DNA from: a virus
DNA: 64,000 nt
Direction: 5' to 3' (one strand)
Virus record (IMG/VR): IMGVR_UViG_3300025437_000011
Location: 32,001 to 96,000 of that record
In this document: piece after piece, positions 1 to 64,000 of the stretch
How the letters are laid out: every line of letters starts with the position of its first letter
Numbering within the stretch: the first letter of the stretch is position 1
Program-made: the position numbers and the translations under genes
Notes under the pieces: generated by a model
Databases searched by the model: none
What the model saw: the letters and a program-made list of their open reading frames with translations, nothing else
Told to the model about the DNA's origin: nothing

Positions 1-1674
1 CCTGCACCCGCATCATTTTGGCAGAGTTCTGGTAGTGGCTACTATGGCCCATGTTATTCATATACTCAAACAAGTGGTTCTTTGAATTTAACTACTGGAA
101 CTTATGCGATGGTTTATAATAAAACTGTTCCTAATAGTGCAACTTTACTTTCAACAATATACACAGGACAAGATCAGTCAAATAATATATATTATGGTGG
201 GTATGAGTTTGGAGTTACAGCAAATAATTATTTGTATTTTGAATATTATTCAATAAATGGCCCACAGGTTTTTAGTTCCAACATTCCACTTTCGGATAAG
301 GCGGCGGTTTTTTTAACATTAGATACGGATAAGGTTTCTTTTGGTAACTATGATTATTTTACATCGCAATTAAATAGTCAAAACATTCCAATTAGTACTT
401 CTTATTTATTTGCTCCAACTGGGGTTTATGTGGGATATAATCCGAATGCTACGGGTATTTATTGTCATAATAAACCTTTTACTGGATACATAGATGAAGT
501 GCTATTTTCCACACAACCACTTCAAAGCAGTTCCCTGTCCACGTTATTTAGTGGCTTTGTTAATAATTACGTACCGTCTACTTCTACAAATTTATCTGGA
601 ATGGTAACTGGGATAACAGGTAGTGGAACTTATTATTCTGGATACTATACTGCAATAACTGGCTATAGTTCAAATCCAACTGGGCTTGTGTATGATTGGT
701 TTGGAAATACTTATACTGGATATCAGGTAACACCATTGACTGGAACTGTTTCTGGTAGCGGCACTGTTCTTTTAACTGGTTCTTTTTATGTAACTACTGG
801 GCAAAATAGCACACCAGACATTATAACATTAAATACTGGTTTTAGGGCAACTTTTGGTAAGACCTCAATTAATTTAATTTATCCAATTATTAGTGGTGAT
901 ATGATTGATGTTAATTTGCCCTCTTTTAATTACCCTGCTGTTTACGAAAATAATTTATCGTTAAGTTATAACAAAATAAACCAGTCTTTTTATAATTCAT
1001 ATTTGCAAAATAATAATTTTAATAATTACGTTGTATTTCATGACGGACTAGCTTTGAATTCTGGTTTATATAATAATTTTGGCGGCGTGTATAATCCTCA
1101 GACTCAAATTTTAAATGATTATTTTGTAGATACTAATAATGAGATTATTTTAGGTACTGGTTTTAATGTAGATATTAATACATTAGATGTTATCATGGCC
1201 GATACTTTTACTGGAATTTATAATTCTGGAATGTATATTTCGAATTTTAACTTAACAGCTTTGGCGGCATCTTCTGGTGTTTATGTTTTACCTTGGAATG
1301 CTTATTTATATAATATATATTATAATGGACAAAAGTTATTAAGTGGAAATAATTCTAATATTAATATATTAACACACTATGGCATTACAGGAAATGGGTC
1401 TTCTATTTATTTTCAAACTGGATCTATTTTTGATAATAATCAAGGCCAGCTATTTGCGCTCCCCCGAAATTTCCAAATTGAAATAACTGGAAATGCACAA
1501 ACATTCTATAATTTGCCACAATTTTATAATGGTTATTCTGAAGTATATCGGAATGGTGAGCGCCTATTTGTAGAAGAAGACTATTTAGAATTAGCAACTT
1601 ATGATATAAATTCTGGGCAGGGTATTTTTGATACTCACCCGTATTTATTATATAATAATAACGATTTGTTTTAA
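1..1674 (+). CDS. Virion structural protein with LamG/concanavalin-like N-terminal region (5'-partial)
   Basis: Frame is open from base 1 (PAPASFWQSSGSGYY...), so the gene starts upstream of the window. FTGYIDEVLFS resembles the LamG C-terminal strand. Rich in S/T/G/Y/N. Confidence 0.6.
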   Translation, partial: PAPASFWQSSGSGYYGPCYSYTQTSGSLNLTTGTYAMVYNKTVPNSATLLSTIYTGQDQSNNIYYGGYEFGVTANNYLYFEYYSINGPQVFSSNIPLSDKAAVFLTLDTDKVSFGNYDYFTSQLNSQNIPISTSYLFAPTGVYVGYNPNATGIYCHNKPFTGYIDEVLFSTQPLQSSSLSTLFSGFVNNYVPSTSTNLSGMVTGITGSGTYYSGYYTAITGYSSNPTGLVYDWFGNTYTGYQVTPLTGTVSGSGTVLLTGSFYVTTGQNSTPDIITLNTGFRATFGKTSINLIYPIISGDMIDVNLPSFNYPAVYENNLSLSYNKINQSFYNSYLQNNNFNNYVVFHDGLALNSGLYNNFGGVYNPQTQILNDYFVDTNNEIILGTGFNVDINTLDVIMADTFTGIYNSGMYISNFNLTALAASSGVYVLPWNAYLYNIYYNGQKLLSGNNSNINILTHYGITGNGSSIYFQTGSIFDNNQGQLFALPRNFQIEITGNAQTFYNLPQFYNGYSEVYRNGERLFVEEDYLELATYDINSGQGIFDTHPYLLYNNNDLF

Positions 1675-1677
1675 AAA

Positions 1678-4371
1678 ATGACCACAAGGAATTTAATAAC
1701 TGCGCCACAAATTAGAGGAGATAATTTCTTTGGAGGTTTGCCATATGGAGTCAGTTGGGATTTTAAAGATGGGTCTACTCCATCAACATTAAAGGTTCAA
1801 TTGGTGAATGAGTTGGGGCAGTATACCGTTACCTCGAATGATTTGTCTTATTTAAAGTCTTCTACTGTAACTATTGGAAACTTGGTTTTTAGGGGTTATT
1901 TGACTGATTTTTCTATAGAAAAAACTCCAGAACAAAAAATTTTAACCCTAGAATACACTGATCTTAGTGCGGACTTGGAGCGTTGGTATGTTGGTTTGTA
2001 TAATAGATATGGATACGCCACAAATAAAGACGCAAGATTAATTATCGTTGGAAAGATCTACCATCCTTGCGATCAAGCTTTAAGCTCTACCGCTGGTGCA
2101 AATAATCATTCATCTTTGGATGTTTGTGACCCCTGCCCATTTATGCCTTATGATAAGTATGCAAATTCTTGTGGTGGAACAGCTACTTCTCCGGCCGCTT
2201 TAATAGATTTTCAAATCTTTGAAGTATGGTATACTTTTGATGATTTATATAATGAGATATCAAAATATTTTTCGGTTAGTGGTGGGGATAAAATTACTAA
2301 AAATAGCAACAATTATCCGTTCAGGGCTCAACATACGGGTAGCTTAAAAAGGGTTCTAGATGCTTGGTGTGCAGACTTGGGTTTAGTATATTATTGGGAT
2401 CCATTTGTTAATAAATTATTTTTCATAGATCGGTCAAAACCTATTAATATACCACCTGCTAATATTGTCGGGGCCGACCCTTTAATTGTTGACTTTACAT
2501 ATGGGGCAAGTAAAAAAAATACCTTCTCTAGGGGATTTCTTGGATATTTTTCAAAAGATGGGTCTATACATGATTATAATTGCACTATTGATCCTACACA
2601 GAGTTTTATTGATACTGCGCCCGTAACTTTTGAGGATTTAATTGGTGTAGATGATGATGGGGATTATAGTGTGGGAACTTATTCTTATTTACAAAAATTA
2701 CAAATACAAACTGCTTTGGCCTATTACAGTAGGGCATTAAGAGATTCATTTTTATGGTTCGGATATTATGAAATTATTACTAAGGATGGGGCGAAATCAG
2801 CTATAGGTCAGTCATTAATTGAGTTTGGTAATATGGAAATATTAGATGTATATTCTCAAGATGACTCTTCTCCTGAAAAGTTTAAAAATATAAACGAGAA
2901 TTTGCCATCACAAAAAAAACAAGATCTAGCGGGATTTAGCTATTATTATATAGTTGCATCTTATGATGATGATCTTGCTAGTAGTCAGTTTACAAATGTA
3001 GAGGATAGAGCAAATAATTTATTAGGTAAATATTGGTACTCTAGGTTTAATACTCCTATACCAGGTGGAACAAATGCGAATACAAATGTAAATGTAAATA
3101 CTGCAGATGGGGGAAGTGGAAATTGGTATATAAGTGGTACTGATTTATCTACATTACCTATTTTTAAATTTGGATTTGCTGCTGATTCAAATATTGGTAA
3201 CTTGGTAACTGCTTCTAATACAGATGATGAAAATAATAGTACTTTAATAGATTCTGGAGTTTCCGGTGGTGGAAATTATGTTACTGGAGAGCAAGATAAA
3301 GTTGTGACTTCTTTTGTTCTTGCAACAAGGGAGCCGCAATGGTGGCCTAGTAAAGACAAGATACAAGATTATAATTCTCTATTTAAATGGTACGATGACT
3401 TATTGCCAGAGCTTTTTGATGATGGTCGTCCAGAGGTTTTATTTAATATTTACCCTGAAGCGTTAAAAGATCCAACTATAAAGTTATTTATTGCCAAGGA
3501 ATATCCTGCATTAAGATCTTCTGATAAATATCAGATTATAATACAACAGGGGTCTAACGATAATGAACCTACATCTCAATCTCCCAAAAATAAAATTGAA
3601 CAAGATGTTTTAGGTAATCCTGTTAAATTATTTGAGGGTATGTGGGGTTTAAGATCTAATAAAACGTGGATATTAAGTCTACCCGGTATGTCTATAACTC
3701 TTCCCGTTGGGGCGTGGAAGTCAAATGGCGCAAGTCAAAATTCTAGTTCAGATTTTGTTAGCGGACAAACATCTAGTTTGGGAAAAACTTCGATTATTGA
3801 TCCAGCTGCTCCAGCTTATACCATTGCACTAAATGTTTCAGAAAGTTTTAAAAAAGTATTACCAAAAGTGGAACATGTTTATCAGCAGTTAGTATCAAGT
3901 ATAGATGTAGCTAAAATTGATTATCACTTTAAGGATATTAGAGAAAATAATTTAAGTTTAGTGCAGGGGATTAATAGGTCTTGTATTCCTACTGGAGGTG
4001 ATATTGATAATTATCTAAAGCAAATATCTCAGAATTCTTTTTATTCTATGCCAACGGCACAGCAGAGAATTTCTTATAAAATAGCTGGAGTGAATCCCAC
4101 TACTAGCTATTCAATTAGTCAGGGACTATCTTCTATTCAGATATCTTTAACAAATAATGGATTCTATACTTCATATACATTAGAAGATAAGATCATTCGT
4201 GCGCCAAGTGATGATTATGTTTTGCAGTCATTAATCGCAAGAACCATAGATCGTGGCACCCTGTCTTCCAGTCAGCAAAATGGCCCAACAGCAAAGATGA
4301 TAGGAAACTCATACAATAATAGTCAGGGTAGTTTTAATAACACTCCAAATCCGGGACAAATTAAGCAATAA
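1678..4371 (+). CDS. Large virion structural protein (tail/baseplate hub-like)
   Basis: 897 aa within a tightly coupled structural operon. N-terminal beta-rich region and DLGLVYYWD motif are reminiscent of tail hub proteins. Confidence 0.45.
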   Translation: MTTRNLITAPQIRGDNFFGGLPYGVSWDFKDGSTPSTLKVQLVNELGQYTVTSNDLSYLKSSTVTIGNLVFRGYLTDFSIEKTPEQKILTLEYTDLSADLERWYVGLYNRYGYATNKDARLIIVGKIYHPCDQALSSTAGANNHSSLDVCDPCPFMPYDKYANSCGGTATSPAALIDFQIFEVWYTFDDLYNEISKYFSVSGGDKITKNSNNYPFRAQHTGSLKRVLDAWCADLGLVYYWDPFVNKLFFIDRSKPINIPPANIVGADPLIVDFTYGASKKNTFSRGFLGYFSKDGSIHDYNCTIDPTQSFIDTAPVTFEDLIGVDDDGDYSVGTYSYLQKLQIQTALAYYSRALRDSFLWFGYYEIITKDGAKSAIGQSLIEFGNMEILDVYSQDDSSPEKFKNINENLPSQKKQDLAGFSYYYIVASYDDDLASSQFTNVEDRANNLLGKYWYSRFNTPIPGGTNANTNVNVNTADGGSGNWYISGTDLSTLPIFKFGFAADSNIGNLVTASNTDDENNSTLIDSGVSGGGNYVTGEQDKVVTSFVLATREPQWWPSKDKIQDYNSLFKWYDDLLPELFDDGRPEVLFNIYPEALKDPTIKLFIAKEYPALRSSDKYQIIIQQGSNDNEPTSQSPKNKIEQDVLGNPVKLFEGMWGLRSNKTWILSLPGMSITLPVGAWKSNGASQNSSSDFVSGQTSSLGKTSIIDPAAPAYTIALNVSESFKKVLPKVEHVYQQLVSSIDVAKIDYHFKDIRENNLSLVQGINRSCIPTGGDIDNYLKQISQNSFYSMPTAQQRISYKIAGVNPTTSYSISQGLSSIQISLTNNGFYTSYTLEDKIIRAPSDDYVLQSLIARTIDRGTLSSSQQNGPTAKMIGNSYNNSQGSFNNTPNPGQIKQ

Positions 4372-6710
4372 TGATTAATATAACTGGCATAAGATATCGC
4401 AATATTTACCCCCAATCGGGAGTAAGTTGGTCTACTTATGTTCGCCCAAATCAAACATCCGGACACTGTCAGTTTTTATTTTCGGGAAGTAGTGGTAATT
4501 GTGTTGTATTTGATTTATACAATGGAAAAATATTATCTTCAGATAAAAGATTGCTGGGCTCGTATAAGAGTGGGGATAATTTGTTTTTTTCGGGAAATTT
4601 ATCTCCTAGCGGCGCTGATTTATATTTAAATTCTATTCCTTTGTATTTGGGGTTAAATATTGCTAATGTAAACCAATTATTTTCTGGAGTGTATTTTAAA
4701 AATTTAGGGCAAAGTTCTATAGGTTTTAATAACCTTACAATTTATGGCGACAATATACCTCCATATTTTTATCAGCCTTTTTATACTTTTTATAAAGGTC
4801 AGGCCACAATTCCAATTCAGCTTGTTAATAGTGGTAATTATCCTATTACTGTCTATTCTGGATATTCTTCTTACAGCGCATTTCCTATAACTGGTACTAA
4901 TCCATTGGTTAATATTCCTAGTGGCGGAACTGGTTATATTTACGCATCAAATACTAATTCAATAGATCTTTCCTCTAAAACAAAATCTATTTCAATATCC
5001 TTATATACAAATATAGGTGTTATTCCTATGTCTGTAAATATTTCCGGATTGTTTACTAATACATTATCTCTGATTAACTTGGGGCCAACTAGTAATATTA
5101 TAAAAAATAATGTGCCAAATGTTTATAGCTTGACATATAGAAATACAGCGCAAACCCCCGTTAGTGTTTCTTTGGCATATGTCAGTGGATATACTGGAAA
5201 TGTATATAGTCCAATTCAAGTTGTTCAAAAATATTCGCAAATAGTAACTGGTTTAATTTCTGGCAGTGGAATTTTTTCTAAATTTTTACAGAATCCATCT
5301 ACTGGAACTGGAACTCCTACTTATTATGTACAGCAGTACAATACAGTTTTAGGCAGGAATGAAACTACTACCGCATCTGGGATTTTATCTACTGCTTCTT
5401 TGTATGCGCCAGATAGTTCAGTTAGTCAAAATATATCTTATACTGCAAGTGGATTGGGAAGTATTTGGTCTGGAAAGAGTTGTATTATTAACGGATCTGG
5501 AATTGCTTATGGTATAATGTGTTCTGGATATGTTGATTATATAACTGGCGGAATATTAACGGGAAATGTACCACTGGGAACACCAATGTCCCAAGTTTAT
5601 TTTAATAATTTATTTACTGGCTATTTAACGGGAGCGGGAGCAAGTTCTTCTTTTGTTTATACTCCTAATAATTCTTTAGTTTTAAATTCTGCATTATTAC
5701 CATCACAATATTCAATCAATTATTTGAGTGCTATTGGTTCGGGGTATGTAACTGGAACTCCAACTGGTAGTGCGTTAGTACAATCAAATGTAACTGGTTA
5801 TTTTTATAATCCAGTAACTACTGGGTTATATTTTAATAAAATTTTAAGCGGAATTGCAACTGGAAATAATGGATTTATAACCACGACTGTAACGGGTAGT
5901 GTTTATTTAGTAGATCCTATTGTTGTGTCAAGCTATTCTTCTATTATAGATTATGCAGCTTTAACATATATAAATAGTGATATATTTTTTACTGGAAATA
6001 TGGCATCTATTGCGCCGAGTAATATTTCTAATGTTTTAATTTATAGCAACCCTACTGGATTAATAATTGGGACTTCTTCTTATGGTTATTTTAACGGTGC
6101 GGGAACTTTAATTGGAAGTCAAACGGGAACAATTGTTTATGCTATTAATAATGATGGTAATGTTTATAATTTTACTGGTGCAAATCAGTTTAGTGTGAAT
6201 ACTTTAACTGGTAGCTATAATGTTTCTGTCGCGGCAACTGGAACTGGATCATGGTTGGCAACGGGAAATTTAACTGGACAACTTTACGCATATCAGGGTA
6301 AAAGGTCTTTTACTGGGGTTTGGACGTTTGCTACTGGTAAAAATATATCTAAATTGAATAACGTTCCGACTTCTGGCACAAGCGGTAATTTGTATGCTCA
6401 ATATTTATCAAGTAGTATAGGTATAAATTCAAATTATGTTTCGCAATTAAGTATTGGTTATAATGATTTATTCTCAATTACCAATAACTCTCCATATATA
6501 GACTCTGCTATTCTTAATGTATCTGGAAAAAACTTTATAGCTCAAGGATATGACAGTGGCGTGTCTTTATATATACAAAATAATACAGGCATATCAAGTT
6601 CTATTAATCCTGCTTTAAATTGTCCACCTGGTTATTATTGGAATAATTGTTGGAATTACTGTATACAATGCACGGGGGCTTGGGATATGTCTGCATGTAA
6701 TTGTTTCTAA
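4371..6710 (+). CDS. Ser/Thr/Gly-rich virion structural protein with Cys-rich C-terminus
   Basis: 779 aa; TAATG stop/start overlap; about 56 [ST]G dipeptides; ends CPPGYYWNNCWNYCIQCTGAWDMSACNCF. Confidence 0.55.
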   Translation: MINITGIRYRNIYPQSGVSWSTYVRPNQTSGHCQFLFSGSSGNCVVFDLYNGKILSSDKRLLGSYKSGDNLFFSGNLSPSGADLYLNSIPLYLGLNIANVNQLFSGVYFKNLGQSSIGFNNLTIYGDNIPPYFYQPFYTFYKGQATIPIQLVNSGNYPITVYSGYSSYSAFPITGTNPLVNIPSGGTGYIYASNTNSIDLSSKTKSISISLYTNIGVIPMSVNISGLFTNTLSLINLGPTSNIIKNNVPNVYSLTYRNTAQTPVSVSLAYVSGYTGNVYSPIQVVQKYSQIVTGLISGSGIFSKFLQNPSTGTGTPTYYVQQYNTVLGRNETTTASGILSTASLYAPDSSVSQNISYTASGLGSIWSGKSCIINGSGIAYGIMCSGYVDYITGGILTGNVPLGTPMSQVYFNNLFTGYLTGAGASSSFVYTPNNSLVLNSALLPSQYSINYLSAIGSGYVTGTPTGSALVQSNVTGYFYNPVTTGLYFNKILSGIATGNNGFITTTVTGSVYLVDPIVVSSYSSIIDYAALTYINSDIFFTGNMASIAPSNISNVLIYSNPTGLIIGTSSYGYFNGAGTLIGSQTGTIVYAINNDGNVYNFTGANQFSVNTLTGSYNVSVAATGTGSWLATGNLTGQLYAYQGKRSFTGVWTFATGKNISKLNNVPTSGTSGNLYAQYLSSSIGINSNYVSQLSIGYNDLFSITNNSPYIDSAILNVSGKNFIAQGYDSGVSLYIQNNTGISSSINPALNCPPGYYWNNCWNYCIQCTGAWDMSACNCF

Positions 6711-6723
6711 ATATATAAAAATT

Positions 6724-7368
6724 ATGGCATATTTTAAATCATTTTCATCTGGAAATCTTCCCCCGAACTTACCCTTCTTTTTGTATCCCACTATTGATAA
6801 TGATGGCATAAATGCGCTTGCAGTAACTTATGGAGAGGTAGATGGTATTCCGCCAAAAGAAATGCTAGATGCACAAGGAAATAATATTGATTATTTAGTC
6901 TATGCTTCTGACATTGGAGAGTGGACGGTATTATTAATGACAACCTTTAATGGAGATACTTTTAGAATAGAAAAAAGTGATATTATTTTTGTTAATTCTT
7001 CTTTTGTTGATTCCTATACGGAAAGTGACACTATAAAATATGTGGTGATAGGTACAGCTATGGTGACTCAAGACCCAATTACTGGAAACTATTCTTATTC
7101 AGTAACTCTTCAGGCACGTGTTGGTAACGTATACACAGATAGAGCGGTATTTATTTCTGACCAAGATGGTAAGCAGACACTTTATATGGATTATAAAAGT
7201 TTAGTTTTGATTCCAGATGGTAATCCAACTGGTGGTACTCCCAATTTTAAAACTAAATTAACTGTGCCCCCATTAGATGGGGGTAGTGATGCTAGTTGGC
7301 GGCAGATATATGTTTGTGTAGATGGTGTTACCAAAACTATGTATGTTTTTGGGACTGTGCCTAAGTAA
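6724..7368 (+). CDS. Hypothetical protein, probably virion-associated
   Basis: 214 aa, acidic and beta-rich; last gene of the structural run. Confidence 0.45.
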   Translation: MAYFKSFSSGNLPPNLPFFLYPTIDNDGINALAVTYGEVDGIPPKEMLDAQGNNIDYLVYASDIGEWTVLLMTTFNGDTFRIEKSDIIFVNSSFVDSYTESDTIKYVVIGTAMVTQDPITGNYSYSVTLQARVGNVYTDRAVFISDQDGKQTLYMDYKSLVLIPDGNPTGGTPNFKTKLTVPPLDGGSDASWRQIYVCVDGVTKTMYVFGTVPK

Positions 7369-7381
7369 CTCTAATATAGTA

Positions 7382-8167
7382 TTATTTAATTTTTGAATTT
7401 TTATTCTTAATCCCACTTACAATAGTAAAGATTGATAAAGGAGGGATATCATCACATGATTGCCATGTTTCAGCTCCTTCAATTTTCTTTTTAATTGCAC
7501 CCTCTTTAATTTGCTCAAAAGAAATATTATAATCATTCATTGTTTTTTGCAATAGAGACGCTGGCTGGGAAGATGTTCCCTCTGATTCTTGAGTGATGGG
7601 TGATGAGTTTTTTCCGCCCATTTCATCACTACCAACAATATGAATCTTTAAAAAACTACGCACACAACGAACAAAAGCGCGATTTTCAGCAATCGCCATT
7701 AAAAAGTTTTTAGCAAAATTATGTGTATTATCCCAATGGGCATCGGCAAGGGATGAAAAGCTAACTGCTTTACTGCCTGTCTCATAATTTGGCGTAAATT
7801 CAATAGTACATTTAACTGCAACATAATCCGGTCTAGATTCTATAACCTGATATGAAACATCTTTAAAGCCCCTAATTTGAGCTAGTTCCTTAATACCAGC
7901 TAGTAGGATTAATAATTTATTATCTGGAAGTGTTGTGACATCTAAAGACTTTAGGTCAAGATTTTGATCATTTTTAAAGGCATCCTTATTTGGAACAAGA
8001 TACTCTGGGCGGATCATTGCGCGCCAGTTAATCGTATTGTCATCATTAAAGACATAATCAACCCCATTTAAAAAACCATATTCATCTCTAGAATAGCCAA
8101 TTACTTTATCTAAATATCGAGTCACGCCAAGCTCACTCGGAACTTCAGTATTTTTATCTTTTGCCAT
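7382..8167 (-). CDS. Putative Rad52/Sak-like single-strand annealing protein
   Basis: AVKCTIEF...ADA...MAIAENRAFVRCVRSFLKI resembles the Rad52-family core helix. ATG at 8167 is preferred because it lies just after a promoter. Confidence 0.5.
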   Translation of the reverse strand: MAKDKNTEVPSELGVTRYLDKVIGYSRDEYGFLNGVDYVFNDDNTINWRAMIRPEYLVPNKDAFKNDQNLDLKSLDVTTLPDNKLLILLAGIKELAQIRGFKDVSYQVIESRPDYVAVKCTIEFTPNYETGSKAVSFSSLADAHWDNTHNFAKNFLMAIAENRAFVRCVRSFLKIHIVGSDEMGGKNSSPITQESEGTSSQPASLLQKTMNDYNISFEQIKEGAIKKKIEGAETWQSCDDIPPLSIFTIVSGIKNKNSKIK

Positions 8168-8172
8168 ACCCA

Positions 8173-8201
8173 ATCGTATAACAATTTTTTGAGACTGTCA
8201 A
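8173..8201 (-). promoter_or_regulatory. sigma70-like promoter
   Basis: TTGACA-17-TACGAT on the minus strand, 5 nt before ATG 8167. Confidence 0.65.
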
Positions 8202-8205
8202 TAGT

Positions 8206-9384
8206 TTATTCTATAAGCCAACAGAATTCTAAATCTTGCAAAAGAGTTTCTTTATTTTTTATTTTACTTAGTGGGATAAAATCATTACTTGATTCAATTG
8301 AAATATCTTCTAGTTGACAGGCCCTGCTATTATAGACTTTTTGATTCGATAATAAGATTCTATTGGTTTTAAATTTAAAATTATCTGATAGCTCTGGAGC
8401 GTTCTCTACATTTTTCTTGAATTCTTGTATGCCACAAAATTCCATTAGTTGAAATTTTCTATGCTCAAGCTCATCTTTTGTAGAACAACAGGTATCGAAT
8501 ACACAGACATATGGTATTCCTAATTTTTCCATTTGTTCTATAAAGGGTAATTCTACTTCTTTGGTTACTTCATAAATAACCATTGTTAAATTTTGTTTAA
8601 ATTGTAAGAAAGGCGTACAATTAAATCCTTTATCGGTTACTATGGCGCATCTTCTAGTGGCAACGTTTTGTAACATTGACCTAAATATTAATTCGTTTAA
8701 TGAATCTGAATAATCTAAACGTATATTTAATACATCTTCTTTAAAGAAGTTTGGATCTATTACTTGATCTGCTGTTGTTTCAATTAATCTATCCTTATAT
8801 CTATTTCCAGTATAGATTGTTTTGATTTTTATATCGTCAGATTCAAATAGTAATTTATTTACCGATGAGATGATATCTTCTATTTTAATTAGATTAATTG
8901 TTTTTGGTGACTCATTAGGATTAAAGCTAGGCTTATGATTGTCGCTTGGCTTTAAATTGATCTGTTTATTATTCCAATACGGCCCGGCGATTTCTGGCAG
9001 AGTTACGCTATATAATGCAACCGTCGGGATGTCAAATGCACTACACATGTGTACCGCAAAACTATCATTACCAAGATGTAAGCTCGAATTGGATAGGATA
9101 TATGCAGTTTGATTTATAGTTGTTTTGCCTTGTAGATTAATGCATGCATTTAAAACTTTATCTTCTGGGCCTCCAATTTGAATTATTTTATAACCATTGG
9201 CTTCTAGTTTGGGTAATAGTAAATTAATAACTTCTTGAAAATAATCATAGCACTTGCCGGGCATGCCACTACTATTTTGTACAGTAATATACTTTTCTGC
9301 ATCTATTGGGAAAAATTTCTTTACAATTGTAGGCTTCCCAATTTTGCTTCCCGTTGATAGTGCGTATCTGTCTAGTAAGTGCAT
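8206..9384 (-). CDS. GT9 (heptosyltransferase-like) C-terminal domain plus unknown C-terminal domain
   Basis: IIQIGG, NLQGKTTINQTAYIL and HLGNDSFAVHMCSAFDIPTVALY match the GT9 C-terminal Rossmann signature. Confidence 0.75.
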   Translation of the reverse strand: MHLLDRYALSTGSKIGKPTIVKKFFPIDAEKYITVQNSSGMPGKCYDYFQEVINLLLPKLEANGYKIIQIGGPEDKVLNACINLQGKTTINQTAYILSNSSLHLGNDSFAVHMCSAFDIPTVALYSVTLPEIAGPYWNNKQINLKPSDNHKPSFNPNESPKTINLIKIEDIISSVNKLLFESDDIKIKTIYTGNRYKDRLIETTADQVIDPNFFKEDVLNIRLDYSDSLNELIFRSMLQNVATRRCAIVTDKGFNCTPFLQFKQNLTMVIYEVTKEVELPFIEQMEKLGIPYVCVFDTCCSTKDELEHRKFQLMEFCGIQEFKKNVENAPELSDNFKFKTNRILLSNQKVYNSRACQLEDISIESSNDFIPLSKIKNKETLLQDLEFCWLIE

Positions 9385-9385
9385 A

Positions 9386-11317
9386 TTAATTATTGAGATT
9401 AAGATCTAATTTATCAACTCCGTTATGCATATAGTCAAGCATCCTTTGGGTTCCGAAGTATGGATGATACGCGACATCGCATATTCCCTTCACTGATCCG
9501 GCCCCTTCTAATGCAATTACGTTATCCATTGCTGGATGATAAGGAATCCATTTATCTATGTAGGGATTTCCGTCTATTACGTCTTGATACTGTGGCTTAG
9601 TCGCAATATATATTTTATGGGTTTCTTTTGGATATCTGTTTCTTAGTGATTCAAAAATTGATGTAATTAAAAATACATCGCCTAGACTTTCGGGCTGTAC
9701 TAATAAAACCCTCTTGAATCCTTCATCTTTTTCAAAAAGCTGGTCAATAGAAGTTATTTCATTTTTTTTCTTTATATCTTCTTGCGCTACATGTCTAAAA
9801 TAATTTTCAATATCTATTTTTGGACGGTTTTCGGAAAGTTGCTTTAACCAATGTTGAACACCTTCGTCTTCATCTATAACTTCCCTATCTAGAATAAGTT
9901 TATATAAAGATTTTACCCACAGTTTGGAATCTTCATTGTTTGGTACTTGAGCGGAAGGGTTTGGATTACTTTGTGACGCTTTAAACTCGAAAACAGAATC
10001 TTCCAGAATAGAAAGTGAGTCAATAAACTCTTCAATTTTTTTTCCATTATTTTGAATGGAATAATTGTCAAGTGCCCACTGCCTAGATAGGCGTTCTAGG
10101 GTAGCTTGTTTTTCTAATGGCATCTCATATACTTTTTTGAATACATTGCACATTGATGAGGCTGATGGTTGCGATTTTAAGAATTGTGTTCCATGTTCTG
10201 TATAAAAGGCAAATTTAAATTCCATGCTACCCTGATTTAATTCAATAATATCCTCACCAAAAGAATAAGGACAAGTTGCTACTATTTTTTCTGTTAGTGC
10301 GGCTTCTACACAAGGTAATTCACAAGCTCCAGATGTTGCTGGATGAGAATAAAGGCTGAATATATTATAAATTTCATTTAATTGTGAGTCTGTAACTCCC
10401 AATCCAACATTTGTGGTTATAAGTGTTTTTCTTTTTGTTAGTGGATTTTCAATATCTTGACCAGTAAATGGTGCAATAAAATACTCTTTTGTTTCTTTAC
10501 AGACATAAGTACAAAGAACTTCTTTCTTGTCTACTCCATATTGTTCGCATAGTCGTGAAATATCCCATCCTTCTCCGTAGTGAGTATGAGTATATAGGTA
10601 AGTATTTTTAATCTGAGGATTTTGTCTCTTGAATTGCGCGTAGGCTTCAATTTGAGTATTAATAAGTTTTCTTAATTGATTTCTAAAAACAAATCCAATA
10701 ATGAAACTATCTTGCGGTAAGTTATGTTTTTGTAAAATTTCATTAATTTTTTCCTGTGGTAGTTTATAAAAACTATCTGTATTAACTAGTGGATACTGAT
10801 TTTTAACATGCGTATGTCCAAGCTTGTGTAGTTCTTTTCTTGCGAAATCGCTCCAAGTCCAATAGTGATTTATTTTCTTTGCCTTCTCAATTGTATCGGG
10901 AAGTAGGGGTAGAGAATCAAATGTATTCCAGCATACAGTCGGTATAGACTTAAAGAAATTTTTTTCAGTTACAAACTGGGAGCCCCACGTATCATTAACC
11001 GAAAATACCACATCTGGTTTAAATTCTTTGACTAAATTTTCAATTTCCATCTCTCCATAGGCAGCAACCCTACCCAAGTTTGGATCTTGATTTATTTGGG
11101 CAATTTTACTGGGATCTTCAGGAAGAACTCCTACTGTTTTCCAAGGAAATCTTTGTGTATGTTGACCGTTTTTTTGCAATCCTTGCGCGGCATTGCAGAT
11201 TTCGTATTTACCAGTTTGATACAAATATTTTAATAATAACTTTGTATTTTTGCCAAAACCAGTAAAGGCTCCAGCGTAATCACTGAGGAATAAAATTCTT
11301 TTCTTTCTTTCTGTCAT
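9386..11317 (-). CDS. GT4-like glycosyltransferase fused to a DUF4214-like helical domain and a GT9 N-terminal domain
   Basis: ILFLSDY..AFTGFG, FRNQLRK and GACELPCVEAA (GT-B); LYKLILDREV..EGVQHWL; RVLLVQPESLGDVFLIT...NPYID. Confidence 0.75.
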   Translation of the reverse strand: MTERKKRILFLSDYAGAFTGFGKNTKLLLKYLYQTGKYEICNAAQGLQKNGQHTQRFPWKTVGVLPEDPSKIAQINQDPNLGRVAAYGEMEIENLVKEFKPDVVFSVNDTWGSQFVTEKNFFKSIPTVCWNTFDSLPLLPDTIEKAKKINHYWTWSDFARKELHKLGHTHVKNQYPLVNTDSFYKLPQEKINEILQKHNLPQDSFIIGFVFRNQLRKLINTQIEAYAQFKRQNPQIKNTYLYTHTHYGEGWDISRLCEQYGVDKKEVLCTYVCKETKEYFIAPFTGQDIENPLTKRKTLITTNVGLGVTDSQLNEIYNIFSLYSHPATSGACELPCVEAALTEKIVATCPYSFGEDIIELNQGSMEFKFAFYTEHGTQFLKSQPSASSMCNVFKKVYEMPLEKQATLERLSRQWALDNYSIQNNGKKIEEFIDSLSILEDSVFEFKASQSNPNPSAQVPNNEDSKLWVKSLYKLILDREVIDEDEGVQHWLKQLSENRPKIDIENYFRHVAQEDIKKKNEITSIDQLFEKDEGFKRVLLVQPESLGDVFLITSIFESLRNRYPKETHKIYIATKPQYQDVIDGNPYIDKWIPYHPAMDNVIALEGAGSVKGICDVAYHPYFGTQRMLDYMHNGVDKLDLNLNN

Positions 11318-11319
11318 GC

Positions 11320-11763
11320 TTAGGAAAATAGACTGTTTAGTGATGCTTTTAAATATTCTCTCAATTTGATTGATTCTACAATATTAAAAGCAATTCCTAC
11401 TCCGTCAATTTTTAAAACATGACCAATAAACGCGGAGTCCTTAATGTATGGCTCAAAAAAAATTGGAGTAGTTTTATCGCCATTTTTGTGAACTGTTGAA
11501 AACTTTTTTTCGCTATTGGATTCTAGTACATATAGAATATTACAAAGCTCAAGATCATTGAGTTTAATTTTCTTATGTTTTTCTGGATTATTAACATTCT
11601 CCTTAAAAGATCCGGTCTTAGAAGAATCATCCCATGAGTGTTGTTTTAAAAGGTTAATGTAAAATCCTGCTTTTTTAGGGTCTTCTATAGAAGAATTGCA
11701 CTCAAAAGTAGCGCAAGTGCCATTTCCAGTTTTCTGTGGCTTGTAAAATTCAATTCTTTTCAT
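11320..11763 (-). CDS. Hypothetical protein, possible Whirly/PC4-like ssDNA-binding fold
   Basis: Two tandem beta-beta-beta-alpha units (IKLNDLEL; IAFNIVESIKL). Confidence 0.35.
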   Translation of the reverse strand: MKRIEFYKPQKTGNGTCATFECNSSIEDPKKAGFYINLLKQHSWDDSSKTGSFKENVNNPEKHKKIKLNDLELCNILYVLESNSEKKFSTVHKNGDKTTPIFFEPYIKDSAFIGHVLKIDGVGIAFNIVESIKLREYLKASLNSLFS

Positions 11764-11781
11764 CCTACATAATCATTTATT

Positions 11782-12177
11782 TTATTGAAGTTTTAAAAAA
11801 AACTTTAGTAAAACACTGACTAATCTAGAAAAAAAGAAAATTACCCCTAAATAAAAAATGTTCCCACAGACTAAAGAAGAAAAAACAGACAGCCATACAC
11901 CGAAGCAAATCGGACAAGATAGGAGCTTTAATAAGAAACTTAAAATTTTATTTTGGGTAAAGTAATATTTTGTAGATACATACTCTATATAGCCAAACTC
12001 AAGATCTTGCTCGCCCCTATTTAAGTACTCCTCTATCAGTAGAAAAGTATATACTGACTTAGGTAGTAATGCAGAAAAAAGTTTTAAATATACTGGAAAG
12101 AAATCAGTATAGTACCATAGATGGGAAACTAGTCCCACAAGGAAAATTTGTTGAGTTATTAATATTAATATTGACAT
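11782..12177 (-). CDS. Membrane protein, DUF1360-like
   Basis: Hydrophobic segments and LLSCPICFGVW motif. Confidence 0.5.
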   Translation of the reverse strand: MSILILITQQIFLVGLVSHLWYYTDFFPVYLKLFSALLPKSVYTFLLIEEYLNRGEQDLEFGYIEYVSTKYYFTQNKILSFLLKLLSCPICFGVWLSVFSSLVCGNIFYLGVIFFFSRLVSVLLKFFLKLQ

Positions 12178-12352
12178 GCTCTTAAAAAACCGTTCATAAT
12201 TAGGGAACCGAAAACAGCCATTGCAAACTTCGCTTCGCTCGTTTACAATATTTACTCGTAAACTCGTAAATGTTTAATAATTATTATTTAATTTATTGAA
12301 CAAATCAAAATTTAATTTGACTAACTAATAAAGTTGTTTCACATTTGTATAA

Positions 12353-12955
12353 ATGACACTAGATCTAGAAAATATTAAAGATGAAAAGTTAGTAGAGAAT
12401 GTAAAAACAAAATCCTGCAATACTAGTCTAACAGAACTGATCAGTAGACACAGTGGAATCTGTTTTAGTATGGGAAAAAAGTTTTCTCAATACGGATCAT
12501 TCAAGCTAAATGATTTAAACGACAATAAAGATTGGATTATATATTCCGCAGCACTATCGTTTGATTCTTCCAAGGGTGCAAAATTTTCTACTTGGCTAGG
12601 TAATCAGGTAAAGTATTACTGTTTGAATTTAAAAAACAAATCGTCGAAGTATGTTGAAACCGAAGAGTCAACTATTGAATTTTTAATCAACCAGTATTAT
12701 AATGAAAATAAATCAACAGACTTGAAGGCGCAAATATTGTATACAGTACAAGATATCCTAGATCAAATTAAAGATAAGAATATAAAAAACGCAATTCATT
12801 ATAGATACTTTTCGAACCAAGACCGAATTTTAAATTATTCCGAAATAGGCGAGATACTCAACGTGACACCACAAACCGTCTTGAACTGGCATAATAAATT
12901 TATAGAACTTGCGAAAAAAAAGTTGACTTCCCTTAACAATAGCGATATAATCTAA
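12353..12955 (+). CDS. RNA polymerase sigma factor (sigma70 family, regions 2 and 4)
   Basis: AALSFDSSKGAKFSTW (region 2.3) and LNYSEIGEILNVTPQTV (region 4 HTH). Confidence 0.85.
   Translation: MTLDLENIKDEKLVENVKTKSCNTSLTELISRHSGICFSMGKKFSQYGSFKLNDLNDNKDWIIYSAALSFDSSKGAKFSTWLGNQVKYYCLNLKNKSSKYVETEESTIEFLINQYYNENKSTDLKAQILYTVQDILDQIKDKNIKNAIHYRYFSNQDRILNYSEIGEILNVTPQTVLNWHNKFIELAKKKLTSLNNSDII
12923..12951 (+). promoter_or_regulatory. sigma70-like promoter
   Basis: TTGACT-17-TATAAT, 9 nt before ATG 12961. Confidence 0.8.
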
Positions 12956-12960
12956 AACGT

Positions 12961-13236
12961 ATGGAAAACACAAACACAAATGGCGATAAGCCAAAGCTAG
13001 AAGAGGCCGGGGCACTATGGAAGCGCACCAGCAAGGCAGGGAATACGTATCTTAACGGTTCCTTTAAGACAAAAACAGGAGAAGAGGTTAAGGTTCTGAT
13101 TTTTAGTAACTCCTCAAAGCCAGAGGGTTCAAATCAGCCAGACTACAGGGTTTATTTTGATAAGCCACTTGAGGCATCGGCTCAAAAGCCAGCCGCCAAG
13201 AAGGCACCCACAAAGAACGACGATATCCCATTTTAA
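12961..13236 (+). CDS. Small ssDNA-binding protein, DUF736-like, with SSB-type DDIPF tail
   Basis: GALWKRTSKAGNTYLNG...NQPDYRVY; C-terminus NDDIPF. Confidence 0.75.
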   Translation: MENTNTNGDKPKLEEAGALWKRTSKAGNTYLNGSFKTKTGEEVKVLIFSNSSKPEGSNQPDYRVYFDKPLEASAQKPAAKKAPTKNDDIPF

Positions 13237-13239
13237 GCC

Positions 13240-14328
13240 GTGAGTGTAGCCCTACATCTACCGCTTAACTCAACGTCATTAGGGCAAGTATCCTTTTCTA
13301 TCCTGCGAGAAATTTACTCTCGCGGGATAGAGACGGTTCTTTTTCCGATTGGTGATGTAGACGCGTCCACGCAAAAACAAGATCCAGATTTTTTTTCTTG
13401 GATTCATAATTCGATTCTATCAGCACAAAAAACCCACAATAGAAAAAATCCTATATTTAAACTTTGGCATCTTGCGGGAAGTCTTGAGAGTTTTTCCGAA
13501 AAACAAGTTCTTTTAAGTTTTTATGAACTAGATTCACCTACACCTCTTGAACTTAATATCGTAAAGAATAATGCAAAAGTTTTATTATCAAGTAATTATG
13601 CAGTTAATGTATTTAATAACTTTGGTTGCAATAATGTAGAATTTGTTCCACTAGCATTTGACGCTACTCATTTTAATGTAGAAAATCAACAAAAAAACCG
13701 AACTGATATTCATTTTGGACTTTGCGGAAAGTTGGAACCACAAAGAAAAAGGCACTTAAAGGCACTGCAGGCTTGGGTTAAGAAGTACGGTAATAAATCA
13801 GGTTACTTTCTCAACTGTGCTATCTTTAATAGATTTTTAGATCCAAACGTTCAATCAAATATCATTAATGAATCCCTACAAGGCCAAAGATATTGGAACT
13901 TAAATTTCTTACCTTTCATGGAAAGTAATGAAATTTATAATAAATTTATTAATAATAATGACATTATTCTTGCGACTAGCGGCGGTGAGGGGTGGGGACT
14001 TCCAGAATTTCAAAGCGTAGCAATCGGAAAGCATTGCGTCGGAATCAACGCGCATGCCTATAAAGATTGGATGAATGAACAAAATTCCGTCTTAGTAAAC
14101 CCTAACGGAAAAATTCCAGTATATGATGGCCTCTTCTTCCAACAGGGGGGCGAAATTAATCAGGGAAATATTTTTGATTGGGACGAAAATGATTTCATTA
14201 AGGGCATGGAAGAGGCAGAAGCTAGATTCAGAACCAATCCGGTAAATACAGCTGGATTAGAACTACAAGAAAAGTTTACCTATAAAAAAATGGTAGATTC
14301 CATCCTTAACACCCTTAACACTTTATGA
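13240..14328 (+). CDS. GT4-like glycosyltransferase
   Basis: CGKLEPQRKRH and SGGEGWGLPEFQSVAIG (GT-B EX7E-type motif). Confidence 0.8.
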   Translation: MSVALHLPLNSTSLGQVSFSILREIYSRGIETVLFPIGDVDASTQKQDPDFFSWIHNSILSAQKTHNRKNPIFKLWHLAGSLESFSEKQVLLSFYELDSPTPLELNIVKNNAKVLLSSNYAVNVFNNFGCNNVEFVPLAFDATHFNVENQQKNRTDIHFGLCGKLEPQRKRHLKALQAWVKKYGNKSGYFLNCAIFNRFLDPNVQSNIINESLQGQRYWNLNFLPFMESNEIYNKFINNNDIILATSGGEGWGLPEFQSVAIGKHCVGINAHAYKDWMNEQNSVLVNPNGKIPVYDGLFFQQGGEINQGNIFDWDENDFIKGMEEAEARFRTNPVNTAGLELQEKFTYKKMVDSILNTLNTL

Positions 14329-14492
14329 ATCAAAATGAGCTTGAATTAATTAATAACGCGAGAGCATCTATTGAAAAAGTAATCTTTAAAGATGGAACCG
14401 AATACTTCAGAATGCCAAATGGTAATCTCGTGCGATCCACTCCAAGACCCCATAAAATTAGAAAAAAAAATAAATTAATTAATAAAAAATAA
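14325..14492 (+). CDS. Small basic hypothetical protein (55 aa, absent from ORF track)
   Basis: MNQNELELINNARASIEKVIFKDGTEYFRMPNGNLVRSTPRPHKIRKKNKLINKK; ATGA and TAATG overlaps with both neighbours. Confidence 0.65.
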   Translation: MNQNELELINNARASIEKVIFKDGTEYFRMPNGNLVRSTPRPHKIRKKNKLINKK

Positions 14493-14920
14493 TGCCGTTT
14501 TATACTTTTCAACATCCCAAAACTGAAGAAATAATCGACATCTTCTTTAAGATGAACGATGAAAAAAAGTATATTGACGAAAAGGGCATAGCGTGGAACA
14601 GGGTATTTTATCCTCCAACTTTTGCATTTGATACCATGATTGACCCCCATGATGAAAAAGCATTTATAAAAAAAACCGAAAAGGGTGGCACGGTAGGTGA
14701 CCTTTTTGATATCTCTAAAGAGATGAGCGAAAGGCGTGGCGGCGACAAAAATGATGAAATCAAAGTAAAGTATACCGAAAAGAAAAATAAAGAACTCGAC
14801 GCTCAAGCACTAACAAACTTAAGAGAAGAAAGAAAGAAGCAGTTTGCAGAGTTTAAAAAATTAGACAAATCAAGAGTAAAACCAACAAAAAAGAATGTTG
14901 GAACTAAAAAAAACAAGTAG
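14492..14920 (+). CDS. FmdB-like protein (Cys-less zinc-ribbon variant)
   Basis: MPFYTFQHP start typical of FmdB-like phage proteins; basic tail. Confidence 0.5.
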   Translation: MPFYTFQHPKTEEIIDIFFKMNDEKKYIDEKGIAWNRVFYPPTFAFDTMIDPHDEKAFIKKTEKGGTVGDLFDISKEMSERRGGDKNDEIKVKYTEKKNKELDAQALTNLREERKKQFAEFKKLDKSRVKPTKKNVGTKKNK

Positions 14921-15003
14921 GCCCCCAAAAATTTTCTTTTCCTATTTTTTAGTTTTCTTTGACCACAAGATGTTGTAATATACTAACACAACATTCTTAT
15001 ATT

Positions 15004-15975
15004 ATGATCTTTGAAGAACAAATCTCTCGTAAACCAAACTACTACCCTTGGACGGAAGAATTCATTGAGTCAATGCATAATGGATTCTGGACAGACAAAG
15101 AATTCTCCTTTAAATCGGACATCCAACAGTTTAAAGTCAACCTTAATGACCAAGAAAGAGAAATTATCGTAAGAACCCTATCAGCCATTGGACAGATAGA
15201 AGTAGCCGTAAAGACATTTTGGGCCAAACTTGGAGAAAATCTCCCCCATCCAGCCCTACAAGATCTAGGGTATGTTATGGCAAATACAGAAGTAATCCAT
15301 AATAATGCATATGAGAGACTTCTTTCTGTTTTAGATCTAGAGGATATTTTTGAGGAAAACCTCAAACTTGAGTGGATTCAGGGTAGAGTAAATTATCTAA
15401 GAAAGTATACACACCGTTTTTATAAAGACTCAAAAAAGCAATATCTTTACGCACTGATTCTTTTTACTCTTTTTGTAGAGAATGTTTCCCTATTCTCTCA
15501 ATTTTATGTTATTAATTGGTTTGCGCGTTTTAAGAACGTACTCAAGGATACAGATCAACAAGTTAAATATACAAGAAACGAAGAAAATATTCATGCGCTT
15601 GTTGGGATTAAAATTATCAATACAATCCGAAAAGAATATCCTGAGCTATTTGACGACGAGCTAGAAGAAAAAATTCTTTCCGAAGCCAAAGAAGCACTAA
15701 AGTCTGAATCTAAAATTGTTGACTGGATGATTAATGGGATTCAAGAAGAGGGACTAAACGCGCCGCTATTAAAAGAATTTATTAAAAATCGCATTAATGA
15801 TTCTCTAAAACAGATTGGCTTCAAGAAAGCATTTGATGTAGATAAGACTCTATTAAAAAAGACCTTATGGTTTGATGAAGAATTACTAGGAAACAATATG
15901 ACGGATTTCTTTCATTCTAGGCCCGTAGAATATTCAAAGAAAAGTCAATCATTTGATGAATCAGACTTGTTTTAA
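15004..15975 (+). CDS. nrdB: Ribonucleotide reductase class I beta subunit
   Basis: EVIHNNAY (radical Tyr), VENVSLFSQF, NEENIH, DFF near the C-terminus. Confidence 0.95.
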   Translation: MIFEEQISRKPNYYPWTEEFIESMHNGFWTDKEFSFKSDIQQFKVNLNDQEREIIVRTLSAIGQIEVAVKTFWAKLGENLPHPALQDLGYVMANTEVIHNNAYERLLSVLDLEDIFEENLKLEWIQGRVNYLRKYTHRFYKDSKKQYLYALILFTLFVENVSLFSQFYVINWFARFKNVLKDTDQQVKYTRNEENIHALVGIKIINTIRKEYPELFDDELEEKILSEAKEALKSESKIVDWMINGIQEEGLNAPLLKEFIKNRINDSLKQIGFKKAFDVDKTLLKKTLWFDEELLGNNMTDFFHSRPVEYSKKSQSFDESDLF

Positions 15976-16001
15976 GACTCAGTCTATAGTATAATACTTT
16001 C

Positions 16002-17663
16002 ATGAGTGGAGAAGTAAATACAGATATCTATTGGTTGAATAAAGATTCCAGAAAGTTTCTACAAAGAGGTTATCTTCTAGAGGATGAATCTCCGGAACAA
16101 AGAATCCGCGATATTGCAGAAGCCGCAGAAAAAATTTTAAAGCAACACGAGTTTGCCAATAAGTTTGAAAACTACATGCATAGAGGTTTTTATTCTTTGG
16201 CGTCCCCTATTTGGGCGAACTTTGGCAGAAAGCGCGGACTACCCATTTCCTGTTTTGGCTCCCATATTCCAGACACAATGGAAGGAATCCTAGAAAAAGT
16301 TTCAGAAGTTGGTATGATGACTAAGGGTGGCGGCGGAACTTCAGCATTTTTTGGTGAATTGCGTGGTCGTGGAGAGTCGATTTCTTCTGGCGGCGAATCA
16401 ACTGGATCAGTACACTTTATGGAGTTATTTGATAAGTTGATGAATGTAGTTTCGCAAGGAAATGTTCGTCGTGGTAGTTTCGCTTCTTATCTTCCTATTG
16501 ACCATAAAGACATAGAAGAGTTCTTAAAAATTCGCAGCGAGGGTAATAGTATTCAAGATCTCTCAATTGGAGTTACTATTTCCGATGAATGGATGAAAGA
16601 TATGATTGATGGAGATAAAGAAAAGCGTAGAATTTGGGGGTTAGTTATCAAGAAACGCTTTGAAAGCGGTTATCCCTATATTTTCTTTACTGACAATGTA
16701 AATAATCAGGCACCACAAGTATATAAAGATAAGGAATTGAAAATCAATCATTCAAACTTATGTACTGAAATTATGCTTCCAAATCAGGCAGACGAATCAT
16801 TTGTTTGTGACCTTTCCTCAATGAATCTTGATCGCTGGGAAGAATGGAAAGATACTGATGCAGTAGAGACTATGATTTGGTTTCTTGATGCTGTGATGAC
16901 TGAATTTATCAATAAAACAGAAGGCATGCAATTTATGGATGCACCTAGAAAATTTGCAATACGTCATCGCGCCCTTGGACTTGGAGTTTTGGGCTGGCAC
17001 TCACTATTGCAGTCTAAAATGATTCCCTTTGAGTCAATGGAGGCAAAGTTTCTTAATAATACTATTTGGAAAACAATTAGAAACAAGGCTGATTTTGCAA
17101 CACAAAAACTTGCAGAAGTTTATGGCGAACCAGAAGTTTTAAAGGGATATGAAAGAAGAAACACAACAACATTAGCTATCGCCCCAACTACCTCTTCATC
17201 ATTTATCCTTGGTCAAGTATCTCCAAGTATTGAGCCTCTAGAAAGTAATTATTTTGTTAAAGATTTAGCAAAAGGCAAGTTCACACATAAAAACCCTTAT
17301 TTAAAAAAACTTTTAAAAGAAAAAGGAAAGAACGATGATGATACATGGATGGATATTTTAAAGCACGGCGGATCTGTTCAACATTTAGACTTCTTAACAC
17401 AAGAAGAGAAGGATGTGTTTAAAACATTTGCAGAAACATCACAACGCGAAATAGTAATTCAAGCGGCCGGGCGCCAGAAATATATTGATCAGGGGCAAAG
17501 CTTAAATCTTATGATTCCAGCCGGAACTCCACCAAAAGCAGTCAACGAGCTTAATATTTTTGCTTGGGAACAGGGCATTAAAAGCCTATACTATCAACGT
17601 AGCTCTAACCCAGCTAAAGATTTGGCCCGTTCGATTATGACCTGCAAATCTTGCGAAGCTTAA
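16002..17663 (+). CDS. nrdA: Ribonucleotide reductase class I alpha subunit (short, no ATP cone)
   Basis: ISCF, SNLCTEI, VCDLSS, IAPTTSSS, KSLYYQR and C-terminal CKSCEA. Confidence 0.95.
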   Translation: MSGEVNTDIYWLNKDSRKFLQRGYLLEDESPEQRIRDIAEAAEKILKQHEFANKFENYMHRGFYSLASPIWANFGRKRGLPISCFGSHIPDTMEGILEKVSEVGMMTKGGGGTSAFFGELRGRGESISSGGESTGSVHFMELFDKLMNVVSQGNVRRGSFASYLPIDHKDIEEFLKIRSEGNSIQDLSIGVTISDEWMKDMIDGDKEKRRIWGLVIKKRFESGYPYIFFTDNVNNQAPQVYKDKELKINHSNLCTEIMLPNQADESFVCDLSSMNLDRWEEWKDTDAVETMIWFLDAVMTEFINKTEGMQFMDAPRKFAIRHRALGLGVLGWHSLLQSKMIPFESMEAKFLNNTIWKTIRNKADFATQKLAEVYGEPEVLKGYERRNTTTLAIAPTTSSSFILGQVSPSIEPLESNYFVKDLAKGKFTHKNPYLKKLLKEKGKNDDDTWMDILKHGGSVQHLDFLTQEEKDVFKTFAETSQREIVIQAAGRQKYIDQGQSLNLMIPAGTPPKAVNELNIFAWEQGIKSLYYQRSSNPAKDLARSIMTCKSCEA

Positions 17664-18037
17664 TGGAATTAAATAATCAGAACTACGAAGAATTGGACTC
17701 TACAATAGAGGACAAATTAATGGGAAATTTGCAGTGGTCTATGTTATTTTTTCTATTTAATAGAATATCCAAGGGAACCAAAGACCCAAATCTTTCAAAA
17801 GAGTTTTTTAAGGGATGGAAGAGGTTTACAGCCGCAAACCTAATAAAAAAAGACCTACAAACCATTAACGCAGTGTTAAATTCTCCTAAAAATATGTTTC
17901 ACTCCTTATTGAGAAATAGTAATGAAACTCTAGAAAGTACAGAAATATATCAAGAAAAATATAACAGAATAATAAAAAATATAGAAAATTTCTATTTTAA
18001 TAGTATTAATTCAGAAAATGACGAGGATGATAGTTAA
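17663..18037 (+). CDS. Hypothetical protein
   Basis: TAATG coupling to nrdA. Confidence 0.55.
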   Translation: MELNNQNYEELDSTIEDKLMGNLQWSMLFFLFNRISKGTKDPNLSKEFFKGWKRFTAANLIKKDLQTINAVLNSPKNMFHSLLRNSNETLESTEIYQEKYNRIIKNIENFYFNSINSENDEDDS

Positions 18038-18043
18038 GTGTAA
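18038..18043 (+). promoter_or_regulatory. GTGTAA putative phage late-promoter motif
   Basis: 9 nt before ATG 18053; one of about 13 similarly placed copies. Confidence 0.6.
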
Positions 18044-18052
18044 TATATTATT

Positions 18053-18517
18053 ATGGAAATAGTAAAGTCATCAAAACTCAGCATTAACGAATCGGCAATT
18101 GTTGATAGTGCAATCAAGGCAGTTTTTCAAGCACAAAATCAACAGGTTGACTCCTATTTCCCAAATGTATCATATTTTATTTCCAATGATCCGAGTGAAC
18201 ATCCAAATTTAATAGTAAACATTAATGCATTAGAGGGTTCGCCGCTAAGTAAAATGAAAGAACTTAATAGAATTTTTGCCCATATCTTTCCCGGTTCATT
18301 TATAGAGCCAAGATATATTCTCGCCGCATATGAGAATCCAGCCATAGAACCTATTATTCAACACGCTCCCGTGGAGCCCGTGGTGGAAAATTCAATCACT
18401 GAAAAAGTTGAAGAACTAAAAAAAGAAGTTACACAATTAGAGACAGAGGTTGCCGATCCCGCTATTAAGATCAATACAGACTTAAATATTGAATCAGAAG
18501 GTTCTCATATTAATTAA
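18053..18517 (+). CDS. Hypothetical protein
   Basis: 154 aa ORF with upstream GTGTAA motif. Confidence 0.6.
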   Translation: MEIVKSSKLSINESAIVDSAIKAVFQAQNQQVDSYFPNVSYFISNDPSEHPNLIVNINALEGSPLSKMKELNRIFAHIFPGSFIEPRYILAAYENPAIEPIIQHAPVEPVVENSITEKVEELKKEVTQLETEVADPAIKINTDLNIESEGSHIN

Positions 18518-18558
18518 TTATTTTAAATATACGGTCTCCGGTATATAATACTAGAGAC

Positions 18559-19614
18559 ATGAGCACTGAAATTAAAAAAGTAATTGTAACCGGAATTACA
18601 GGACAGGACGGTAGTTACATGGTTGACTACTTATTAGAAAATACTAACCATGAGATCTATGGAGTGGTTAGGAGAACTAGTACATTAAATACTATTAATA
18701 TTTCTCAATTTCTTGATAATCCTAGATTCCACTTGTTCACCGGAGATTTATCGGATTCCCAAGCTATTGATAATTTAGTTAGAGAGATTGTCCCTGATTA
18801 TTTTATTAATTTAGCCGCACAAAGTTTTGTAGGCAGTAGCTGGCAAATCCCCGAACAGACTTTTGACGTTGGCGCAATGGGTGTATTGAGATGCCTTGAG
18901 GCCGTCCGAAAGCATGCGCCAAATTGCCGTTTTTATAATGCCGGATCTAGTGAAGAGCTTGGAAATGTAGATTACTCTCCACAAAATGAGAAACACCCCT
19001 TAAAACCAAGAAGCCCATACGGTGCCGCTAAAGCCGCCGCTAGACATCTTGTAAAAGTATATAGGGAAAGTTATAATCTTTATGCAATTCAAGGGCTATT
19101 ATATAATCACGAGTCCGAGCGTCGGGGAGAAGAATTTGTTACCAGAAAAATAACTAAAGCTGTTGGCAGAATTAGAAATTCATTAAATAATAATTTACCA
19201 TATTTACCCTTAGAGCTTGGAAATCTTGATGCAAAAAGAGACTGGAGTCATGCCCAAGATTTTGTTGATGGGATTTGGAAGATGTTAAACCAAGAGCAGC
19301 CAAGGGAATATATTTTGTCTTCTGGAGAAACACATACAGTTCGTGAGTTTGTAGAAAGGTCACTTGAAATTGCCGGAATCAAGGGGGAGTGGACAAACGA
19401 GGGAGTGAATGAAACCTATATCTATGGAGATGCTGTTTTAGTAAAAATTAACCCCGTATTCTACCGTCCGGCAGAAGTAGATCTTTTATGGGGAGACTCT
19501 ACCGAGGCTAGAATTAATTTAGGATGGCTGCCCCAAAACACTTTTACTGATTTAGTAAATAGAATGGTTAAAAATGATATAAATAGTATTTTACTTGAGA
19601 ATGGTCTAAAATAA
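18559..19614 (+). CDS. gmd: GDP-mannose 4,6-dehydratase
   Basis: TGITGQDGSY, NLAAQSFV, SPYGAAK, NHESERRGEEFVTRKIT, LGNLDAKRDW, YRPAEVDLL. Confidence 0.97.
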   Translation: MSTEIKKVIVTGITGQDGSYMVDYLLENTNHEIYGVVRRTSTLNTINISQFLDNPRFHLFTGDLSDSQAIDNLVREIVPDYFINLAAQSFVGSSWQIPEQTFDVGAMGVLRCLEAVRKHAPNCRFYNAGSSEELGNVDYSPQNEKHPLKPRSPYGAAKAAARHLVKVYRESYNLYAIQGLLYNHESERRGEEFVTRKITKAVGRIRNSLNNNLPYLPLELGNLDAKRDWSHAQDFVDGIWKMLNQEQPREYILSSGETHTVREFVERSLEIAGIKGEWTNEGVNETYIYGDAVLVKINPVFYRPAEVDLLWGDSTEARINLGWLPQNTFTDLVNRMVKNDINSILLENGLK

Positions 19615-19627
19615 GATTAGAATTTTT

Positions 19628-19816
19628 ATGGATGCAGAAAAGAAATTCAACACCTGTAAATTTAGATCTGAAAACGAAGAAGAAAGACTCGTTAAAAAGT
19701 GTAGCTGCAAAGGGGGAGGATCAACAACTCTTACTGGATTCTTCTGCAATAAAAGACAAATCTTTAAAATTACAAAAGAAGTCTGCCAACACTGCCCCCT
19801 GTACCAGCATAAATAA
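19628..19816 (+). CDS. Small Cys-rich (zinc-binding-like) protein
   Basis: 62 aa with 6 Cys (CKF, CSC, FFC, CQHC). Confidence 0.5.
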   Translation: MDAEKKFNTCKFRSENEEERLVKKCSCKGGGSTTLTGFFCNKRQIFKITKEVCQHCPLYQHK

Positions 19817-20153
19817 GCGAGAATTTGTTTTAAAATTCGTTAAAGACTCTTCGGCCATAGTTTGGCCCAAGGAAATGAAAATGGTTAATACACTATTTAA
19901 AATAGCGCCAGATGATACATTTTGGAGATCTTTAGACTTGGGGTTTAAGCTTAACAGCCTATGCTGGTTCTTATCAGATGATGGCCGAAGGTTTCTAAAT
20001 ACAGAATATAAGAAGTTTAAATTTGAACCCGTTACGCCAGAAAAATTTCAATTAGAAAAAAATAATATTGTAATTAACGACAAATTAGGCGAAACTGTAG
20101 GAGCACCTATGACAGTGCGCGAATTTTTAACACTATGGCAAAAGAAGAACTAA
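19632..20153 (+). CDS. Hypothetical protein overlapping the Cys-rich ORF
   Basis: 173 aa; globular-looking C-terminal two thirds; overlaps the start of the RecA-like gene. Confidence 0.55.
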   Translation: MQKRNSTPVNLDLKTKKKDSLKSVAAKGEDQQLLLDSSAIKDKSLKLQKKSANTAPCTSINKREFVLKFVKDSSAIVWPKEMKMVNTLFKIAPDDTFWRSLDLGFKLNSLCWFLSDDGRRFLNTEYKKFKFEPVTPEKFQLEKNNIVINDKLGETVGAPMTVREFLTLWQKKN

Positions 20154-21238
20154 AATCATCAGGATCAAGCAAAGCAGTCCTTAACTCCTTCCTAAAGGAC
20201 ACTAAGGGTGAGCATTATAATTTTGAAGACGAAAAAACATTTAATGTATCTACAGGATCGCTACTACTAGACTCTGAAATGGGGGGGTCCTTGGAGGTTC
20301 CAGCCATTTTACGCTTTACCGGGGTAAGCGGCGGAGGTAAGACCAGTTCGGCACTTCTGATTATGAAAAATTTCTTAGATACAGTTCCCAACGCCAAGGG
20401 CTTCTTGATTAAGGCAGAAGGACGATTAAACTCTAACGTAAAGAACGTTTCTGGAATTAAATTTGTAGATAAGGCTGATAACTGGGAGAATGGAACATGC
20501 TTTGTTCTTAAAACAAATATCTATGAGAATATAGCTACAATTATTCTAGAACTTATTAAGAATAATCCTGATGGCTCTCGTTATTATTTTTTAATTGATA
20601 GTATGGATGCCCTTATTGCAAAAAATGATTCCCTAAAAGGGTTTGAAGATAGTCAAAAGGTAGCGGCGGGAGCAGTGATCAGTTCACACTTCTTAAAGCA
20701 AATTATGTTGCCACTATCTACTTTTGGCCATGTTTGTGCTCTAATCTCACAGGTTCGTTCAAATGTTCAAATTAATCCCTATGCAAAGTCAGATCCAAAA
20801 CTAACCAATAGTTCTGGCGGAAATGCTTTGCAGCACTATGCAGACTGGATTTTTGAATTTCAACCAAGATATAAGGCAGATCAGATTGTAGAAGATGGCA
20901 AAATTATCGGCCATTGGGCGAAGATTCTCCTAAGAAAAACAACAAACGAAAAAGAAGGCACAGAAATTTTATATCCAATTAGGCACGGAAGAACTGGCGG
21001 TAACTCCGTATGGATTGAATACGAAGTAGCAGATATGCTTATTCAATGGGGCTTTGCTAAGAAGGCGGGCGCATGGATTACCTTTGATGCTGGACTGTTG
21101 AAAGATATTAAAGATAATACGAAAATTGATTGTGAAGAAAAAGTTCAGGGTATGGAAAAACTACGCGAAATGCTAGAAGAAAAGAAAGAAATTTGCAACT
21201 ATCTTTTTCATAAATTCAAAGGAGCGCTCGCTAAATGA
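20135..21238 (+). CDS. recA: RecA/UvsX-like recombinase
   Basis: STGSLLLD, GVSGGGKTS (Walker A), IDSMDAL, ISQVR, SGGNALQHYA, KAGAW. Confidence 0.9.
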   Translation: MAKEELKSSGSSKAVLNSFLKDTKGEHYNFEDEKTFNVSTGSLLLDSEMGGSLEVPAILRFTGVSGGGKTSSALLIMKNFLDTVPNAKGFLIKAEGRLNSNVKNVSGIKFVDKADNWENGTCFVLKTNIYENIATIILELIKNNPDGSRYYFLIDSMDALIAKNDSLKGFEDSQKVAAGAVISSHFLKQIMLPLSTFGHVCALISQVRSNVQINPYAKSDPKLTNSSGGNALQHYADWIFEFQPRYKADQIVEDGKIIGHWAKILLRKTTNEKEGTEILYPIRHGRTGGNSVWIEYEVADMLIQWGFAKKAGAWITFDAGLLKDIKDNTKIDCEEKVQGMEKLREMLEEKKEICNYLFHKFKGALAK

Positions 21239-22164
21239 GTCTATGCGCAAATATTGCAGTTAGAATAGAAGGCGGTATTGGTGATCACCTACTAGCAAAT
21301 AGGTTCGCAGCTTCTATTAGAGAAAAATGTCCAAATTCAAAAATTCATATGTACTCTGATACCGAAGGTGCGCCCAAGGCGGCAGAGTTACTATTTAAAT
21401 ATTTTCCATATATTTATAATTCTTATGAGATTTTACCTAAAAGACTAAACAAAAATCATACAATTAATTCACAATTTGGTAATGAATTATACCCCTCAGA
21501 TATACGAAATCTGCCCCAGAATTTCTTGGAAAAATTTCGACAAGCAGATAAATTTTATGATTTACATATAGATGGCTTAAGGTGGCTAGATGAAGATTTT
21601 GACTGGTATCGTTATTTTTATTTTTTTCCAAAACCAGTTTTTCAAGCTGAAAAACTAGAAGAAAAGCCCTTTATTTTAGCCAATCTCTATGCTCGTCCCA
21701 ATTCGTGCTACGGACTAAATGCTGAAAAAGTCGAAACTATATTAAATAGTTTATCTACCATTAGCAATGTTATCGTTCCAACAACGGAAGAAAATAAAGC
21801 ATTCTATAGTTTTAATAAAAACCCCTTAGTTGAAATAAGGGTAGCCGATCTAGATGAGGTGTTTTCCCTATCTAGTCAGTGCATAGCATTTTTAGGGATA
21901 GATTCCGGCATTAGGTGTATGCCCTATTATTTCGGAAAACCCACTTTTTACTTTACTCCCTTCTGCTCTTCTTATGGAAGCATAAGTTCGGCACATTTAT
22001 TGAGATGGGTTATCTTTGAAAAGAATGCCTTCCCGATGGACTTTAGTAGTGATAATGTTTTAAGTATTTTAAATACTGCAATAACACATAAAGCCGGAGT
22101 TTTACTGCCATATTTACCCTCCAGCACATTCAATAACCATATTATTAAAAGAATCTATGAATAA
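21235..22164 (+). CDS. GT9-like glycosyltransferase
   Basis: EGGIGDHLL and FLGIDSG motifs. Confidence 0.7.
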   Translation: MSLCANIAVRIEGGIGDHLLANRFAASIREKCPNSKIHMYSDTEGAPKAAELLFKYFPYIYNSYEILPKRLNKNHTINSQFGNELYPSDIRNLPQNFLEKFRQADKFYDLHIDGLRWLDEDFDWYRYFYFFPKPVFQAEKLEEKPFILANLYARPNSCYGLNAEKVETILNSLSTISNVIVPTTEENKAFYSFNKNPLVEIRVADLDEVFSLSSQCIAFLGIDSGIRCMPYYFGKPTFYFTPFCSSYGSISSAHLLRWVIFEKNAFPMDFSSDNVLSILNTAITHKAGVLLPYLPSSTFNNHIIKRIYE

Positions 22165-23068
22165 AGTTTTATTTATAAACCATAAAAAACAAAAATGCGG
22201 AGTTTATCAGTTCGGTAAACTTACTTTTGAGGCAATAAGGTCTAGCAAAATTTTTGATTACAAATACGCAGAAGTAGAATCATTGCAGGAGTTTCAAAGC
22301 GCTTATATTAAAAATAGTCCGCATATAATACTATTTAATTATCATGATCAGACACAACCTTGGCTAACAGAACAAGTACTGAGTGAGCTACCATCTCATA
22401 TAAAAAAAATAGCAATCGGTGGACATGATTGTTTTGCTAATTTTGATTCTATAGATATACAAATTATCCCCGATCCAACAATAACAGAAACAAATAAAAT
22501 CAAAAAAGTTGATCGTTTAATTTTGGATTACGCCGCTATAGATGGCGTTATTCCTAACTCGGTTGGATCTTTTGGGTTTGGTTTTTTTGGGAAAGACTGG
22601 GGACGAATAATTCATATAGTTAACAGTTCTCCAGACATAAAATTATTAAGATTACATATTCCGTATAGTGATTTTGCCGACCCAAATGGACATACCTCTA
22701 CATACATAGCAAACTCATGCCGCCAACTCCTTGATCCTAGGATACATTTAGATATTTCTCATGAGTTCATGAGCATTCCTGATTTATTAAAATGGCTTTC
22801 AAGACATTCTATTAATATTTTTCCTTACGAAGAAATGAAAGGCAGGGGAATATCTTCTACAATTGATTTTGCACTTTCATGTAGAAGGCCTATCGGTATT
22901 TCTAAATCAGATATGTTTAGACATATATATCATAAACAAGAAATCTTGCTAGACAATAACTCCTTGCCTTCTATTATTAATAGCGGAATATCGCCGCTAA
23001 AGGATTTTTATAAGTGGGACGCAAATAACCTAACAAATCAGTATGATAAAATACTATCTTCAATTTAA
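22157..23068 (+). CDS. Glycosyltransferase-like protein (GT-B)
   Basis: KCGVYQFG, GSFGFGFFGK, NIFPY...GISSTIDFALS. Confidence 0.6.
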   Translation: MNKVLFINHKKQKCGVYQFGKLTFEAIRSSKIFDYKYAEVESLQEFQSAYIKNSPHIILFNYHDQTQPWLTEQVLSELPSHIKKIAIGGHDCFANFDSIDIQIIPDPTITETNKIKKVDRLILDYAAIDGVIPNSVGSFGFGFFGKDWGRIIHIVNSSPDIKLLRLHIPYSDFADPNGHTSTYIANSCRQLLDPRIHLDISHEFMSIPDLLKWLSRHSINIFPYEEMKGRGISSTIDFALSCRRPIGISKSDMFRHIYHKQEILLDNNSLPSIINSGISPLKDFYKWDANNLTNQYDKILSSI

Positions 23069-23110
23069 TTTGATTTAGTTATTAAACATATATATTATAT
23101 ATTACACAAT

Positions 23111-23473
23111 ATGGCGAACAGAAGAAAAACTATATTTTGTGATATAGATGGAACTCTAATAAAACACTTCCCCCCCTCTATTACTGCAAAAAATAAACAT
23201 TCAATAAAACCACTAAAAGGCACTCTAGATAAATTTTTGCAATGGGAAAGAGAAGGTCACTGTATAGTTTTAATAACCGCAAGAAAAGAATGTACCAGAA
23301 ATCAAACAGAAAAGCAGCTAGCTAATGCAGGGATTTTTTATGATAATTTAATTATGGGCATAGGTTCGGGTGAAAGATATTTAATAAATGATAAAAAAAT
23401 AGATAGTGACGCCGATACTGCTTTTGCTATAAATATAGCAAGAAATCAGGGTATAGCCGATGTTTCTATTTAA
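23111..23473 (+). CDS. HAD-superfamily phosphatase (capsule-biosynthesis type)
   Basis: FCDIDGTL, ITAR, INDK. Confidence 0.8.
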   Translation: MANRRKTIFCDIDGTLIKHFPPSITAKNKHSIKPLKGTLDKFLQWEREGHCIVLITARKECTRNQTEKQLANAGIFYDNLIMGIGSGERYLINDKKIDSDADTAFAINIARNQGIADVSI

Positions 23474-23474
23474 A

Positions 23475-24146
23475 ATGAAAAATAATTATATTATTGGTAT
23501 TTCTGGCGCGTCTGGAGTAGGAAAGACTACTCTTGCAAATTTAATTTCCTTGCTATTTAATAGAGATGAGGTATTAATTTTAAGTGGTGATGATTTACAC
23601 AAATGGGAAAGGCATAGTACAAACTGGAATACATATACACACTTTCATCCCGAAGCAAACAACTTGTCTTTAGGCTTTTCCGATTTACAAAATTTAAAGA
23701 GTGGCAATTCCATAAAAAGAAAAACTTATAATCACGATACGGGATTTTTCGATGAGTATCAGCACTTTAGCCCAAAACCATATATAATATATGAAGGTCT
23801 GCATTCTTTATATGGAGAAGATATTTTAAATTTAATTGACTTAAAAATATTCATAGATACCGATAATGAATTGACTAACGAGTGGAAAATTAAAAGAGAT
23901 ATTTTAAAAAGAGGATATACTACACAGCAAGTACAAGAAACAATAATTAGAAGACAGGAGGATAGACTAAAATATATACTTCCACAAAAAAATAACTCTG
24001 ATGTAGTTTTTACTTTTAAAAAATATCATAATAAAGTTGTTTTAGATTATATATTAATTAACGAACATCATGAGGATATAGTAAAAAAAATCAAACATCT
24101 ACATGATAGTCTGGTTCCAAGTCTTGGTGATGTTACAATTATTTAA
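23475..24146 (+). CDS. Phosphoribulokinase/uridine kinase family protein
   Basis: GISGASGVGKTT, GDDLHKWER, HPEANNL, YNHDTG, YEGLH, WKIKRD. Confidence 0.8.
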   Translation: MKNNYIIGISGASGVGKTTLANLISLLFNRDEVLILSGDDLHKWERHSTNWNTYTHFHPEANNLSLGFSDLQNLKSGNSIKRKTYNHDTGFFDEYQHFSPKPYIIYEGLHSLYGEDILNLIDLKIFIDTDNELTNEWKIKRDILKRGYTTQQVQETIIRRQEDRLKYILPQKNNSDVVFTFKKYHNKVVLDYILINEHHEDIVKKIKHLHDSLVPSLGDVTII

Positions 24147-24191
24147 ACTTTAGACAAATATCCCTGAACAGATTATAATTCATATTAATTT

Positions 24192-25031
24192 ATGAAAATT
24201 ATAATTCCAATGGCCGGAACTGGGGATAGGTTTGTAAAAAAAGGATACAAAGAACCCAAGCCTCTTATTAAGGTAGCCGGAAAGAGAATTATCGAATATA
24301 TCTTAGATATGTTTTCCCCAACAGAAGATGAAATTATATTTATTTGCAACAACAAGCATATCGAGGAGACAAATATGGAAACTGAGCTTAAAAAGCTAGT
24401 ACCAAATTGTAAAATTGTTTCCATACCTCCACACAAAAAAGGCCCAGTTCACACCGTAAAATACGCTTTCAATCTTATTGAAGACGATGAGCATGTTATA
24501 GTATCATATTGCGACAATCCGTTAGTATGGGATAGGTCAGATTTTGAGTTAAGTGTAAGCAAACTTGCTCTAGACGGTTGCGTCCTAACACACACAGGAT
24601 TTCATCCACACACATTAAATAATACTAAAATGGCTTTTCTAAAAACCGAAAATGGTTTAATGACAGAAATAAAAGAAAAAGAATGTTATACAGATAATCC
24701 AATGAACGAGCATGCGTCTACTGGTATTTACTATTTTAATACCGGAGCAATTTTGAAAAAATATTTTCAAGAAATAATTGATTTGGATATTAACCATAAT
24801 GGAGAATACTATGTAACGTTAGTATATAACCTATTACAGCGCGATGGTCTAAGGGTTGGGTACTATGATACACCTCATGTTACGGTTTTTGGCACCCCAG
24901 AAGAAGTAGAAAATTTTGAGGCATGGAATAATATTATTACAGGCGGTCAAATAAAAAATGAAAAAGATTTAATAAATTGCTATAATTACTGGAAGAATTA
25001 TCGAAACTTTAATACTAAAAATATTCTATGA
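24192..25031 (+). CDS. Sugar-phosphate nucleotidyltransferase
   Basis: IIIPMAGTGDRF...PKPLIKV, YCD, IKEK, ASTGIYYF, NGEYYV, FGTPEE. Confidence 0.85.
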   Translation: MKIIIPMAGTGDRFVKKGYKEPKPLIKVAGKRIIEYILDMFSPTEDEIIFICNNKHIEETNMETELKKLVPNCKIVSIPPHKKGPVHTVKYAFNLIEDDEHVIVSYCDNPLVWDRSDFELSVSKLALDGCVLTHTGFHPHTLNNTKMAFLKTENGLMTEIKEKECYTDNPMNEHASTGIYYFNTGAILKKYFQEIIDLDINHNGEYYVTLVYNLLQRDGLRVGYYDTPHVTVFGTPEEVENFEAWNNIITGGQIKNEKDLINCYNYWKNYRNFNTKNIL

Positions 25032-25471
25032 TAAAAATATCCCATCGTGGTAATATCAACAATATTGACCATACCAGAGAAAACAGTCCGTCATATATAG
25101 ACGAGGCAATTCGTATGGGGTATGATGTAGAAATAGATATAAGATTTATAAACGATCAATTATATCTTGGGCATGATATACCAGAGTATAAAATTGATAT
25201 TAACTTCCTAACAAAAAGGAAAGATAACTTATGGGTACATACTAAAGATTTTAAATCCTTAAGTAGATTAATTAGTTTGCCTTTAAGAATTTTCTTTCAC
25301 GAAAAAGAAGCACACACTATTATTCATAATACAAATTTAATATGGTCTCATAATCTTAATGAGTCAAATGAAAATTCTATTATACCCCTTCTAACAAGAC
25401 AGTCAATTTCAGAGTCTAGTAAATATATGCACGTATATGGAATATGCTCAGATTTTGTTGGTTTAATTTGA
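25028..25471 (+). CDS. GDPD/PLC-like phosphodiesterase (short)
   Basis: ISHRGN, ENS, GYDVEIDI, LGHD, GICSDF. Confidence 0.75.
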   Translation: MIKISHRGNINNIDHTRENSPSYIDEAIRMGYDVEIDIRFINDQLYLGHDIPEYKIDINFLTKRKDNLWVHTKDFKSLSRLISLPLRIFFHEKEAHTIIHNTNLIWSHNLNESNENSIIPLLTRQSISESSKYMHVYGICSDFVGLI

Positions 25472-25488
25472 TAATATAAATATATAAT

Positions 25489-26265
25489 ATGGATGCGATA
25501 ATTCAGGGGCCAATATACGTAAATGACACTCCTAGTGTTATTTATAATTTATTAAATACGTCTTTTATTGATCGGGTAATCGTTTCTTGCTGGGAAAGTT
25601 GCCCAGATATATTTCCCCTTAATGACCGAGTGATAGTTATTAAAAATAAACCCAATGCTAATTCTGGGTATCAAAACAGAAACTTACAAATTCAATCTAC
25701 AAAAGCTGGTTTAGAAAAAGTAACTTCAGAATATTGTGCAAAATTTAGATCTGACCAGATAATTGCAATATCAAGTTTAGAAATGATGAATAGATTCTTT
25801 CATAAGTTTAAAGAATCTAATCTTAGATATACCAATGGTCTCAAACCGAAATCTAAAATTTTTGTTTGTGGAGATTTTTGGCCATTACCATTTCATCCAA
25901 GAGATCATGTTTATTGGTCGGACACAGAAAGCATGAAAGTTTTATTTAGTTTGCCGTATGATGAATCACCAAAATTTGATACGGAGCGCTTTAATGAGGC
26001 AACACGCGCAGAAACATATATTGGTAGTTACTATTATGCAAAATTTAATAGTGAGATCTATAAAATGATCGAACAGCAAGGTACTTACCTATGGGATAAC
26101 GCCCCCAAAAGAAACGAGGCATTAGAACTATCACTTTCGATGAAAGACGAAGTTTTTAAAGTATTCCCAAGAATTGAGATGACTTGGCCCAAATATAATA
26201 TCTACGGATATAAATATAATGAGCAATCAGTATGGGAAAGATGGCACGATGAAAAATGGGACTAA
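25489..26265 (+). CDS. WavE-like polysaccharide synthesis protein
   Basis: IIQGP, NRNLQIQSTKAGL, KFRSD, PFHPRDH. Confidence 0.75.
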   Translation: MDAIIQGPIYVNDTPSVIYNLLNTSFIDRVIVSCWESCPDIFPLNDRVIVIKNKPNANSGYQNRNLQIQSTKAGLEKVTSEYCAKFRSDQIIAISSLEMMNRFFHKFKESNLRYTNGLKPKSKIFVCGDFWPLPFHPRDHVYWSDTESMKVLFSLPYDESPKFDTERFNEATRAETYIGSYYYAKFNSEIYKMIEQQGTYLWDNAPKRNEALELSLSMKDEVFKVFPRIEMTWPKYNIYGYKYNEQSVWERWHDEKWD

Positions 26266-26370
26266 TATGAAGACAGTTTTTATTACTACATATTCTTCCA
26301 GAAGAAATTTTAAAGAAAAAAGTTTATTTTAGATTTAAATTATTGTATACTGTAGTATATAAACACGCTT

Positions 26371-27615
26371 ATGAATATCAAATATAGACAAACTTGCAGA
26401 ATTTGTGGGAACCCTAATTTAGCACCAGTAATAGACTTGGGGAACCAGTATTTTCAAGGGTCTTTTATTAAAGATGGCGTTACACCTCCTGCCACAAGAA
26501 AAACGCCCAACTTGATTGTTCGATGCGATACATCTAAATTCGAAGATGCGTGTGGTCTAATACAAACGCGTCATTCCGTCCCTGCTGATATATTATACAG
26601 CAACTATTGGTATCAGTCTGGTATCAGTAATACAATGAGAACTCATCTTAAAAATATTGTAGACGAATGCCTTAAAATTACCAATCTCTCCGAGGGTACT
26701 GTTCTAGATATAGCGTCAAATGACAACACTCTTTTAAGAAACTACCCCACAACTTTTAAAAAAGTTGGCGTTGACCCCTCTGATATTGCAGGAAAACAAA
26801 CTGATGAAGACATAAGAGTTATCAATACTGTTTTTCCTACGGAGAAACTTACAAATGAAAAGTTTGATATTGTAACTTCCATAGCATGTTATTATGACGT
26901 TGAAGATCCAAAGTTTTTTGCTGAACAGGTGAGAGATCATTTAAATAATGATGGTATCTGGGTTTTTGAAGTTGCCTATTGGCCGCTAATGTTATCTAAC
27001 CTATCTTATGATAGTATTGTTAATGAACATATTATTCACTATCACCTCGCCCCACTGGAGATCATGATGAATAAAATAGGACTAAAAATTTTTAATGCAA
27101 GGAAAACCACTACAAATGGTGGAAGCATAATGGTATATATTTGCAAGTCTGAAAATACGAAATATGATCTAAAGGAAAACAAGGAGCGCCTCTTGACATT
27201 AAGACTAGAAGAATTTAATTCGGCTCTGGATGAGGAAAGCACTTATGTACTTTTTAGAGAAAAAGTCGAACAACAAAAAAATGATTTGCAATCTTTAATT
27301 AAAAAGATCCAAGCCGAAGGTAAAACCGTGCACATCTATGGTGCATCAACAAAACTTAACACCATTTTAGGATATTGCGACCTTGGCCCAGAGTCAATAG
27401 AATATGCGGCAGAACGTAGTCCAGATAAATTTGGCGCAAAAACCATTAGCGGAATTAAACTTATTTCCGAAGAGGAGAGTCGCGCAATGAAACCAGATTA
27501 TTATTTAGTTGGCCCATATCATTTTAAAGAAGAAATTCTAGCAAGAGAACAAGATACCATAAATTCTGGCACAAAGTTTATTTTCCCACTACCCACTGTG
27601 ACAATAGTTGGATGA
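26371..27615 (+). CDS. NDP-sugar C-methyltransferase family (Zn-binding, SAM-dependent)
   Basis: CRICG..L...DLG.Q, YWYQSG, DIASND, GVDPS, YDSIVNEH, GGS, YGASTK. Confidence 0.85.
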   Translation: MNIKYRQTCRICGNPNLAPVIDLGNQYFQGSFIKDGVTPPATRKTPNLIVRCDTSKFEDACGLIQTRHSVPADILYSNYWYQSGISNTMRTHLKNIVDECLKITNLSEGTVLDIASNDNTLLRNYPTTFKKVGVDPSDIAGKQTDEDIRVINTVFPTEKLTNEKFDIVTSIACYYDVEDPKFFAEQVRDHLNNDGIWVFEVAYWPLMLSNLSYDSIVNEHIIHYHLAPLEIMMNKIGLKIFNARKTTTNGGSIMVYICKSENTKYDLKENKERLLTLRLEEFNSALDEESTYVLFREKVEQQKNDLQSLIKKIQAEGKTVHIYGASTKLNTILGYCDLGPESIEYAAERSPDKFGAKTISGIKLISEEESRAMKPDYYLVGPYHFKEEILAREQDTINSGTKFIFPLPTVTIVG

Positions 27616-27971
27616 TGAAAATAAATCTACCAGAAGGTTATATATTTGATATACTTTCAATTTACCAAATAAAATATTCTAAATCAGCGCAATCTGAAGG
27701 TAATCTTAATTTAAGAAATTTTAATAATTTATTAAATGAAATAAAATCTCAGATAGGAAATAATCAAACTGATATTATAATTAATAGCCAAGAATATGCC
27801 AATTTATTAAAAGCTAATTTAGAAACATTTGAATTAGTTGACGCAGTTAAAGTTAACCCATGCCTCGGAAAGGAAGTTGATGAATCTAACTATAATAGAT
27901 TTTTAGCAAAAAAAACCCTACAAGAAAAATATTTTAATTCAACATATTCAGAAACCAAAATAGGTTATTAG
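27612..27971 (+). CDS. Small helical protein at the end of the glycan cluster
   Basis: Overlaps the upstream stop; function unknown. Confidence 0.55.
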   Translation: MMKINLPEGYIFDILSIYQIKYSKSAQSEGNLNLRNFNNLLNEIKSQIGNNQTDIIINSQEYANLLKANLETFELVDAVKVNPCLGKEVDESNYNRFLAKKTLQEKYFNSTYSETKIGY

Positions 27972-27973
27972 AA

Positions 27974-28387
27974 ATGAAGTTTAAAAATATATACGGCAGA
28001 GAGGTTAATAAAAATATTACTCCCTATATTGTTGATTGGCAAGAAGTTAGAGGAAGTAAAGCCCAGTTTAATGTTAAAAAATTTCTAGAACAGTTTTGGG
28101 TTGGTCATATTGTGTGTGAAGAATTTCCAGTGGCCGGGTCAAGAATGCGTTGCGACCTGATTAATTTTACAAAAAAAATTGCCGTGGAGACTCATGGGCA
28201 ACAGCATGATAAGTTCGTGCCATTCTTCCATAAAACTAGAACAAACTTTAAAAAGAGCTTTAAGCGTGATCTGGTTAAGTATAACTGGTTAGAATTAAAT
28301 GGTTTTAAGGTTATAGAGATTTTTGATAACGAAATCACCAATTTAAGCCAAGAATGGATAAAAGAAAAGTTTGATATTGAAATTTAA
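27974..28387 (+). CDS. PD-(D/E)XK/Vsr-like endonuclease
   Basis: EEFPV...RCDL...IAVETHGQQH...RD..K..WLELNG. Confidence 0.75.
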   Translation: MKFKNIYGREVNKNITPYIVDWQEVRGSKAQFNVKKFLEQFWVGHIVCEEFPVAGSRMRCDLINFTKKIAVETHGQQHDKFVPFFHKTRTNFKKSFKRDLVKYNWLELNGFKVIEIFDNEITNLSQEWIKEKFDIEI

Positions 28388-28411
28388 ATCAAACCGTGGT
28401 ATCATTGTAGA

Positions 28412-29020
28412 ATGAATACCTTTTATATAGGAATAAGTGGAGTAGCCAGAGCGGGTAAAGATAGTTTTTCTGATATGTTATTGGACAGAATAAAGGCATC
28501 GGGCTTTAACGTCAAGCGACTATCTTTGGCAACCCCACTAAAGAATGACTGTAAGCACTTTATAAGTGAAAAGTTGGGACTTGATGTGTGGACAAACAAT
28601 ACTGAAGAAAAATCTATTTTTAGAGAGCTTTTGGTTTGGTATGGCAAGGTAAAGCGCCAGCAGACGCAGGGCAAATATTGGACTTCCCTATTAGAAAATG
28701 AAGTAGAGATTGCGCCACCAGAGGTTTGTATTATTTCCGATATTCGTTACCAACAATATGAAGAGGATGAAGTTCATTGGCTAAAGAATAAAATGAATGG
28801 CGTTTTAATTCATGTTGAGAGAACAGATATAGATGGAAAGGTAGTTCCTCCTGCCAATATGGATGAGACAATTAATGATTCAATCGTTAAAGAGCATGCA
28901 GACTATCGTGTTTCGTGGCCAACAGTTGGTGCCGAAGATCTTTATACTCTCGACATCTATGCAAAAAAGGCTTATGATTCTGTAATCCGAGAAAAACTAT
29001 ATGCAGCAAAAAATTCGTAG
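28412..29020 (+). CDS. Deoxynucleoside monophosphate kinase
   Basis: GISGVARAGKD, SLATPLK, IISDIRY..E. Confidence 0.85.
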   Translation: MNTFYIGISGVARAGKDSFSDMLLDRIKASGFNVKRLSLATPLKNDCKHFISEKLGLDVWTNNTEEKSIFRELLVWYGKVKRQQTQGKYWTSLLENEVEIAPPEVCIISDIRYQQYEEDEVHWLKNKMNGVLIHVERTDIDGKVVPPANMDETINDSIVKEHADYRVSWPTVGAEDLYTLDIYAKKAYDSVIREKLYAAKNS

Positions 29021-30491
29021 TGTTAATGTAGAAAAGCATGTTCTGGCCGGGTTCATTAAGCACCCGCAGTCATATCATGATGTGGCTCACTTTATCAATG
29101 AGCAAGACTTTACGAATGGTCACAAGACTATTTTTGGTGTGATTAAAAATCAAATTATTCACAACCAGCCACTTGATCCAGTCATTCTTTCAGAGAAGAT
29201 TAAGAACTTGGGAATTAGCTTTAATAAGCCTGATTTCAATATTTTTGATTATATTGAGAGCCTGACCTTCCTAAAGATTAGTCAGAAGTCTCTGCTTGAA
29301 GCATGCAAGGAGTTAAAGACAGTTACTATTCGCAGGGAAATTTGTGAGACCTCTCAACAGATTCAAGAGGCAATGGCAAATGCTGGAGATCAGAGTCCAG
29401 ACAAGATTATTAGCTTGGCCGATAAGATGTACAATGATAAGATTAGTGCATATGATTTAGATGTTAAACCAGAAGATCTTTTTGCCAATATTGAACAGAT
29501 GATCGAAGAGAGGGCAAATGCCCCTGTTGATGAATTGGGATATATCACTCCATATAAGAATTTTAATCAGATGTATGGTGGATTGCGGCCGGGCGAGTTA
29601 TATGCTTGGGTTTCTAGACCAAAGCATGGTAAGTCAACAATTCTAAATGATATTGCAACCAAAGCAACAATCATTAATCCAAAGATGAGGGCACTTGTTT
29701 TAGATACTGAAATGCAAACGAATGTAATGAAGTTTCGTATTGCAAGCGCTATTACTGGAATTCCAATGTGGTATTTAGAGACTGGTAACTTTAAGAATAA
29801 TAAAGAATTACTTGCAAGATGGAACAGTAAAAAGACTGAGCTTTCCCTAATTCAAGGAAGGGTTAACCATATGCAAGTTGCTGGAAAACCAGTCGAAGAA
29901 ATTGAATCAATCATTCAGCGTTGGTATCTGAGCGAAGTCGGAAGAGGTAATCCCGCAATCGTGGTTTATGATTACATAAAGCTAACAGGAGAGGCTGGTA
30001 ATGGAAATAAACAGGAATATCAATTAATTGGAGATAAGGTTGATTCATTAAAGAACCTATCAGTTCGCTTGAATATTCCACTTCTTACAGCTTGTCAGTT
30101 AAATCGTAGCGCTGAGAATGGTACTGATGATAGTTCCGCAATCGCGCAGAGTGACCGTCTACAATGGTTTGCCGCTTATGTTGGAATCTTTAGAAGGAAG
30201 ACCCTTGAGGAACAGGCAGAAGATGGCGCACATTATGGAACCCATAAGATGATTGAATTAGCGGCACGTTACCAAGGTAAGCATGCTCATGGTCATAGCG
30301 ACCTTGTTAAAGTTCGGGAGGGTAATCAAGTTAAATATAAGAAAAACTTTATTTCTTTTGAGGTTAATAACTTTAACGTAACCGAGAAAGCAACCCTTCA
30401 AGATATTGTTGATTCTAAAAATGGAATTAAAGTTGACGTATTCGACAGAGACTATAAGGAAGAAGATGGGGAGGATGACAACCTACTATGA
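29001..30491 (+). CDS. dnaB: Replicative helicase, DnaB-like
   Basis: GGLRPGEL..SRPKHGKST, DTEM, YDYIKL, CQLNR, AQSDRL. Confidence 0.92.
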   Translation: MQQKIRSVNVEKHVLAGFIKHPQSYHDVAHFINEQDFTNGHKTIFGVIKNQIIHNQPLDPVILSEKIKNLGISFNKPDFNIFDYIESLTFLKISQKSLLEACKELKTVTIRREICETSQQIQEAMANAGDQSPDKIISLADKMYNDKISAYDLDVKPEDLFANIEQMIEERANAPVDELGYITPYKNFNQMYGGLRPGELYAWVSRPKHGKSTILNDIATKATIINPKMRALVLDTEMQTNVMKFRIASAITGIPMWYLETGNFKNNKELLARWNSKKTELSLIQGRVNHMQVAGKPVEEIESIIQRWYLSEVGRGNPAIVVYDYIKLTGEAGNGNKQEYQLIGDKVDSLKNLSVRLNIPLLTACQLNRSAENGTDDSSAIAQSDRLQWFAAYVGIFRRKTLEEQAEDGAHYGTHKMIELAARYQGKHAHGHSDLVKVREGNQVKYKKNFISFEVNNFNVTEKATLQDIVDSKNGIKVDVFDRDYKEEDGEDDNLL

Positions 30492-31390
30492 ACTTAGTCG
30501 ATATATTGAGAAATGCTGGTTGCAAGCCAACTAATCATGGAACATATATAACCTGTGCCGGAAAGTATCGTGGCGGCGATGACCCAACCTCTGTTGCCGT
30601 ATATCCACAAACCGGAACTGTTCATGATTTTGTTACTAGTAAAACCATGTCTATTGAGGAATTTCTAAAGAAAACCTTAAATCTAAAATCTCAAGATCAA
30701 TTAAATAAAATACTATCTGGAACAAAAGAATATTATTCTTCCTGTTTTGCTGAACAGGATAATGATGATCCGTTTAATAAAACAACTAAATATTATTCAA
30801 GTGATGATATGCTTTCATTAGAGTGGGATCATTCTTACTGGAATGGTAGAAATATTTCCGATCAAACAGTAACCGCCTTTCAGGGCGGAGTTTGCAAGTC
30901 TGGAAAGATGGAGAATAGATATGTATTCCCAATTTTTAATTCAAGAAAAAAGATTGAAGGATTCTCTGGCAGAGATATTACTGGAAAGTCAAAAATTAAG
31001 TGGAAGCATATTGGCAAAAAAAGCGACTGGGCTTATCCTCTATATTTTAGTCATAAGTATGTAACAGAACATGATGAAATTATTTTAGTTGAGAGTATTG
31101 GAGATATGCTATCCTTATGGCAATGTGGGATTAGGAATATTGCAATAACATTCGGAACAGACATAGGTTCCGGATTATTAAAAGCAGTCTTGCGTTTAGA
31201 TCCAAAAAAGATTATTATTGCCACTAATAACGATGAGAACCAAGCTGGACAAAAAGCGGCGCAAAAGATCAAGTCAAAATTAATCGAGTTTTTTGATGAA
31301 TCTCAAATTCAAATCTATCATCCGATCAAAAATGATTTTGGTGAACAAACCGAAGAAGAAAACTTAGCATGGTTAGAAAATATTAAATAA
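30488..31390 (+). CDS. dnaG: DNA primase (TOPRIM)
   Basis: RYVFPI...GFSGR, KWKH, LVESIGDMLS, NDFGE; coupled to the helicase gene. Confidence 0.85.
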   Translation: MNLVDILRNAGCKPTNHGTYITCAGKYRGGDDPTSVAVYPQTGTVHDFVTSKTMSIEEFLKKTLNLKSQDQLNKILSGTKEYYSSCFAEQDNDDPFNKTTKYYSSDDMLSLEWDHSYWNGRNISDQTVTAFQGGVCKSGKMENRYVFPIFNSRKKIEGFSGRDITGKSKIKWKHIGKKSDWAYPLYFSHKYVTEHDEIILVESIGDMLSLWQCGIRNIAITFGTDIGSGLLKAVLRLDPKKIIIATNNDENQAGQKAAQKIKSKLIEFFDESQIQIYHPIKNDFGEQTEEENLAWLENIK

Positions 31391-31391
31391 T

Positions 31392-31880
31392 ATGAGACTT
31401 TCATTTGATGAATATGGAGCGCTTTTAGCCCTTGTAATTAAAAGCAGGTCAGAAGACCCTCACACACAGGTCGGAGGAGTAGCTTTTAATAATGAGAAAA
31501 GAATTAAATCAACTGGATATAATGGATTAAAATCTGGAATGATAATGCCCGAATGGATGAGACTAGAACATAATCGTGCCGAGAAGGGCGATTTGATGAT
31601 TCATTGTGAAAGTAATTTGTGTTCAGGACTCACCAAAGGAGAATGCGATACTATATATTTAACTATTAGTCCATGCATAAAATGCTGTCAAAATATTGCG
31701 GCTTTAGATATTAAAAGAGTTATATATATCAAAGAATATACAAAATGTAATAAATATAAAGAGTTTCTATCCTTTCATGGTATAGGATATAGAGAACTCT
31801 CAGATCAAGAAAAACAAAATATTAAAAACTACTTAATAGATCATAATAATTTTCTTGAATTAGCCTTAAATAATGTGTAA
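31392..31880 (+). CDS. dCMP deaminase
   Basis: RSEDPHTQVG, TGYNG, HCESN, SPCIKC. Confidence 0.9.
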   Translation: MRLSFDEYGALLALVIKSRSEDPHTQVGGVAFNNEKRIKSTGYNGLKSGMIMPEWMRLEHNRAEKGDLMIHCESNLCSGLTKGECDTIYLTISPCIKCCQNIAALDIKRVIYIKEYTKCNKYKEFLSFHGIGYRELSDQEKQNIKNYLIDHNNFLELALNNV

Positions 31881-31888
31881 TATTGTAC

Positions 31889-32821
31889 ATGACTAAAACT
31901 CCAATTAAAAACTTATCTCAGACGATAAGGTCTTCTATAATAGACGATTATAAGTTAAATTATCTAACTCTAGATAAATTGGCAGAGAAGTATAATTATA
32001 GTAATGTTGCTATAAGTAATTTTTTAAACTCTCAAAAAGTTAACAGAAGGAGTTTAACTGATTGTCATAGAAAATATTCTATTAATGAAAATTATTTCTC
32101 AAAAATAAACACAGAAGAAAAAGCCTATTTTTTAGGACTTTTATATGCCGATGGTTACCTAAATGAAAAACGACATGCAATTTCACTGCAACTTCAGGAA
32201 AAAGATCGGGCAATACTAGATACCTTAAATAAATCTATAGGGTCTTCTCGCCCACTATTGTTTATTAATTCCAAGAAATATAATCCAAATTCATCCAACT
32301 GCTACAGGTTAAATATAACTAATAAAAAAATTACTGAAGATTTGCTTAATATTGGTATTTTTCAAAATAAAAGTTTATCATTAAAATTTCCTTCACGCAA
32401 AATAATTAGTAACCGTTTTTTGAATCATTTTATTCGCGGCTATTTTGATGGCGATGGATCCCAGTCTCTTTACTTTCCAAAGAGAAATAACCGTTCTAAT
32501 AAATCAATGCAATCAGATATAAAAATATTATCTACTATTGAGTTTATTACCGAAGCTATTTTTAGAATGCAATCAGTAAATTCAAATTTGCAATTTTCAG
32601 TTACAAAAAGATTTAAAGACAATATAAATTGTTATAATTTAGTGGTTTCCGGAAATGCACAAGTTTTAGAATTTATGTCGTATATATACAATAAATCTTC
32701 TATATATTTAAACAGAAAAAAGCAAAGATTTGAAGAATTTAAATCTATAGTTGCTAGTGGTAAAAATTGCAAAGCAAAGCAAAAACTAAATCTTATAAAC
32801 ACAAAGGCGGCTTCTGTATGA
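31889..32821 (+). mobile_element. Free-standing double-motif LAGLIDADG homing endonuclease gene
   Basis: AYFLGLLYADG and HFIRGYFDGDGS, N-terminal HTH, YLNRKK end; flanking genes look intact. Confidence 0.85.
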
Positions 32822-33813
32822 GCGAAGAACTGGTGAGGCTTTCTGCAAGCCGTATTAAGACCCTGCAATCATGTAGCTGGAGTTATTACTCTAACTATGT
32901 ATTAAAGTTGCCACAAAAGAATAATTCTGGCGCAATGCGTGGAACTATTGCCCATCTAATATTTGAAGTACTATCTAACCCAAGGCATAGTAAATATGTA
33001 AATAAAATTATAAAAGCTGGAACATGCAAGAAAGTAAAGCCTGTATGGAAATTGATTTTCAAAAATGCAAAGAAAATGAAGCTTGATCTAGATGAGATTG
33101 TTAAACCTATCAAAAAAGAGGGCGAAATGACAAATCTAAAATGCATTGATACGATGATTCAAGTTGGTCTTAAGTACGATTTTATTAATGAGCAAAAACT
33201 AATTGGTAGTGAGTGGGCATTTGATATTACCAACGAAAGCCCTAAGTATAGAATTTTAGGATTCGTTGATCGTCTTGTTGAAGACGATGGAACACTAATT
33301 ATTCGTGACTACAAAAGTAGCAAAAAAACATTTAGTGGAGAGGAGCTAGAAAGCAATCTTCAGTCTATGATGTATTCATTGGCCGCTAGAAATAAGTATC
33401 CAGATTACAAGAATGTTAATGTTAAATTTTTATTCCTAAGATATCCAGATGCCCCAGAACAGGAATCTCCAGAGTTTAGCGAGATTGAACTGGCGGGATT
33501 TGAACACTATCTTGAGTATATCAGTAATCAATTACAGAATTTTACGGAAGAAAAGGGTAAGGCAAATTTTGCTAAACACGACTTTGCAAAAAAGTGGATG
33601 TGTCAAACCAAGTCGGGCTGGAAGTGTCCGTATCTCGACGCTATGGAATACAAGGCTCTAGTAGACAAAGATGGTAAGCTTATTAAATGTATTTTTAATA
33701 CCGAAGAGTTTAAAGTAGAAGAAATTAAAGAGGGCTATAAGGTAGAAGTTCGTAACTATGAGGGGTGCCCGGCATGGAAGAAGAAAGAAATGAAAGATCC
33801 GTTTGACTTTTGA
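32818..33813 (+). CDS. PD-(D/E)XK exonuclease (RecB/Cas4-like)
   Basis: LSASRIKTLQSC, GTIAH, GFVDRL, IRDYKSS, QSMMY, C-terminal Cys residues. Confidence 0.88.
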   Translation: MSEELVRLSASRIKTLQSCSWSYYSNYVLKLPQKNNSGAMRGTIAHLIFEVLSNPRHSKYVNKIIKAGTCKKVKPVWKLIFKNAKKMKLDLDEIVKPIKKEGEMTNLKCIDTMIQVGLKYDFINEQKLIGSEWAFDITNESPKYRILGFVDRLVEDDGTLIIRDYKSSKKTFSGEELESNLQSMMYSLAARNKYPDYKNVNVKFLFLRYPDAPEQESPEFSEIELAGFEHYLEYISNQLQNFTEEKGKANFAKHDFAKKWMCQTKSGWKCPYLDAMEYKALVDKDGKLIKCIFNTEEFKVEEIKEGYKVEVRNYEGCPAWKKKEMKDPFDF

Positions 33814-33831
33814 GGAAAGTTTGTATAGAAT
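33803..33831 (+). promoter_or_regulatory. sigma70-like promoter
   Basis: TTGACT-17-TAGAAT, 6 nt before ATG 33838. Confidence 0.75.
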
Positions 33832-33837
33832 GGTGGA

Positions 33838-34398
33838 ATGCAATACATATGCGTTAACCAAATCAATGAACACGGTCTCAGAAAATTTCGCCAAGACTTT
33901 TGGAACCTAGAAAGAAATTCTCCACAACCAATTATTCCTATCATTATTGATAGTTATGGCGGCGATGTTTATTCTGTATTTGGAATGATTAGCCTTATCA
34001 AGGCAAGCCAAAAGAATATTGCTACAATTTGTGACTCTAAGGCCATGAGCGCCGGGGCACTACTGCTATCTTCGGGAACAAAAGGACTGAGATTTGCCAG
34101 TGAGTTTTCCCATATTATGATTCATGAGGTTCTAACTGGCAATCCACACGCAAAGATTAGTGATATTAATATTGACACTAACCATGCAATGGCGCTAAAC
34201 AAGCAAGTTTTCTCAATTCTAGACAAGAATTGCGGACAAAAGCCCGGCTACTTCGTTAAGCTTGTAGATACAAACAAGAATAGTAATTTATATTTAACTT
34301 CCAAACAGGCCAAAAAGTATGGTATAGTTGACCATGTGGATGTTCCAAAGCTAGAGATCAATACAGAGTTTTCGATTATGCGTTCCAATCTTCTTTAA
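33838..34398 (+). CDS. clpP: ClpP-like protease subunit
   Basis: IDSYGGDV, AMSAG (catalytic Ser), MIHE (His), AKKYGIVD. Confidence 0.85.
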   Translation: MQYICVNQINEHGLRKFRQDFWNLERNSPQPIIPIIIDSYGGDVYSVFGMISLIKASQKNIATICDSKAMSAGALLLSSGTKGLRFASEFSHIMIHEVLTGNPHAKISDINIDTNHAMALNKQVFSILDKNCGQKPGYFVKLVDTNKNSNLYLTSKQAKKYGIVDHVDVPKLEINTEFSIMRSNLL

Positions 34399-35145
34399 AT
34401 GACACTGCCAATCTTCAGATCTAACTATTCTTTAACCTCTATACTTACTCTTGATAAGTATCAGAAGTGGCAGGAGAGAAAACCAAATCGTGCAGATTCT
34501 ATCATTAATATCTGTTGCGATCTTGGACAGTCTGATGTTTTTATTGCAGAAAATAATTTAAGCGGATTAGTAGAAGCTTATGAGAATGCTAGCTCTGCCG
34601 GATTAAATTTACGCTATGGTTATCGTGTAACCGTTTGTGCTAATCTGGAATATAAAACTCCAGATTCACAGAAAACTGAAAATAAATTAATTATCTTTGC
34701 AAAGAAGAATAGTTTTTCAGACCTAATCAAACTTCATAACCTATCAACTTCTGTTGGCAATTACGAAGGCAAGCCAAGACTAGACTATCAAACAATCAAA
34801 AAGAATTGGACAAAAAATCTGTTGATGGTTATCCCATTCTATGATTCATATATTTTTAATAATTTATTACATGGTAGCGAATGTATTCCCGATATAGATT
34901 TTGCAGATCCATATATTTGCATTGAAAATAATAATTTACCGTTTGACAGTTTAGTTAGAGATCAAATTCTTTCAAGCGTAAAATATAATCAGATTGACTC
35001 GAAAACAGTTTACTATAAGGACAAAAAAGATTTTAATGCTTATATGACCTATCGTTGCATTCTAAACCGAACAACATTCCAGAAGCCAGAGTTGGCACAC
35101 TTTGGCAGTAATGAGTTTTGTATGGAGGCTATTTATGCAAGATAA
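34399..35145 (+). CDS. Stand-alone degenerate PHP domain of DNA polymerase III alpha
   Basis: RSNYS..SILT, ENNLSG, LIIFAK, DLIKL resemble the DnaE PHP fold but lack the usual His ligands. Confidence 0.7.
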   Translation: MTLPIFRSNYSLTSILTLDKYQKWQERKPNRADSIINICCDLGQSDVFIAENNLSGLVEAYENASSAGLNLRYGYRVTVCANLEYKTPDSQKTENKLIIFAKKNSFSDLIKLHNLSTSVGNYEGKPRLDYQTIKKNWTKNLLMVIPFYDSYIFNNLLHGSECIPDIDFADPYICIENNNLPFDSLVRDQILSSVKYNQIDSKTVYYKDKKDFNAYMTYRCILNRTTFQKPELAHFGSNEFCMEAIYAR

Positions 35146-35767
35146 TCTTTTAAGATTTAAAAAGGATCAAAAGTATCTAGTTTTTGATACGGAAACTGAA
35201 AGCTTGAACTTGGTTAATTCTAGACCTTGGCAAATTTCTTGGGCAATTGCGCAAGGTGATAAGATTCTTAAACACGAAGATCGTTTTGTTTATTGGGATA
35301 ACCTAAAAATGTCGGATGGTGCGGCGAAGATTACCCGATTTGATCGCGCAAAATGGAACAGTAAAGCAGAAGATCCAAAGACAGTTTTAGAAGCATTTGA
35401 CAAGTATCTTTATAATCCAGAATATTTAATTATTGGTGCAAACTTATTTGGTTTTGATATTTATCAGCACAATAACGCTAGAAGAGAGATCGGGTTAAAA
35501 ACTGATTATTCTTATATTAATAGGATTATTGATGTTCAGGCTCTTCAAAAAGGAATTTTTTTAGGATTAAAAACAGTTCCCGAAAACAGGACTGCTTGGC
35601 ACTATCAAATGCAAAACTTCCGCCAAAGAGGGCTAAAAACTTCAGTAAAACACCTTTGTTCAGTATATGATATTGACTATGATGAAAATAAAGCGCATGA
35701 TGCAGTATATGATAATAATCTAGTTTTCTCTATTTTTAGAAAGCAGATTTATTCTATTGAAGTATGA
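35135..35767 (+). CDS. DEDDh 3'-5' exonuclease (Pol III epsilon-like)
   Basis: FDTETE, GANLFGFD, AHDAVYD. Confidence 0.88.
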   Translation: MQDNLLRFKKDQKYLVFDTETESLNLVNSRPWQISWAIAQGDKILKHEDRFVYWDNLKMSDGAAKITRFDRAKWNSKAEDPKTVLEAFDKYLYNPEYLIIGANLFGFDIYQHNNARREIGLKTDYSYINRIIDVQALQKGIFLGLKTVPENRTAWHYQMQNFRQRGLKTSVKHLCSVYDIDYDENKAHDAVYDNNLVFSIFRKQIYSIEV

Positions 35768-38301
35768 ACGATAAATTTTTAAAAGAATTCGGAAAAGTAA
35801 AGATTAACAAAGTTAATCTTGTCCGTTTACCAGAGATCTCTCTTAACCAAACAGAGAAACAGGTAGTCTCAAAAAATACAGAGACGAACGATGAATTTCT
35901 AAAACAATTAATTAATGATGGATGGAGAAAGTTTAGAGATAAGGTTTCAGAGGATAAAAAACAAGTCTACTTGGATAGACTGAAGGAAGAGTTTTCTATT
36001 GTACAAGACTTGGGGTTTGTTGATTACTTCCTATTAGTTTGGCGCGTTATTAATAAAGCACGAGAACTTGGGGCTTTTATTGATTGGGGGCGCGGAAGTG
36101 CCGCTGGCAGTTTGATTTTCTTTTTACTTGGTGTAACAGGCGTAGACCCTGTAGATAAAAAGTTATTCTTTACGCGATTTATTTCCAAAGTTCGTGCAAA
36201 GAAAGAAGTTATTGATGGAGTTACTTATATTCAAGGTGACCTTGCGCCTGATGTTGATATTAACTTGGGCGGCGTTCGAGAAGAGATTATTCAATGGTTA
36301 AAAGAGTGCTATCCTAATAAGGTTGGCAAAATTGCCGCCCTATCCACTTTCTCTGGAAAGATTCTAGTTAAAGATGTTTTTAAAATTATTAATGAAGCCA
36401 ATGAAGAAATGGCAGTTGATCTCGCTGACACAATCGGAAAGACATTCGGAGTTGTTGAAGATATTGAAGACTCTTATAAGAACAGTGAAAAATTTAAGCT
36501 ATGGGCAGATACTTATCCAGATTCATATGCAATCGCATTAAAATTACGCGATCTTATTCGTGGAAAGTCAACCCATGCTAGCGGTTATTTTATTTCTTAT
36601 TATCCATTAGACAAGTTTGTTCCGACCGAATTAAACAAAGATGGTGAGATTTCTATCTCTTATGAGATGAATACTGCCGCAAAGTTTGGAATTAAGCTAG
36701 ATCTTCTCGGCTTAACAAGTAATGAAATTATTAAGGATGTATTTGATAGGATTCCAGAGAAGCTAGAAGACATTGATCTTGATGCTAATCCAGAAGTTTA
36801 TAAACATCTTCAAAGCGATAATCTTAAACCATACGGCCTATATCAAATTAGCGCAGATTGCGCCTATAGGGTATGTCAAAAAATTAAACCAGCCAATATT
36901 CAAGAATTGAGTGATGTGAACGCTATAGCGCGACCTGGCGCCTTGGCATATGAAGATAAATATGTTTGCATGTCTGGTGAGCCTCCACATGAGAAATTGG
37001 CGCACATTTTCAAAGACAGTAGAAATCTACCTCTTTATCAAGAGCAACTAATTCAATCCCTAGTTGCGGTTGGATTTACTCCTGATGAAGGTGAGTATAT
37101 CCGAAGAATTGTCGGAAAGAAAAAGAGAGAAGAGATGCCGAAGTGGAAAGAGAAGGTATTTGAGACCTGTAACAAGAATGGTTTTGGCGATGCAGTTGCG
37201 GAGGCTATTTGGAAGGTCATGATTGATTCTGCCGACTATTCATTTAATTTGAGTCATAGCTATTCAGTTGCTTACCTCGGCGCTCTAACTGTATATTTAA
37301 AGTATAAATATCCATTAGAATTCTATACGGCTTGTCTGAATGCTAGCCAACGTCTTCCAGATCCTATGGATGAAATTAGGCGAATTCAGCAGGAGCTTCC
37401 GCATTTTGGAATTCAACTTCTACCGCCGCATCTTCTAAAGTCCGATATGAACTTTAAGATTGATGGTAAGAATATTCGTTTCGGACTGAGCGCAGTCAAG
37501 GGTATTTCGGATAGCGCAATGGAAAAGCTGGTAAAGTTTCGTGGAGAATATGATAGTAAGATTGATTGTTTAGTAGCGGCAAAACAGGCCGGACTAAATA
37601 TCGGTGTTCTATCCTCTCTGATTCAAGCCGGGGCATTAGATGAACTTGGAACCAAGAGAACAAGGCTTGTTCTTGAGGCCCAAACCTATAACTTACTAAC
37701 AGATCGTGAAAAGCGTCTAGTTAAAACAATTCATGACGAAACCGAAGAGAAAGATATTCTTAATATTGTCAAGATACTAAATGAAAAGCAACAGATAAAA
37801 GATAGCCGCTTTGAAACAATTAAGTCAAAATATAATACATATAAAGATATTTATATGTTAAATTCCAGAAATGAGGAGATTACTAATTACTTCTATGAAA
37901 AGAACTGTCTTGGATTTAGTTATAGCCAAAACTTAACAACTATCTTTAAAAAGAAAAATACTGATTTTACAACAATTCGTAATATACTAGAACATAAGAA
38001 GGAAAACGATAAGGTTATCATGGTTGGGCAAATCATTGAAAGCAAAACCTCTAAATCCAAAAATGGAAATAAATTCTTTAGGGCAGTTGTTGCAGATGAT
38101 ACAGGAACCATTACCACTCTACTTTTCGATGGTAAACAGGGGCTTTTTGAGGAATGTAAGGATGACAATGGTGGAAACTTTCCAGAAGAGAACGATATTG
38201 TTGCGATTAAGGGAAGAAGAAAGGGTACGGATGCCATTTTCGCTGACAAGATTGTGGTTCAAGACTGTAAGATATATAAAAACATGCGTGATTTAAAATG
38301 A
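35764..38301 (+). CDS. dnaE: DNA polymerase III alpha catalytic subunit lacking the PHP domain
   Basis: GRGSAAGSL, PDVD, STHASG, KLDLLGL, RPG, YQEQ, YSFNLSH, YPLEFY, C-terminal OB fold. Confidence 0.95.
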   Translation: MNDKFLKEFGKVKINKVNLVRLPEISLNQTEKQVVSKNTETNDEFLKQLINDGWRKFRDKVSEDKKQVYLDRLKEEFSIVQDLGFVDYFLLVWRVINKARELGAFIDWGRGSAAGSLIFFLLGVTGVDPVDKKLFFTRFISKVRAKKEVIDGVTYIQGDLAPDVDINLGGVREEIIQWLKECYPNKVGKIAALSTFSGKILVKDVFKIINEANEEMAVDLADTIGKTFGVVEDIEDSYKNSEKFKLWADTYPDSYAIALKLRDLIRGKSTHASGYFISYYPLDKFVPTELNKDGEISISYEMNTAAKFGIKLDLLGLTSNEIIKDVFDRIPEKLEDIDLDANPEVYKHLQSDNLKPYGLYQISADCAYRVCQKIKPANIQELSDVNAIARPGALAYEDKYVCMSGEPPHEKLAHIFKDSRNLPLYQEQLIQSLVAVGFTPDEGEYIRRIVGKKKREEMPKWKEKVFETCNKNGFGDAVAEAIWKVMIDSADYSFNLSHSYSVAYLGALTVYLKYKYPLEFYTACLNASQRLPDPMDEIRRIQQELPHFGIQLLPPHLLKSDMNFKIDGKNIRFGLSAVKGISDSAMEKLVKFRGEYDSKIDCLVAAKQAGLNIGVLSSLIQAGALDELGTKRTRLVLEAQTYNLLTDREKRLVKTIHDETEEKDILNIVKILNEKQQIKDSRFETIKSKYNTYKDIYMLNSRNEEITNYFYEKNCLGFSYSQNLTTIFKKKNTDFTTIRNILEHKKENDKVIMVGQIIESKTSKSKNGNKFFRAVVADDTGTITTLLFDGKQGLFEECKDDNGGNFPEENDIVAIKGRRKGTDAIFADKIVVQDCKIYKNMRDLK

Positions 38302-38367
38302 TTTTTTAAACCCTTGGGGGTAATATGGAAATAGGGGTGTAATTTAAGTATAATAACTTTAAATAAT

Positions 38368-39141
38368 ATGTCTGTACCTCTAACCCCTCCCAAAGTTGAC
38401 GGTGAACTTCCAGAAAAAATGGTTCTCCCACAACCAAAAGCCGCAGAAAGGCGCGGTGATTTCGTAAAGCGTTGTTGTGGTGGAGCTAAAATTGGTGAGT
38501 ATAGCAAGTGGGCAGACCCTAATAGAATTATTGTTGATTGTCTAGCAGAGTGGAGCAAGGCAAAACTACATGCCGCCGCAGTAGTTGGTAGCGGAGATAA
38601 TGAAGTTATTATTCCTACTGTCACGCTAGATCAGCAGAGGGAGTCTGGAACACCAGCTTCTGAAGCTCCAGTTGACCAGACGCCAACCTATACTCAAAAA
38701 AAAACTCCCAATTTGAGTTTAAAGGCCGCTCTTCCAGAGGAGGACGAAAAGAATGAGGCCTCAGATAACGAACAAGAAAAAATCACACCTAATTTTTTAG
38801 TTACTCTATTAAATTCAGCAACAACAGCACACATTCTTCATTTACAAACAAGAAGCTATGCACAGCACAAAGCTTTAAATACTCTCTATTCAGAGCTTCC
38901 AGACCTAGCAGATGACTTAATTGAGGCATATCAAGGCAAATACGGTATTGTGGCTAATTATCCAGCACAATCGGTAACAACACCATCTGACGCACTAGGC
39001 TTTGTTCAAGAATTAAGAGCATTTGTTGAAACAAATAGATATGTTGCCCTAAAGCAATCTGATACAGAATTACAAAATATTACTGACAATATTGTCGAAC
39101 TTCTTGACAGTACTATCTACAAACTAACCTTTCTTAAATAA
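38368..39141 (+). CDS. Ferritin/Dps-like (DUF5856-type) protein with N-terminal module
   Basis: HILHLQTRSYAQHKAL..Y....D.LIEAYQGKYG...YKLTFLK. Confidence 0.7.
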   Translation: MSVPLTPPKVDGELPEKMVLPQPKAAERRGDFVKRCCGGAKIGEYSKWADPNRIIVDCLAEWSKAKLHAAAVVGSGDNEVIIPTVTLDQQRESGTPASEAPVDQTPTYTQKKTPNLSLKAALPEEDEKNEASDNEQEKITPNFLVTLLNSATTAHILHLQTRSYAQHKALNTLYSELPDLADDLIEAYQGKYGIVANYPAQSVTTPSDALGFVQELRAFVETNRYVALKQSDTELQNITDNIVELLDSTIYKLTFLK

Positions 39142-39149
39142 TTAAAATT

Positions 39150-40235
39150 ATGCCACTACCAACTCCAAAAGGAAAAGAACAAAAGGGTGCATTCGTTTCC
39201 CGTTGCATCAAAATCCTAAATGACAATAAAGACCTAAAAACCCCACAGCAAAGAATTGCTGTTTGCTATCATCAGTGGGAAGAAGCGAAAGCTTCAGCTG
39301 ATGTTATCGTTGGTAGTGGAGATCAAGAAACAATTTTAAATCTTCAAAGCCGAAAAGAAGAAGATGTATTTCCAGCCCCCAAGTGGACAGCTGGCGCTAA
39401 AGGTCAGCGTTTTGGTGGAAAGAAACGCTCGGAGCTAAAGGATAGCGACTTTCTATATCCAGAAGACCGTAGCTTTCCAATCGTAACCCCAAAAGATGTT
39501 CATGATGCCGCAAGAAGTTTTGGCCGCAGTAAAGGTAAGAACTACGAAGATTTCAAAAAGAGACTAGTTCGCAAAGCTCGCTCAAAGGGGCCAGCTTTCG
39601 TTGCCGAACTTCCAGATACCATTAAGCAAGAACATAATATTAAAGCATCTGAGGGTGAACCATTAGCCTCACAATACGCAGATAAGGCCGCAGAAATGCT
39701 AACAGAAACAAGTGTATGTGCTGCCACAATTCTTGCCGCAACAGAAAATGAGGCCTTCCATGCCAAACTAACTGAGCCTTGGGTTTTCACAAAGATTACT
39801 ATTGCCAAAATTAGCTCATGTGCATATCGCTATCATTTAGAATATGGCGATATCAAGGCAGACGAAGAAGGTGTTCGTGAAGAAATTGTTGAAATGATAA
39901 AAGAGTCTGCTAAAGAAATTTATACAAACGCTCAAGCCGCTTTGGCCCTAATTAACAATCCAGAAAAGCAAGCCGAAGTTGTCAAGCCTTGGGTATTTGA
40001 GAGAATTGTAATTGCAAAATCAATGGCTTGTATCGTAAAAAACCATCTTCTATATGGAGAAGATCCAGAAGCCACAGAATATCCCGCAGAGCAAGATCCT
40101 AATAATCCAGAAGTTTCCGTTGCGGATGACGAAACAAACATGACTGGCGATACTGGAGAAGATCCAAATAATATAAGAGAAAATTATTTACGCCACAATG
40201 TTTTTGATAATAAGTGGGGCGCAGATACTTACTAA
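39150..40235 (+). CDS. Multi-module probable head/internal protein
   Basis: MPLPTPK..FVSRC..QRIAVCY module, RSELKDSDF..FPI module, two PWVF..I.IAK...HL.YG repeats. Confidence 0.55.
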   Translation: MPLPTPKGKEQKGAFVSRCIKILNDNKDLKTPQQRIAVCYHQWEEAKASADVIVGSGDQETILNLQSRKEEDVFPAPKWTAGAKGQRFGGKKRSELKDSDFLYPEDRSFPIVTPKDVHDAARSFGRSKGKNYEDFKKRLVRKARSKGPAFVAELPDTIKQEHNIKASEGEPLASQYADKAAEMLTETSVCAATILAATENEAFHAKLTEPWVFTKITIAKISSCAYRYHLEYGDIKADEEGVREEIVEMIKESAKEIYTNAQAALALINNPEKQAEVVKPWVFERIVIAKSMACIVKNHLLYGEDPEATEYPAEQDPNNPEVSVADDETNMTGDTGEDPNNIRENYLRHNVFDNKWGADTY

Positions 40236-40244
40236 TTTATTAAA

Positions 40245-40892
40245 ATGTTTGAAGTAATTTCTACGGTTGAATATAAAGATTCAGCACTTCACCAAAGAGT
40301 CAAAGAAAAAGCCGACAAGCTATTCCCTAAAAATAGTTATACAAAAAATCTTTGGATTTTACGCGAATACAAAAAGCGCGGAGGAGAAGTTAAGTATCAG
40401 GGGGAAAAACCCAAGAGTGGCACTATAAAAAAACAGGTAACTAGTGAGAGCTATGATGGCAGAAAACAAGATTATCTATTCAAGGTACGCTTTGAGAATT
40501 TTGAATTAGCTAGTGAAAAGAAAAAGGTTCATTTAAACAAACCATTCAGAACTCCGGGCCAAAGAAAAAAGTTTGCCGTTTACGTTAAGAATGACAAGGG
40601 AAATATTGTTCTTGTAAGATTTGGTGATCCAAAAATGGAAATAAAAAGGGATGACCCAAAGCGCCGCAAAAGTTTTCGCGCTAGACATCACTGTGAGAAC
40701 CCCGGTCCAAAATGGAAGGCCCAATACTGGGCATGCCAGACTTGGCGCGCGGATAAGAGCGTTAAAGAAGTAGCTGGCGAAGAAGAGATTAATTGGTTTA
40801 TGATTCCAACACAAGAGCAATTATTTGGGACAGAATTGCCTCCTTTTGATATTGAAGAAATTGATGATTGTTGCTGGGACTGTATTGATTAA
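40245..40892 (+). CDS. Basic two-module phage protein (DUF5872/DUF6321-like), probable head cargo
   Basis: REYKKRGG module and LNKPFRTP..KKFAVYVKN..VRFGDP..RRKSFRARH.C..YWAC module. Confidence 0.6.
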   Translation: MFEVISTVEYKDSALHQRVKEKADKLFPKNSYTKNLWILREYKKRGGEVKYQGEKPKSGTIKKQVTSESYDGRKQDYLFKVRFENFELASEKKKVHLNKPFRTPGQRKKFAVYVKNDKGNIVLVRFGDPKMEIKRDDPKRRKSFRARHHCENPGPKWKAQYWACQTWRADKSVKEVAGEEEINWFMIPTQEQLFGTELPPFDIEEIDDCCWDCID

Positions 40893-40901
40893 TTAATTTA
40901 A

Positions 40902-40930
40902 TTGACAGATTTATAAGTTATTAGTATACT
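40902..40930 (+). promoter_or_regulatory. sigma70-like promoter
   Basis: TTGACA-17-TATACT, 9 nt before ATG 40940. Confidence 0.8.
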
Positions 40931-40939
40931 CCTGTAACA

Positions 40940-41230
40940 ATGAAAGTTACATGGAAAGTTGAAGGCGCAGCTGGATGGCACAAAACCATTAGGGAAGATA
41001 TTCTAACTTCACCTATGGAAATAGCCACGAAAGTAATTGAATCCATTAATACAAATGATACATGCCGATTAGGCCTAGTACTAATGGTAACGCACGACCA
41101 AATGGACTCGATAGATCAAACTTTTATTTGTCATGTGCCAACCGTTCTTGCAAATGCTGGCTTTTATAGAGAAGCGAATCAACTTCAAGAAATGATTGAC
41201 AATCTATTAAAAAATCCTCAAGATTTATAA
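40940..41230 (+). CDS. Hypothetical protein
   Basis: 96 aa following a strong promoter. Confidence 0.6.
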   Translation: MKVTWKVEGAAGWHKTIREDILTSPMEIATKVIESINTNDTCRLGLVLMVTHDQMDSIDQTFICHVPTVLANAGFYREANQLQEMIDNLLKNPQDL

Positions 41231-41479
41231 ATGAAGAAACTATTTGTAATAATTGGACTTTTATTGTTAATTCCCACGCTAAAAGCAGATCCATGTAGAA
41301 CTGAAACAGTTTTTATTGCAACTGGTGATTCAAATGGACAATCGCAAGATAAGGCTGTCAATGACATGAATCTTTCTGGTTGTAACGCTAAACTTTTAGA
41401 AATGAAAACCGAAAAAATTGGAGAAAATAAATATATCACCATTATTCGCGCTAAAATTGAGCCAAAAGACGGATATTAA
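41231..41479 (+). CDS. Small secreted protein
   Basis: MKKLFVIIGLLLLIPTLKA signal peptide; two Cys. Confidence 0.6.
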   Translation: MKKLFVIIGLLLLIPTLKADPCRTETVFIATGDSNGQSQDKAVNDMNLSGCNAKLLEMKTEKIGENKYITIIRAKIEPKDGY

Positions 41480-41483
41480 TTAA

Positions 41484-42734
41484 ATGACCGAGCTTCTCTC
41501 ATTCGAAGAATATCAAAGAGTATTAAATTCTTTGGTTTACCATCATGCAGTATTTTATCAATTTTGGAGACTAGTAAAACCTTCATATTCAGAAGAGATT
41601 GACACTGCATGCGTTAGCTTTAACCAAGATGGTAAATGTGTAGATTTTCTCATTAATAAAGATTTCTGGAATGAAATAGGAGAAGAAAAGAAAAAATTCG
41701 TTATATGTCATGAATGCATGCATGTTATTAATTCACACGGTAAAAGAATTAATAAAAAATTTCAAGAACATGCGGATCAAGCAAATTGCGCAATGGATGT
41801 GGTAGTTAATGAATCGCTTGTTAAATATTTTGGTTTTGATCGAAAAGAAATTGACTCTAACAAAGAATATATTTGGTTTGATAAACTTTTTAAAGGACAA
41901 AAAGACATTCTAAAAGATAATAGTTTTGAATATTATTTAAATAAAATTATCGAGAAGAATATTCAAATACCAAATAGCGGTTCCGGATTAATTAATGGGC
42001 ATGAAGGATTAGATATTCCCAAAGAATTTGCCCAAGAAATCATTAATGCACTTTCAGATGAAGAAGCAGATGTTCTTAAAAATATTGCCGAACGCGCCGA
42101 ACAAGGCAAAAAAGAATCAACGGGAAAGCTTGCGGGAACGCAAGCTGGAAGCCTAGTTAAAACATTAGACAAAAAACCACCCAAGAAAAAATCTAAATGG
42201 GAAACTATTATTAAAAAATTCGTTAAAAGTTTTGGAAAAGAAGAATCAGAAGAATCTCATTGGCTAGCCAAAGACCGAAGAATGCATAATTTAAACTTTA
42301 ATATATTTCTTCCTTCTGAGATAGAATATGAGGTAAGAAAAACAAATAAAGATAAAATTAAAACATACTTCTTTATGGATACAAGCGGATCTTGCGCTGG
42401 ACTAGCACAACGTTTTTTTGATGCGGCTAATAGTATAGATAAAGATAAATTTGATGTTGAATATTACTGTTTTGATACACAAGTTTATAAGGTAAATCTT
42501 AAAGATAAAAAATTGTTTGGTTTTGGCGGCACCAGTTTTCGTTGCATAAGTGATTTTGTTTATAAACATAAAAATGAAAAACCATTTGTTTGGGTTCTAA
42601 CTGATGGGTATGGTGATTTCCCGCCAATTCCAGATAAAGAACAGGAAAAATGGAGTTGGTTTTTAACCAAAGACGGTTGTGAAAGATACATCCCAAGAGC
42701 ATGCAAAACATACTTACTGGAAAATTTTGAGTAG
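41484..42734 (+). CDS. HEXXH metallopeptidase-like plus VWA domain protein (DUF2201-like)
   Basis: CHECMH, ANCAMDVVVN, MDTSGS (MIDAS), GGTSF, LTDGYG. Confidence 0.88.
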   Translation: MTELLSFEEYQRVLNSLVYHHAVFYQFWRLVKPSYSEEIDTACVSFNQDGKCVDFLINKDFWNEIGEEKKKFVICHECMHVINSHGKRINKKFQEHADQANCAMDVVVNESLVKYFGFDRKEIDSNKEYIWFDKLFKGQKDILKDNSFEYYLNKIIEKNIQIPNSGSGLINGHEGLDIPKEFAQEIINALSDEEADVLKNIAERAEQGKKESTGKLAGTQAGSLVKTLDKKPPKKKSKWETIIKKFVKSFGKEESEESHWLAKDRRMHNLNFNIFLPSEIEYEVRKTNKDKIKTYFFMDTSGSCAGLAQRFFDAANSIDKDKFDVEYYCFDTQVYKVNLKDKKLFGFGGTSFRCISDFVYKHKNEKPFVWVLTDGYGDFPPIPDKEQEKWSWFLTKDGCERYIPRACKTYLLENFE

Positions 42735-42766
42735 ACATTCCTGTAAAAATACATTATTATTCATAC

Positions 42767-43801
42767 ATGGATCAACCTCTAGAACAAATCGAAAAAAAGC
42801 TTGTTCAATATTTTAAATTGGGCAAAAACGTCCTCCTTGTAGGAAAACATGGGACTGGCAAAACTAGTCTAATCCAAAAAGTATTTGGAGAGCAGTGTAA
42901 AAACTGGCTTTATTTTTCTGGTTCTACTCTTGATCCTTGGGTAGATTTTGTTGGCGTACCGAAAGAAATAGAAAAAAATGGAGAAAATGTTCTTTCATTT
43001 GTTCTTCCCGAAAAGATGACCGACCCAACAGTTGAAGCTATTTTTATTGATGAATACAATAGAAGTCATAAAAAAATCAGAAATTCCGTTATGGAGTTAA
43101 TTCAATTTAAAAGCATTAATGGACGTAAATTTCCAAACCTAAAAGTTGTTTGGGCCGCTATTAACCCCTCGGAAGATGAGGACGAATCTTATGATGTAGA
43201 ACAACTAGATCCCGCACAAGAAGACCGCTTTCAAATTAAAATAAAAGTACCGTACAGTCCAGATTTTGAATATTTTAAAACAAAATTTGGTAATAAAATA
43301 GCTGTATCCGCACTTGAATGGTGGAATGGCCTCCCAAAAGAAGGCAAGAACCTTGTTTCACCAAGAAGATTAGACTATGCGCTAGAACTTTATAAAGAGG
43401 GTGGTGATATTTATGATGTGCTAAACGAGCGCACAAATCCCACTAAATTACTTGTAACCCTACAAGTAGGTAGCCTAGAGGTTAAAATGAAAGAATTCTT
43501 TGAAACAAAGAATGGAAAGGAAACCAAGAAATTTTTCTTATCAGAAAATAACTTTCAAGGAGCCCTGCCAATTATGAAACGAAATAAAGAATACCTACAG
43601 TTTTTCTTACCGCTTCTCAATAATGAAAGATTGTCCGCTATATTCTTTTCTGATATAAAAACTCAAAAATATATTCTAGAGAATTCACAACTCTTCAAAG
43701 AACCCTTGGAAGAAATTTCTAGACTAAAAGCTATTGATCCGACAATTTTAGCGCAAATTAATCATGCGCTAAAGAAAATAGGTAACGTTACTTATTTTTA
43801 A
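42767..43801 (+). CDS. MoxR-like AAA+ ATPase
   Basis: GKHGTGKT, FIDEYNR, AAINP, LDPAQEDRF, SPRR. Confidence 0.88.
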   Translation: MDQPLEQIEKKLVQYFKLGKNVLLVGKHGTGKTSLIQKVFGEQCKNWLYFSGSTLDPWVDFVGVPKEIEKNGENVLSFVLPEKMTDPTVEAIFIDEYNRSHKKIRNSVMELIQFKSINGRKFPNLKVVWAAINPSEDEDESYDVEQLDPAQEDRFQIKIKVPYSPDFEYFKTKFGNKIAVSALEWWNGLPKEGKNLVSPRRLDYALELYKEGGDIYDVLNERTNPTKLLVTLQVGSLEVKMKEFFETKNGKETKKFFLSENNFQGALPIMKRNKEYLQFFLPLLNNERLSAIFFSDIKTQKYILENSQLFKEPLEEISRLKAIDPTILAQINHALKKIGNVTYF

Positions 43802-44218
43802 TTATTTTGCACCCTCAGATGGGGGCAAATTATGGACATTTCTTTCTAAGTATATAACCCTATTGTCGATATTATCAACTTGTTTTTGAATACTAACCAT
43901 AATAGTATTATATGCCTTTAACTGCTCACTATATGAAACCTGTTGATTTATAATGGTTTCTAGTTTTGCTTGTGTTATTTCAAATCTTTTTTCAGCCTGA
44001 TCATCTTGCTTCCTGTCATTTTCTACCTGAGCTTTTACATACTCTCCAAACTTATCATTAGTTACATAATGTTGACCCATCCAAAGGGTCGCGTAACTGA
44101 ACATCATAAAAGCTACTAGCATTATAGCTGGCTTTACATAGGCACCATACCATTTATCAGATTTATGCTCTGGAATATTTGTAAATGGATTTAAGCTGGA
44201 TAATGGATCAATGGCCAT
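43802..44218 (-). CDS. Single-TM coiled-coil protein (possible lysis or virion membrane protein)
   Basis: One hydrophobic helix then heptads; ATGTAA motif 8 nt upstream. Confidence 0.5.
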   Translation of the reverse strand: MAIDPLSSLNPFTNIPEHKSDKWYGAYVKPAIMLVAFMMFSYATLWMGQHYVTNDKFGEYVKAQVENDRKQDDQAEKRFEITQAKLETIINQQVSYSEQLKAYNTIMVSIQKQVDNIDNRVIYLERNVHNLPPSEGAK

Positions 44219-44351
44219 GTCTATATTTACATTTAATTTTTATTTTCGACAGAAAATGTCTACATATATTGATAAAAATCGAATTCAGAAAATATTTATA
44301 CTAGGAAATTTTTAAATTGAATTCCCGTTAATTAACTATTATACTCTGGAA

Positions 44352-44888
44352 ATGCACTATCAAACCAAAGTTAAGGAGTTTATGACCACATTCGGACAGG
44401 CCTGTCCCGCAAAACCAGAAGTTCCAGAACTTAATACAAGGATTTTACGGGTAAAATTGCTCTTAGAGGAGGTTTTAGAGCTTGCCGAGGCCAGTGGATT
44501 AAAGGTTACCGACTCATTGGGCCATGATATTAGCCTATCACTCTTAAAAAATGGCAAAATTGAAATTGTAAATAACCCAGAAATCACTCCAGACCTAGTT
44601 GGAGTAGCAGATGCGATTGCAGACATTTCCTACGTTAATTACGGCGCGGCATTGGCCTATGGAATTGATATCGAATCAGTAGAGAATGAGGTTCACTCTT
44701 CTAATATGACCAAACTCTTCACAACAGAGGAAGTTGACCAGTTAGACAGACAAAAATTTACCTATAGTCCAGTTAAATTGTCGGGCAAGTGCCTACTAGT
44801 TAAAAACAATGACGGAAAGGTTCAGAAAAGCCCATCCTATACTCCAGCCGATATTTCAACCCTTATTAATAAGCAAATCAATGGATAA
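44352..44888 (+). CDS. MazG-like/PRA-PH nucleoside triphosphate pyrophosphohydrolase (probable dUTPase)
   Basis: LLLEEVLEL, ADAIADISYV, VHSSNMTK, DGKVQK; coupled to thyX. Confidence 0.8.
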   Translation: MHYQTKVKEFMTTFGQACPAKPEVPELNTRILRVKLLLEEVLELAEASGLKVTDSLGHDISLSLLKNGKIEIVNNPEITPDLVGVADAIADISYVNYGAALAYGIDIESVENEVHSSNMTKLFTTEEVDQLDRQKFTYSPVKLSGKCLLVKNNDGKVQKSPSYTPADISTLINKQING

Positions 44889-45501
44889 CAGTGTAGAATT
44901 AATCGGTTGGTATGGCGGCGATACTGTTAATGCCTGTAGCGCATGGACTAGCACCAGTCGAGAGCTTACCGAAGACAAGAAAGCTAGAGTCCCGGCGCTG
45001 TTAAGTATGCTAGCTGAAAATGGTCACGAGACACCTTTTGAAAAGTCAACTGTTCATTTTTTGGTTAATACCGACATAGCTAGCCATATTCACCTCCTAA
45101 AACATAGGATTAGTTCGCTTAATGCTGAAAGCGCAAGATATAAAGAATTAAAAGAAGATAAATACTTTATTCCAAGTGACTGGCCGCTTTATTGGCAACA
45201 AGCTTTGGAGGACTACACGAATAAGGGAAATGATTTATATCATGAATGCCTAACAAAACTAGAAGAGGCCGGAATAGACAGAAAAAGGGCAAAAGAATCT
45301 GCCCGTTTCTTCAAAACATACAACTCACAAATTCAAGCAGATGTAATGTTTAATTTTCGGAGCTTTGTTAATTTTCAAAAATTAAGAAATTCTGAACATG
45401 CACAAGTAGAAATTAGAGATATTGCTCAAAAAATGCTTGAACAAGTCAAAAATATAGAAGGAAACCCGTTTGAACATACGTTAGCGGCATTTCGACTTTA
45501 A
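44881..45501 (+). CDS. thyX: FAD-dependent thymidylate synthase
   Basis: GHETPFE, KHRISSLNAESARY, AKESAR, NFRS, LR...HAQVEIR. Confidence 0.93.
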   Translation: MDNSVELIGWYGGDTVNACSAWTSTSRELTEDKKARVPALLSMLAENGHETPFEKSTVHFLVNTDIASHIHLLKHRISSLNAESARYKELKEDKYFIPSDWPLYWQQALEDYTNKGNDLYHECLTKLEEAGIDRKRAKESARFFKTYNSQIQADVMFNFRSFVNFQKLRNSEHAQVEIRDIAQKMLEQVKNIEGNPFEHTLAAFRL

Positions 45502-45549
45502 TAGTAAAGTTGATTAACTAATCTTATTTATATATAATAAGTATTAGAA

Positions 45550-46017
45550 ATGTTAGAAGAAAGCAATACTGAAGTAATTAGGGGCCTAGACGTATCGGTG
45601 ATGTTTTGCGCCGGGCCAAAGGGGTTAGTACAATTTGTAGGAAATAAAAAAGATAAATATTTTTATAATATCTTCTGTTTTTATATAGAAGAAACAGATC
45701 ATTACATAGTTTTTGTTAAGATGTTTAAATCCTTAAAAAGAAAACAAAAAAATGGTACTTATTTTAATTTAGCCAATTCGACAAGTAAAGTCTTAAATAC
45801 GAAAGAACAAACTTATGACTTTTTAAATAATTTTTTAAATTCTCTTGAAGAACATGATCGTTTTATCAACGAAGAGATACTAAGAGAAAGTAAAATTAAT
45901 GCAATAGAGGCAATTAATTCTATTAATCAATGGGAAAAACACATGGTAGATTATTTTAATGACTTAATTCCCGATACTAACAAGAAAAATAAATGGAATT
46001 TACTAAAACTATTTTAG
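45550..46017 (+). CDS. Hypothetical protein
   Basis: 155 aa; TTGATT-17-TATAAT upstream (45510-45538). Confidence 0.55.
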   Translation: MLEESNTEVIRGLDVSVMFCAGPKGLVQFVGNKKDKYFYNIFCFYIEETDHYIVFVKMFKSLKRKQKNGTYFNLANSTSKVLNTKEQTYDFLNNFLNSLEEHDRFINEEILRESKINAIEAINSINQWEKHMVDYFNDLIPDTNKKNKWNLLKLF

Positions 46018-46364
46018 TTTTGTAGCACAGCGTAAGCAAAGATAGTTCCCGCACCACCAGTTGCGATAATTCTAATATTTGGAACTGGAGAGTTCATTAG
46101 AGCGGGTGCCTGATAGCCGGGCACAACACCTGTAAAAGAATATAAAGGAACACCATCATTCACCGAACCCGGTGAAAAACTAGGATCATATTGTGATAAA
46201 AGAGTCTGAGTTTGAACATTTAGAGTTGTACCAGTAACCCCAGCACCACTAGCATAAGCAATAATAAGAGTATTTCTTGATTGTGCAATATTTGACCATG
46301 CCCCAGTAAAGGGAATACTTTGACCAGTAGCAAGTATAGTGGCGCTTGTCCATTCTGAATTCAT
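46014..46364 (-). CDS. Small Gly/Thr/Ser-rich probable virion protein
   Basis: Starts MNSEW, 8 nt after a GTGTAA motif; beta-rich with several [ST]G dipeptides. Confidence 0.55.
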   Translation of the reverse strand: MNSEWTSATILATGQSIPFTGAWSNIAQSRNTLIIAYASGAGVTGTTLNVQTQTLLSQYDPSFSPGSVNDGVPLYSFTGVVPGYQAPALMNSPVPNIRIIATGGAGTIFAYAVLQN

Positions 46365-46384
46365 AATTAAAATTACACCTAAAT

Positions 46385-46413
46385 TTGACAAAAAACCCAA
46401 AAACAGCTAGAAT
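46385..46413 (+). promoter_or_regulatory. sigma70-like promoter back-to-back with a minus-strand GTGTAA motif (46373-46378)
   Basis: TTGACA-17-TAGAAT, 8 nt before ATG 46422. Confidence 0.8.
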
Positions 46414-46421
46414 GATTAATA

Positions 46422-46775
46422 ATGAAAAAAATAATCCAACCCGAACAAGCCGAAGAGGCAATTTATTTTTCTGATTTTACCGGAAAACCTTTTATGGATG
46501 GCCTTCCACCCCCAGTTAAAGTAAAATTTAATTTTAATTTTGGCTCTGCCTATGACGGAGCATCCTTTTCTTTAGACTTATCAGATGAAGATACCGAAGG
46601 ATTAATCAGTATAATTAGACAAAAGCTATCCGAAGACGCGAAAAAGCAATTAGGAAAGAAATTGCATTATCTAGATTTACAACTAGAAGACGATATACAA
46701 TCTAAATCTTACTCTGCTTGTGAGTATACATCCAACTCAAGACTAGTTTTATTAAAGCTATTAGGACTAGCTTAA
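46422..46775 (+). CDS. Hypothetical protein
   Basis: 117 aa after a consensus promoter. Confidence 0.6.
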   Translation: MKKIIQPEQAEEAIYFSDFTGKPFMDGLPPPVKVKFNFNFGSAYDGASFSLDLSDEDTEGLISIIRQKLSEDAKKQLGKKLHYLDLQLEDDIQSKSYSACEYTSNSRLVLLKLLGLA

Positions 46776-47075
46776 AGACACAAGAGTAGGCTTTTCTTCC
46801 TGTTTGTAGTTTCTTGTTTGCAAGATTAAATCTAAAATAGTTAACTTAAAATCTTCCTGTTTTTCCTCTGGAAGAGAATTTCCGAAAAAATCAATAATTA
46901 GTTGGCACATTGCGTTAATCATATAGCCATTAAAACTAAAATCTGAAAGTTGCTTACAAGCTAAACTTTTTCCATTTTCTGTCATTCCTATTTCTAGGAG
47001 AGGGGTAATTTTTGGTTCGTCTTCCGAAAGAACTGGTTGCGCATCGACATCAATTGTTACTGGCTGATCATTCAT
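46767..47075 (-). CDS. Hypothetical protein
   Basis: 102 aa at the end of a minus-strand run. Confidence 0.55.
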   Translation of the reverse strand: MNDQPVTIDVDAQPVLSEDEPKITPLLEIGMTENGKSLACKQLSDFSFNGYMINAMCQLIIDFFGNSLPEEKQEDFKLTILDLILQTRNYKQEEKPTLVSLS

Positions 47076-47084
47076 AATTATATA

Positions 47085-47981
47085 TTAATTACTTAACCTT
47101 ATAAATCCATTAATTTTTATAAAAATAGCCTCAAGTCCCAATAAACAATATTGAACAAAAGATATTAACGATAATTTCCAATTATTTATTAATATCCATA
47201 AATATAGACTATTGCCATTCATTTTACATATCCTATTTATCTTGGAAACATATTTTAACATATATTCATCTCTAGTATCAGTGGAATTATAAGCAGTGAT
47301 TAAAGATCTTTTTCCGGCCGCAATATTTGACCTTCGTGTTTTTGCGAGGCCATGATTCCAAACTGAGCCTTTTGAAAGTTTTTCATGCAGATCCTCTTCA
47401 CTTTTAAGCATATAATGATTGATGCAAAGAATACTATCACGAGTAGACATGTATACGCTATTTTCATAGAAGCTTATTCTATGGGGTGAACCCAAATCAT
47501 TTTCATTAATTTTTTGATTTTTAATTATACTCTTACATTGAGGCTTGGGCGCAATAGAGTGTTTCATTAAATAATTTTCCAAAACTAATCCCTGCGGCTT
47601 TGTTATATGACCATTTGTCCCAAAAATAACCCAAGGAACCCAAAAGCAATCTACTTTATTTTTATTTAAATAATTAATCAATGTTCCACGTTTTTTATAT
47701 ACGACGAACTCATCAACGTCAATAAATGCAGTCCATATAGATTCATTTCTATAATTCTCTACATAATGCTTATATGCTAATTTTTGTTGCCAATCATTAA
47801 GCGGCCACTTTATATAAGTTATAATACTTTTATATTTTTTTAGTATTGGTAGCAAGTCATCAGTTGAATTGTTATCATAAATATAAAAATGATCAAAACC
47901 AATCATTACATGATAAATAATCCACTCTTCTAGAAATGCCGCTTCATTTTTTAAAATGATACAGGCAGAAATTTTGTTCAT
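47085..47981 (-). CDS. Glycosyltransferase, GT92/GT2-like (GT-A)
   Basis: KNEAAFLEEWIIYH..GFDHFYIYDNNSTD, FIDVDEF, INHY. Confidence 0.85.
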   Translation of the reverse strand: MNKISACIILKNEAAFLEEWIIYHVMIGFDHFYIYDNNSTDDLLPILKKYKSIITYIKWPLNDWQQKLAYKHYVENYRNESIWTAFIDVDEFVVYKKRGTLINYLNKNKVDCFWVPWVIFGTNGHITKPQGLVLENYLMKHSIAPKPQCKSIIKNQKINENDLGSPHRISFYENSVYMSTRDSILCINHYMLKSEEDLHEKLSKGSVWNHGLAKTRRSNIAAGKRSLITAYNSTDTRDEYMLKYVSKINRICKMNGNSLYLWILINNWKLSLISFVQYCLLGLEAIFIKINGFIRLSN

Positions 47982-48646
47982 AGAATTTCCTTGGTTTTTT
48001 TAATAATTTCTTGAAGAATTATTTTTTTTGCAGAGTCTTTAATATGAGTAGTATCTTTATCTTTTAATTTAAAACAGAATATATCTCTGTAATCAATACC
48101 GTGAAATAGTTTTGTTACATTAATATAATTCTTACAATTTTTCTCCATTATCTCATCTAAAATTTGTCTTTCATCTATATATCCCTCAATAGTCTCCACA
48201 TCGTAGAAATTAGAATTTATATGACTAAAAAATAAAATTGGTTTATTGATTCTTTTCTCTAATTTTTTTATATCGTTCATCAAATCTTCTGGCGTTTGAT
48301 TTATTCTAATAGCACATGGTCTCGGACGATTTTCTCTTTCACGATTTATTTGATAATAAATATTATCCAAATTAATTAATTTTAAGGAAGAAATTTCTAT
48401 GATAACAATATCAGATTCATCTAAACATTTTTTATATGAAATGGCATTAAATTTTTCTGGATGGTACATTAAGCATTTTGGGTGTGGCAAGCTTTCTATA
48501 TTTAAGTGCCCATCAAATAAATCTAAATATGTAAATATTTCCTTTGAAGTATGGGTTAAATCATAGTTTTTTTGAAACAAATAATTTTCATTATTAAACT
48601 TATTGAAAACAGTTCGGCATGAACCAAACTGAAAGAATTTAATCAT
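47978..48646 (-). CDS. Hypothetical protein, possibly glycan-modifying (GSC-motif, SGNH-like)
   Basis: FGSCRT, IIEISSLK, DTTH; coupled to the glycosyltransferase gene. Confidence 0.45.
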   Translation of the reverse strand: MIKFFQFGSCRTVFNKFNNENYLFQKNYDLTHTSKEIFTYLDLFDGHLNIESLPHPKCLMYHPEKFNAISYKKCLDESDIVIIEISSLKLINLDNIYYQINRERENRPRPCAIRINQTPEDLMNDIKKLEKRINKPILFFSHINSNFYDVETIEGYIDERQILDEIMEKNCKNYINVTKLFHGIDYRDIFCFKLKDKDTTHIKDSAKKIILQEIIKKTKEIL

Positions 48647-48657
48647 ATTGATTATAG

Positions 48658-49050
48658 TTATACATTGTTATAATCTACAAATCTTTTTGGCAAAATAACA
48701 TTATCTGGGGCCTGTTTGAACATGGGCGCAATATCTTTAATAGAATACCCCGCCAGACCACAACCAATCTCAGTAACAAAGAAGTTTAAGTTTTTTCTTT
48801 TATTGGCAACAATCAAAAATGCCTGAACATATTGGCTGATATTATGCAAAGGAAGTGTTTTTATATTTTCATCTTTGGTTGGTATGGCGAAACTCTGACC
48901 ATATAGACCGAAAGCTTCGCCAAGAACTGCGCCGAACCTTTCGCGCGCTAACTTTGCAGCCCCGGCGCCATGAATTCCCGCCTCATTACTTCCGAATACG
49001 AAAATCTCGTTCGGCCCTAAATCTGTTATTCGGTCTGGTGTGTATCTCAT
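48658..49050 (-). CDS. Macrodomain-like protein (A1S_2505-type)
   Basis: IFVFGSNEAGIHGAGAA, SFAIPTK, VTEIGCGLAG. Confidence 0.75.
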   Translation of the reverse strand: MRYTPDRITDLGPNEIFVFGSNEAGIHGAGAAKLARERFGAVLGEAFGLYGQSFAIPTKDENIKTLPLHNISQYVQAFLIVANKRKNLNFFVTEIGCGLAGYSIKDIAPMFKQAPDNVILPKRFVDYNNV

Positions 49051-49181
49051 ATTCTAAGTTTTTTTTCTTCAATGATTTCTGGACTCTTTTCTAGAACATC
49101 GGCCACTATACCGATAAGTTCTTCGGGTGTAAAATGGCTTTTATCTTCCAGAAGATCCGAGATTCTATTTATTTCTCTCAT
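49047..49181 (-). CDS. Small hypothetical protein (44 aa, absent from ORF track)
   Basis: MREINRISDLLEDKSHFTPEELIGIVADVLEKSPEIIEEKKLRI; ATGA overlap with the next gene. Confidence 0.55.
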   Translation of the reverse strand: MREINRISDLLEDKSHFTPEELIGIVADVLEKSPEIIEEKKLRI

Positions 49182-49203
49182 ATATAGTGAAAAAAGCTTT
49201 TTT

Positions 49204-50085
49204 CTATTTATCTTTAGGTTTTTCATTTTGTTTATTTAATTGCTCGTAGATTTTATCGTATGCACCATATTCAATATTGTTCAAAAATTTTTTGACTTGT
49301 TTTTGGCGCTGTTGGTAATAGAAGTTTGGATAATCAGTATCAATCACACTGAAATTCCCTTCTTCATCTATTTCTAGAACCTGACTTAAACCGCAATCTA
49401 CATTAATATTTACTGCACTCTTGAAATCAGGATCGTCCCAAATACTAATCCTACCCATAGTTGGAGTATGACCATATACTTGTCTAAAACTGGGAATTAA
49501 AACTGTCTCTCTTTGACTATCTAACCAAAGGATTCCGCCCTGTTTATGTGATCCTCCACGGCAACGACCCACCGCGCCGATAGTTTCATTCCAAATTCTA
49601 CTATTATAATCATCTCTAGCCTTAGAAAGCTTGTCCGACATAACGTCATCATTCATTCCTTTAATAGGATGCTCAAACCAATAGGGATGAATACCCGCAT
49701 GGGTAAACCAAAATCCATTTTCAAAATGCGCGAACGTGAGTTTATCCCAATCTTGGGTAAGCATAACACGATTAATAGCGTCATCTTTTTGCATCGAGTA
49801 ACCTGAACAGTTATAAATATTTTGAAGCGAACCGTTAGAGTCCTTCACGTAATTCAGATACGAATAATTAATATCGTGATTACCCATAATGTGAACACGA
49901 TTAGGTTTTTGCAGTGAAGACTTTAACCATTGCGCGGTTTGGAGTGCATCTTGTGCAGTATCACCAAAGTCGTCAAAATAGTCGCCCACAAAAACAATAC
50001 GATGGGTTTTCTCATAGAGAGAGGCAATTTGTTCAGCCTCGGCCCAGTGATTATGAATATCACCTATGACAATAATTTTATTCAT
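49204..50085 (-). CDS. Calcineurin-like metallophosphoesterase
   Basis: GDIH, GDYFD, GNHD, THAG, GHT. Confidence 0.9.
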   Translation of the reverse strand: MNKIIVIGDIHNHWAEAEQIASLYEKTHRIVFVGDYFDDFGDTAQDALQTAQWLKSSLQKPNRVHIMGNHDINYSYLNYVKDSNGSLQNIYNCSGYSMQKDDAINRVMLTQDWDKLTFAHFENGFWFTHAGIHPYWFEHPIKGMNDDVMSDKLSKARDDYNSRIWNETIGAVGRCRGGSHKQGGILWLDSQRETVLIPSFRQVYGHTPTMGRISIWDDPDFKSAVNINVDCGLSQVLEIDEEGNFSVIDTDYPNFYYQQRQKQVKKFLNNIEYGAYDKIYEQLNKQNEKPKDK

Positions 50086-50183
50086 TTTAAGAGATAGATT
50101 AAAAAGTTAACGATTGCGAACCAAACAAGTAGTGACAATGCTATAATTGCGAACCAAACAAAGAATTTTTCAAAATTTATCAT
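50082..50183 (-). CDS. Small membrane peptide (33 aa)
   Basis: MINFEKFFVWFAIIALSLLVWFAIVNFLIYLLK; TTGTTT-17-TATAAT upstream; ATGA overlap. Confidence 0.5.
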   Translation of the reverse strand: MINFEKFFVWFAIIALSLLVWFAIVNFLIYLLK

Positions 50184-50277
50184 TTGAATCTGATTATATA
50201 AAGGTTTGCACAAAAAAACAAGAGAAAATAATTGTTTGACCAAAGATAAAAAATTAATTACTATTACCCTCAACGCT

Positions 50278-50445
50278 ATGTATCAAATACTATCCATAAA
50301 AGAAATTAGCCCAAATGGAGAGATCCAGTTCACGGAAGAAGAACTGCAAACCCTACAATGGAAAGAGGGAGACGATATAGAGATAACACTTGAACAGGAT
50401 GGAACTATTTTCTTGAATAAAAAACCGAGAAATACCGACATTTAA
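50278..50445 (+). CDS. AbrB/MazE/SpoVT-like DNA-binding protein
   Basis: GEIQFTEEELQTLQWKEGDDIEITLEQDGTIFL; TTGACC-17-TACTAT upstream. Confidence 0.65.
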   Translation: MYQILSIKEISPNGEIQFTEEELQTLQWKEGDDIEITLEQDGTIFLNKKPRNTDI

Positions 50446-50461
50446 ACTGTAAATTATAAAG

Positions 50462-51049
50462 ATGGATCATCTAAAGAACGAAACGGTTCTAGTTTTAAAC
50501 CGTAACTGGCAAGCAATTCATGTGAAGAACCCGGCCGAAGCAATAACAATGATGTATTCAGATAATGCCACAGCACTAGATATTCGTGGCGAGGATCATA
50601 TGGTTCCGCTTCGTTGGAATGACTGGATTAAACTCCCAATTGATGAAGAGAGGGAAGATTTTATTCAAACTGTAAACGGTAAGATTAAAATTCCAAAAGT
50701 TTTAGTTCTTTGCCGCTACGATAAAGTTCCAAGAAAGCGTCCGAAGTTTTCTCTTAAAGGCGTATGGGAGCGGGATAATGGTACTTGCCAATATACCGGA
50801 AAAAAATTACACCCACATGACGCAAATATTGACCATGTAATTCCACGCTCTCGTGGTGGAAAAACCGATTGGAGTAATTGCGTCCTATCGCATAAAGAAA
50901 TTAATTCAAAAAAAGCAGACAGAACTCCAGAAGAGGCCGGGCTCAAACTGTTGAGAAAACCTGCTGATCCCAAAGAGCTTCCAGCTACATTCTATATTAG
51001 AAACAAACATAATGTTCGGGAGTGGGATTTATTTTTAAATTTTAATTGA
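50462..51049 (+). CDS. HNH endonuclease
   Basis: VLVLNRNW, RDNGTCQYTG, IDHVIPRSRGG..W.N......NSKKADRTP. Confidence 0.9.
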   Translation: MDHLKNETVLVLNRNWQAIHVKNPAEAITMMYSDNATALDIRGEDHMVPLRWNDWIKLPIDEEREDFIQTVNGKIKIPKVLVLCRYDKVPRKRPKFSLKGVWERDNGTCQYTGKKLHPHDANIDHVIPRSRGGKTDWSNCVLSHKEINSKKADRTPEEAGLKLLRKPADPKELPATFYIRNKHNVREWDLFLNFN

Positions 51050-51080
51050 TTAAAGAATCAAACTAGCGTAAGATTCCTAA

Positions 51081-51818
51081 ATGGACACAAAAACTGTTAG
51101 GCTTTTAAATAAACGTTTGGCTGGGCCACGTTTTCTAAAATACGTTGATGTAAGAGATGTTGATGATTATTTTAATTTGCCCCTAGATCAGCGCGAACGT
51201 TGGGGTTTTTATCGTAAACCGTTTGCTCTTCCAATGGACGGCTCTATTTTGGAACGCGATAAGCCACTAACAATTACCAAAGGTTGGACAGCTTGGGAAA
51301 ATGAAATTAAAAAGCAATACCCCGTTCAGTGGTTCTTTCGTGAGTGGTTCTTAAGTTGGGACAATCCAGCCTATGCCTTCCTTAAAGGATTATATTTTGA
51401 TTATAATAATTTGAAGGGTACAGTAAAACGTTTTATTAAACCTTTTTACCCACGTTTTCGCAAGGCATGTCCTCGTCATAAATATTCTGACATTTCAGAA
51501 CTTACACGGGAAATTAACTTCGCATTAATTCTAGATTTCTGGTATGAAGAAATGGTAGATGGAGTTGTTGATTGGCAGGATAACAATGCACATAAACAAT
51601 TCTTTAAGCAGATCAAGGCCGCAGTTAAATATATTGAAGTTGACCGTCCAAAGCTAGAAGCACAATCGGATTCAGCACTAACTATTGCAACAAATAAAAA
51701 GAAGGGAACTTTTGAACAGCGTTATGGGAAACATCAGGCCCTTGAAAACAAGACGCGCGAGAAAGACACTGAACTTCTCGTTTGGATGATGCAACAAAGA
51801 GAAATGTTTTGGACATGA
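51081..51818 (+). CDS. Hypothetical Trp-rich protein
   Basis: 245 aa; TTGATT-17-TAAGAT 6 nt before ATG; ATGA-coupled to the next gene. Confidence 0.6.
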   Translation: MDTKTVRLLNKRLAGPRFLKYVDVRDVDDYFNLPLDQRERWGFYRKPFALPMDGSILERDKPLTITKGWTAWENEIKKQYPVQWFFREWFLSWDNPAYAFLKGLYFDYNNLKGTVKRFIKPFYPRFRKACPRHKYSDISELTREINFALILDFWYEEMVDGVVDWQDNNAHKQFFKQIKAAVKYIEVDRPKLEAQSDSALTIATNKKKGTFEQRYGKHQALENKTREKDTELLVWMMQQREMFWT

Positions 51819-52819
51819 GTAAAATTTTAATTATCGAATCTACTAGCAAGACCAAGCCGCTTGCAGAAGACTTTAGCGATACTAGTATCGTTCATTGTAG
51901 AAACTCTATTATCCTAAAGAATTATCTAGGGGCCGACCTACTGGATGGTGAATATAAATTACCACAAATCGTTAATAATAAGTATGATGTGATTATTTGT
52001 TGCTATGCTTCGCCCTATATGCCGCATATTCCATATCGGCAAATTATAGATAATAACCCCGGCGCTAGACTTGTTTGGCTAGTAAACGATCATGACCTAG
52101 AGGATAATCAGCTTCTTCGTTACGCTATTTTACAGGGTAGAACTTACGACATGATTTGCAACAATCCGAGAGGTGGTTATCGTCATTGGATTCTAGGAAA
52201 GAATATTGAAGGAAAGAAGTTAAATGACTTTATTATTAACTGGCACACAACTAATTTAAACTCTCTTATCTTTAGGGACACTAGACATCTTCCCGTTCGT
52301 GAGAATAAAAATGGTTTTATTTACTATGGAACCTACAGGAAACACCGAGCAGATGATTTTAAAGCCTTTTTACGAAAGGGCATGACAGTCTCTAGTAGCA
52401 TTAAGCATTGGAAGAAGTACGAGGCAATTGGTTGCGATTCCGAATTTATTCGCCCCCTAACTTGGCAAAAAGATAACGAAGACTTGAGAAACTATCAATA
52501 CAGTCTTTATTTGGAAGATAAACACACGCATGATAATTATGCGTTCCTAGCTAATCGTTTTTATGAGGCGCTAATGTGCGATGTTGTTACTCTATTTGCG
52601 CCCAATACAATTAATACTGTTGATCGTGCAGTAAATAGTGGACTAGAAATTCCCGCTTCAGTTATCCTACCAGATAACTCTTACAATGGAAAAGTTCAGA
52701 AGTTCATTGAATCTCTAGATTTTAATTCGTTTATTAAATACCAAAGAGACAATTACTTTGACCAAATTTTGGCGGAGCGTGAAATGGTACTTTATGGAAT
52801 TAAAGATTTTTTAAGTTAA
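51815..52819 (+). CDS. T4 beta-glucosyltransferase-like GT-B enzyme (candidate DNA glycosyltransferase)
   Basis: KILII, YDVIIC, WLVNDHDL, IYYGTYRKHR and LEDKHTHDN..LANRFYEAL are collinear with recalled T4 BGT motifs. Confidence 0.6.
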   Translation: MSKILIIESTSKTKPLAEDFSDTSIVHCRNSIILKNYLGADLLDGEYKLPQIVNNKYDVIICCYASPYMPHIPYRQIIDNNPGARLVWLVNDHDLEDNQLLRYAILQGRTYDMICNNPRGGYRHWILGKNIEGKKLNDFIINWHTTNLNSLIFRDTRHLPVRENKNGFIYYGTYRKHRADDFKAFLRKGMTVSSSIKHWKKYEAIGCDSEFIRPLTWQKDNEDLRNYQYSLYLEDKHTHDNYAFLANRFYEALMCDVVTLFAPNTINTVDRAVNSGLEIPASVILPDNSYNGKVQKFIESLDFNSFIKYQRDNYFDQILAEREMVLYGIKDFLS

Positions 52820-54303
52820 CCGATATAAGCAACAGTCCAGTTATCGTTACCATCAAAAATAATCGTTCCGGCTAATACAGATAGTTTCAGGGTATCTCCT
52901 ACACCCAATCTTGAAATAGTACTTACACCAGCATGATTCATAGATGTATTATTACCAAACTCTAACATGGCTTGAACTGTAGTTGAGCTAGCACCGAGAC
53001 CACTTTTTATAACAACTGCCTGACTTATAGCATTAAGACTATTACTGTTTGTTCTTGCAACCAAATGAACAGAATAAAGTCCAGATATTGGTGCAGTAAA
53101 AATACCATTTGATTGGTTTAAAGAGTTTCCCTGCTGATAGTCTAAAGTCCAATTACCACTAGTTAATGTAGTGGTTGCGGAAACTGCGCCACCGTTACCT
53201 ACAACACGAAATGCCGGACGCATGGGCATAGTCACAACCCCAAGTGGCAGATTTAAATTGCCACTTAAGTCAACTTGCATTAATTCTGTACCGCCAGATT
53301 CGTTTAGGTTTTTAGTAATGCGCCAATACTGTTTATTTGACGAACTATTATAATAAGAATCAATACCAAAATTTTTATTTCCAGAATAATAAAATAGCGT
53401 GCCCGGCGTGTCGGTCGTACCATTATCAAACATCAAGTCTCCAACATTATAACCAGCTTTTGCAAAAGTATTTTTCCCCAAAGTTGTTCCACCAGTTATA
53501 GGTAAATAACCAGTAAGAGAATTTTGAAGAGCAAAACCACTTGGATTTGACGCAGGATAAAATTGTCCAGTTTGTGAAGTTGTTACATAACTAGGAAGCG
53601 TATATGAAAAACTATTTCCAGTAGCAGAATAGCCCGGCACAAAACTCGTAACATCCCAAGTATTACTTCCACTATTATATATAGCCCCAAAAACATCCGT
53701 AGACCCAACACCCGTACTTGCAACTAAACTTGTTGAGGCAGGAATACGGAAACCCGTTCCTAAAGATATAGGATTATTACCCGACCCACCCTGAGTTATT
53801 CTCCAAATTTTCTTTTGACCATCAAAAAATGACCCACTGGGACTCTGTATTGTATACGAACCAGTAATTGTAGTATTGGTTGTTACAGATATTTGATTAG
53901 CAAAAGCTAACCCACTACCATTAATATAAACTCCATTAGAAAAATTTCCACTTCCAATTACATCTAAATCATAAACTGGAGAATTATTCTGAATACCAAC
54001 CTTCCATCCTGCGGCTGGATTTAATAATAAATTATTATTTGGATAAATTGTAACATTTCCCGCCGCTCCGATTCCAAATCCGCCATACGAATTACCAATG
54101 TTAGTAGAATCTATATTAAAATATAAAGGCGTTTGGTTAATACCTATCGAACCGTTTGCCAATTGTTTTCCAGTAATAAATCCAGAGGGATTAGAAAGTG
54201 CATAATAAAGTGATGCGGCGGTGCCAGTAGTTAAAAAAGATCCCGTATTGATCGACTGTGATGATGCAGTTGATGGATTATTTAATGTATTAAAAAATGG
54301 CAT
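52816..54303 (-). CDS. Tail fibre/receptor-binding protein with C-terminal C1q-like domain
   Basis: VGIQNNSPVYDLDVIG repeat; PAFRV..NGIFTAPISGLY...LGVGDTL (C1q-like). Confidence 0.75.
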   Translation of the reverse strand: MPFFNTLNNPSTASSQSINTGSFLTTGTAASLYYALSNPSGFITGKQLANGSIGINQTPLYFNIDSTNIGNSYGGFGIGAAGNVTIYPNNNLLLNPAAGWKVGIQNNSPVYDLDVIGSGNFSNGVYINGSGLAFANQISVTTNTTITGSYTIQSPSGSFFDGQKKIWRITQGGSGNNPISLGTGFRIPASTSLVASTGVGSTDVFGAIYNSGSNTWDVTSFVPGYSATGNSFSYTLPSYVTTSQTGQFYPASNPSGFALQNSLTGYLPITGGTTLGKNTFAKAGYNVGDLMFDNGTTDTPGTLFYYSGNKNFGIDSYYNSSSNKQYWRITKNLNESGGTELMQVDLSGNLNLPLGVVTMPMRPAFRVVGNGGAVSATTTLTSGNWTLDYQQGNSLNQSNGIFTAPISGLYSVHLVARTNSNSLNAISQAVVIKSGLGASSTTVQAMLEFGNNTSMNHAGVSTISRLGVGDTLKLSVLAGTIIFDGNDNWTVAYIG

Positions 54304-54307
54304 AATT

Positions 54308-55432
54308 TTAAGCGTACCATATTACGCCAGCCGCACTATTTATTGTCGCACTGGCATAGAGTGCATTTTGTGGAACTACTGGAAATTCATATCCTTGGCC
54401 CGGCGCATAGTTCATAGAGTTTCCAGAAAGTGCTGGGTTTTGATTTGAAATATAAACCGTTCCAGTTGAAAGATTTTGAAATGCAAACATTTTAATTGCA
54501 GTACCTACAGGGAATACTATTGCTGTTCCAGTATTAATTGTCACCCCACTAAAAGATATATTTCCAGTAGGATAATTTGTAATACCTATATTATTATTGC
54601 CAGGCGGTAATGGTGAATTTGGAGACAAGGCAACAACCTCGGCAGTATCCCCGGTCCCGGCTGCTGTTAGGGCTGGTTTAATAGTAATTAAATTTCCAGA
54701 AGGATCAGTCGGCTGTATTTTACCGATTAAATTGTATCCTACTGGAAGAGAATTATCCAACATTACATTACTGGTAGATGAAGACTGATTAACAACAAAA
54801 GCAACCTGAAATGGGGCAGTTCCCGTTAATCCATTTGCACGAAATCTAATAGCTTTAATAGCACTTGTATTGATTTGGCCTATTGTCGGATTAGATGTCG
54901 CGGCATATGATGTGACAGAAGCACCATTTGTTAAAGAAACATAACTTGTTGCAAGCCATGTCGAACCGTCAATTGATCCTTCAATATTTATAGTCCCAGC
55001 ACTAACATTTGTAGACACAGATTGAAATGCAAGTGTTGAATAATTTGTAGTATTAACAACGTAACTACCAGTGTTAACATTAATTATTACTCCAGTGCCT
55101 CCAGATAAGTCTGGATTAGTATACCCAATATAATTAGATCCAGATGGTAAAACTCCGCTCAATCCAACCACTGTTGGCGGATTATATGGATTAATTCCAT
55201 TATCATAATAAATAGCCAAAAGATCTGAATTTGTAATTGTTGGCGATCCAGCCAAAGTGAGGATACTGTTCGTGCCTTGAGTATATAAGGAAGGTGGTAT
55301 TCCTCCAATCTGATAAAGTATCGACCCCTGAGTCGCATCGGCAATTAGGAGAATTTGCGATGTCGGAACATTAACGCCAGACATAGTAATGGCATTTCCA
55401 TTAATTGAGTATGTATTACAGAGTGTTTTCAT
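54308..55432 (-). CDS. Virion structural/fibre-associated protein
   Basis: LPSGSNYIG / LPVGYNLIG / LPPGNNNIG repeats; IEGSIDGSTW. Confidence 0.6.
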   Translation of the reverse strand: MKTLCNTYSINGNAITMSGVNVPTSQILLIADATQGSILYQIGGIPPSLYTQGTNSILTLAGSPTITNSDLLAIYYDNGINPYNPPTVVGLSGVLPSGSNYIGYTNPDLSGGTGVIINVNTGSYVVNTTNYSTLAFQSVSTNVSAGTINIEGSIDGSTWLATSYVSLTNGASVTSYAATSNPTIGQINTSAIKAIRFRANGLTGTAPFQVAFVVNQSSSTSNVMLDNSLPVGYNLIGKIQPTDPSGNLITIKPALTAAGTGDTAEVVALSPNSPLPPGNNNIGITNYPTGNISFSGVTINTGTAIVFPVGTAIKMFAFQNLSTGTVYISNQNPALSGNSMNYAPGQGYEFPVVPQNALYASATINSAAGVIWYA

Positions 55433-55436
55433 TATA

Positions 55437-56924
55437 TTATCCTAGCGCTATTGCGTATGCGATGGCATTTAAGTTAGCTTTATTTACACTTATAAAACCG
55501 GATGGGTTAGAATTTGGATAAAATGATCCAGTTTGGGAATTAGGCAAATAGGTTGAGGCATCATAACCACTCAGGCCAGTTAGTTGCGCATAAGTGGCAT
55601 ATGAAGAAAGATTAACGCCCGTTATAAACCCGCTCGGATTGGAGGCGGGATAAAACGCACCCGTTTGGCCCGTTGTAATATATCCACTTGGGTTGGAATT
55701 TAATGGATAATAATTTCCAGTTGAGGCCGCTCCAGTTGAAACTGTAACACCATTATATTGAAGCGTTCCAGTAAAGTTATAAGAACCACCCAAAACTTGT
55801 GTTCCAGTTGTATATACTATTCCACTTGGAAGAGTAACTGCCGATGCCTCTCCGCTCAATAGGACTCCAGTTCCATTTACGGTTGGGCGAACAGTAAATG
55901 CGGCACTAGAAGTTGTTACAAAATTGCCAGTATTAATTCCTGTAATAAAACCACTAGGATTATTCCTTGGATAATAAGCCGAAAGGTCAACCCCAGTAAT
56001 AAAAGCCGAAGGATTACTTGCCGGATAAAATAGTCCAGTTTGAGAAGTGCTTATGAAGGAACCAGTTTGTGATTTTGGTACATAAGTTAGAGCATCATAT
56101 CCACTAACTCCAGTTAACTGTGCATAAGTAGCATAATTATTGGTTAGGGTTCCACTTAATGAATTTATTGATGAGGCAAGCGTAGATCCAGTAGTAGAAA
56201 GATTTGACGTTAATGTGGAAATTGAAGATGAAAGTGTTGACCCTGTTGTTGCCAAATTAGTCGCAACTGTCGCAATGTTAGTACTTAATGTTTGTCCAGT
56301 TGTATAAACATTTGTAATTGTGGCAAAAGTATTATTTGAATAACCGCTTAAAGAATTAATTGAACTATATAAGTTTGAACCAGAAGTAACTAAATTTCCA
56401 CTCAAAGAATTAATTTGACCTTGAAGATTAGATCCAGTTGTAGCTAAATTTGTACTGATTGTACTCTCATTTGTAGTAAGCGTCCCACTTAGAGAAAAAA
56501 TTCTAGAAGACAATACTGATCCTGTTGTGGCTAAATTAGTTGCAAGCGTAGAACCAGTAGTAGCTAAATTTGTAGTAAGTCCAGAAATTTGTAGCTGAAT
56601 TCCCGAACCGCTAGCGACAAAAGCCGCTACGGTTTCATAGTAACCTGTTAAAGTTCCGCTTAGAGATGAAATGGAAATATTTGCAGAATTAATTCCAGAT
56701 TGAAGAACTCCACTTATACCAATTTGACTAACATTGTCTACATTTCCCAGTCCAACATCTGATGAATTTAATGAAACGTATCCTTGTTTACCATTAACAG
56801 CAAAAACCCCCGCCCCTTGCGACGAAACAACATTAACAACAGGTTGCGTCGGTGGTTGAACGGTTACATTTGTTTGTATAACCGCTGGTGGCGTTGTGGT
56901 TACATTGACATTAATTTCGGCCAT
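55437..56924 (-). CDS. Fibre protein with LATTGS and YPxxNPSGF repeats
   Basis: VNGKQGYVSL...VGLGNVDN, repeated LATTGS, five NPS[GA][FY]I units. Confidence 0.7.
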   Translation of the reverse strand: MAEINVNVTTTPPAVIQTNVTVQPPTQPVVNVVSSQGAGVFAVNGKQGYVSLNSSDVGLGNVDNVSQIGISGVLQSGINSANISISSLSGTLTGYYETVAAFVASGSGIQLQISGLTTNLATTGSTLATNLATTGSVLSSRIFSLSGTLTTNESTISTNLATTGSNLQGQINSLSGNLVTSGSNLYSSINSLSGYSNNTFATITNVYTTGQTLSTNIATVATNLATTGSTLSSSISTLTSNLSTTGSTLASSINSLSGTLTNNYATYAQLTGVSGYDALTYVPKSQTGSFISTSQTGLFYPASNPSAFITGVDLSAYYPRNNPSGFITGINTGNFVTTSSAAFTVRPTVNGTGVLLSGEASAVTLPSGIVYTTGTQVLGGSYNFTGTLQYNGVTVSTGAASTGNYYPLNSNPSGYITTGQTGAFYPASNPSGFITGVNLSSYATYAQLTGLSGYDASTYLPNSQTGSFYPNSNPSGFISVNKANLNAIAYAIALG

Positions 56925-56925
56925 A

Positions 56926-57342
56926 TTATAGTGTGTAGCTTCCTACTAAATTAACATTATCGTATACATTTAAATTTCCAGCAATATAAGTATTAGCGAC
57001 AGAACCTGAAACTACCTGAACAGCATAATAATAGGCTCCGGCGCGCATCATCATTTGGGAGCCTGAAAGTTGATTTAAAATTGCATAATTACCACTTGGC
57101 CCAGTAATTGAAATTGTTCCATTTGATGTTGACCATTGGTACGCAACAGTCTGCCATTGACCATTATAATCAATATTATCTTGATATAAATTTGTCTCTG
57201 TATACTGTGTTCCTAAAGTTCCAATAATAGATAATCCACTCAAATTTATAGGATTATTATTTACATCTGTAAAAATAAAGGTGATAGGGCCATAACTATC
57301 GCCCCTATAGGCATCAGGTAAATTATAAAGCGTAGGAATCAT
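56926..57342 (-). CDS. BppU-like/baseplate accessory protein
   Basis: RGDS..ITF.FTD.N..PINLSG, YYYAVQV, YIAGNL.V. Confidence 0.55.
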   Translation of the reverse strand: MIPTLYNLPDAYRGDSYGPITFIFTDVNNNPINLSGLSIIGTLGTQYTETNLYQDNIDYNGQWQTVAYQWSTSNGTISITGPSGNYAILNQLSGSQMMMRAGAYYYAVQVVSGSVANTYIAGNLNVYDNVNLVGSYTL

Positions 57343-57440
57343 AGGAAGAAGAATTTCCTATAATTACACCCAAAAGAGGTGTCAAAATAAATTTTAAAAA
57401 AATACTTGCCAAAACCTTAAAATAGTCCGAATATAGCCAT

Positions 57441-57959
57441 ATGACAACAGCAACAAACCAAAAGACACTTCAACTATCATGGTTAGAGCCCGGTGACCGC
57501 TTTGAAATCCCTTCTATTTCTGATACTATGCGTAATTTAAGAGTAATTTCTACCAACGAGTCCTCTACTAGTGTAGAGGGCGAGCGCAGAAATGGTATTA
57601 ATGACCCTTGGGTTGCTTTTAGATTCCCAATCGCTAATACTGTACGAGTTGTTCTCGTAGAAAAAAATGCCCCAAAAATTACTGATTTTAAGAAGAAAGA
57701 TATGAACACAGAGGAGCAAAATACAGAGATAACGCCCCCACGACGCAGGGGAAGGCCAGCAAAGCAGTCCAAGCCACTTAATGAGCTTGGCGGCACAAAG
57801 GGAGACTTTACAGTGAAGGATCTCGTTGAGAAGAACGGAATGAAGGAGTACGACGCGCATAATTTAGTCAGAAGCGCCATTAAACAGGGCACAGCCACTG
57901 TTGTTAGAGAGGAGTCGGGCGGCAGGGGTAAACCAAGGAAAGTTTACCGCCTAGTGTAA
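57441..57959 (+). CDS. DNA-binding protein with AT-hook and winged-helix-like C-terminus
   Basis: RRRGRPAK; FTVKDL...GGRGKPRKVYRL. Confidence 0.6.
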   Translation: MTTATNQKTLQLSWLEPGDRFEIPSISDTMRNLRVISTNESSTSVEGERRNGINDPWVAFRFPIANTVRVVLVEKNAPKITDFKKKDMNTEEQNTEITPPRRRGRPAKQSKPLNELGGTKGDFTVKDLVEKNGMKEYDAHNLVRSAIKQGTATVVREESGGRGKPRKVYRLV

Positions 57960-57970
57960 TTAGATTAACT

Positions 57971-58041
57971 TACCCTTTGGTGTAATGGTAGCACAACAGA
58001 CTTTGACTCTGTTTGTCATGGTTCGAGTCCATGAGGGGTAG
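57971..58041 (+). tRNA. tRNA-Gln(TTG)
   Basis: Acceptor TACCCTT/AGGGGTA; anticodon arm ACAGA-CTTTGAC-TCTGT; T arm CATGG-TTCGAGT-CCATG; CCA not encoded. Confidence 0.93.
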
Positions 58042-58453
58042 TTTTTTTCAATAATTCTTTAATTTCTTCTATTTGTTTTAGAATCTCAGCCCTTTCTTCT
58101 TTTGCTTTTACAATATAATCTAGGGCAGTTTTATCTATACGAATATCTTCCACTAATTTTTTAAGAATAATATTTGCCTCTTCATCTAGAGCAAGATCGT
58201 GAAGTAAATGACTTCGGTCTTTTTCTGCCTGTCTGGTAGATGACATTAAAATTAGGGGGGTAGCATATGCCGCCTCAAAAGATAAAAATAAATTTAAAAG
58301 AATAAATGGATATGGATCAAAATGTACTAGTCCCAAAAGATTAGCTATAATCCAGAGAGTGAGTATACTAGACTGGATAACAATAAAAGTCCAACTACCA
58401 ATAAATTCAGCAATTTTGTCCGCCAATTTAATACTTAATTCTTTTAGTTTCAT
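58016..58453 (-). CDS. DUF1003 family membrane protein
   Basis: FIGSWTFI, FDPYPFILLNLFLSFEAAYATPLILMS..RQAEKDR. Confidence 0.85.
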   Translation of the reverse strand: MKLKELSIKLADKIAEFIGSWTFIVIQSSILTLWIIANLLGLVHFDPYPFILLNLFLSFEAAYATPLILMSSTRQAEKDRSHLLHDLALDEEANIILKKLVEDIRIDKTALDYIVKAKEERAEILKQIEEIKELLKKTTPHGLEP

Positions 58454-58454
58454 A

Positions 58455-58483
58455 TTGACTATTTGTTAAATCTATTTTACACT
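58455..58483 (+). promoter_or_regulatory. sigma70-like promoter whose -10 overlaps a minus-strand GTGTAA motif
   Basis: TTGACT-17-TACACT, 7 nt before ATG 58491; TTACAC at 58477-58482. Confidence 0.7.
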
Positions 58484-58490
58484 TCTCTAA

Positions 58491-59186
58491 ATGAAAGTTA
58501 ATTACAAACTTAAGGAGATACATCCCCGAATCTTTTTGGTTACGATAAAGGATACCTATGATCTTGCGATGACATTTTGCCGTTTACAGGAATATTATGA
58601 GTCGCCTTTTAAGCAGATTAGAAATAAAACATTCACAATGACCGAGTTCCAAAGATTGTATGCAAAGGAATTTGGTGATGGAATTTTTAGTTACCCTGCC
58701 GATTGGGCGGGATTTAACGTGCCGGGCGCCGTTTTTGATGATTTCATGAGTATAAATTTTGATGACTGGGGTAATGAGTATGATTTTACTATAGCAGATA
58801 TACATTGGACAGTAACCAAGGAAGAGGAAGAATTCAATGACGAAAATCCCTATTATATTATAGCGGCCGGGCCTGATGATCGGGAAACTATCAATCATGA
58901 AATTTGCCATGCCCTATACTATTTAGACCAACAATACAAAGAAAAGGTTGACCTTATAATTTCTGAATTAAATGTTTCACTATTCTCACATTTCAAAACC
59001 GGACTATTAAATAAAGGTTACTCAAAAGGTGTTATTGTTGATGAAATTAATGCTTATATCTGCTTTGACTCTAGTACTATTTTCGGTGGTCTATATAAAA
59101 TGAATAAAAAAGAAAAGAAAAATTTTAACGAGATCCAAACAAAGCTAAAGGTTCTTTTTGAAACAACCCTTTCAGCTAGAAAATAA
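58491..59186 (+). CDS. HEXXH-motif hypothetical protein
   Basis: QEYYESP, WAGFN, HEICHALY, DEINAY. Confidence 0.6.
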   Translation: MKVNYKLKEIHPRIFLVTIKDTYDLAMTFCRLQEYYESPFKQIRNKTFTMTEFQRLYAKEFGDGIFSYPADWAGFNVPGAVFDDFMSINFDDWGNEYDFTIADIHWTVTKEEEEFNDENPYYIIAAGPDDRETINHEICHALYYLDQQYKEKVDLIISELNVSLFSHFKTGLLNKGYSKGVIVDEINAYICFDSSTIFGGLYKMNKKEKKNFNEIQTKLKVLFETTLSARK

Positions 59187-59222
59187 GCGGTTCCGCGACC
59201 AATTTATGGTGTAAATTCCCGT

Positions 59223-59432
59223 ATGGATGCACCCAAAATTGACCACAATATTGAAAGATGGGTTGCCTTTTGCCAAAATGAAGAGGCCGCAGAAAAAGAA
59301 CTACAAGATAAACTTCTTATTGTTGCACAAAAGAAGCTAATTGTCAGTGCAAAAAAACAGTTAGTCGATTCTAAATCGCATCCACATAATTTGTATATTT
59401 ATAAGTTTACTATTTTTACTGCGCCAAAATAA
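59223..59432 (+). CDS. Hypothetical protein
   Basis: 69 aa; GTGTAA 8 nt upstream. Confidence 0.55.
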   Translation: MDAPKIDHNIERWVAFCQNEEAAEKELQDKLLIVAQKKLIVSAKKQLVDSKSHPHNLYIYKFTIFTAPK

Positions 59433-59474
59433 AGTTTGACTTATGGGTAAGTTTAGGTTATTATCCTAATTAGT

Positions 59475-59555
59475 GCACGAGTAGCATAGCGGCGATTGCA
59501 CCACATTTACACTGTGGTATTTCCATCGGGGGTTCGAGTCCCTCCTCGTGTACCA
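59475..59555 (+). tRNA. tRNA-Val(TAC)
   Basis: Acceptor GCACGAG/CTCGTGT; anticodon arm CCACA-TTTACAC-TGTGG; T arm GGGGG-TTCGAGT-CCCTC; ACCA end; TTGACT-17-TATTAT promoter at 59436-59464. Confidence 0.88.
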
Positions 59556-59575
59556 ATTTTAGTGTAATTAATCCT

Positions 59576-60004
59576 ATGCCAATTATAACAGTAGATTTTG
59601 ATCATACTCTCGCCTATGAAGATACAACTATGCAGGGTGGTTGGATATATATTGGTAGTGGCATTCTTATGCCAATAGAAAAAGTTTGTAATTTAGTTAG
59701 ACAAAAAGCAAGAGAGGGCTATCAAGTTGACATTGTAACATTCAGAAAAGATGAACATATTAAAGAAGTTCGTGAGTTTATAAGATCAAATAATCTCCCA
59801 ATTACAAATGTTTACAATACAGATGGTGAATCTAAAACACCAATTCTCAAACGTTTAAATTCTCAACTGCACATTGATGATGTACTTTCAGTTGTGATTT
59901 CTGCGGAAAAAGCTGGCATTCCCTGTCTTCTTGTTAATGGTAATGGCGAATATAATAATAATTCTACCGCCGACTTGTTTAATAAATTGGATGTCAATTA
60001 TTGA
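59576..60004 (+). CDS. HAD-superfamily hydrolase
   Basis: VDFDHTL, IVTFR, K, HIDD. Confidence 0.8.
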   Translation: MPIITVDFDHTLAYEDTTMQGGWIYIGSGILMPIEKVCNLVRQKAREGYQVDIVTFRKDEHIKEVREFIRSNNLPITNVYNTDGESKTPILKRLNSQLHIDDVLSVVISAEKAGIPCLLVNGNGEYNNNSTADLFNKLDVNY

Positions 60005-60134
60005 ATTGTTTATAATAAAAATATATTTTTAATAAAAATTTTCATATAATTCGGTGTATGGAAATAAAGTCTCAATCAACCGAATCAAATCCAACTACTC
60101 AAGGGAATAGTTAAGATATTAGTAAGTAAAATTT

Positions 60135-60995
60135 GTGACCGATAAAACAATATATTTTTATATTGATCCCAAATATGGATCTGCTTACTTAAGGGGCTGG
60201 CAAGTAAGACAAAAGCTTCGCCAGTTGGGGTATAATGCGAGAATCATCACTCGTCCAAACCCAAACATTAGGGACTCCATAATTTTTTGTGTTAAAACTC
60301 GTATATTAAATACTCAAATTTTTGATACCAGCAACTTTATTATTTGGGATTCGGTAGATTTTATTGACAGAGAAAAAAGACTGAGTGATTTTACACGTTT
60401 AGCAGATGTTGCTGATATAGTTGTTTATCATAATACAGTTCTTCCTCATTATTTTAAATCAGAGCATAACATTGAAAAGGAATATAGAATAATTCCGCAC
60501 CATTGGGATGCCAGAATTCAAAATACTAAACCTCACGAAGATAAATTTTCGATTGGATACATAGGAAATGATATATCTAGCATCCATTTGAATTTAATTC
60601 AAAATAAATATTTTATCATTGGTAAAAATTTCCTAGGTAAGCACTTCGTAGATGAACTTAATAAATATAGTTGTCATTTTGATATAAAAGATCCAGATCA
60701 TTTTAAATTTAAAACTTGTTCGGCAATGAAACTCTCAACAGCCGCCGCTGTTAATAAATGCATTATTTTAAATAAAACATGGTCAAATCTAGACCTATTA
60801 CCAGAAAATTCTATACTTTTTACCGAAGACAGTAGCGAAGAGGCGGCTAGAAGTAAAATAGAAGAAATAGCTTCTATTTATCAAACACCTGAATGGGATC
60901 ATATCCTGATCGACTTACAGAAGATTAAAGAAAAAACTTCCTTGGATAATATCATTAAATTATACGAAAATATTATTATTGAAAATGCAAACTAA
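60135..60995 (+). CDS. Glycosyltransferase-like protein (GT-B)
   Basis: GSAYLRG, WDSVD, IPHHWD, IGYIG, MKLSTAAA. Confidence 0.55.
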   Translation: MTDKTIYFYIDPKYGSAYLRGWQVRQKLRQLGYNARIITRPNPNIRDSIIFCVKTRILNTQIFDTSNFIIWDSVDFIDREKRLSDFTRLADVADIVVYHNTVLPHYFKSEHNIEKEYRIIPHHWDARIQNTKPHEDKFSIGYIGNDISSIHLNLIQNKYFIIGKNFLGKHFVDELNKYSCHFDIKDPDHFKFKTCSAMKLSTAAAVNKCIILNKTWSNLDLLPENSILFTEDSSEEAARSKIEEIASIYQTPEWDHILIDLQKIKEKTSLDNIIKLYENIIIENAN

Positions 60996-61650
60996 AGTAA
61001 TCACATCAATAGTCGGAGACGGACGGGACTGGTTACATACCCCAATGCCGGAAGATAATGTAGAGTTTGTAGCATACACAAATCAATTTGCGCCGCATTG
61101 GACAATAAAATCACCTTGCGATATTTTTTCGGAGCCAAAAAAGAATGCTAAAATTCATAAGATTCTTTTACATAAATATGAGGATTGCGATTACTCGATT
61201 TGGATTGATGGAAATGTAAATTTATTGCAACCTGTGAATAAAATTATTGCAGATCTTTTGGGGGATAATGACCTAGCAATTACGCAACATCCCAATAGAA
61301 ATAATTTATTTGAAGAGGCTGAACATATAAAAATAAAAAAAGTAGAATATCCGCATATTGTAGACAGGCAGTTAGAAAGATACAGAAATCAAAAAGAAGA
61401 AATTATACAAGAAAATAAACTTTATTTTGCAACTGTCTTGATAAGAAAACATTCTAAAAAAATTAATCGGTTTAATGATGCTTGGTGGGCGGAAATTTGT
61501 ACAAACTCATTTCGTGACCAAATTTCTCTTCCGTATGTTCTTCGTCAATTTTCTGACCTTAAAATTAATACGTTTAATTTAGAAACAATGAACAGATATT
61601 TTCATAGAAAAGACCATCCAAGAATTACATATGGCAACAATGAAATATAA
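60985..61650 (+). CDS. DUF616-type glycosyltransferase
   Basis: KIHKILLH, SIWIDGN, HPNRN.LFEEA, FRDQISLPYV. Confidence 0.8.
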   Translation: MQTKVITSIVGDGRDWLHTPMPEDNVEFVAYTNQFAPHWTIKSPCDIFSEPKKNAKIHKILLHKYEDCDYSIWIDGNVNLLQPVNKIIADLLGDNDLAITQHPNRNNLFEEAEHIKIKKVEYPHIVDRQLERYRNQKEEIIQENKLYFATVLIRKHSKKINRFNDAWWAEICTNSFRDQISLPYVLRQFSDLKINTFNLETMNRYFHRKDHPRITYGNNEI

Positions 61651-61699
61651 TTGTAAAAATTGGAGATGCCGATTAAATCAAGGTGTAATCAATATATTC

Positions 61700-61772
<73 letters not shown>

Positions 61773-61815
61773 GATTTTTCTTGTTATTGATAGCAATAAG
61801 TCATAGAATCTTAAA

Positions 61816-62064
61816 ATGCTGAAGCGAGATAATTGGACAAATGATGAGGTGATTAAGATCTTAGAAGGTCGAAAGATTGTTATTGGAAAGAAGGAGAGAT
61901 CAGACAAGCAACTGGCTTATTTAAAAGCTTATAATGATGGTATCGAACAAGCTATTATTCAATTCTATGACTTCAAGGCAGATCCCGAAATATCTTATAG
62001 TGCAATGGCTTACGAGACAAATAATAAGCAAATCTATGTCATCTCTGAACCAATGCCGCAATGA
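61816..62064 (+). CDS. Hypothetical protein
   Basis: 82 aa; TTGTTA-17-TAGAAT 6 nt before ATG. Confidence 0.6.
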   Translation: MLKRDNWTNDEVIKILEGRKIVIGKKERSDKQLAYLKAYNDGIEQAIIQFYDFKADPEISYSAMAYETNNKQIYVISEPMPQ

Positions 62065-62249
62065 CAAAAAGGGAATATAAGAAAAAGTTAAACGCACTAA
62101 CAAATGAGCGCGATAAACTATCAGTTCTAATTGAAAAATCTAATCAATATTTGGATAACCTTAAACAAAATTACAACATGTTGGGCGATAAAATAGAAGA
62201 ACTTAATAATAAATATGCGAAAAATTCCAGCCCTAATGAACATGATTGA
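62061..62249 (+). CDS. Small coiled-coil protein
   Basis: ATGA coupling; heptad pattern. Confidence 0.55.
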   Translation: MTKREYKKKLNALTNERDKLSVLIEKSNQYLDNLKQNYNMLGDKIEELNNKYAKNSSPNEHD

Positions 62250-62721
62250 AATAACCGATATTCCGCAATATATTCTTGTTGACGCTATTAAACGTAGTAA
62301 AAAATTAGGACGTTTGCATAATTCAATAACAAAAGGTGCAGGAAATATTGTTGGTTATATTGGGCAAGCTTTGGTGGCCCGGCACTTAAAGGCGAATGAG
62401 CCAGATACTTATGAATATGATGTAGAAAAAGATGGCGTTCGTTATGAGGTAAAAAGCAAGAGTTGTACAAGCAAGCCCCGTCCAGATTATGATTGTTCAG
62501 TTAGCAAAGCAAACACGGAACAAGAGTGTGATTATTATGTTTTTGTTCGGGTTATGCAAGATTTCTCAAAAGCATGGATTTTAGGAAAAAAGAAACCAAA
62601 AAAATATTTTAAAGAAGCTAGATTTTGTAAAAAAGGAGAGAAGGATGAGAAGAGTCATTTAGGATGGAAATTCAAAGGTGATTGTTACAATTTAGATATT
62701 GCATCCCTAGATCCATTATAA
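62242..62721 (+). CDS. PD-(D/E)XK-like nuclease (start uncertain: 62215, 62236 or 62242)
   Basis: GYIGQ, YDV...YEVKSK, CDYYVFVR. Confidence 0.55.
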   Translation: MIEITDIPQYILVDAIKRSKKLGRLHNSITKGAGNIVGYIGQALVARHLKANEPDTYEYDVEKDGVRYEVKSKSCTSKPRPDYDCSVSKANTEQECDYYVFVRVMQDFSKAWILGKKKPKKYFKEARFCKKGEKDEKSHLGWKFKGDCYNLDIASLDPL

Positions 62722-62726
62722 TTAAT

Positions 62727-62849
62727 ATGAGCGAACAAAAATCTACAGGCGCAGGAAAGGGCGATAAACCCCGCCCCACAGACAAAAAAACATGGGATAA
62801 AAATTTTGATTCGATCAAATGGCCTTCAAAAGAGAAGAAGAAGGCTTGA
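62727..62849 (+). CDS. Small basic phage protein (40 aa, absent from ORF track)
   Basis: MSEQKSTGAGKGDKPRPTDKKTWDKNFDSIKWPSKEKKKA; fills the intergenic gap. Confidence 0.65.
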   Translation: MSEQKSTGAGKGDKPRPTDKKTWDKNFDSIKWPSKEKKKA

Positions 62850-62880
62850 CTTTTTTGCCCAAAAGAATTATTTTAATGAA

Positions 62881-63441
62881 ATGCATAACGCATTTCTAAT
62901 AGCTGATCCACACTTCTCCCATGAGGGGGTTTGTAAGTTCCTTCGTGATGATGAGACAAAACTACGCCCTTGGGATAATGCCACCGACATGGATGAAGCG
63001 ATGATTGAGAACTGGAACAAGGTTGTTCGGCCAGTTGATAAAGTCTATGTTTGTGGCGACCTAGTAATGAAGGCCAAAAAGCAGATTGGTATTATGAATA
63101 GACTGAACGGTAAAAAGGTTCTAATAAAGGGCAATCATGATATCGGTGAGCTAAAGGTTTATCTTCCATATTTCTATGATATTCGAGCATTTCATATCTT
63201 AGATAACTTTGCTATTACCCATATTCCTATTCATCCAGATTGCTTGGCTAGGTTTAGAGGTAACATTCATGGACATATTCATCAGAGAAAAGTTATGATG
63301 TTGGATGGAGATGAGTTCAGAGTGCCAGATCCAAGGTACTTTTGCATCTCTGCCGAGCAGATTAATTATACTCCTATTGAGTGGAATGATCTTAGAAAAA
63401 AGTTCTATAGTCAATTGGGACTTGAGATTAACAATAATTAA
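62881..63441 (+). CDS. Calcineurin-like metallophosphoesterase
   Basis: ADPHFSH, CGD, KGNHD, THIP, HGHIH; TTGACT-17-TATTTT 6 nt before ATG. Confidence 0.9.
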   Translation: MHNAFLIADPHFSHEGVCKFLRDDETKLRPWDNATDMDEAMIENWNKVVRPVDKVYVCGDLVMKAKKQIGIMNRLNGKKVLIKGNHDIGELKVYLPYFYDIRAFHILDNFAITHIPIHPDCLARFRGNIHGHIHQRKVMMLDGDEFRVPDPRYFCISAEQINYTPIEWNDLRKKFYSQLGLEINNN

Positions 63442-63444
63442 ACT

Positions 63445-63687
63445 ATGTTGATAACAAATATTAAATTACTAATTATTTCCGTTCGGCAACTGGGGATAGT
63501 AACGGGATTGCGATATTTCCGTTGCTATCTTCGTGCATTAAAACATCCAGAGTTTACTTTGGAGTGGGCGGAATCTTGTGAAAAATATGCAAGAAAATTA
63601 GAATTCTTCAATGCTGATGATCCCGTAGCTATTGCCGCTAGAAATTGGGCACAAACCCTCAGGGAGTACGCCAAATGCAAAAATTAA
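63445..63687 (+). CDS. Hypothetical protein
   Basis: 80 aa ORF directly after the phosphoesterase gene. Confidence 0.5.
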   Translation: MLITNIKLLIISVRQLGIVTGLRYFRCYLRALKHPEFTLEWAESCEKYARKLEFFNADDPVAIAARNWAQTLREYAKCKN

Positions 63688-63688
63688 T

Positions 63689-63970
63689 TTATTTACTATG
63701 TAAAATTTCAATTAATATTTCATGCAATTTATTATTATCTTCCTTTAACTCTTTAATTTTATTTTTAAACGGTTTAAAAAAAATTTGCAGATTATCACCA
63801 TATTGCGTTATGGCTTCCATAAATCTAAACGAAACCCTATCTTTCAGATGTAGAGTTATTAATTTATTATAATCAATAAATAGCACATCGTCTTCTTCCC
63901 TGTGCATATTTAAGTTATTAACCAAATTAATTGGTTCGCTATTTTGCTGATTATAGCAATAAACATTCAT
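63689..63970 (-). CDS. Hypothetical protein
   Basis: 93 aa; ATGTAA motif 8 nt upstream (63979-63984). Confidence 0.55.
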   Translation of the reverse strand: MNVYCYNQQNSEPINLVNNLNMHREEDDVLFIDYNKLITLHLKDRVSFRFMEAITQYGDNLQIFFKPFKNKIKELKEDNNKLHEILIEILHSK

Positions 63971-64000
63971 AGCTAAAGTTACATCGCTATAACGAACATC

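Follow-up and report, generated by a model that had tools for sequence, protein, structure and literature searches.

Directional Ser/Thr-Gly bias in tail and fibre proteins of an uncultured lake phage and its relatives, and its possible link to virion O-glycosylation by a divided GT4/GT9 pair

The outer tail and fibre proteins of an uncultured lake phage and its relatives place Ser or Thr directly before glycine far more often than chance, at roughly half of all glycines, and because every phage with this bias also carries a pair of sugar-transferase genes across which a GT9 fold is split, the attachment of sugar at these sites appears plausible. Our preferred reading, to which we give a probability of about 0.4, is that aquatic DnaE-type phages of this clade, a large and widely distributed group, O-glycosylate their outer tail and fibre proteins at Ser/Thr-Gly by means of a split GT4-GT9 complex, clade-wide and with strain-specific glycans. 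The results support in part a sequence-only reading of the window (the whole stretch of 64,000 nucleotides analysed), which had taken Ser/Thr-Gly for the attachment site of a methylated glycan built by phage enzymes.

Ser/Thr-Gly bias in tail and fibre proteins

The window is part of a 108-kb contig, over the whole of which we counted glycines directly preceded by Ser or Thr ([ST]G) and obtained z values from within-protein shuffles. The virion genes of the window that bear on the bias are as follows (+, -, strand).

1..1674 (+), C-terminal 557 aa of a tail protein of 848 aa (start at genome position 31128), strongly biased outside a LamG-like insert
1678..4371 (+), tail-module protein of 897 aa, unbiased, internal negative control, 19% charged residues
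4371..6710 (+), tail protein of 779 aa, the most biased
46014..46400 (-), protein of 128 aa with a weak bias
52816..55432 (-), two fibre-module proteins of 495 and 374 aa, mild bias, 7.3% and 4.8% charged residues
55437..56924 (-), fibre protein of 495 aa, strong bias, 3% charged residues
56926..57342 (-), protein of 138 aa, first gene of the fibre operon (phrog_1084, E = 2e-8), with a GTGTAAW motif ahead of it at window position 57369

In the 779-aa tail protein, 56 of 86 glycines follow Ser or Thr (19.7 expected; z ca. 10), and in the fibre protein at 55437..56924 the figure is 42 of 55 (16.9 expected; z ca. 8). Both counts are exactly those given earlier, and the expected values and the shuffles agree that they exceed what the Ser+Thr share of residues would give. 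The bias had also been seen in 1..1674, where it is strong (34/54 in the window part; 38/84 and z 5.8 for the 848-aa protein overall), and in four further genes, where it is only weak: 46014..46400 (6/14, z ca. 2; homologues in relatives reach z 3 to 3.9), 52816..54303 (23/65, z 2.5), 54308..55432 (14/39, z 2.1, with G[ST] also 14) and 56926..57342 (5/14). Two proteins encoded upstream of the window join the strongly biased set, one at genome 15167-16039 (10/20) and one at genome 5193-6608 (38/54), the product of a fibre gene following the portal gene and a paralogue with which the 55437..56924 protein clusters. Shuffle z values for these five, here called hot proteins, range from 5.8 to 10.

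Pooled, hot proteins have 184 of 299 glycines after Ser or Thr, versus 302 of 1,887 elsewhere (odds ratio, 8.4; p = 5e-58). As had been claimed, the neighbouring protein at 1678..4371 lacks the bias (9/66, z -0.6), and the enzymes are likewise unbiased. The reverse dipeptide G[ST] remained at chance level (z -0.3 to 0.8 in the strongly biased proteins), and the comparison per protein genome-wide found [ST]G enriched in these proteins and G[ST] not. Glycine is the sole residue enriched after Ser or Thr (2.7×; Ala, 0.86×), with S-G (91) and T-G (93) about equally frequent in hot proteins. Such a glycine-specific, directional and strong bias favours the glycosylation reading; the capsid (5/36) and the candidate tail tube (12/43), in which a bias is unclear, count against it. 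Together, these data support a bias that is confined to outer virion proteins and under selection.

Several other causes were considered and dropped. Amino-acid composition is excluded by the within-protein shuffles, and a DNA-level motif by the use of five different Ser/Thr codons (the only codon effect before GGN was the avoidance of NNA codons). Recent tandem duplication was found in one 31-bp array only. The bias is not a trait of fibres in general (it is absent from lambda J and Stf as well as from T4 gp34, gp35 and gp37), nor of any GT-bearing phage (S-CBS4 and TJE1 have GT clusters and no comparable bias, the sole exception in TJE1 being one 215-aa ORF with 7/15 and z 4.8), nor of an AT-rich genome or a Bacteroidota host, given that MA9V-3, an AT-rich Bacteroidota phage with a DnaE polymerase, has a maximum z of 3.5 (one highly charged 673-aa protein, 11/46). 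Fold does not explain it either, because ConA-like, LamG and RCC1 domains can be biased or unbiased: LamG_3 (9/20) and RCC1-like (17/33) domains, known folds that are unbiased elsewhere, carry it, versus 1/22 in the LamG-like insert (residues 55 to 295) of the 848-aa tail protein of this genome.

Spread of the bias and selection on the hydroxyl residue

More than eight virion families unrelated by BLAST are biased across four complete relatives (G001, G002, G004 and G005), and in the family of the 779-aa protein 125 of 126 representatives have z > 3.5, whatever their divergence or C-terminal domains. One family with 27 to 30% identity has 60 conserved-Gly columns, 42 of them with Ser or Thr before the glycine in at least 70% of sequences; 27 of these 42 mix Ser and Thr, and Asp and Asn, the usual turn residues, are rare there. 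The conservation of a hydroxyl residue, with free interchange of Ser and Thr, would point to selection on the hydroxyl itself, in favour of glycosylation. A tblastn search with both fibre proteins against GenBank phages gave no match among cultured relatives, and single fibre proteins retrieved little or nothing in the search for related loci.

An AF2 model of the 779-aa protein is confident for residues 1 to 226 only, and its N-terminal domain (residues 1 to 127) is a ConA-like/galectin β-sandwich similar to sialidase CBMs and galectins (VIA Z, 12 to 16). Within the confident part, 10 of 15 [ST]G sites lie in a turn or loop directly before a strand, and other glycines are likewise distributed. 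The sites as modelled would thus sit in turns, which suits a structural role and a modification role alike. This is what one would also expect if [ST]G were a lineage-specific building or assembly motif of nearly charge-free, β-rich proteins, either a strand-entry turn that the hydroxyl of the side chain stabilises or a recognition tag for a fibre chaperone, with the GTs acting on something else (host envelope, lipid-linked glycan or DNA). The bias does follow low charge content (in cassette-bearing loci, the median z is 3.0 for low-charge proteins versus 0.1 for charged ones), and the GT genes are grouped with replication genes (see below); some low-charge proteins in these loci are nearly unbiased (z 0.3 to 2), a point against glycosylation. 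Turn chemistry, however, favours Asn or Asp before Gly, yet N-G is rarer than expected (0.48×) despite the Asn-rich composition of these proteins. Moreover, the same fold classes occur biased and unbiased, fibres of T4, lambda, S-CBS4 and MA9V-3 lack the bias, and the unrelated families share it within cassette-bearing phages only. We consider an assembly motif possible, although rather doubtful.

A conserved cassette with a divided GT9 fold

The sugar-transferase pair belongs to a cassette of four genes, given here in order of transcription.

11320..11763 (-), protein of 147 aa, first cassette gene; at nearly all cassette loci a homologue immediately precedes the 643-aa gene
9386..11317 (-), protein of 643 aa with a GT4-like domain (residues ca. 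1 to 440), a DUF4214-like linker and the start of a GT9 N-lobe (530 to 643)
8206..9384 (-), protein of 392 aa with a GT9 (heptosyltransferase-family) C-lobe (residues 1 to 182) and an alpha/beta domain (190 to 392)
7382..8173 (-), protein of 263 aa, always the last cassette gene, in the same position in all relatives

The cassette is present, with constant gene order, in all five genomes and in ca. 40 further loci. Its 392-aa protein matches PF01075 (51 bits; cut-off, 22) and, by profile, WaaF (E = 9e-6), and its AF2 model (pLDDT 91.8) contains no N-lobe. Residues 1 to 182 align with WaaF (VIA Z 18.6), WaaC (17.1), 3tov (16.8) and TibC (15.2), the next GT-B structures reaching at most 11.6, and Foldseek returned the same set. 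As regards GT9 membership, the C-terminal nucleotide-sugar-binding Rossmann lobe is present, whereas an N-terminal acceptor lobe with S-x-G-D on the same chain is absent. The start of that lobe is found in the 643-aa protein, positions 533 to 593 of which resemble residues 8 to 68 of the GT9 structure 3tov (profile E = 0.013, a weak match), and 84 of 102 homologues have the S-x-G-D catalytic-base motif; Pfam matches are weak, to GT1 and DUF4214. Most homologues are ca. 640 aa long (353 to 1,126 aa among the 102 listed), and a GT9 fused into a single chain occurs in 0 of the 102. In the alignment, the Asp is missing from two distant homologues, which counts against glycosylation. Compared with cultured phages, the 643-aa protein gave only distant GT4 matches, and the 263-aa protein had no PDB, Pfam or PHROG match, only faint SSAP-like hints. 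A bacterial origin of the cassette was rejected, as all 20 matches labelled "MAG" were phage-like contigs.

The bias had been expected to covary with GT content. It does so for the GT4/GT9 pair and not for GT clusters as such, as S-CBS4 and TJE1 illustrate: five cassette-less phages (lambda, T4, S-CBS4, TJE1 and MA9V-3) showed no comparable bias, with only isolated z values of 3.5 to 4.8 at low counts. The co-occurrence of cassette and bias is phylogenetically non-independent (one or two origins), and among the relatives no natural knockout without the cassette was found. The cassette is usually convergent with biased tail-fibre genes, as here and in loci L145, L146, L149, L155, L166 and L168. 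Against the glycosylation reading, it comes last in the block of replication genes, outside the late structural operon, and is devoid of the GTGTAAW motif seen ahead of structural genes.

In several relatives the cassette comes directly after DnaE, and in many it adjoins DnaE and other replication genes, a position that would also suit a GT pair and sugar genes acting on phage DNA, as anti-restriction hypermodification of the kind known from T-even phages and other viruses with glycan-modified bases. Variable GT sets are typical of DNA hypermodification too (PMC13326640). This explanation seems very unlikely to us. A search for the ThyA family (PF00303), which matched 10 of 14 control genomes, found none in the five genomes (G000, G001, G002, G004 and G005), and hence no thymidylate-synthase-family hydroxylase or hydroxymethylase; therefore, the ThyA-dependent routes by which glycosylatable bases are known to arise are missing. 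A TET/JBP search (PF12851), run without a positive control, had no match in the same genomes. In addition, the presence of ThyX, dCMP deaminase and a MazG-like gene indicates an ordinary dTMP supply, and DNA glycosylation would leave the protein bias unexplained. A candidate BGT-like gene at 51782..52819 matched neither Pfam nor PHROGs and does not occur in G004 and G005.

Other sugar genes and the variable island

Outside the cassette, the window encodes the following sugar-related genes.

13240..14328 (+), GT4-family glycosyltransferase (phrog_2170, E = 4e-15; atlas neighbours carry Glycos_transf_1)
18559..19614 (+), Gmd, GDP-mannose 4,6-dehydratase (PF16363, E = 1e-109)
21235..22164 (+), protein of 309 aa, putative GT at the island edge
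22157..27615 (+), strain-specific sugar island of seven genes, by Pfam matches
47085..47981 (-), GT2/GT92-type glycosyltransferase (PF13704, E = 1e-17; PF01697, E = 4e-14)
60979..61650 (+), TOD1/MUCI70-type glycosyltransferase-like protein (PF04765, E = 1.5e-21)

Nine genes had been called GT-like from the sequence; those at 8206, 9386, 13240, 25489, 47085 and 60979 have family support, while those at 21235, 22157 and 60135 have no Pfam or PHROGs match. The identification of Gmd (18559) and of a sugar C-methyltransferase (26371) holds, by family matches. The GT4 at 13240..14328 and Gmd, the only conserved phage sugar-nucleotide enzyme, have orthologues in all four relatives, and the 309-aa protein occurs in four of the five genomes (homologues in G001, G002 and G005). 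The conserved core thus consists of the GT4-like enzyme with the GT9 N-lobe start, the separate GT9 C-lobe, the second GT4 and Gmd.

The island encodes a 303-aa protein without family, a HAD phosphatase, a PRK-family kinase, a sugar-phosphate nucleotidyltransferase, a 147-aa protein, a WavE-like protein and the NDP-sugar C-methyltransferase. All seven lack homologues in G001, G002, G004 and G005, where the same locus holds other sugar enzymes with a content that differs in each relative; GT17, GT32-like, DegT and FkbM proteins are encoded by the relatives. The GTs at 47085..47981 and 60979..61650 likewise have no homologue in the relatives and are genome-specific. A glycan built by about ten phage GTs, as first proposed, is therefore borne out insofar as a large set is encoded, although most of it is a strain-specific accessory island and not a conserved pathway. 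Surface-glycan loci are likewise laid out as a conserved core with a hypervariable sugar island, which favours glycosylation.

Proposed O-glycosylation and comparison with known systems

In the mechanism that we propose, the phage would attach O-glycans, within the host cytoplasm, to Ser or Thr preceding Gly in its outer tail and fibre proteins, mostly in the turn leading into a β-strand. The priming enzyme would be a two-chain complex in which the 643-aa protein contributes a GT4-like transferase and the start of a GT9 N-lobe, catalytic Asp included, and the 392-aa protein the donor-binding GT9 C-lobe. Glycine may make the backbone flexible enough for the acceptor loop to fit into the catalytic cleft, in line with a proposal for TibC and its substrate TibA. 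Extension of the glycan would fall to the second conserved GT4 and to Gmd, supplier of a 6-deoxyhexose precursor, and its decoration per strain to the island, probably with a C-methylated sugar here and with amino and O-methyl sugars in relatives. The resulting coat could keep nearly charge-free proteins soluble and shielded.

That [ST]G is itself the attachment site is a tentative proposal, drawn from the sequence patterns, to which we give somewhat less than even odds. The virion might instead be glycosylated by phage enzymes at other Ser/Thr or at another residue type, the bias having a separate cause; hot proteins are 23 to 31% Ser+Thr, with 72% of these residues having no Gly next, and capsid glycosylation in mycobacteriophages has been reported with no two-residue sequon stated (PMC11256854). 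We judge this unlikely, since the strongest sequence signal of precisely these proteins would then go unexplained, and one mapped TibC site includes S-G (Ser313, in an N-S-G-G turn of TibA; PMC4358343).

One of the closest parallels to the proposed glycosylation is offered by the bacterial autotransporter heptosyltransferases (BAHTs; TibC and Aah, acting on TibA and AIDA-I), in which a cytoplasmic GT9-type GT-B enzyme adds many sugars to turn hydroxyls. In both systems the enzyme gene lies beside the gene for a β-rich surface protein, here only a candidate substrate, and the 392-aa C-lobe has the protein O-heptosyltransferase TibC as one of its four strongest structural matches (Z 15.2), although the LPS heptosyltransferases WaaF and WaaC match slightly better. 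The phage GT9 fold differs in being distributed over two chains and in its fusion with a GT4-like enzyme, and the candidate substrates are tail proteins of several folds and not an autotransporter β-helix. BAHTs take ADP-heptose as donor and are further marked by a four-Cys iron finger, a β-hairpin thumb and a dodecameric ring. They modify Ser only, whereas the phage motif uses Ser and Thr equally, which counts against glycosylation.

Mycobacteriophage Che8 and relatives are reported to have O-glycans on capsid proteins and two GTs near the genome end (Freeman et al. 2023, as cited in PMC11256854). The proposed system would resemble theirs in that phage-encoded GTs covalently glycosylate virion proteins in the bacterial cytoplasm. 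It differs in its far larger enzyme set and the proposed two-residue motif, and, against glycosylation, in that the capsid here is unbiased and the candidates are tail and fibre proteins.

Chloroviruses and mimiviruses encode Gmd-type nucleotide-sugar enzymes, sugar methyltransferases and many GTs for strain-specific particle glycans. The phage shares with them nucleotide-sugar synthesis and multiple GT families (here Gmd, a nucleotidyltransferase, a C-methyltransferase, GT2, GT4, GT9, WavE and TOD1), while giant viruses have eukaryotic hosts, N-linked or fibril glycans and other enzyme families; we know of no [ST]G motif and no GT9 in their glycosylation.

Should the proposal hold, bacteriophages would have their first protein glycosylation system defined by a sequon. 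If the motif marks glycan sites, glycosylated particles would be common among the abundant phages of fresh and marine waters, beyond a few mycobacteriophages, and could be recognised straight from sequence. Consequences would extend to the stability of phages, their recognition of hosts, grazing and immune recognition, and a compact two-residue tag and enzyme pair would become available for glycoprotein engineering in bacteria.

In eukaryotes, Alg13/Alg14 likewise carry the two Rossmann-like lobes of one GT-B enzyme on separate polypeptides, but they belong to a GT1/MurG-like family, with a membrane-anchored partner and a lipid-linked acceptor, while the phage proteins form a putative complex. 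Whatever its target, an enzyme whose GT9 fold stays divided between two genes across more than 100 homologues has an unusual architecture.

[ST]G bias in the outer virion proteins

The sequence-only reading proposed that Gly directly preceded by Ser or Thr ([ST]G) marks O-glycan attachment sites on surface-exposed virion proteins. Its counts were reproduced exactly (56/86, 42/55, and 34/54 of all Gly), and per-protein shuffles gave z scores of 5.8 to 10 for the three proteins named and for two more upstream of the window, with the reverse dipeptide G[ST] at a z of about 0; the remaining regions listed as biased were mild (z of 2 to 2.5). The five strongly biased proteins are encoded at the following positions.

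1..1674 (window), C-terminal part of an 848-aa protein
4371..6710 (window), 779-aa protein
55437..56924 (window)
5193-6608 (genome)
15167-16039 (genome)

Pooled, 62% of the Gly residues in these proteins follow Ser or Thr versus 16% elsewhere (odds ratio, 8.4; p, 5e-58). After Ser or Thr, Gly alone is enriched (2.7×) and Ala is not, and Asn before Gly is down to 0.48×, while the proteins contain 10% Asn. Charged residues (D+E+K+R) make up 3 to 8% of these outer virion proteins versus 24% of the rest of the proteome.

Several codons are used for Ser/Thr before Gly, so no nucleotide motif accounts for the bias, and no tandem repeats were found as its source. Immediately ahead of Gly codons, the genes for the five proteins strongly avoid Ser/Thr codons ending in A (TCA and ACA), and the ACT share goes up from 42% to 72%. 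At its N terminus, the 779-aa protein folds as a ConA-like/galectin sandwich, a common type (Z, 12 to 16). Fold as the cause was rejected, given that LamG-type domains are biased in relatives (Pfam LamG_3, 9/20) and the LamG-like insert of the 848-aa protein is not (1/22); an RCC1-like propeller also carries the bias in relatives (17/33). No protein with comparable bias was detected in lambda (J, Stf, H, and V), T4 (gp34, gp35, gp37, and others), the glycosyltransferase (GT)-bearing cultured phages S-CBS4 and TJE1, or the complete, AT-rich genome of MA9V-3, a Chryseobacterium phage (Bacteroidota host) with a DnaE polymerase.

Conservation across relatives

A terminase search retrieved about 184 related lake-phage contigs, and four complete genomes of 140 to 178 kb were compared whole. 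Each encodes 9 to 10 proteins with z >3.5 (maximum, 15.6), and these proteins form more than 8 clusters unrelated to each other by BLAST. Within the 779-aa family (27 to 30% identity), Ser/Thr is kept before Gly in 42/60 conserved-Gly columns, with S and T mixed in 27 of those 42 and other residues rare. When 1.8 billion representatives were searched with a profile, 196 members of this family came up, and 125 of the 126 long enough for testing had z >3.5 (median, about 9.5), at all divergence levels.

Genome layout and sugar enzymes

The source contig (108,475 bp; 35% G+C; CheckV completeness of about 70%) belongs to an uncultured lake phage, and the window covers its bases 32001 to 96000. The large terminase, portal, candidate capsid protein, and 2,796-aa tape measure are encoded upstream of the window, which starts within the distal tail genes; a minus-strand enzyme cassette follows and then a long replication/nucleotide block (RNR, Gmd, UvsX, DnaB, primase, dCMP deaminase, ClpP, PHP, DnaE, and ThyX). 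GTGTAAW lies 2 to 32 nt 5' of where structural genes (portal and tape measure among them) and the fibre operon begin; none precedes the GT cassette.

7382..11763, minus strand, cassette (147-, 643-, 392-, and 263-aa proteins)
21235..28400, hypervariable island, flanked by UvsX and the DnaB block
31883..32821, LAGLIDADG-type homing endonuclease gene, inside the replication block
33838..35145, ClpP-family protease gene and separate PHP-domain gene, just upstream of DnaE
50462..51049, HNH-type homing endonuclease gene, inside the replication block
52816..57342, minus strand, second fibre operon, window end
57369, 58482, 18038, 31875, 38337, 59209, 59562, GTGTAAW sites (others at upstream structural genes)

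Six of the nine GT genes proposed from sequence alone have family support, and those at 21235, 22157, and 60135 have none. Only the cassette, the GT4 at 13240, and Gmd are common to all five genomes. The remaining sugar genes of the window are strain specific (HAD phosphatase, kinase, nucleotidyltransferase, WavE, C-methyltransferase, GT2, and TOD1). The island occupies the same locus in three other contigs (L093, L103, and L111), and its contents differ per relative (GT2/GT17/FkbM, GT4/DegT, or GT32-like sugar enzymes). The same cassette gene order is seen in about 40 more phage contigs, at identities down to 30 to 41%, and tail genes in its flank, where present, are biased. The DnaE, RNR, and GT cassette of this phage group are also found on contigs L151 to L169, which were binned into MAGs labelled Flavobacteriales, Halobacteriovorax, Saccharibacteria, Promethearchaeota, and others; these are probably mis-binned phage contigs.

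An apparently split GT9 pair and its possible role

In the predicted fold of the 392-aa protein (pLDDT, 91.8), residues 1 to 182 correspond to a GT9 C-lobe (top matches WaaF, WaaC, 3tov, and TibC; Z, 18.6 to 15.2), and the model contains no GT9 N-lobe. The preceding gene encodes the 643-aa GT4-like protein, and at the C terminus of that protein a GT9 N-lobe begins, S-x-G-D catalytic motif included. Two neighbouring genes (8206..11317, minus strand) appear to share one GT9 fold, a split retained in 102/102 homologues found. Residues 190 to 392 (8206..8815, minus strand) form a confidently modelled alpha/beta domain with middling matches only, to the radical-SAM-type partial barrels SkfB, PqqE, and BlsE (Z, about 9).

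Most economically, the pattern can be read as the work of a trans-acting factor recognising hydroxyl-Gly on outer virion proteins, for which the conserved GT pair is the obvious candidate. TibC/Aah offers the closest precedent: this GT9-type enzyme hyperglycosylates Ser residues located in TibA turns, and one of these residues is part of an N-S-G-G sequence (PMC4358343). We give glycosylation at [ST]G a probability of about 0.4. Against it, co-occurrence of bias and cassette is phylogenetically dependent, the cassette lies among replication genes with no structural-gene GTGTAAW in front of it, the capsid protein is without [ST]G bias, and Thr and Ser precede Gly equally often. In the structure model, the sites map to turns before strands, a placement that fits a purely architectural motif equally well; a structural or assembly role for [ST]G, with the GTs acting elsewhere, seems to us only somewhat less likely than glycosylation there. 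The remaining probability goes to the other rivals, glycosylation of the virion at sites other than [ST]G and glycosylation of the phage DNA. As for DNA-glycosylation entry points, a ThyA search was negative with working controls, and a TET/JBP search, which had no working positive control, found nothing.

Two minor observations concern single genes. Orf13 of the Tetrasphaera phage TJE1 (L170, 8804..9451; 215 aa), directly upstream of the TJE1 glycosyltransferase gene, has 7/15 Gly after Ser/Thr (z, 4.8), on small counts. The gene at 51782..52819, with no Pfam or PHROG match, occurs only in this genome and two of the complete relatives (G001 and G002), each time preceded by the same 245-aa gene.
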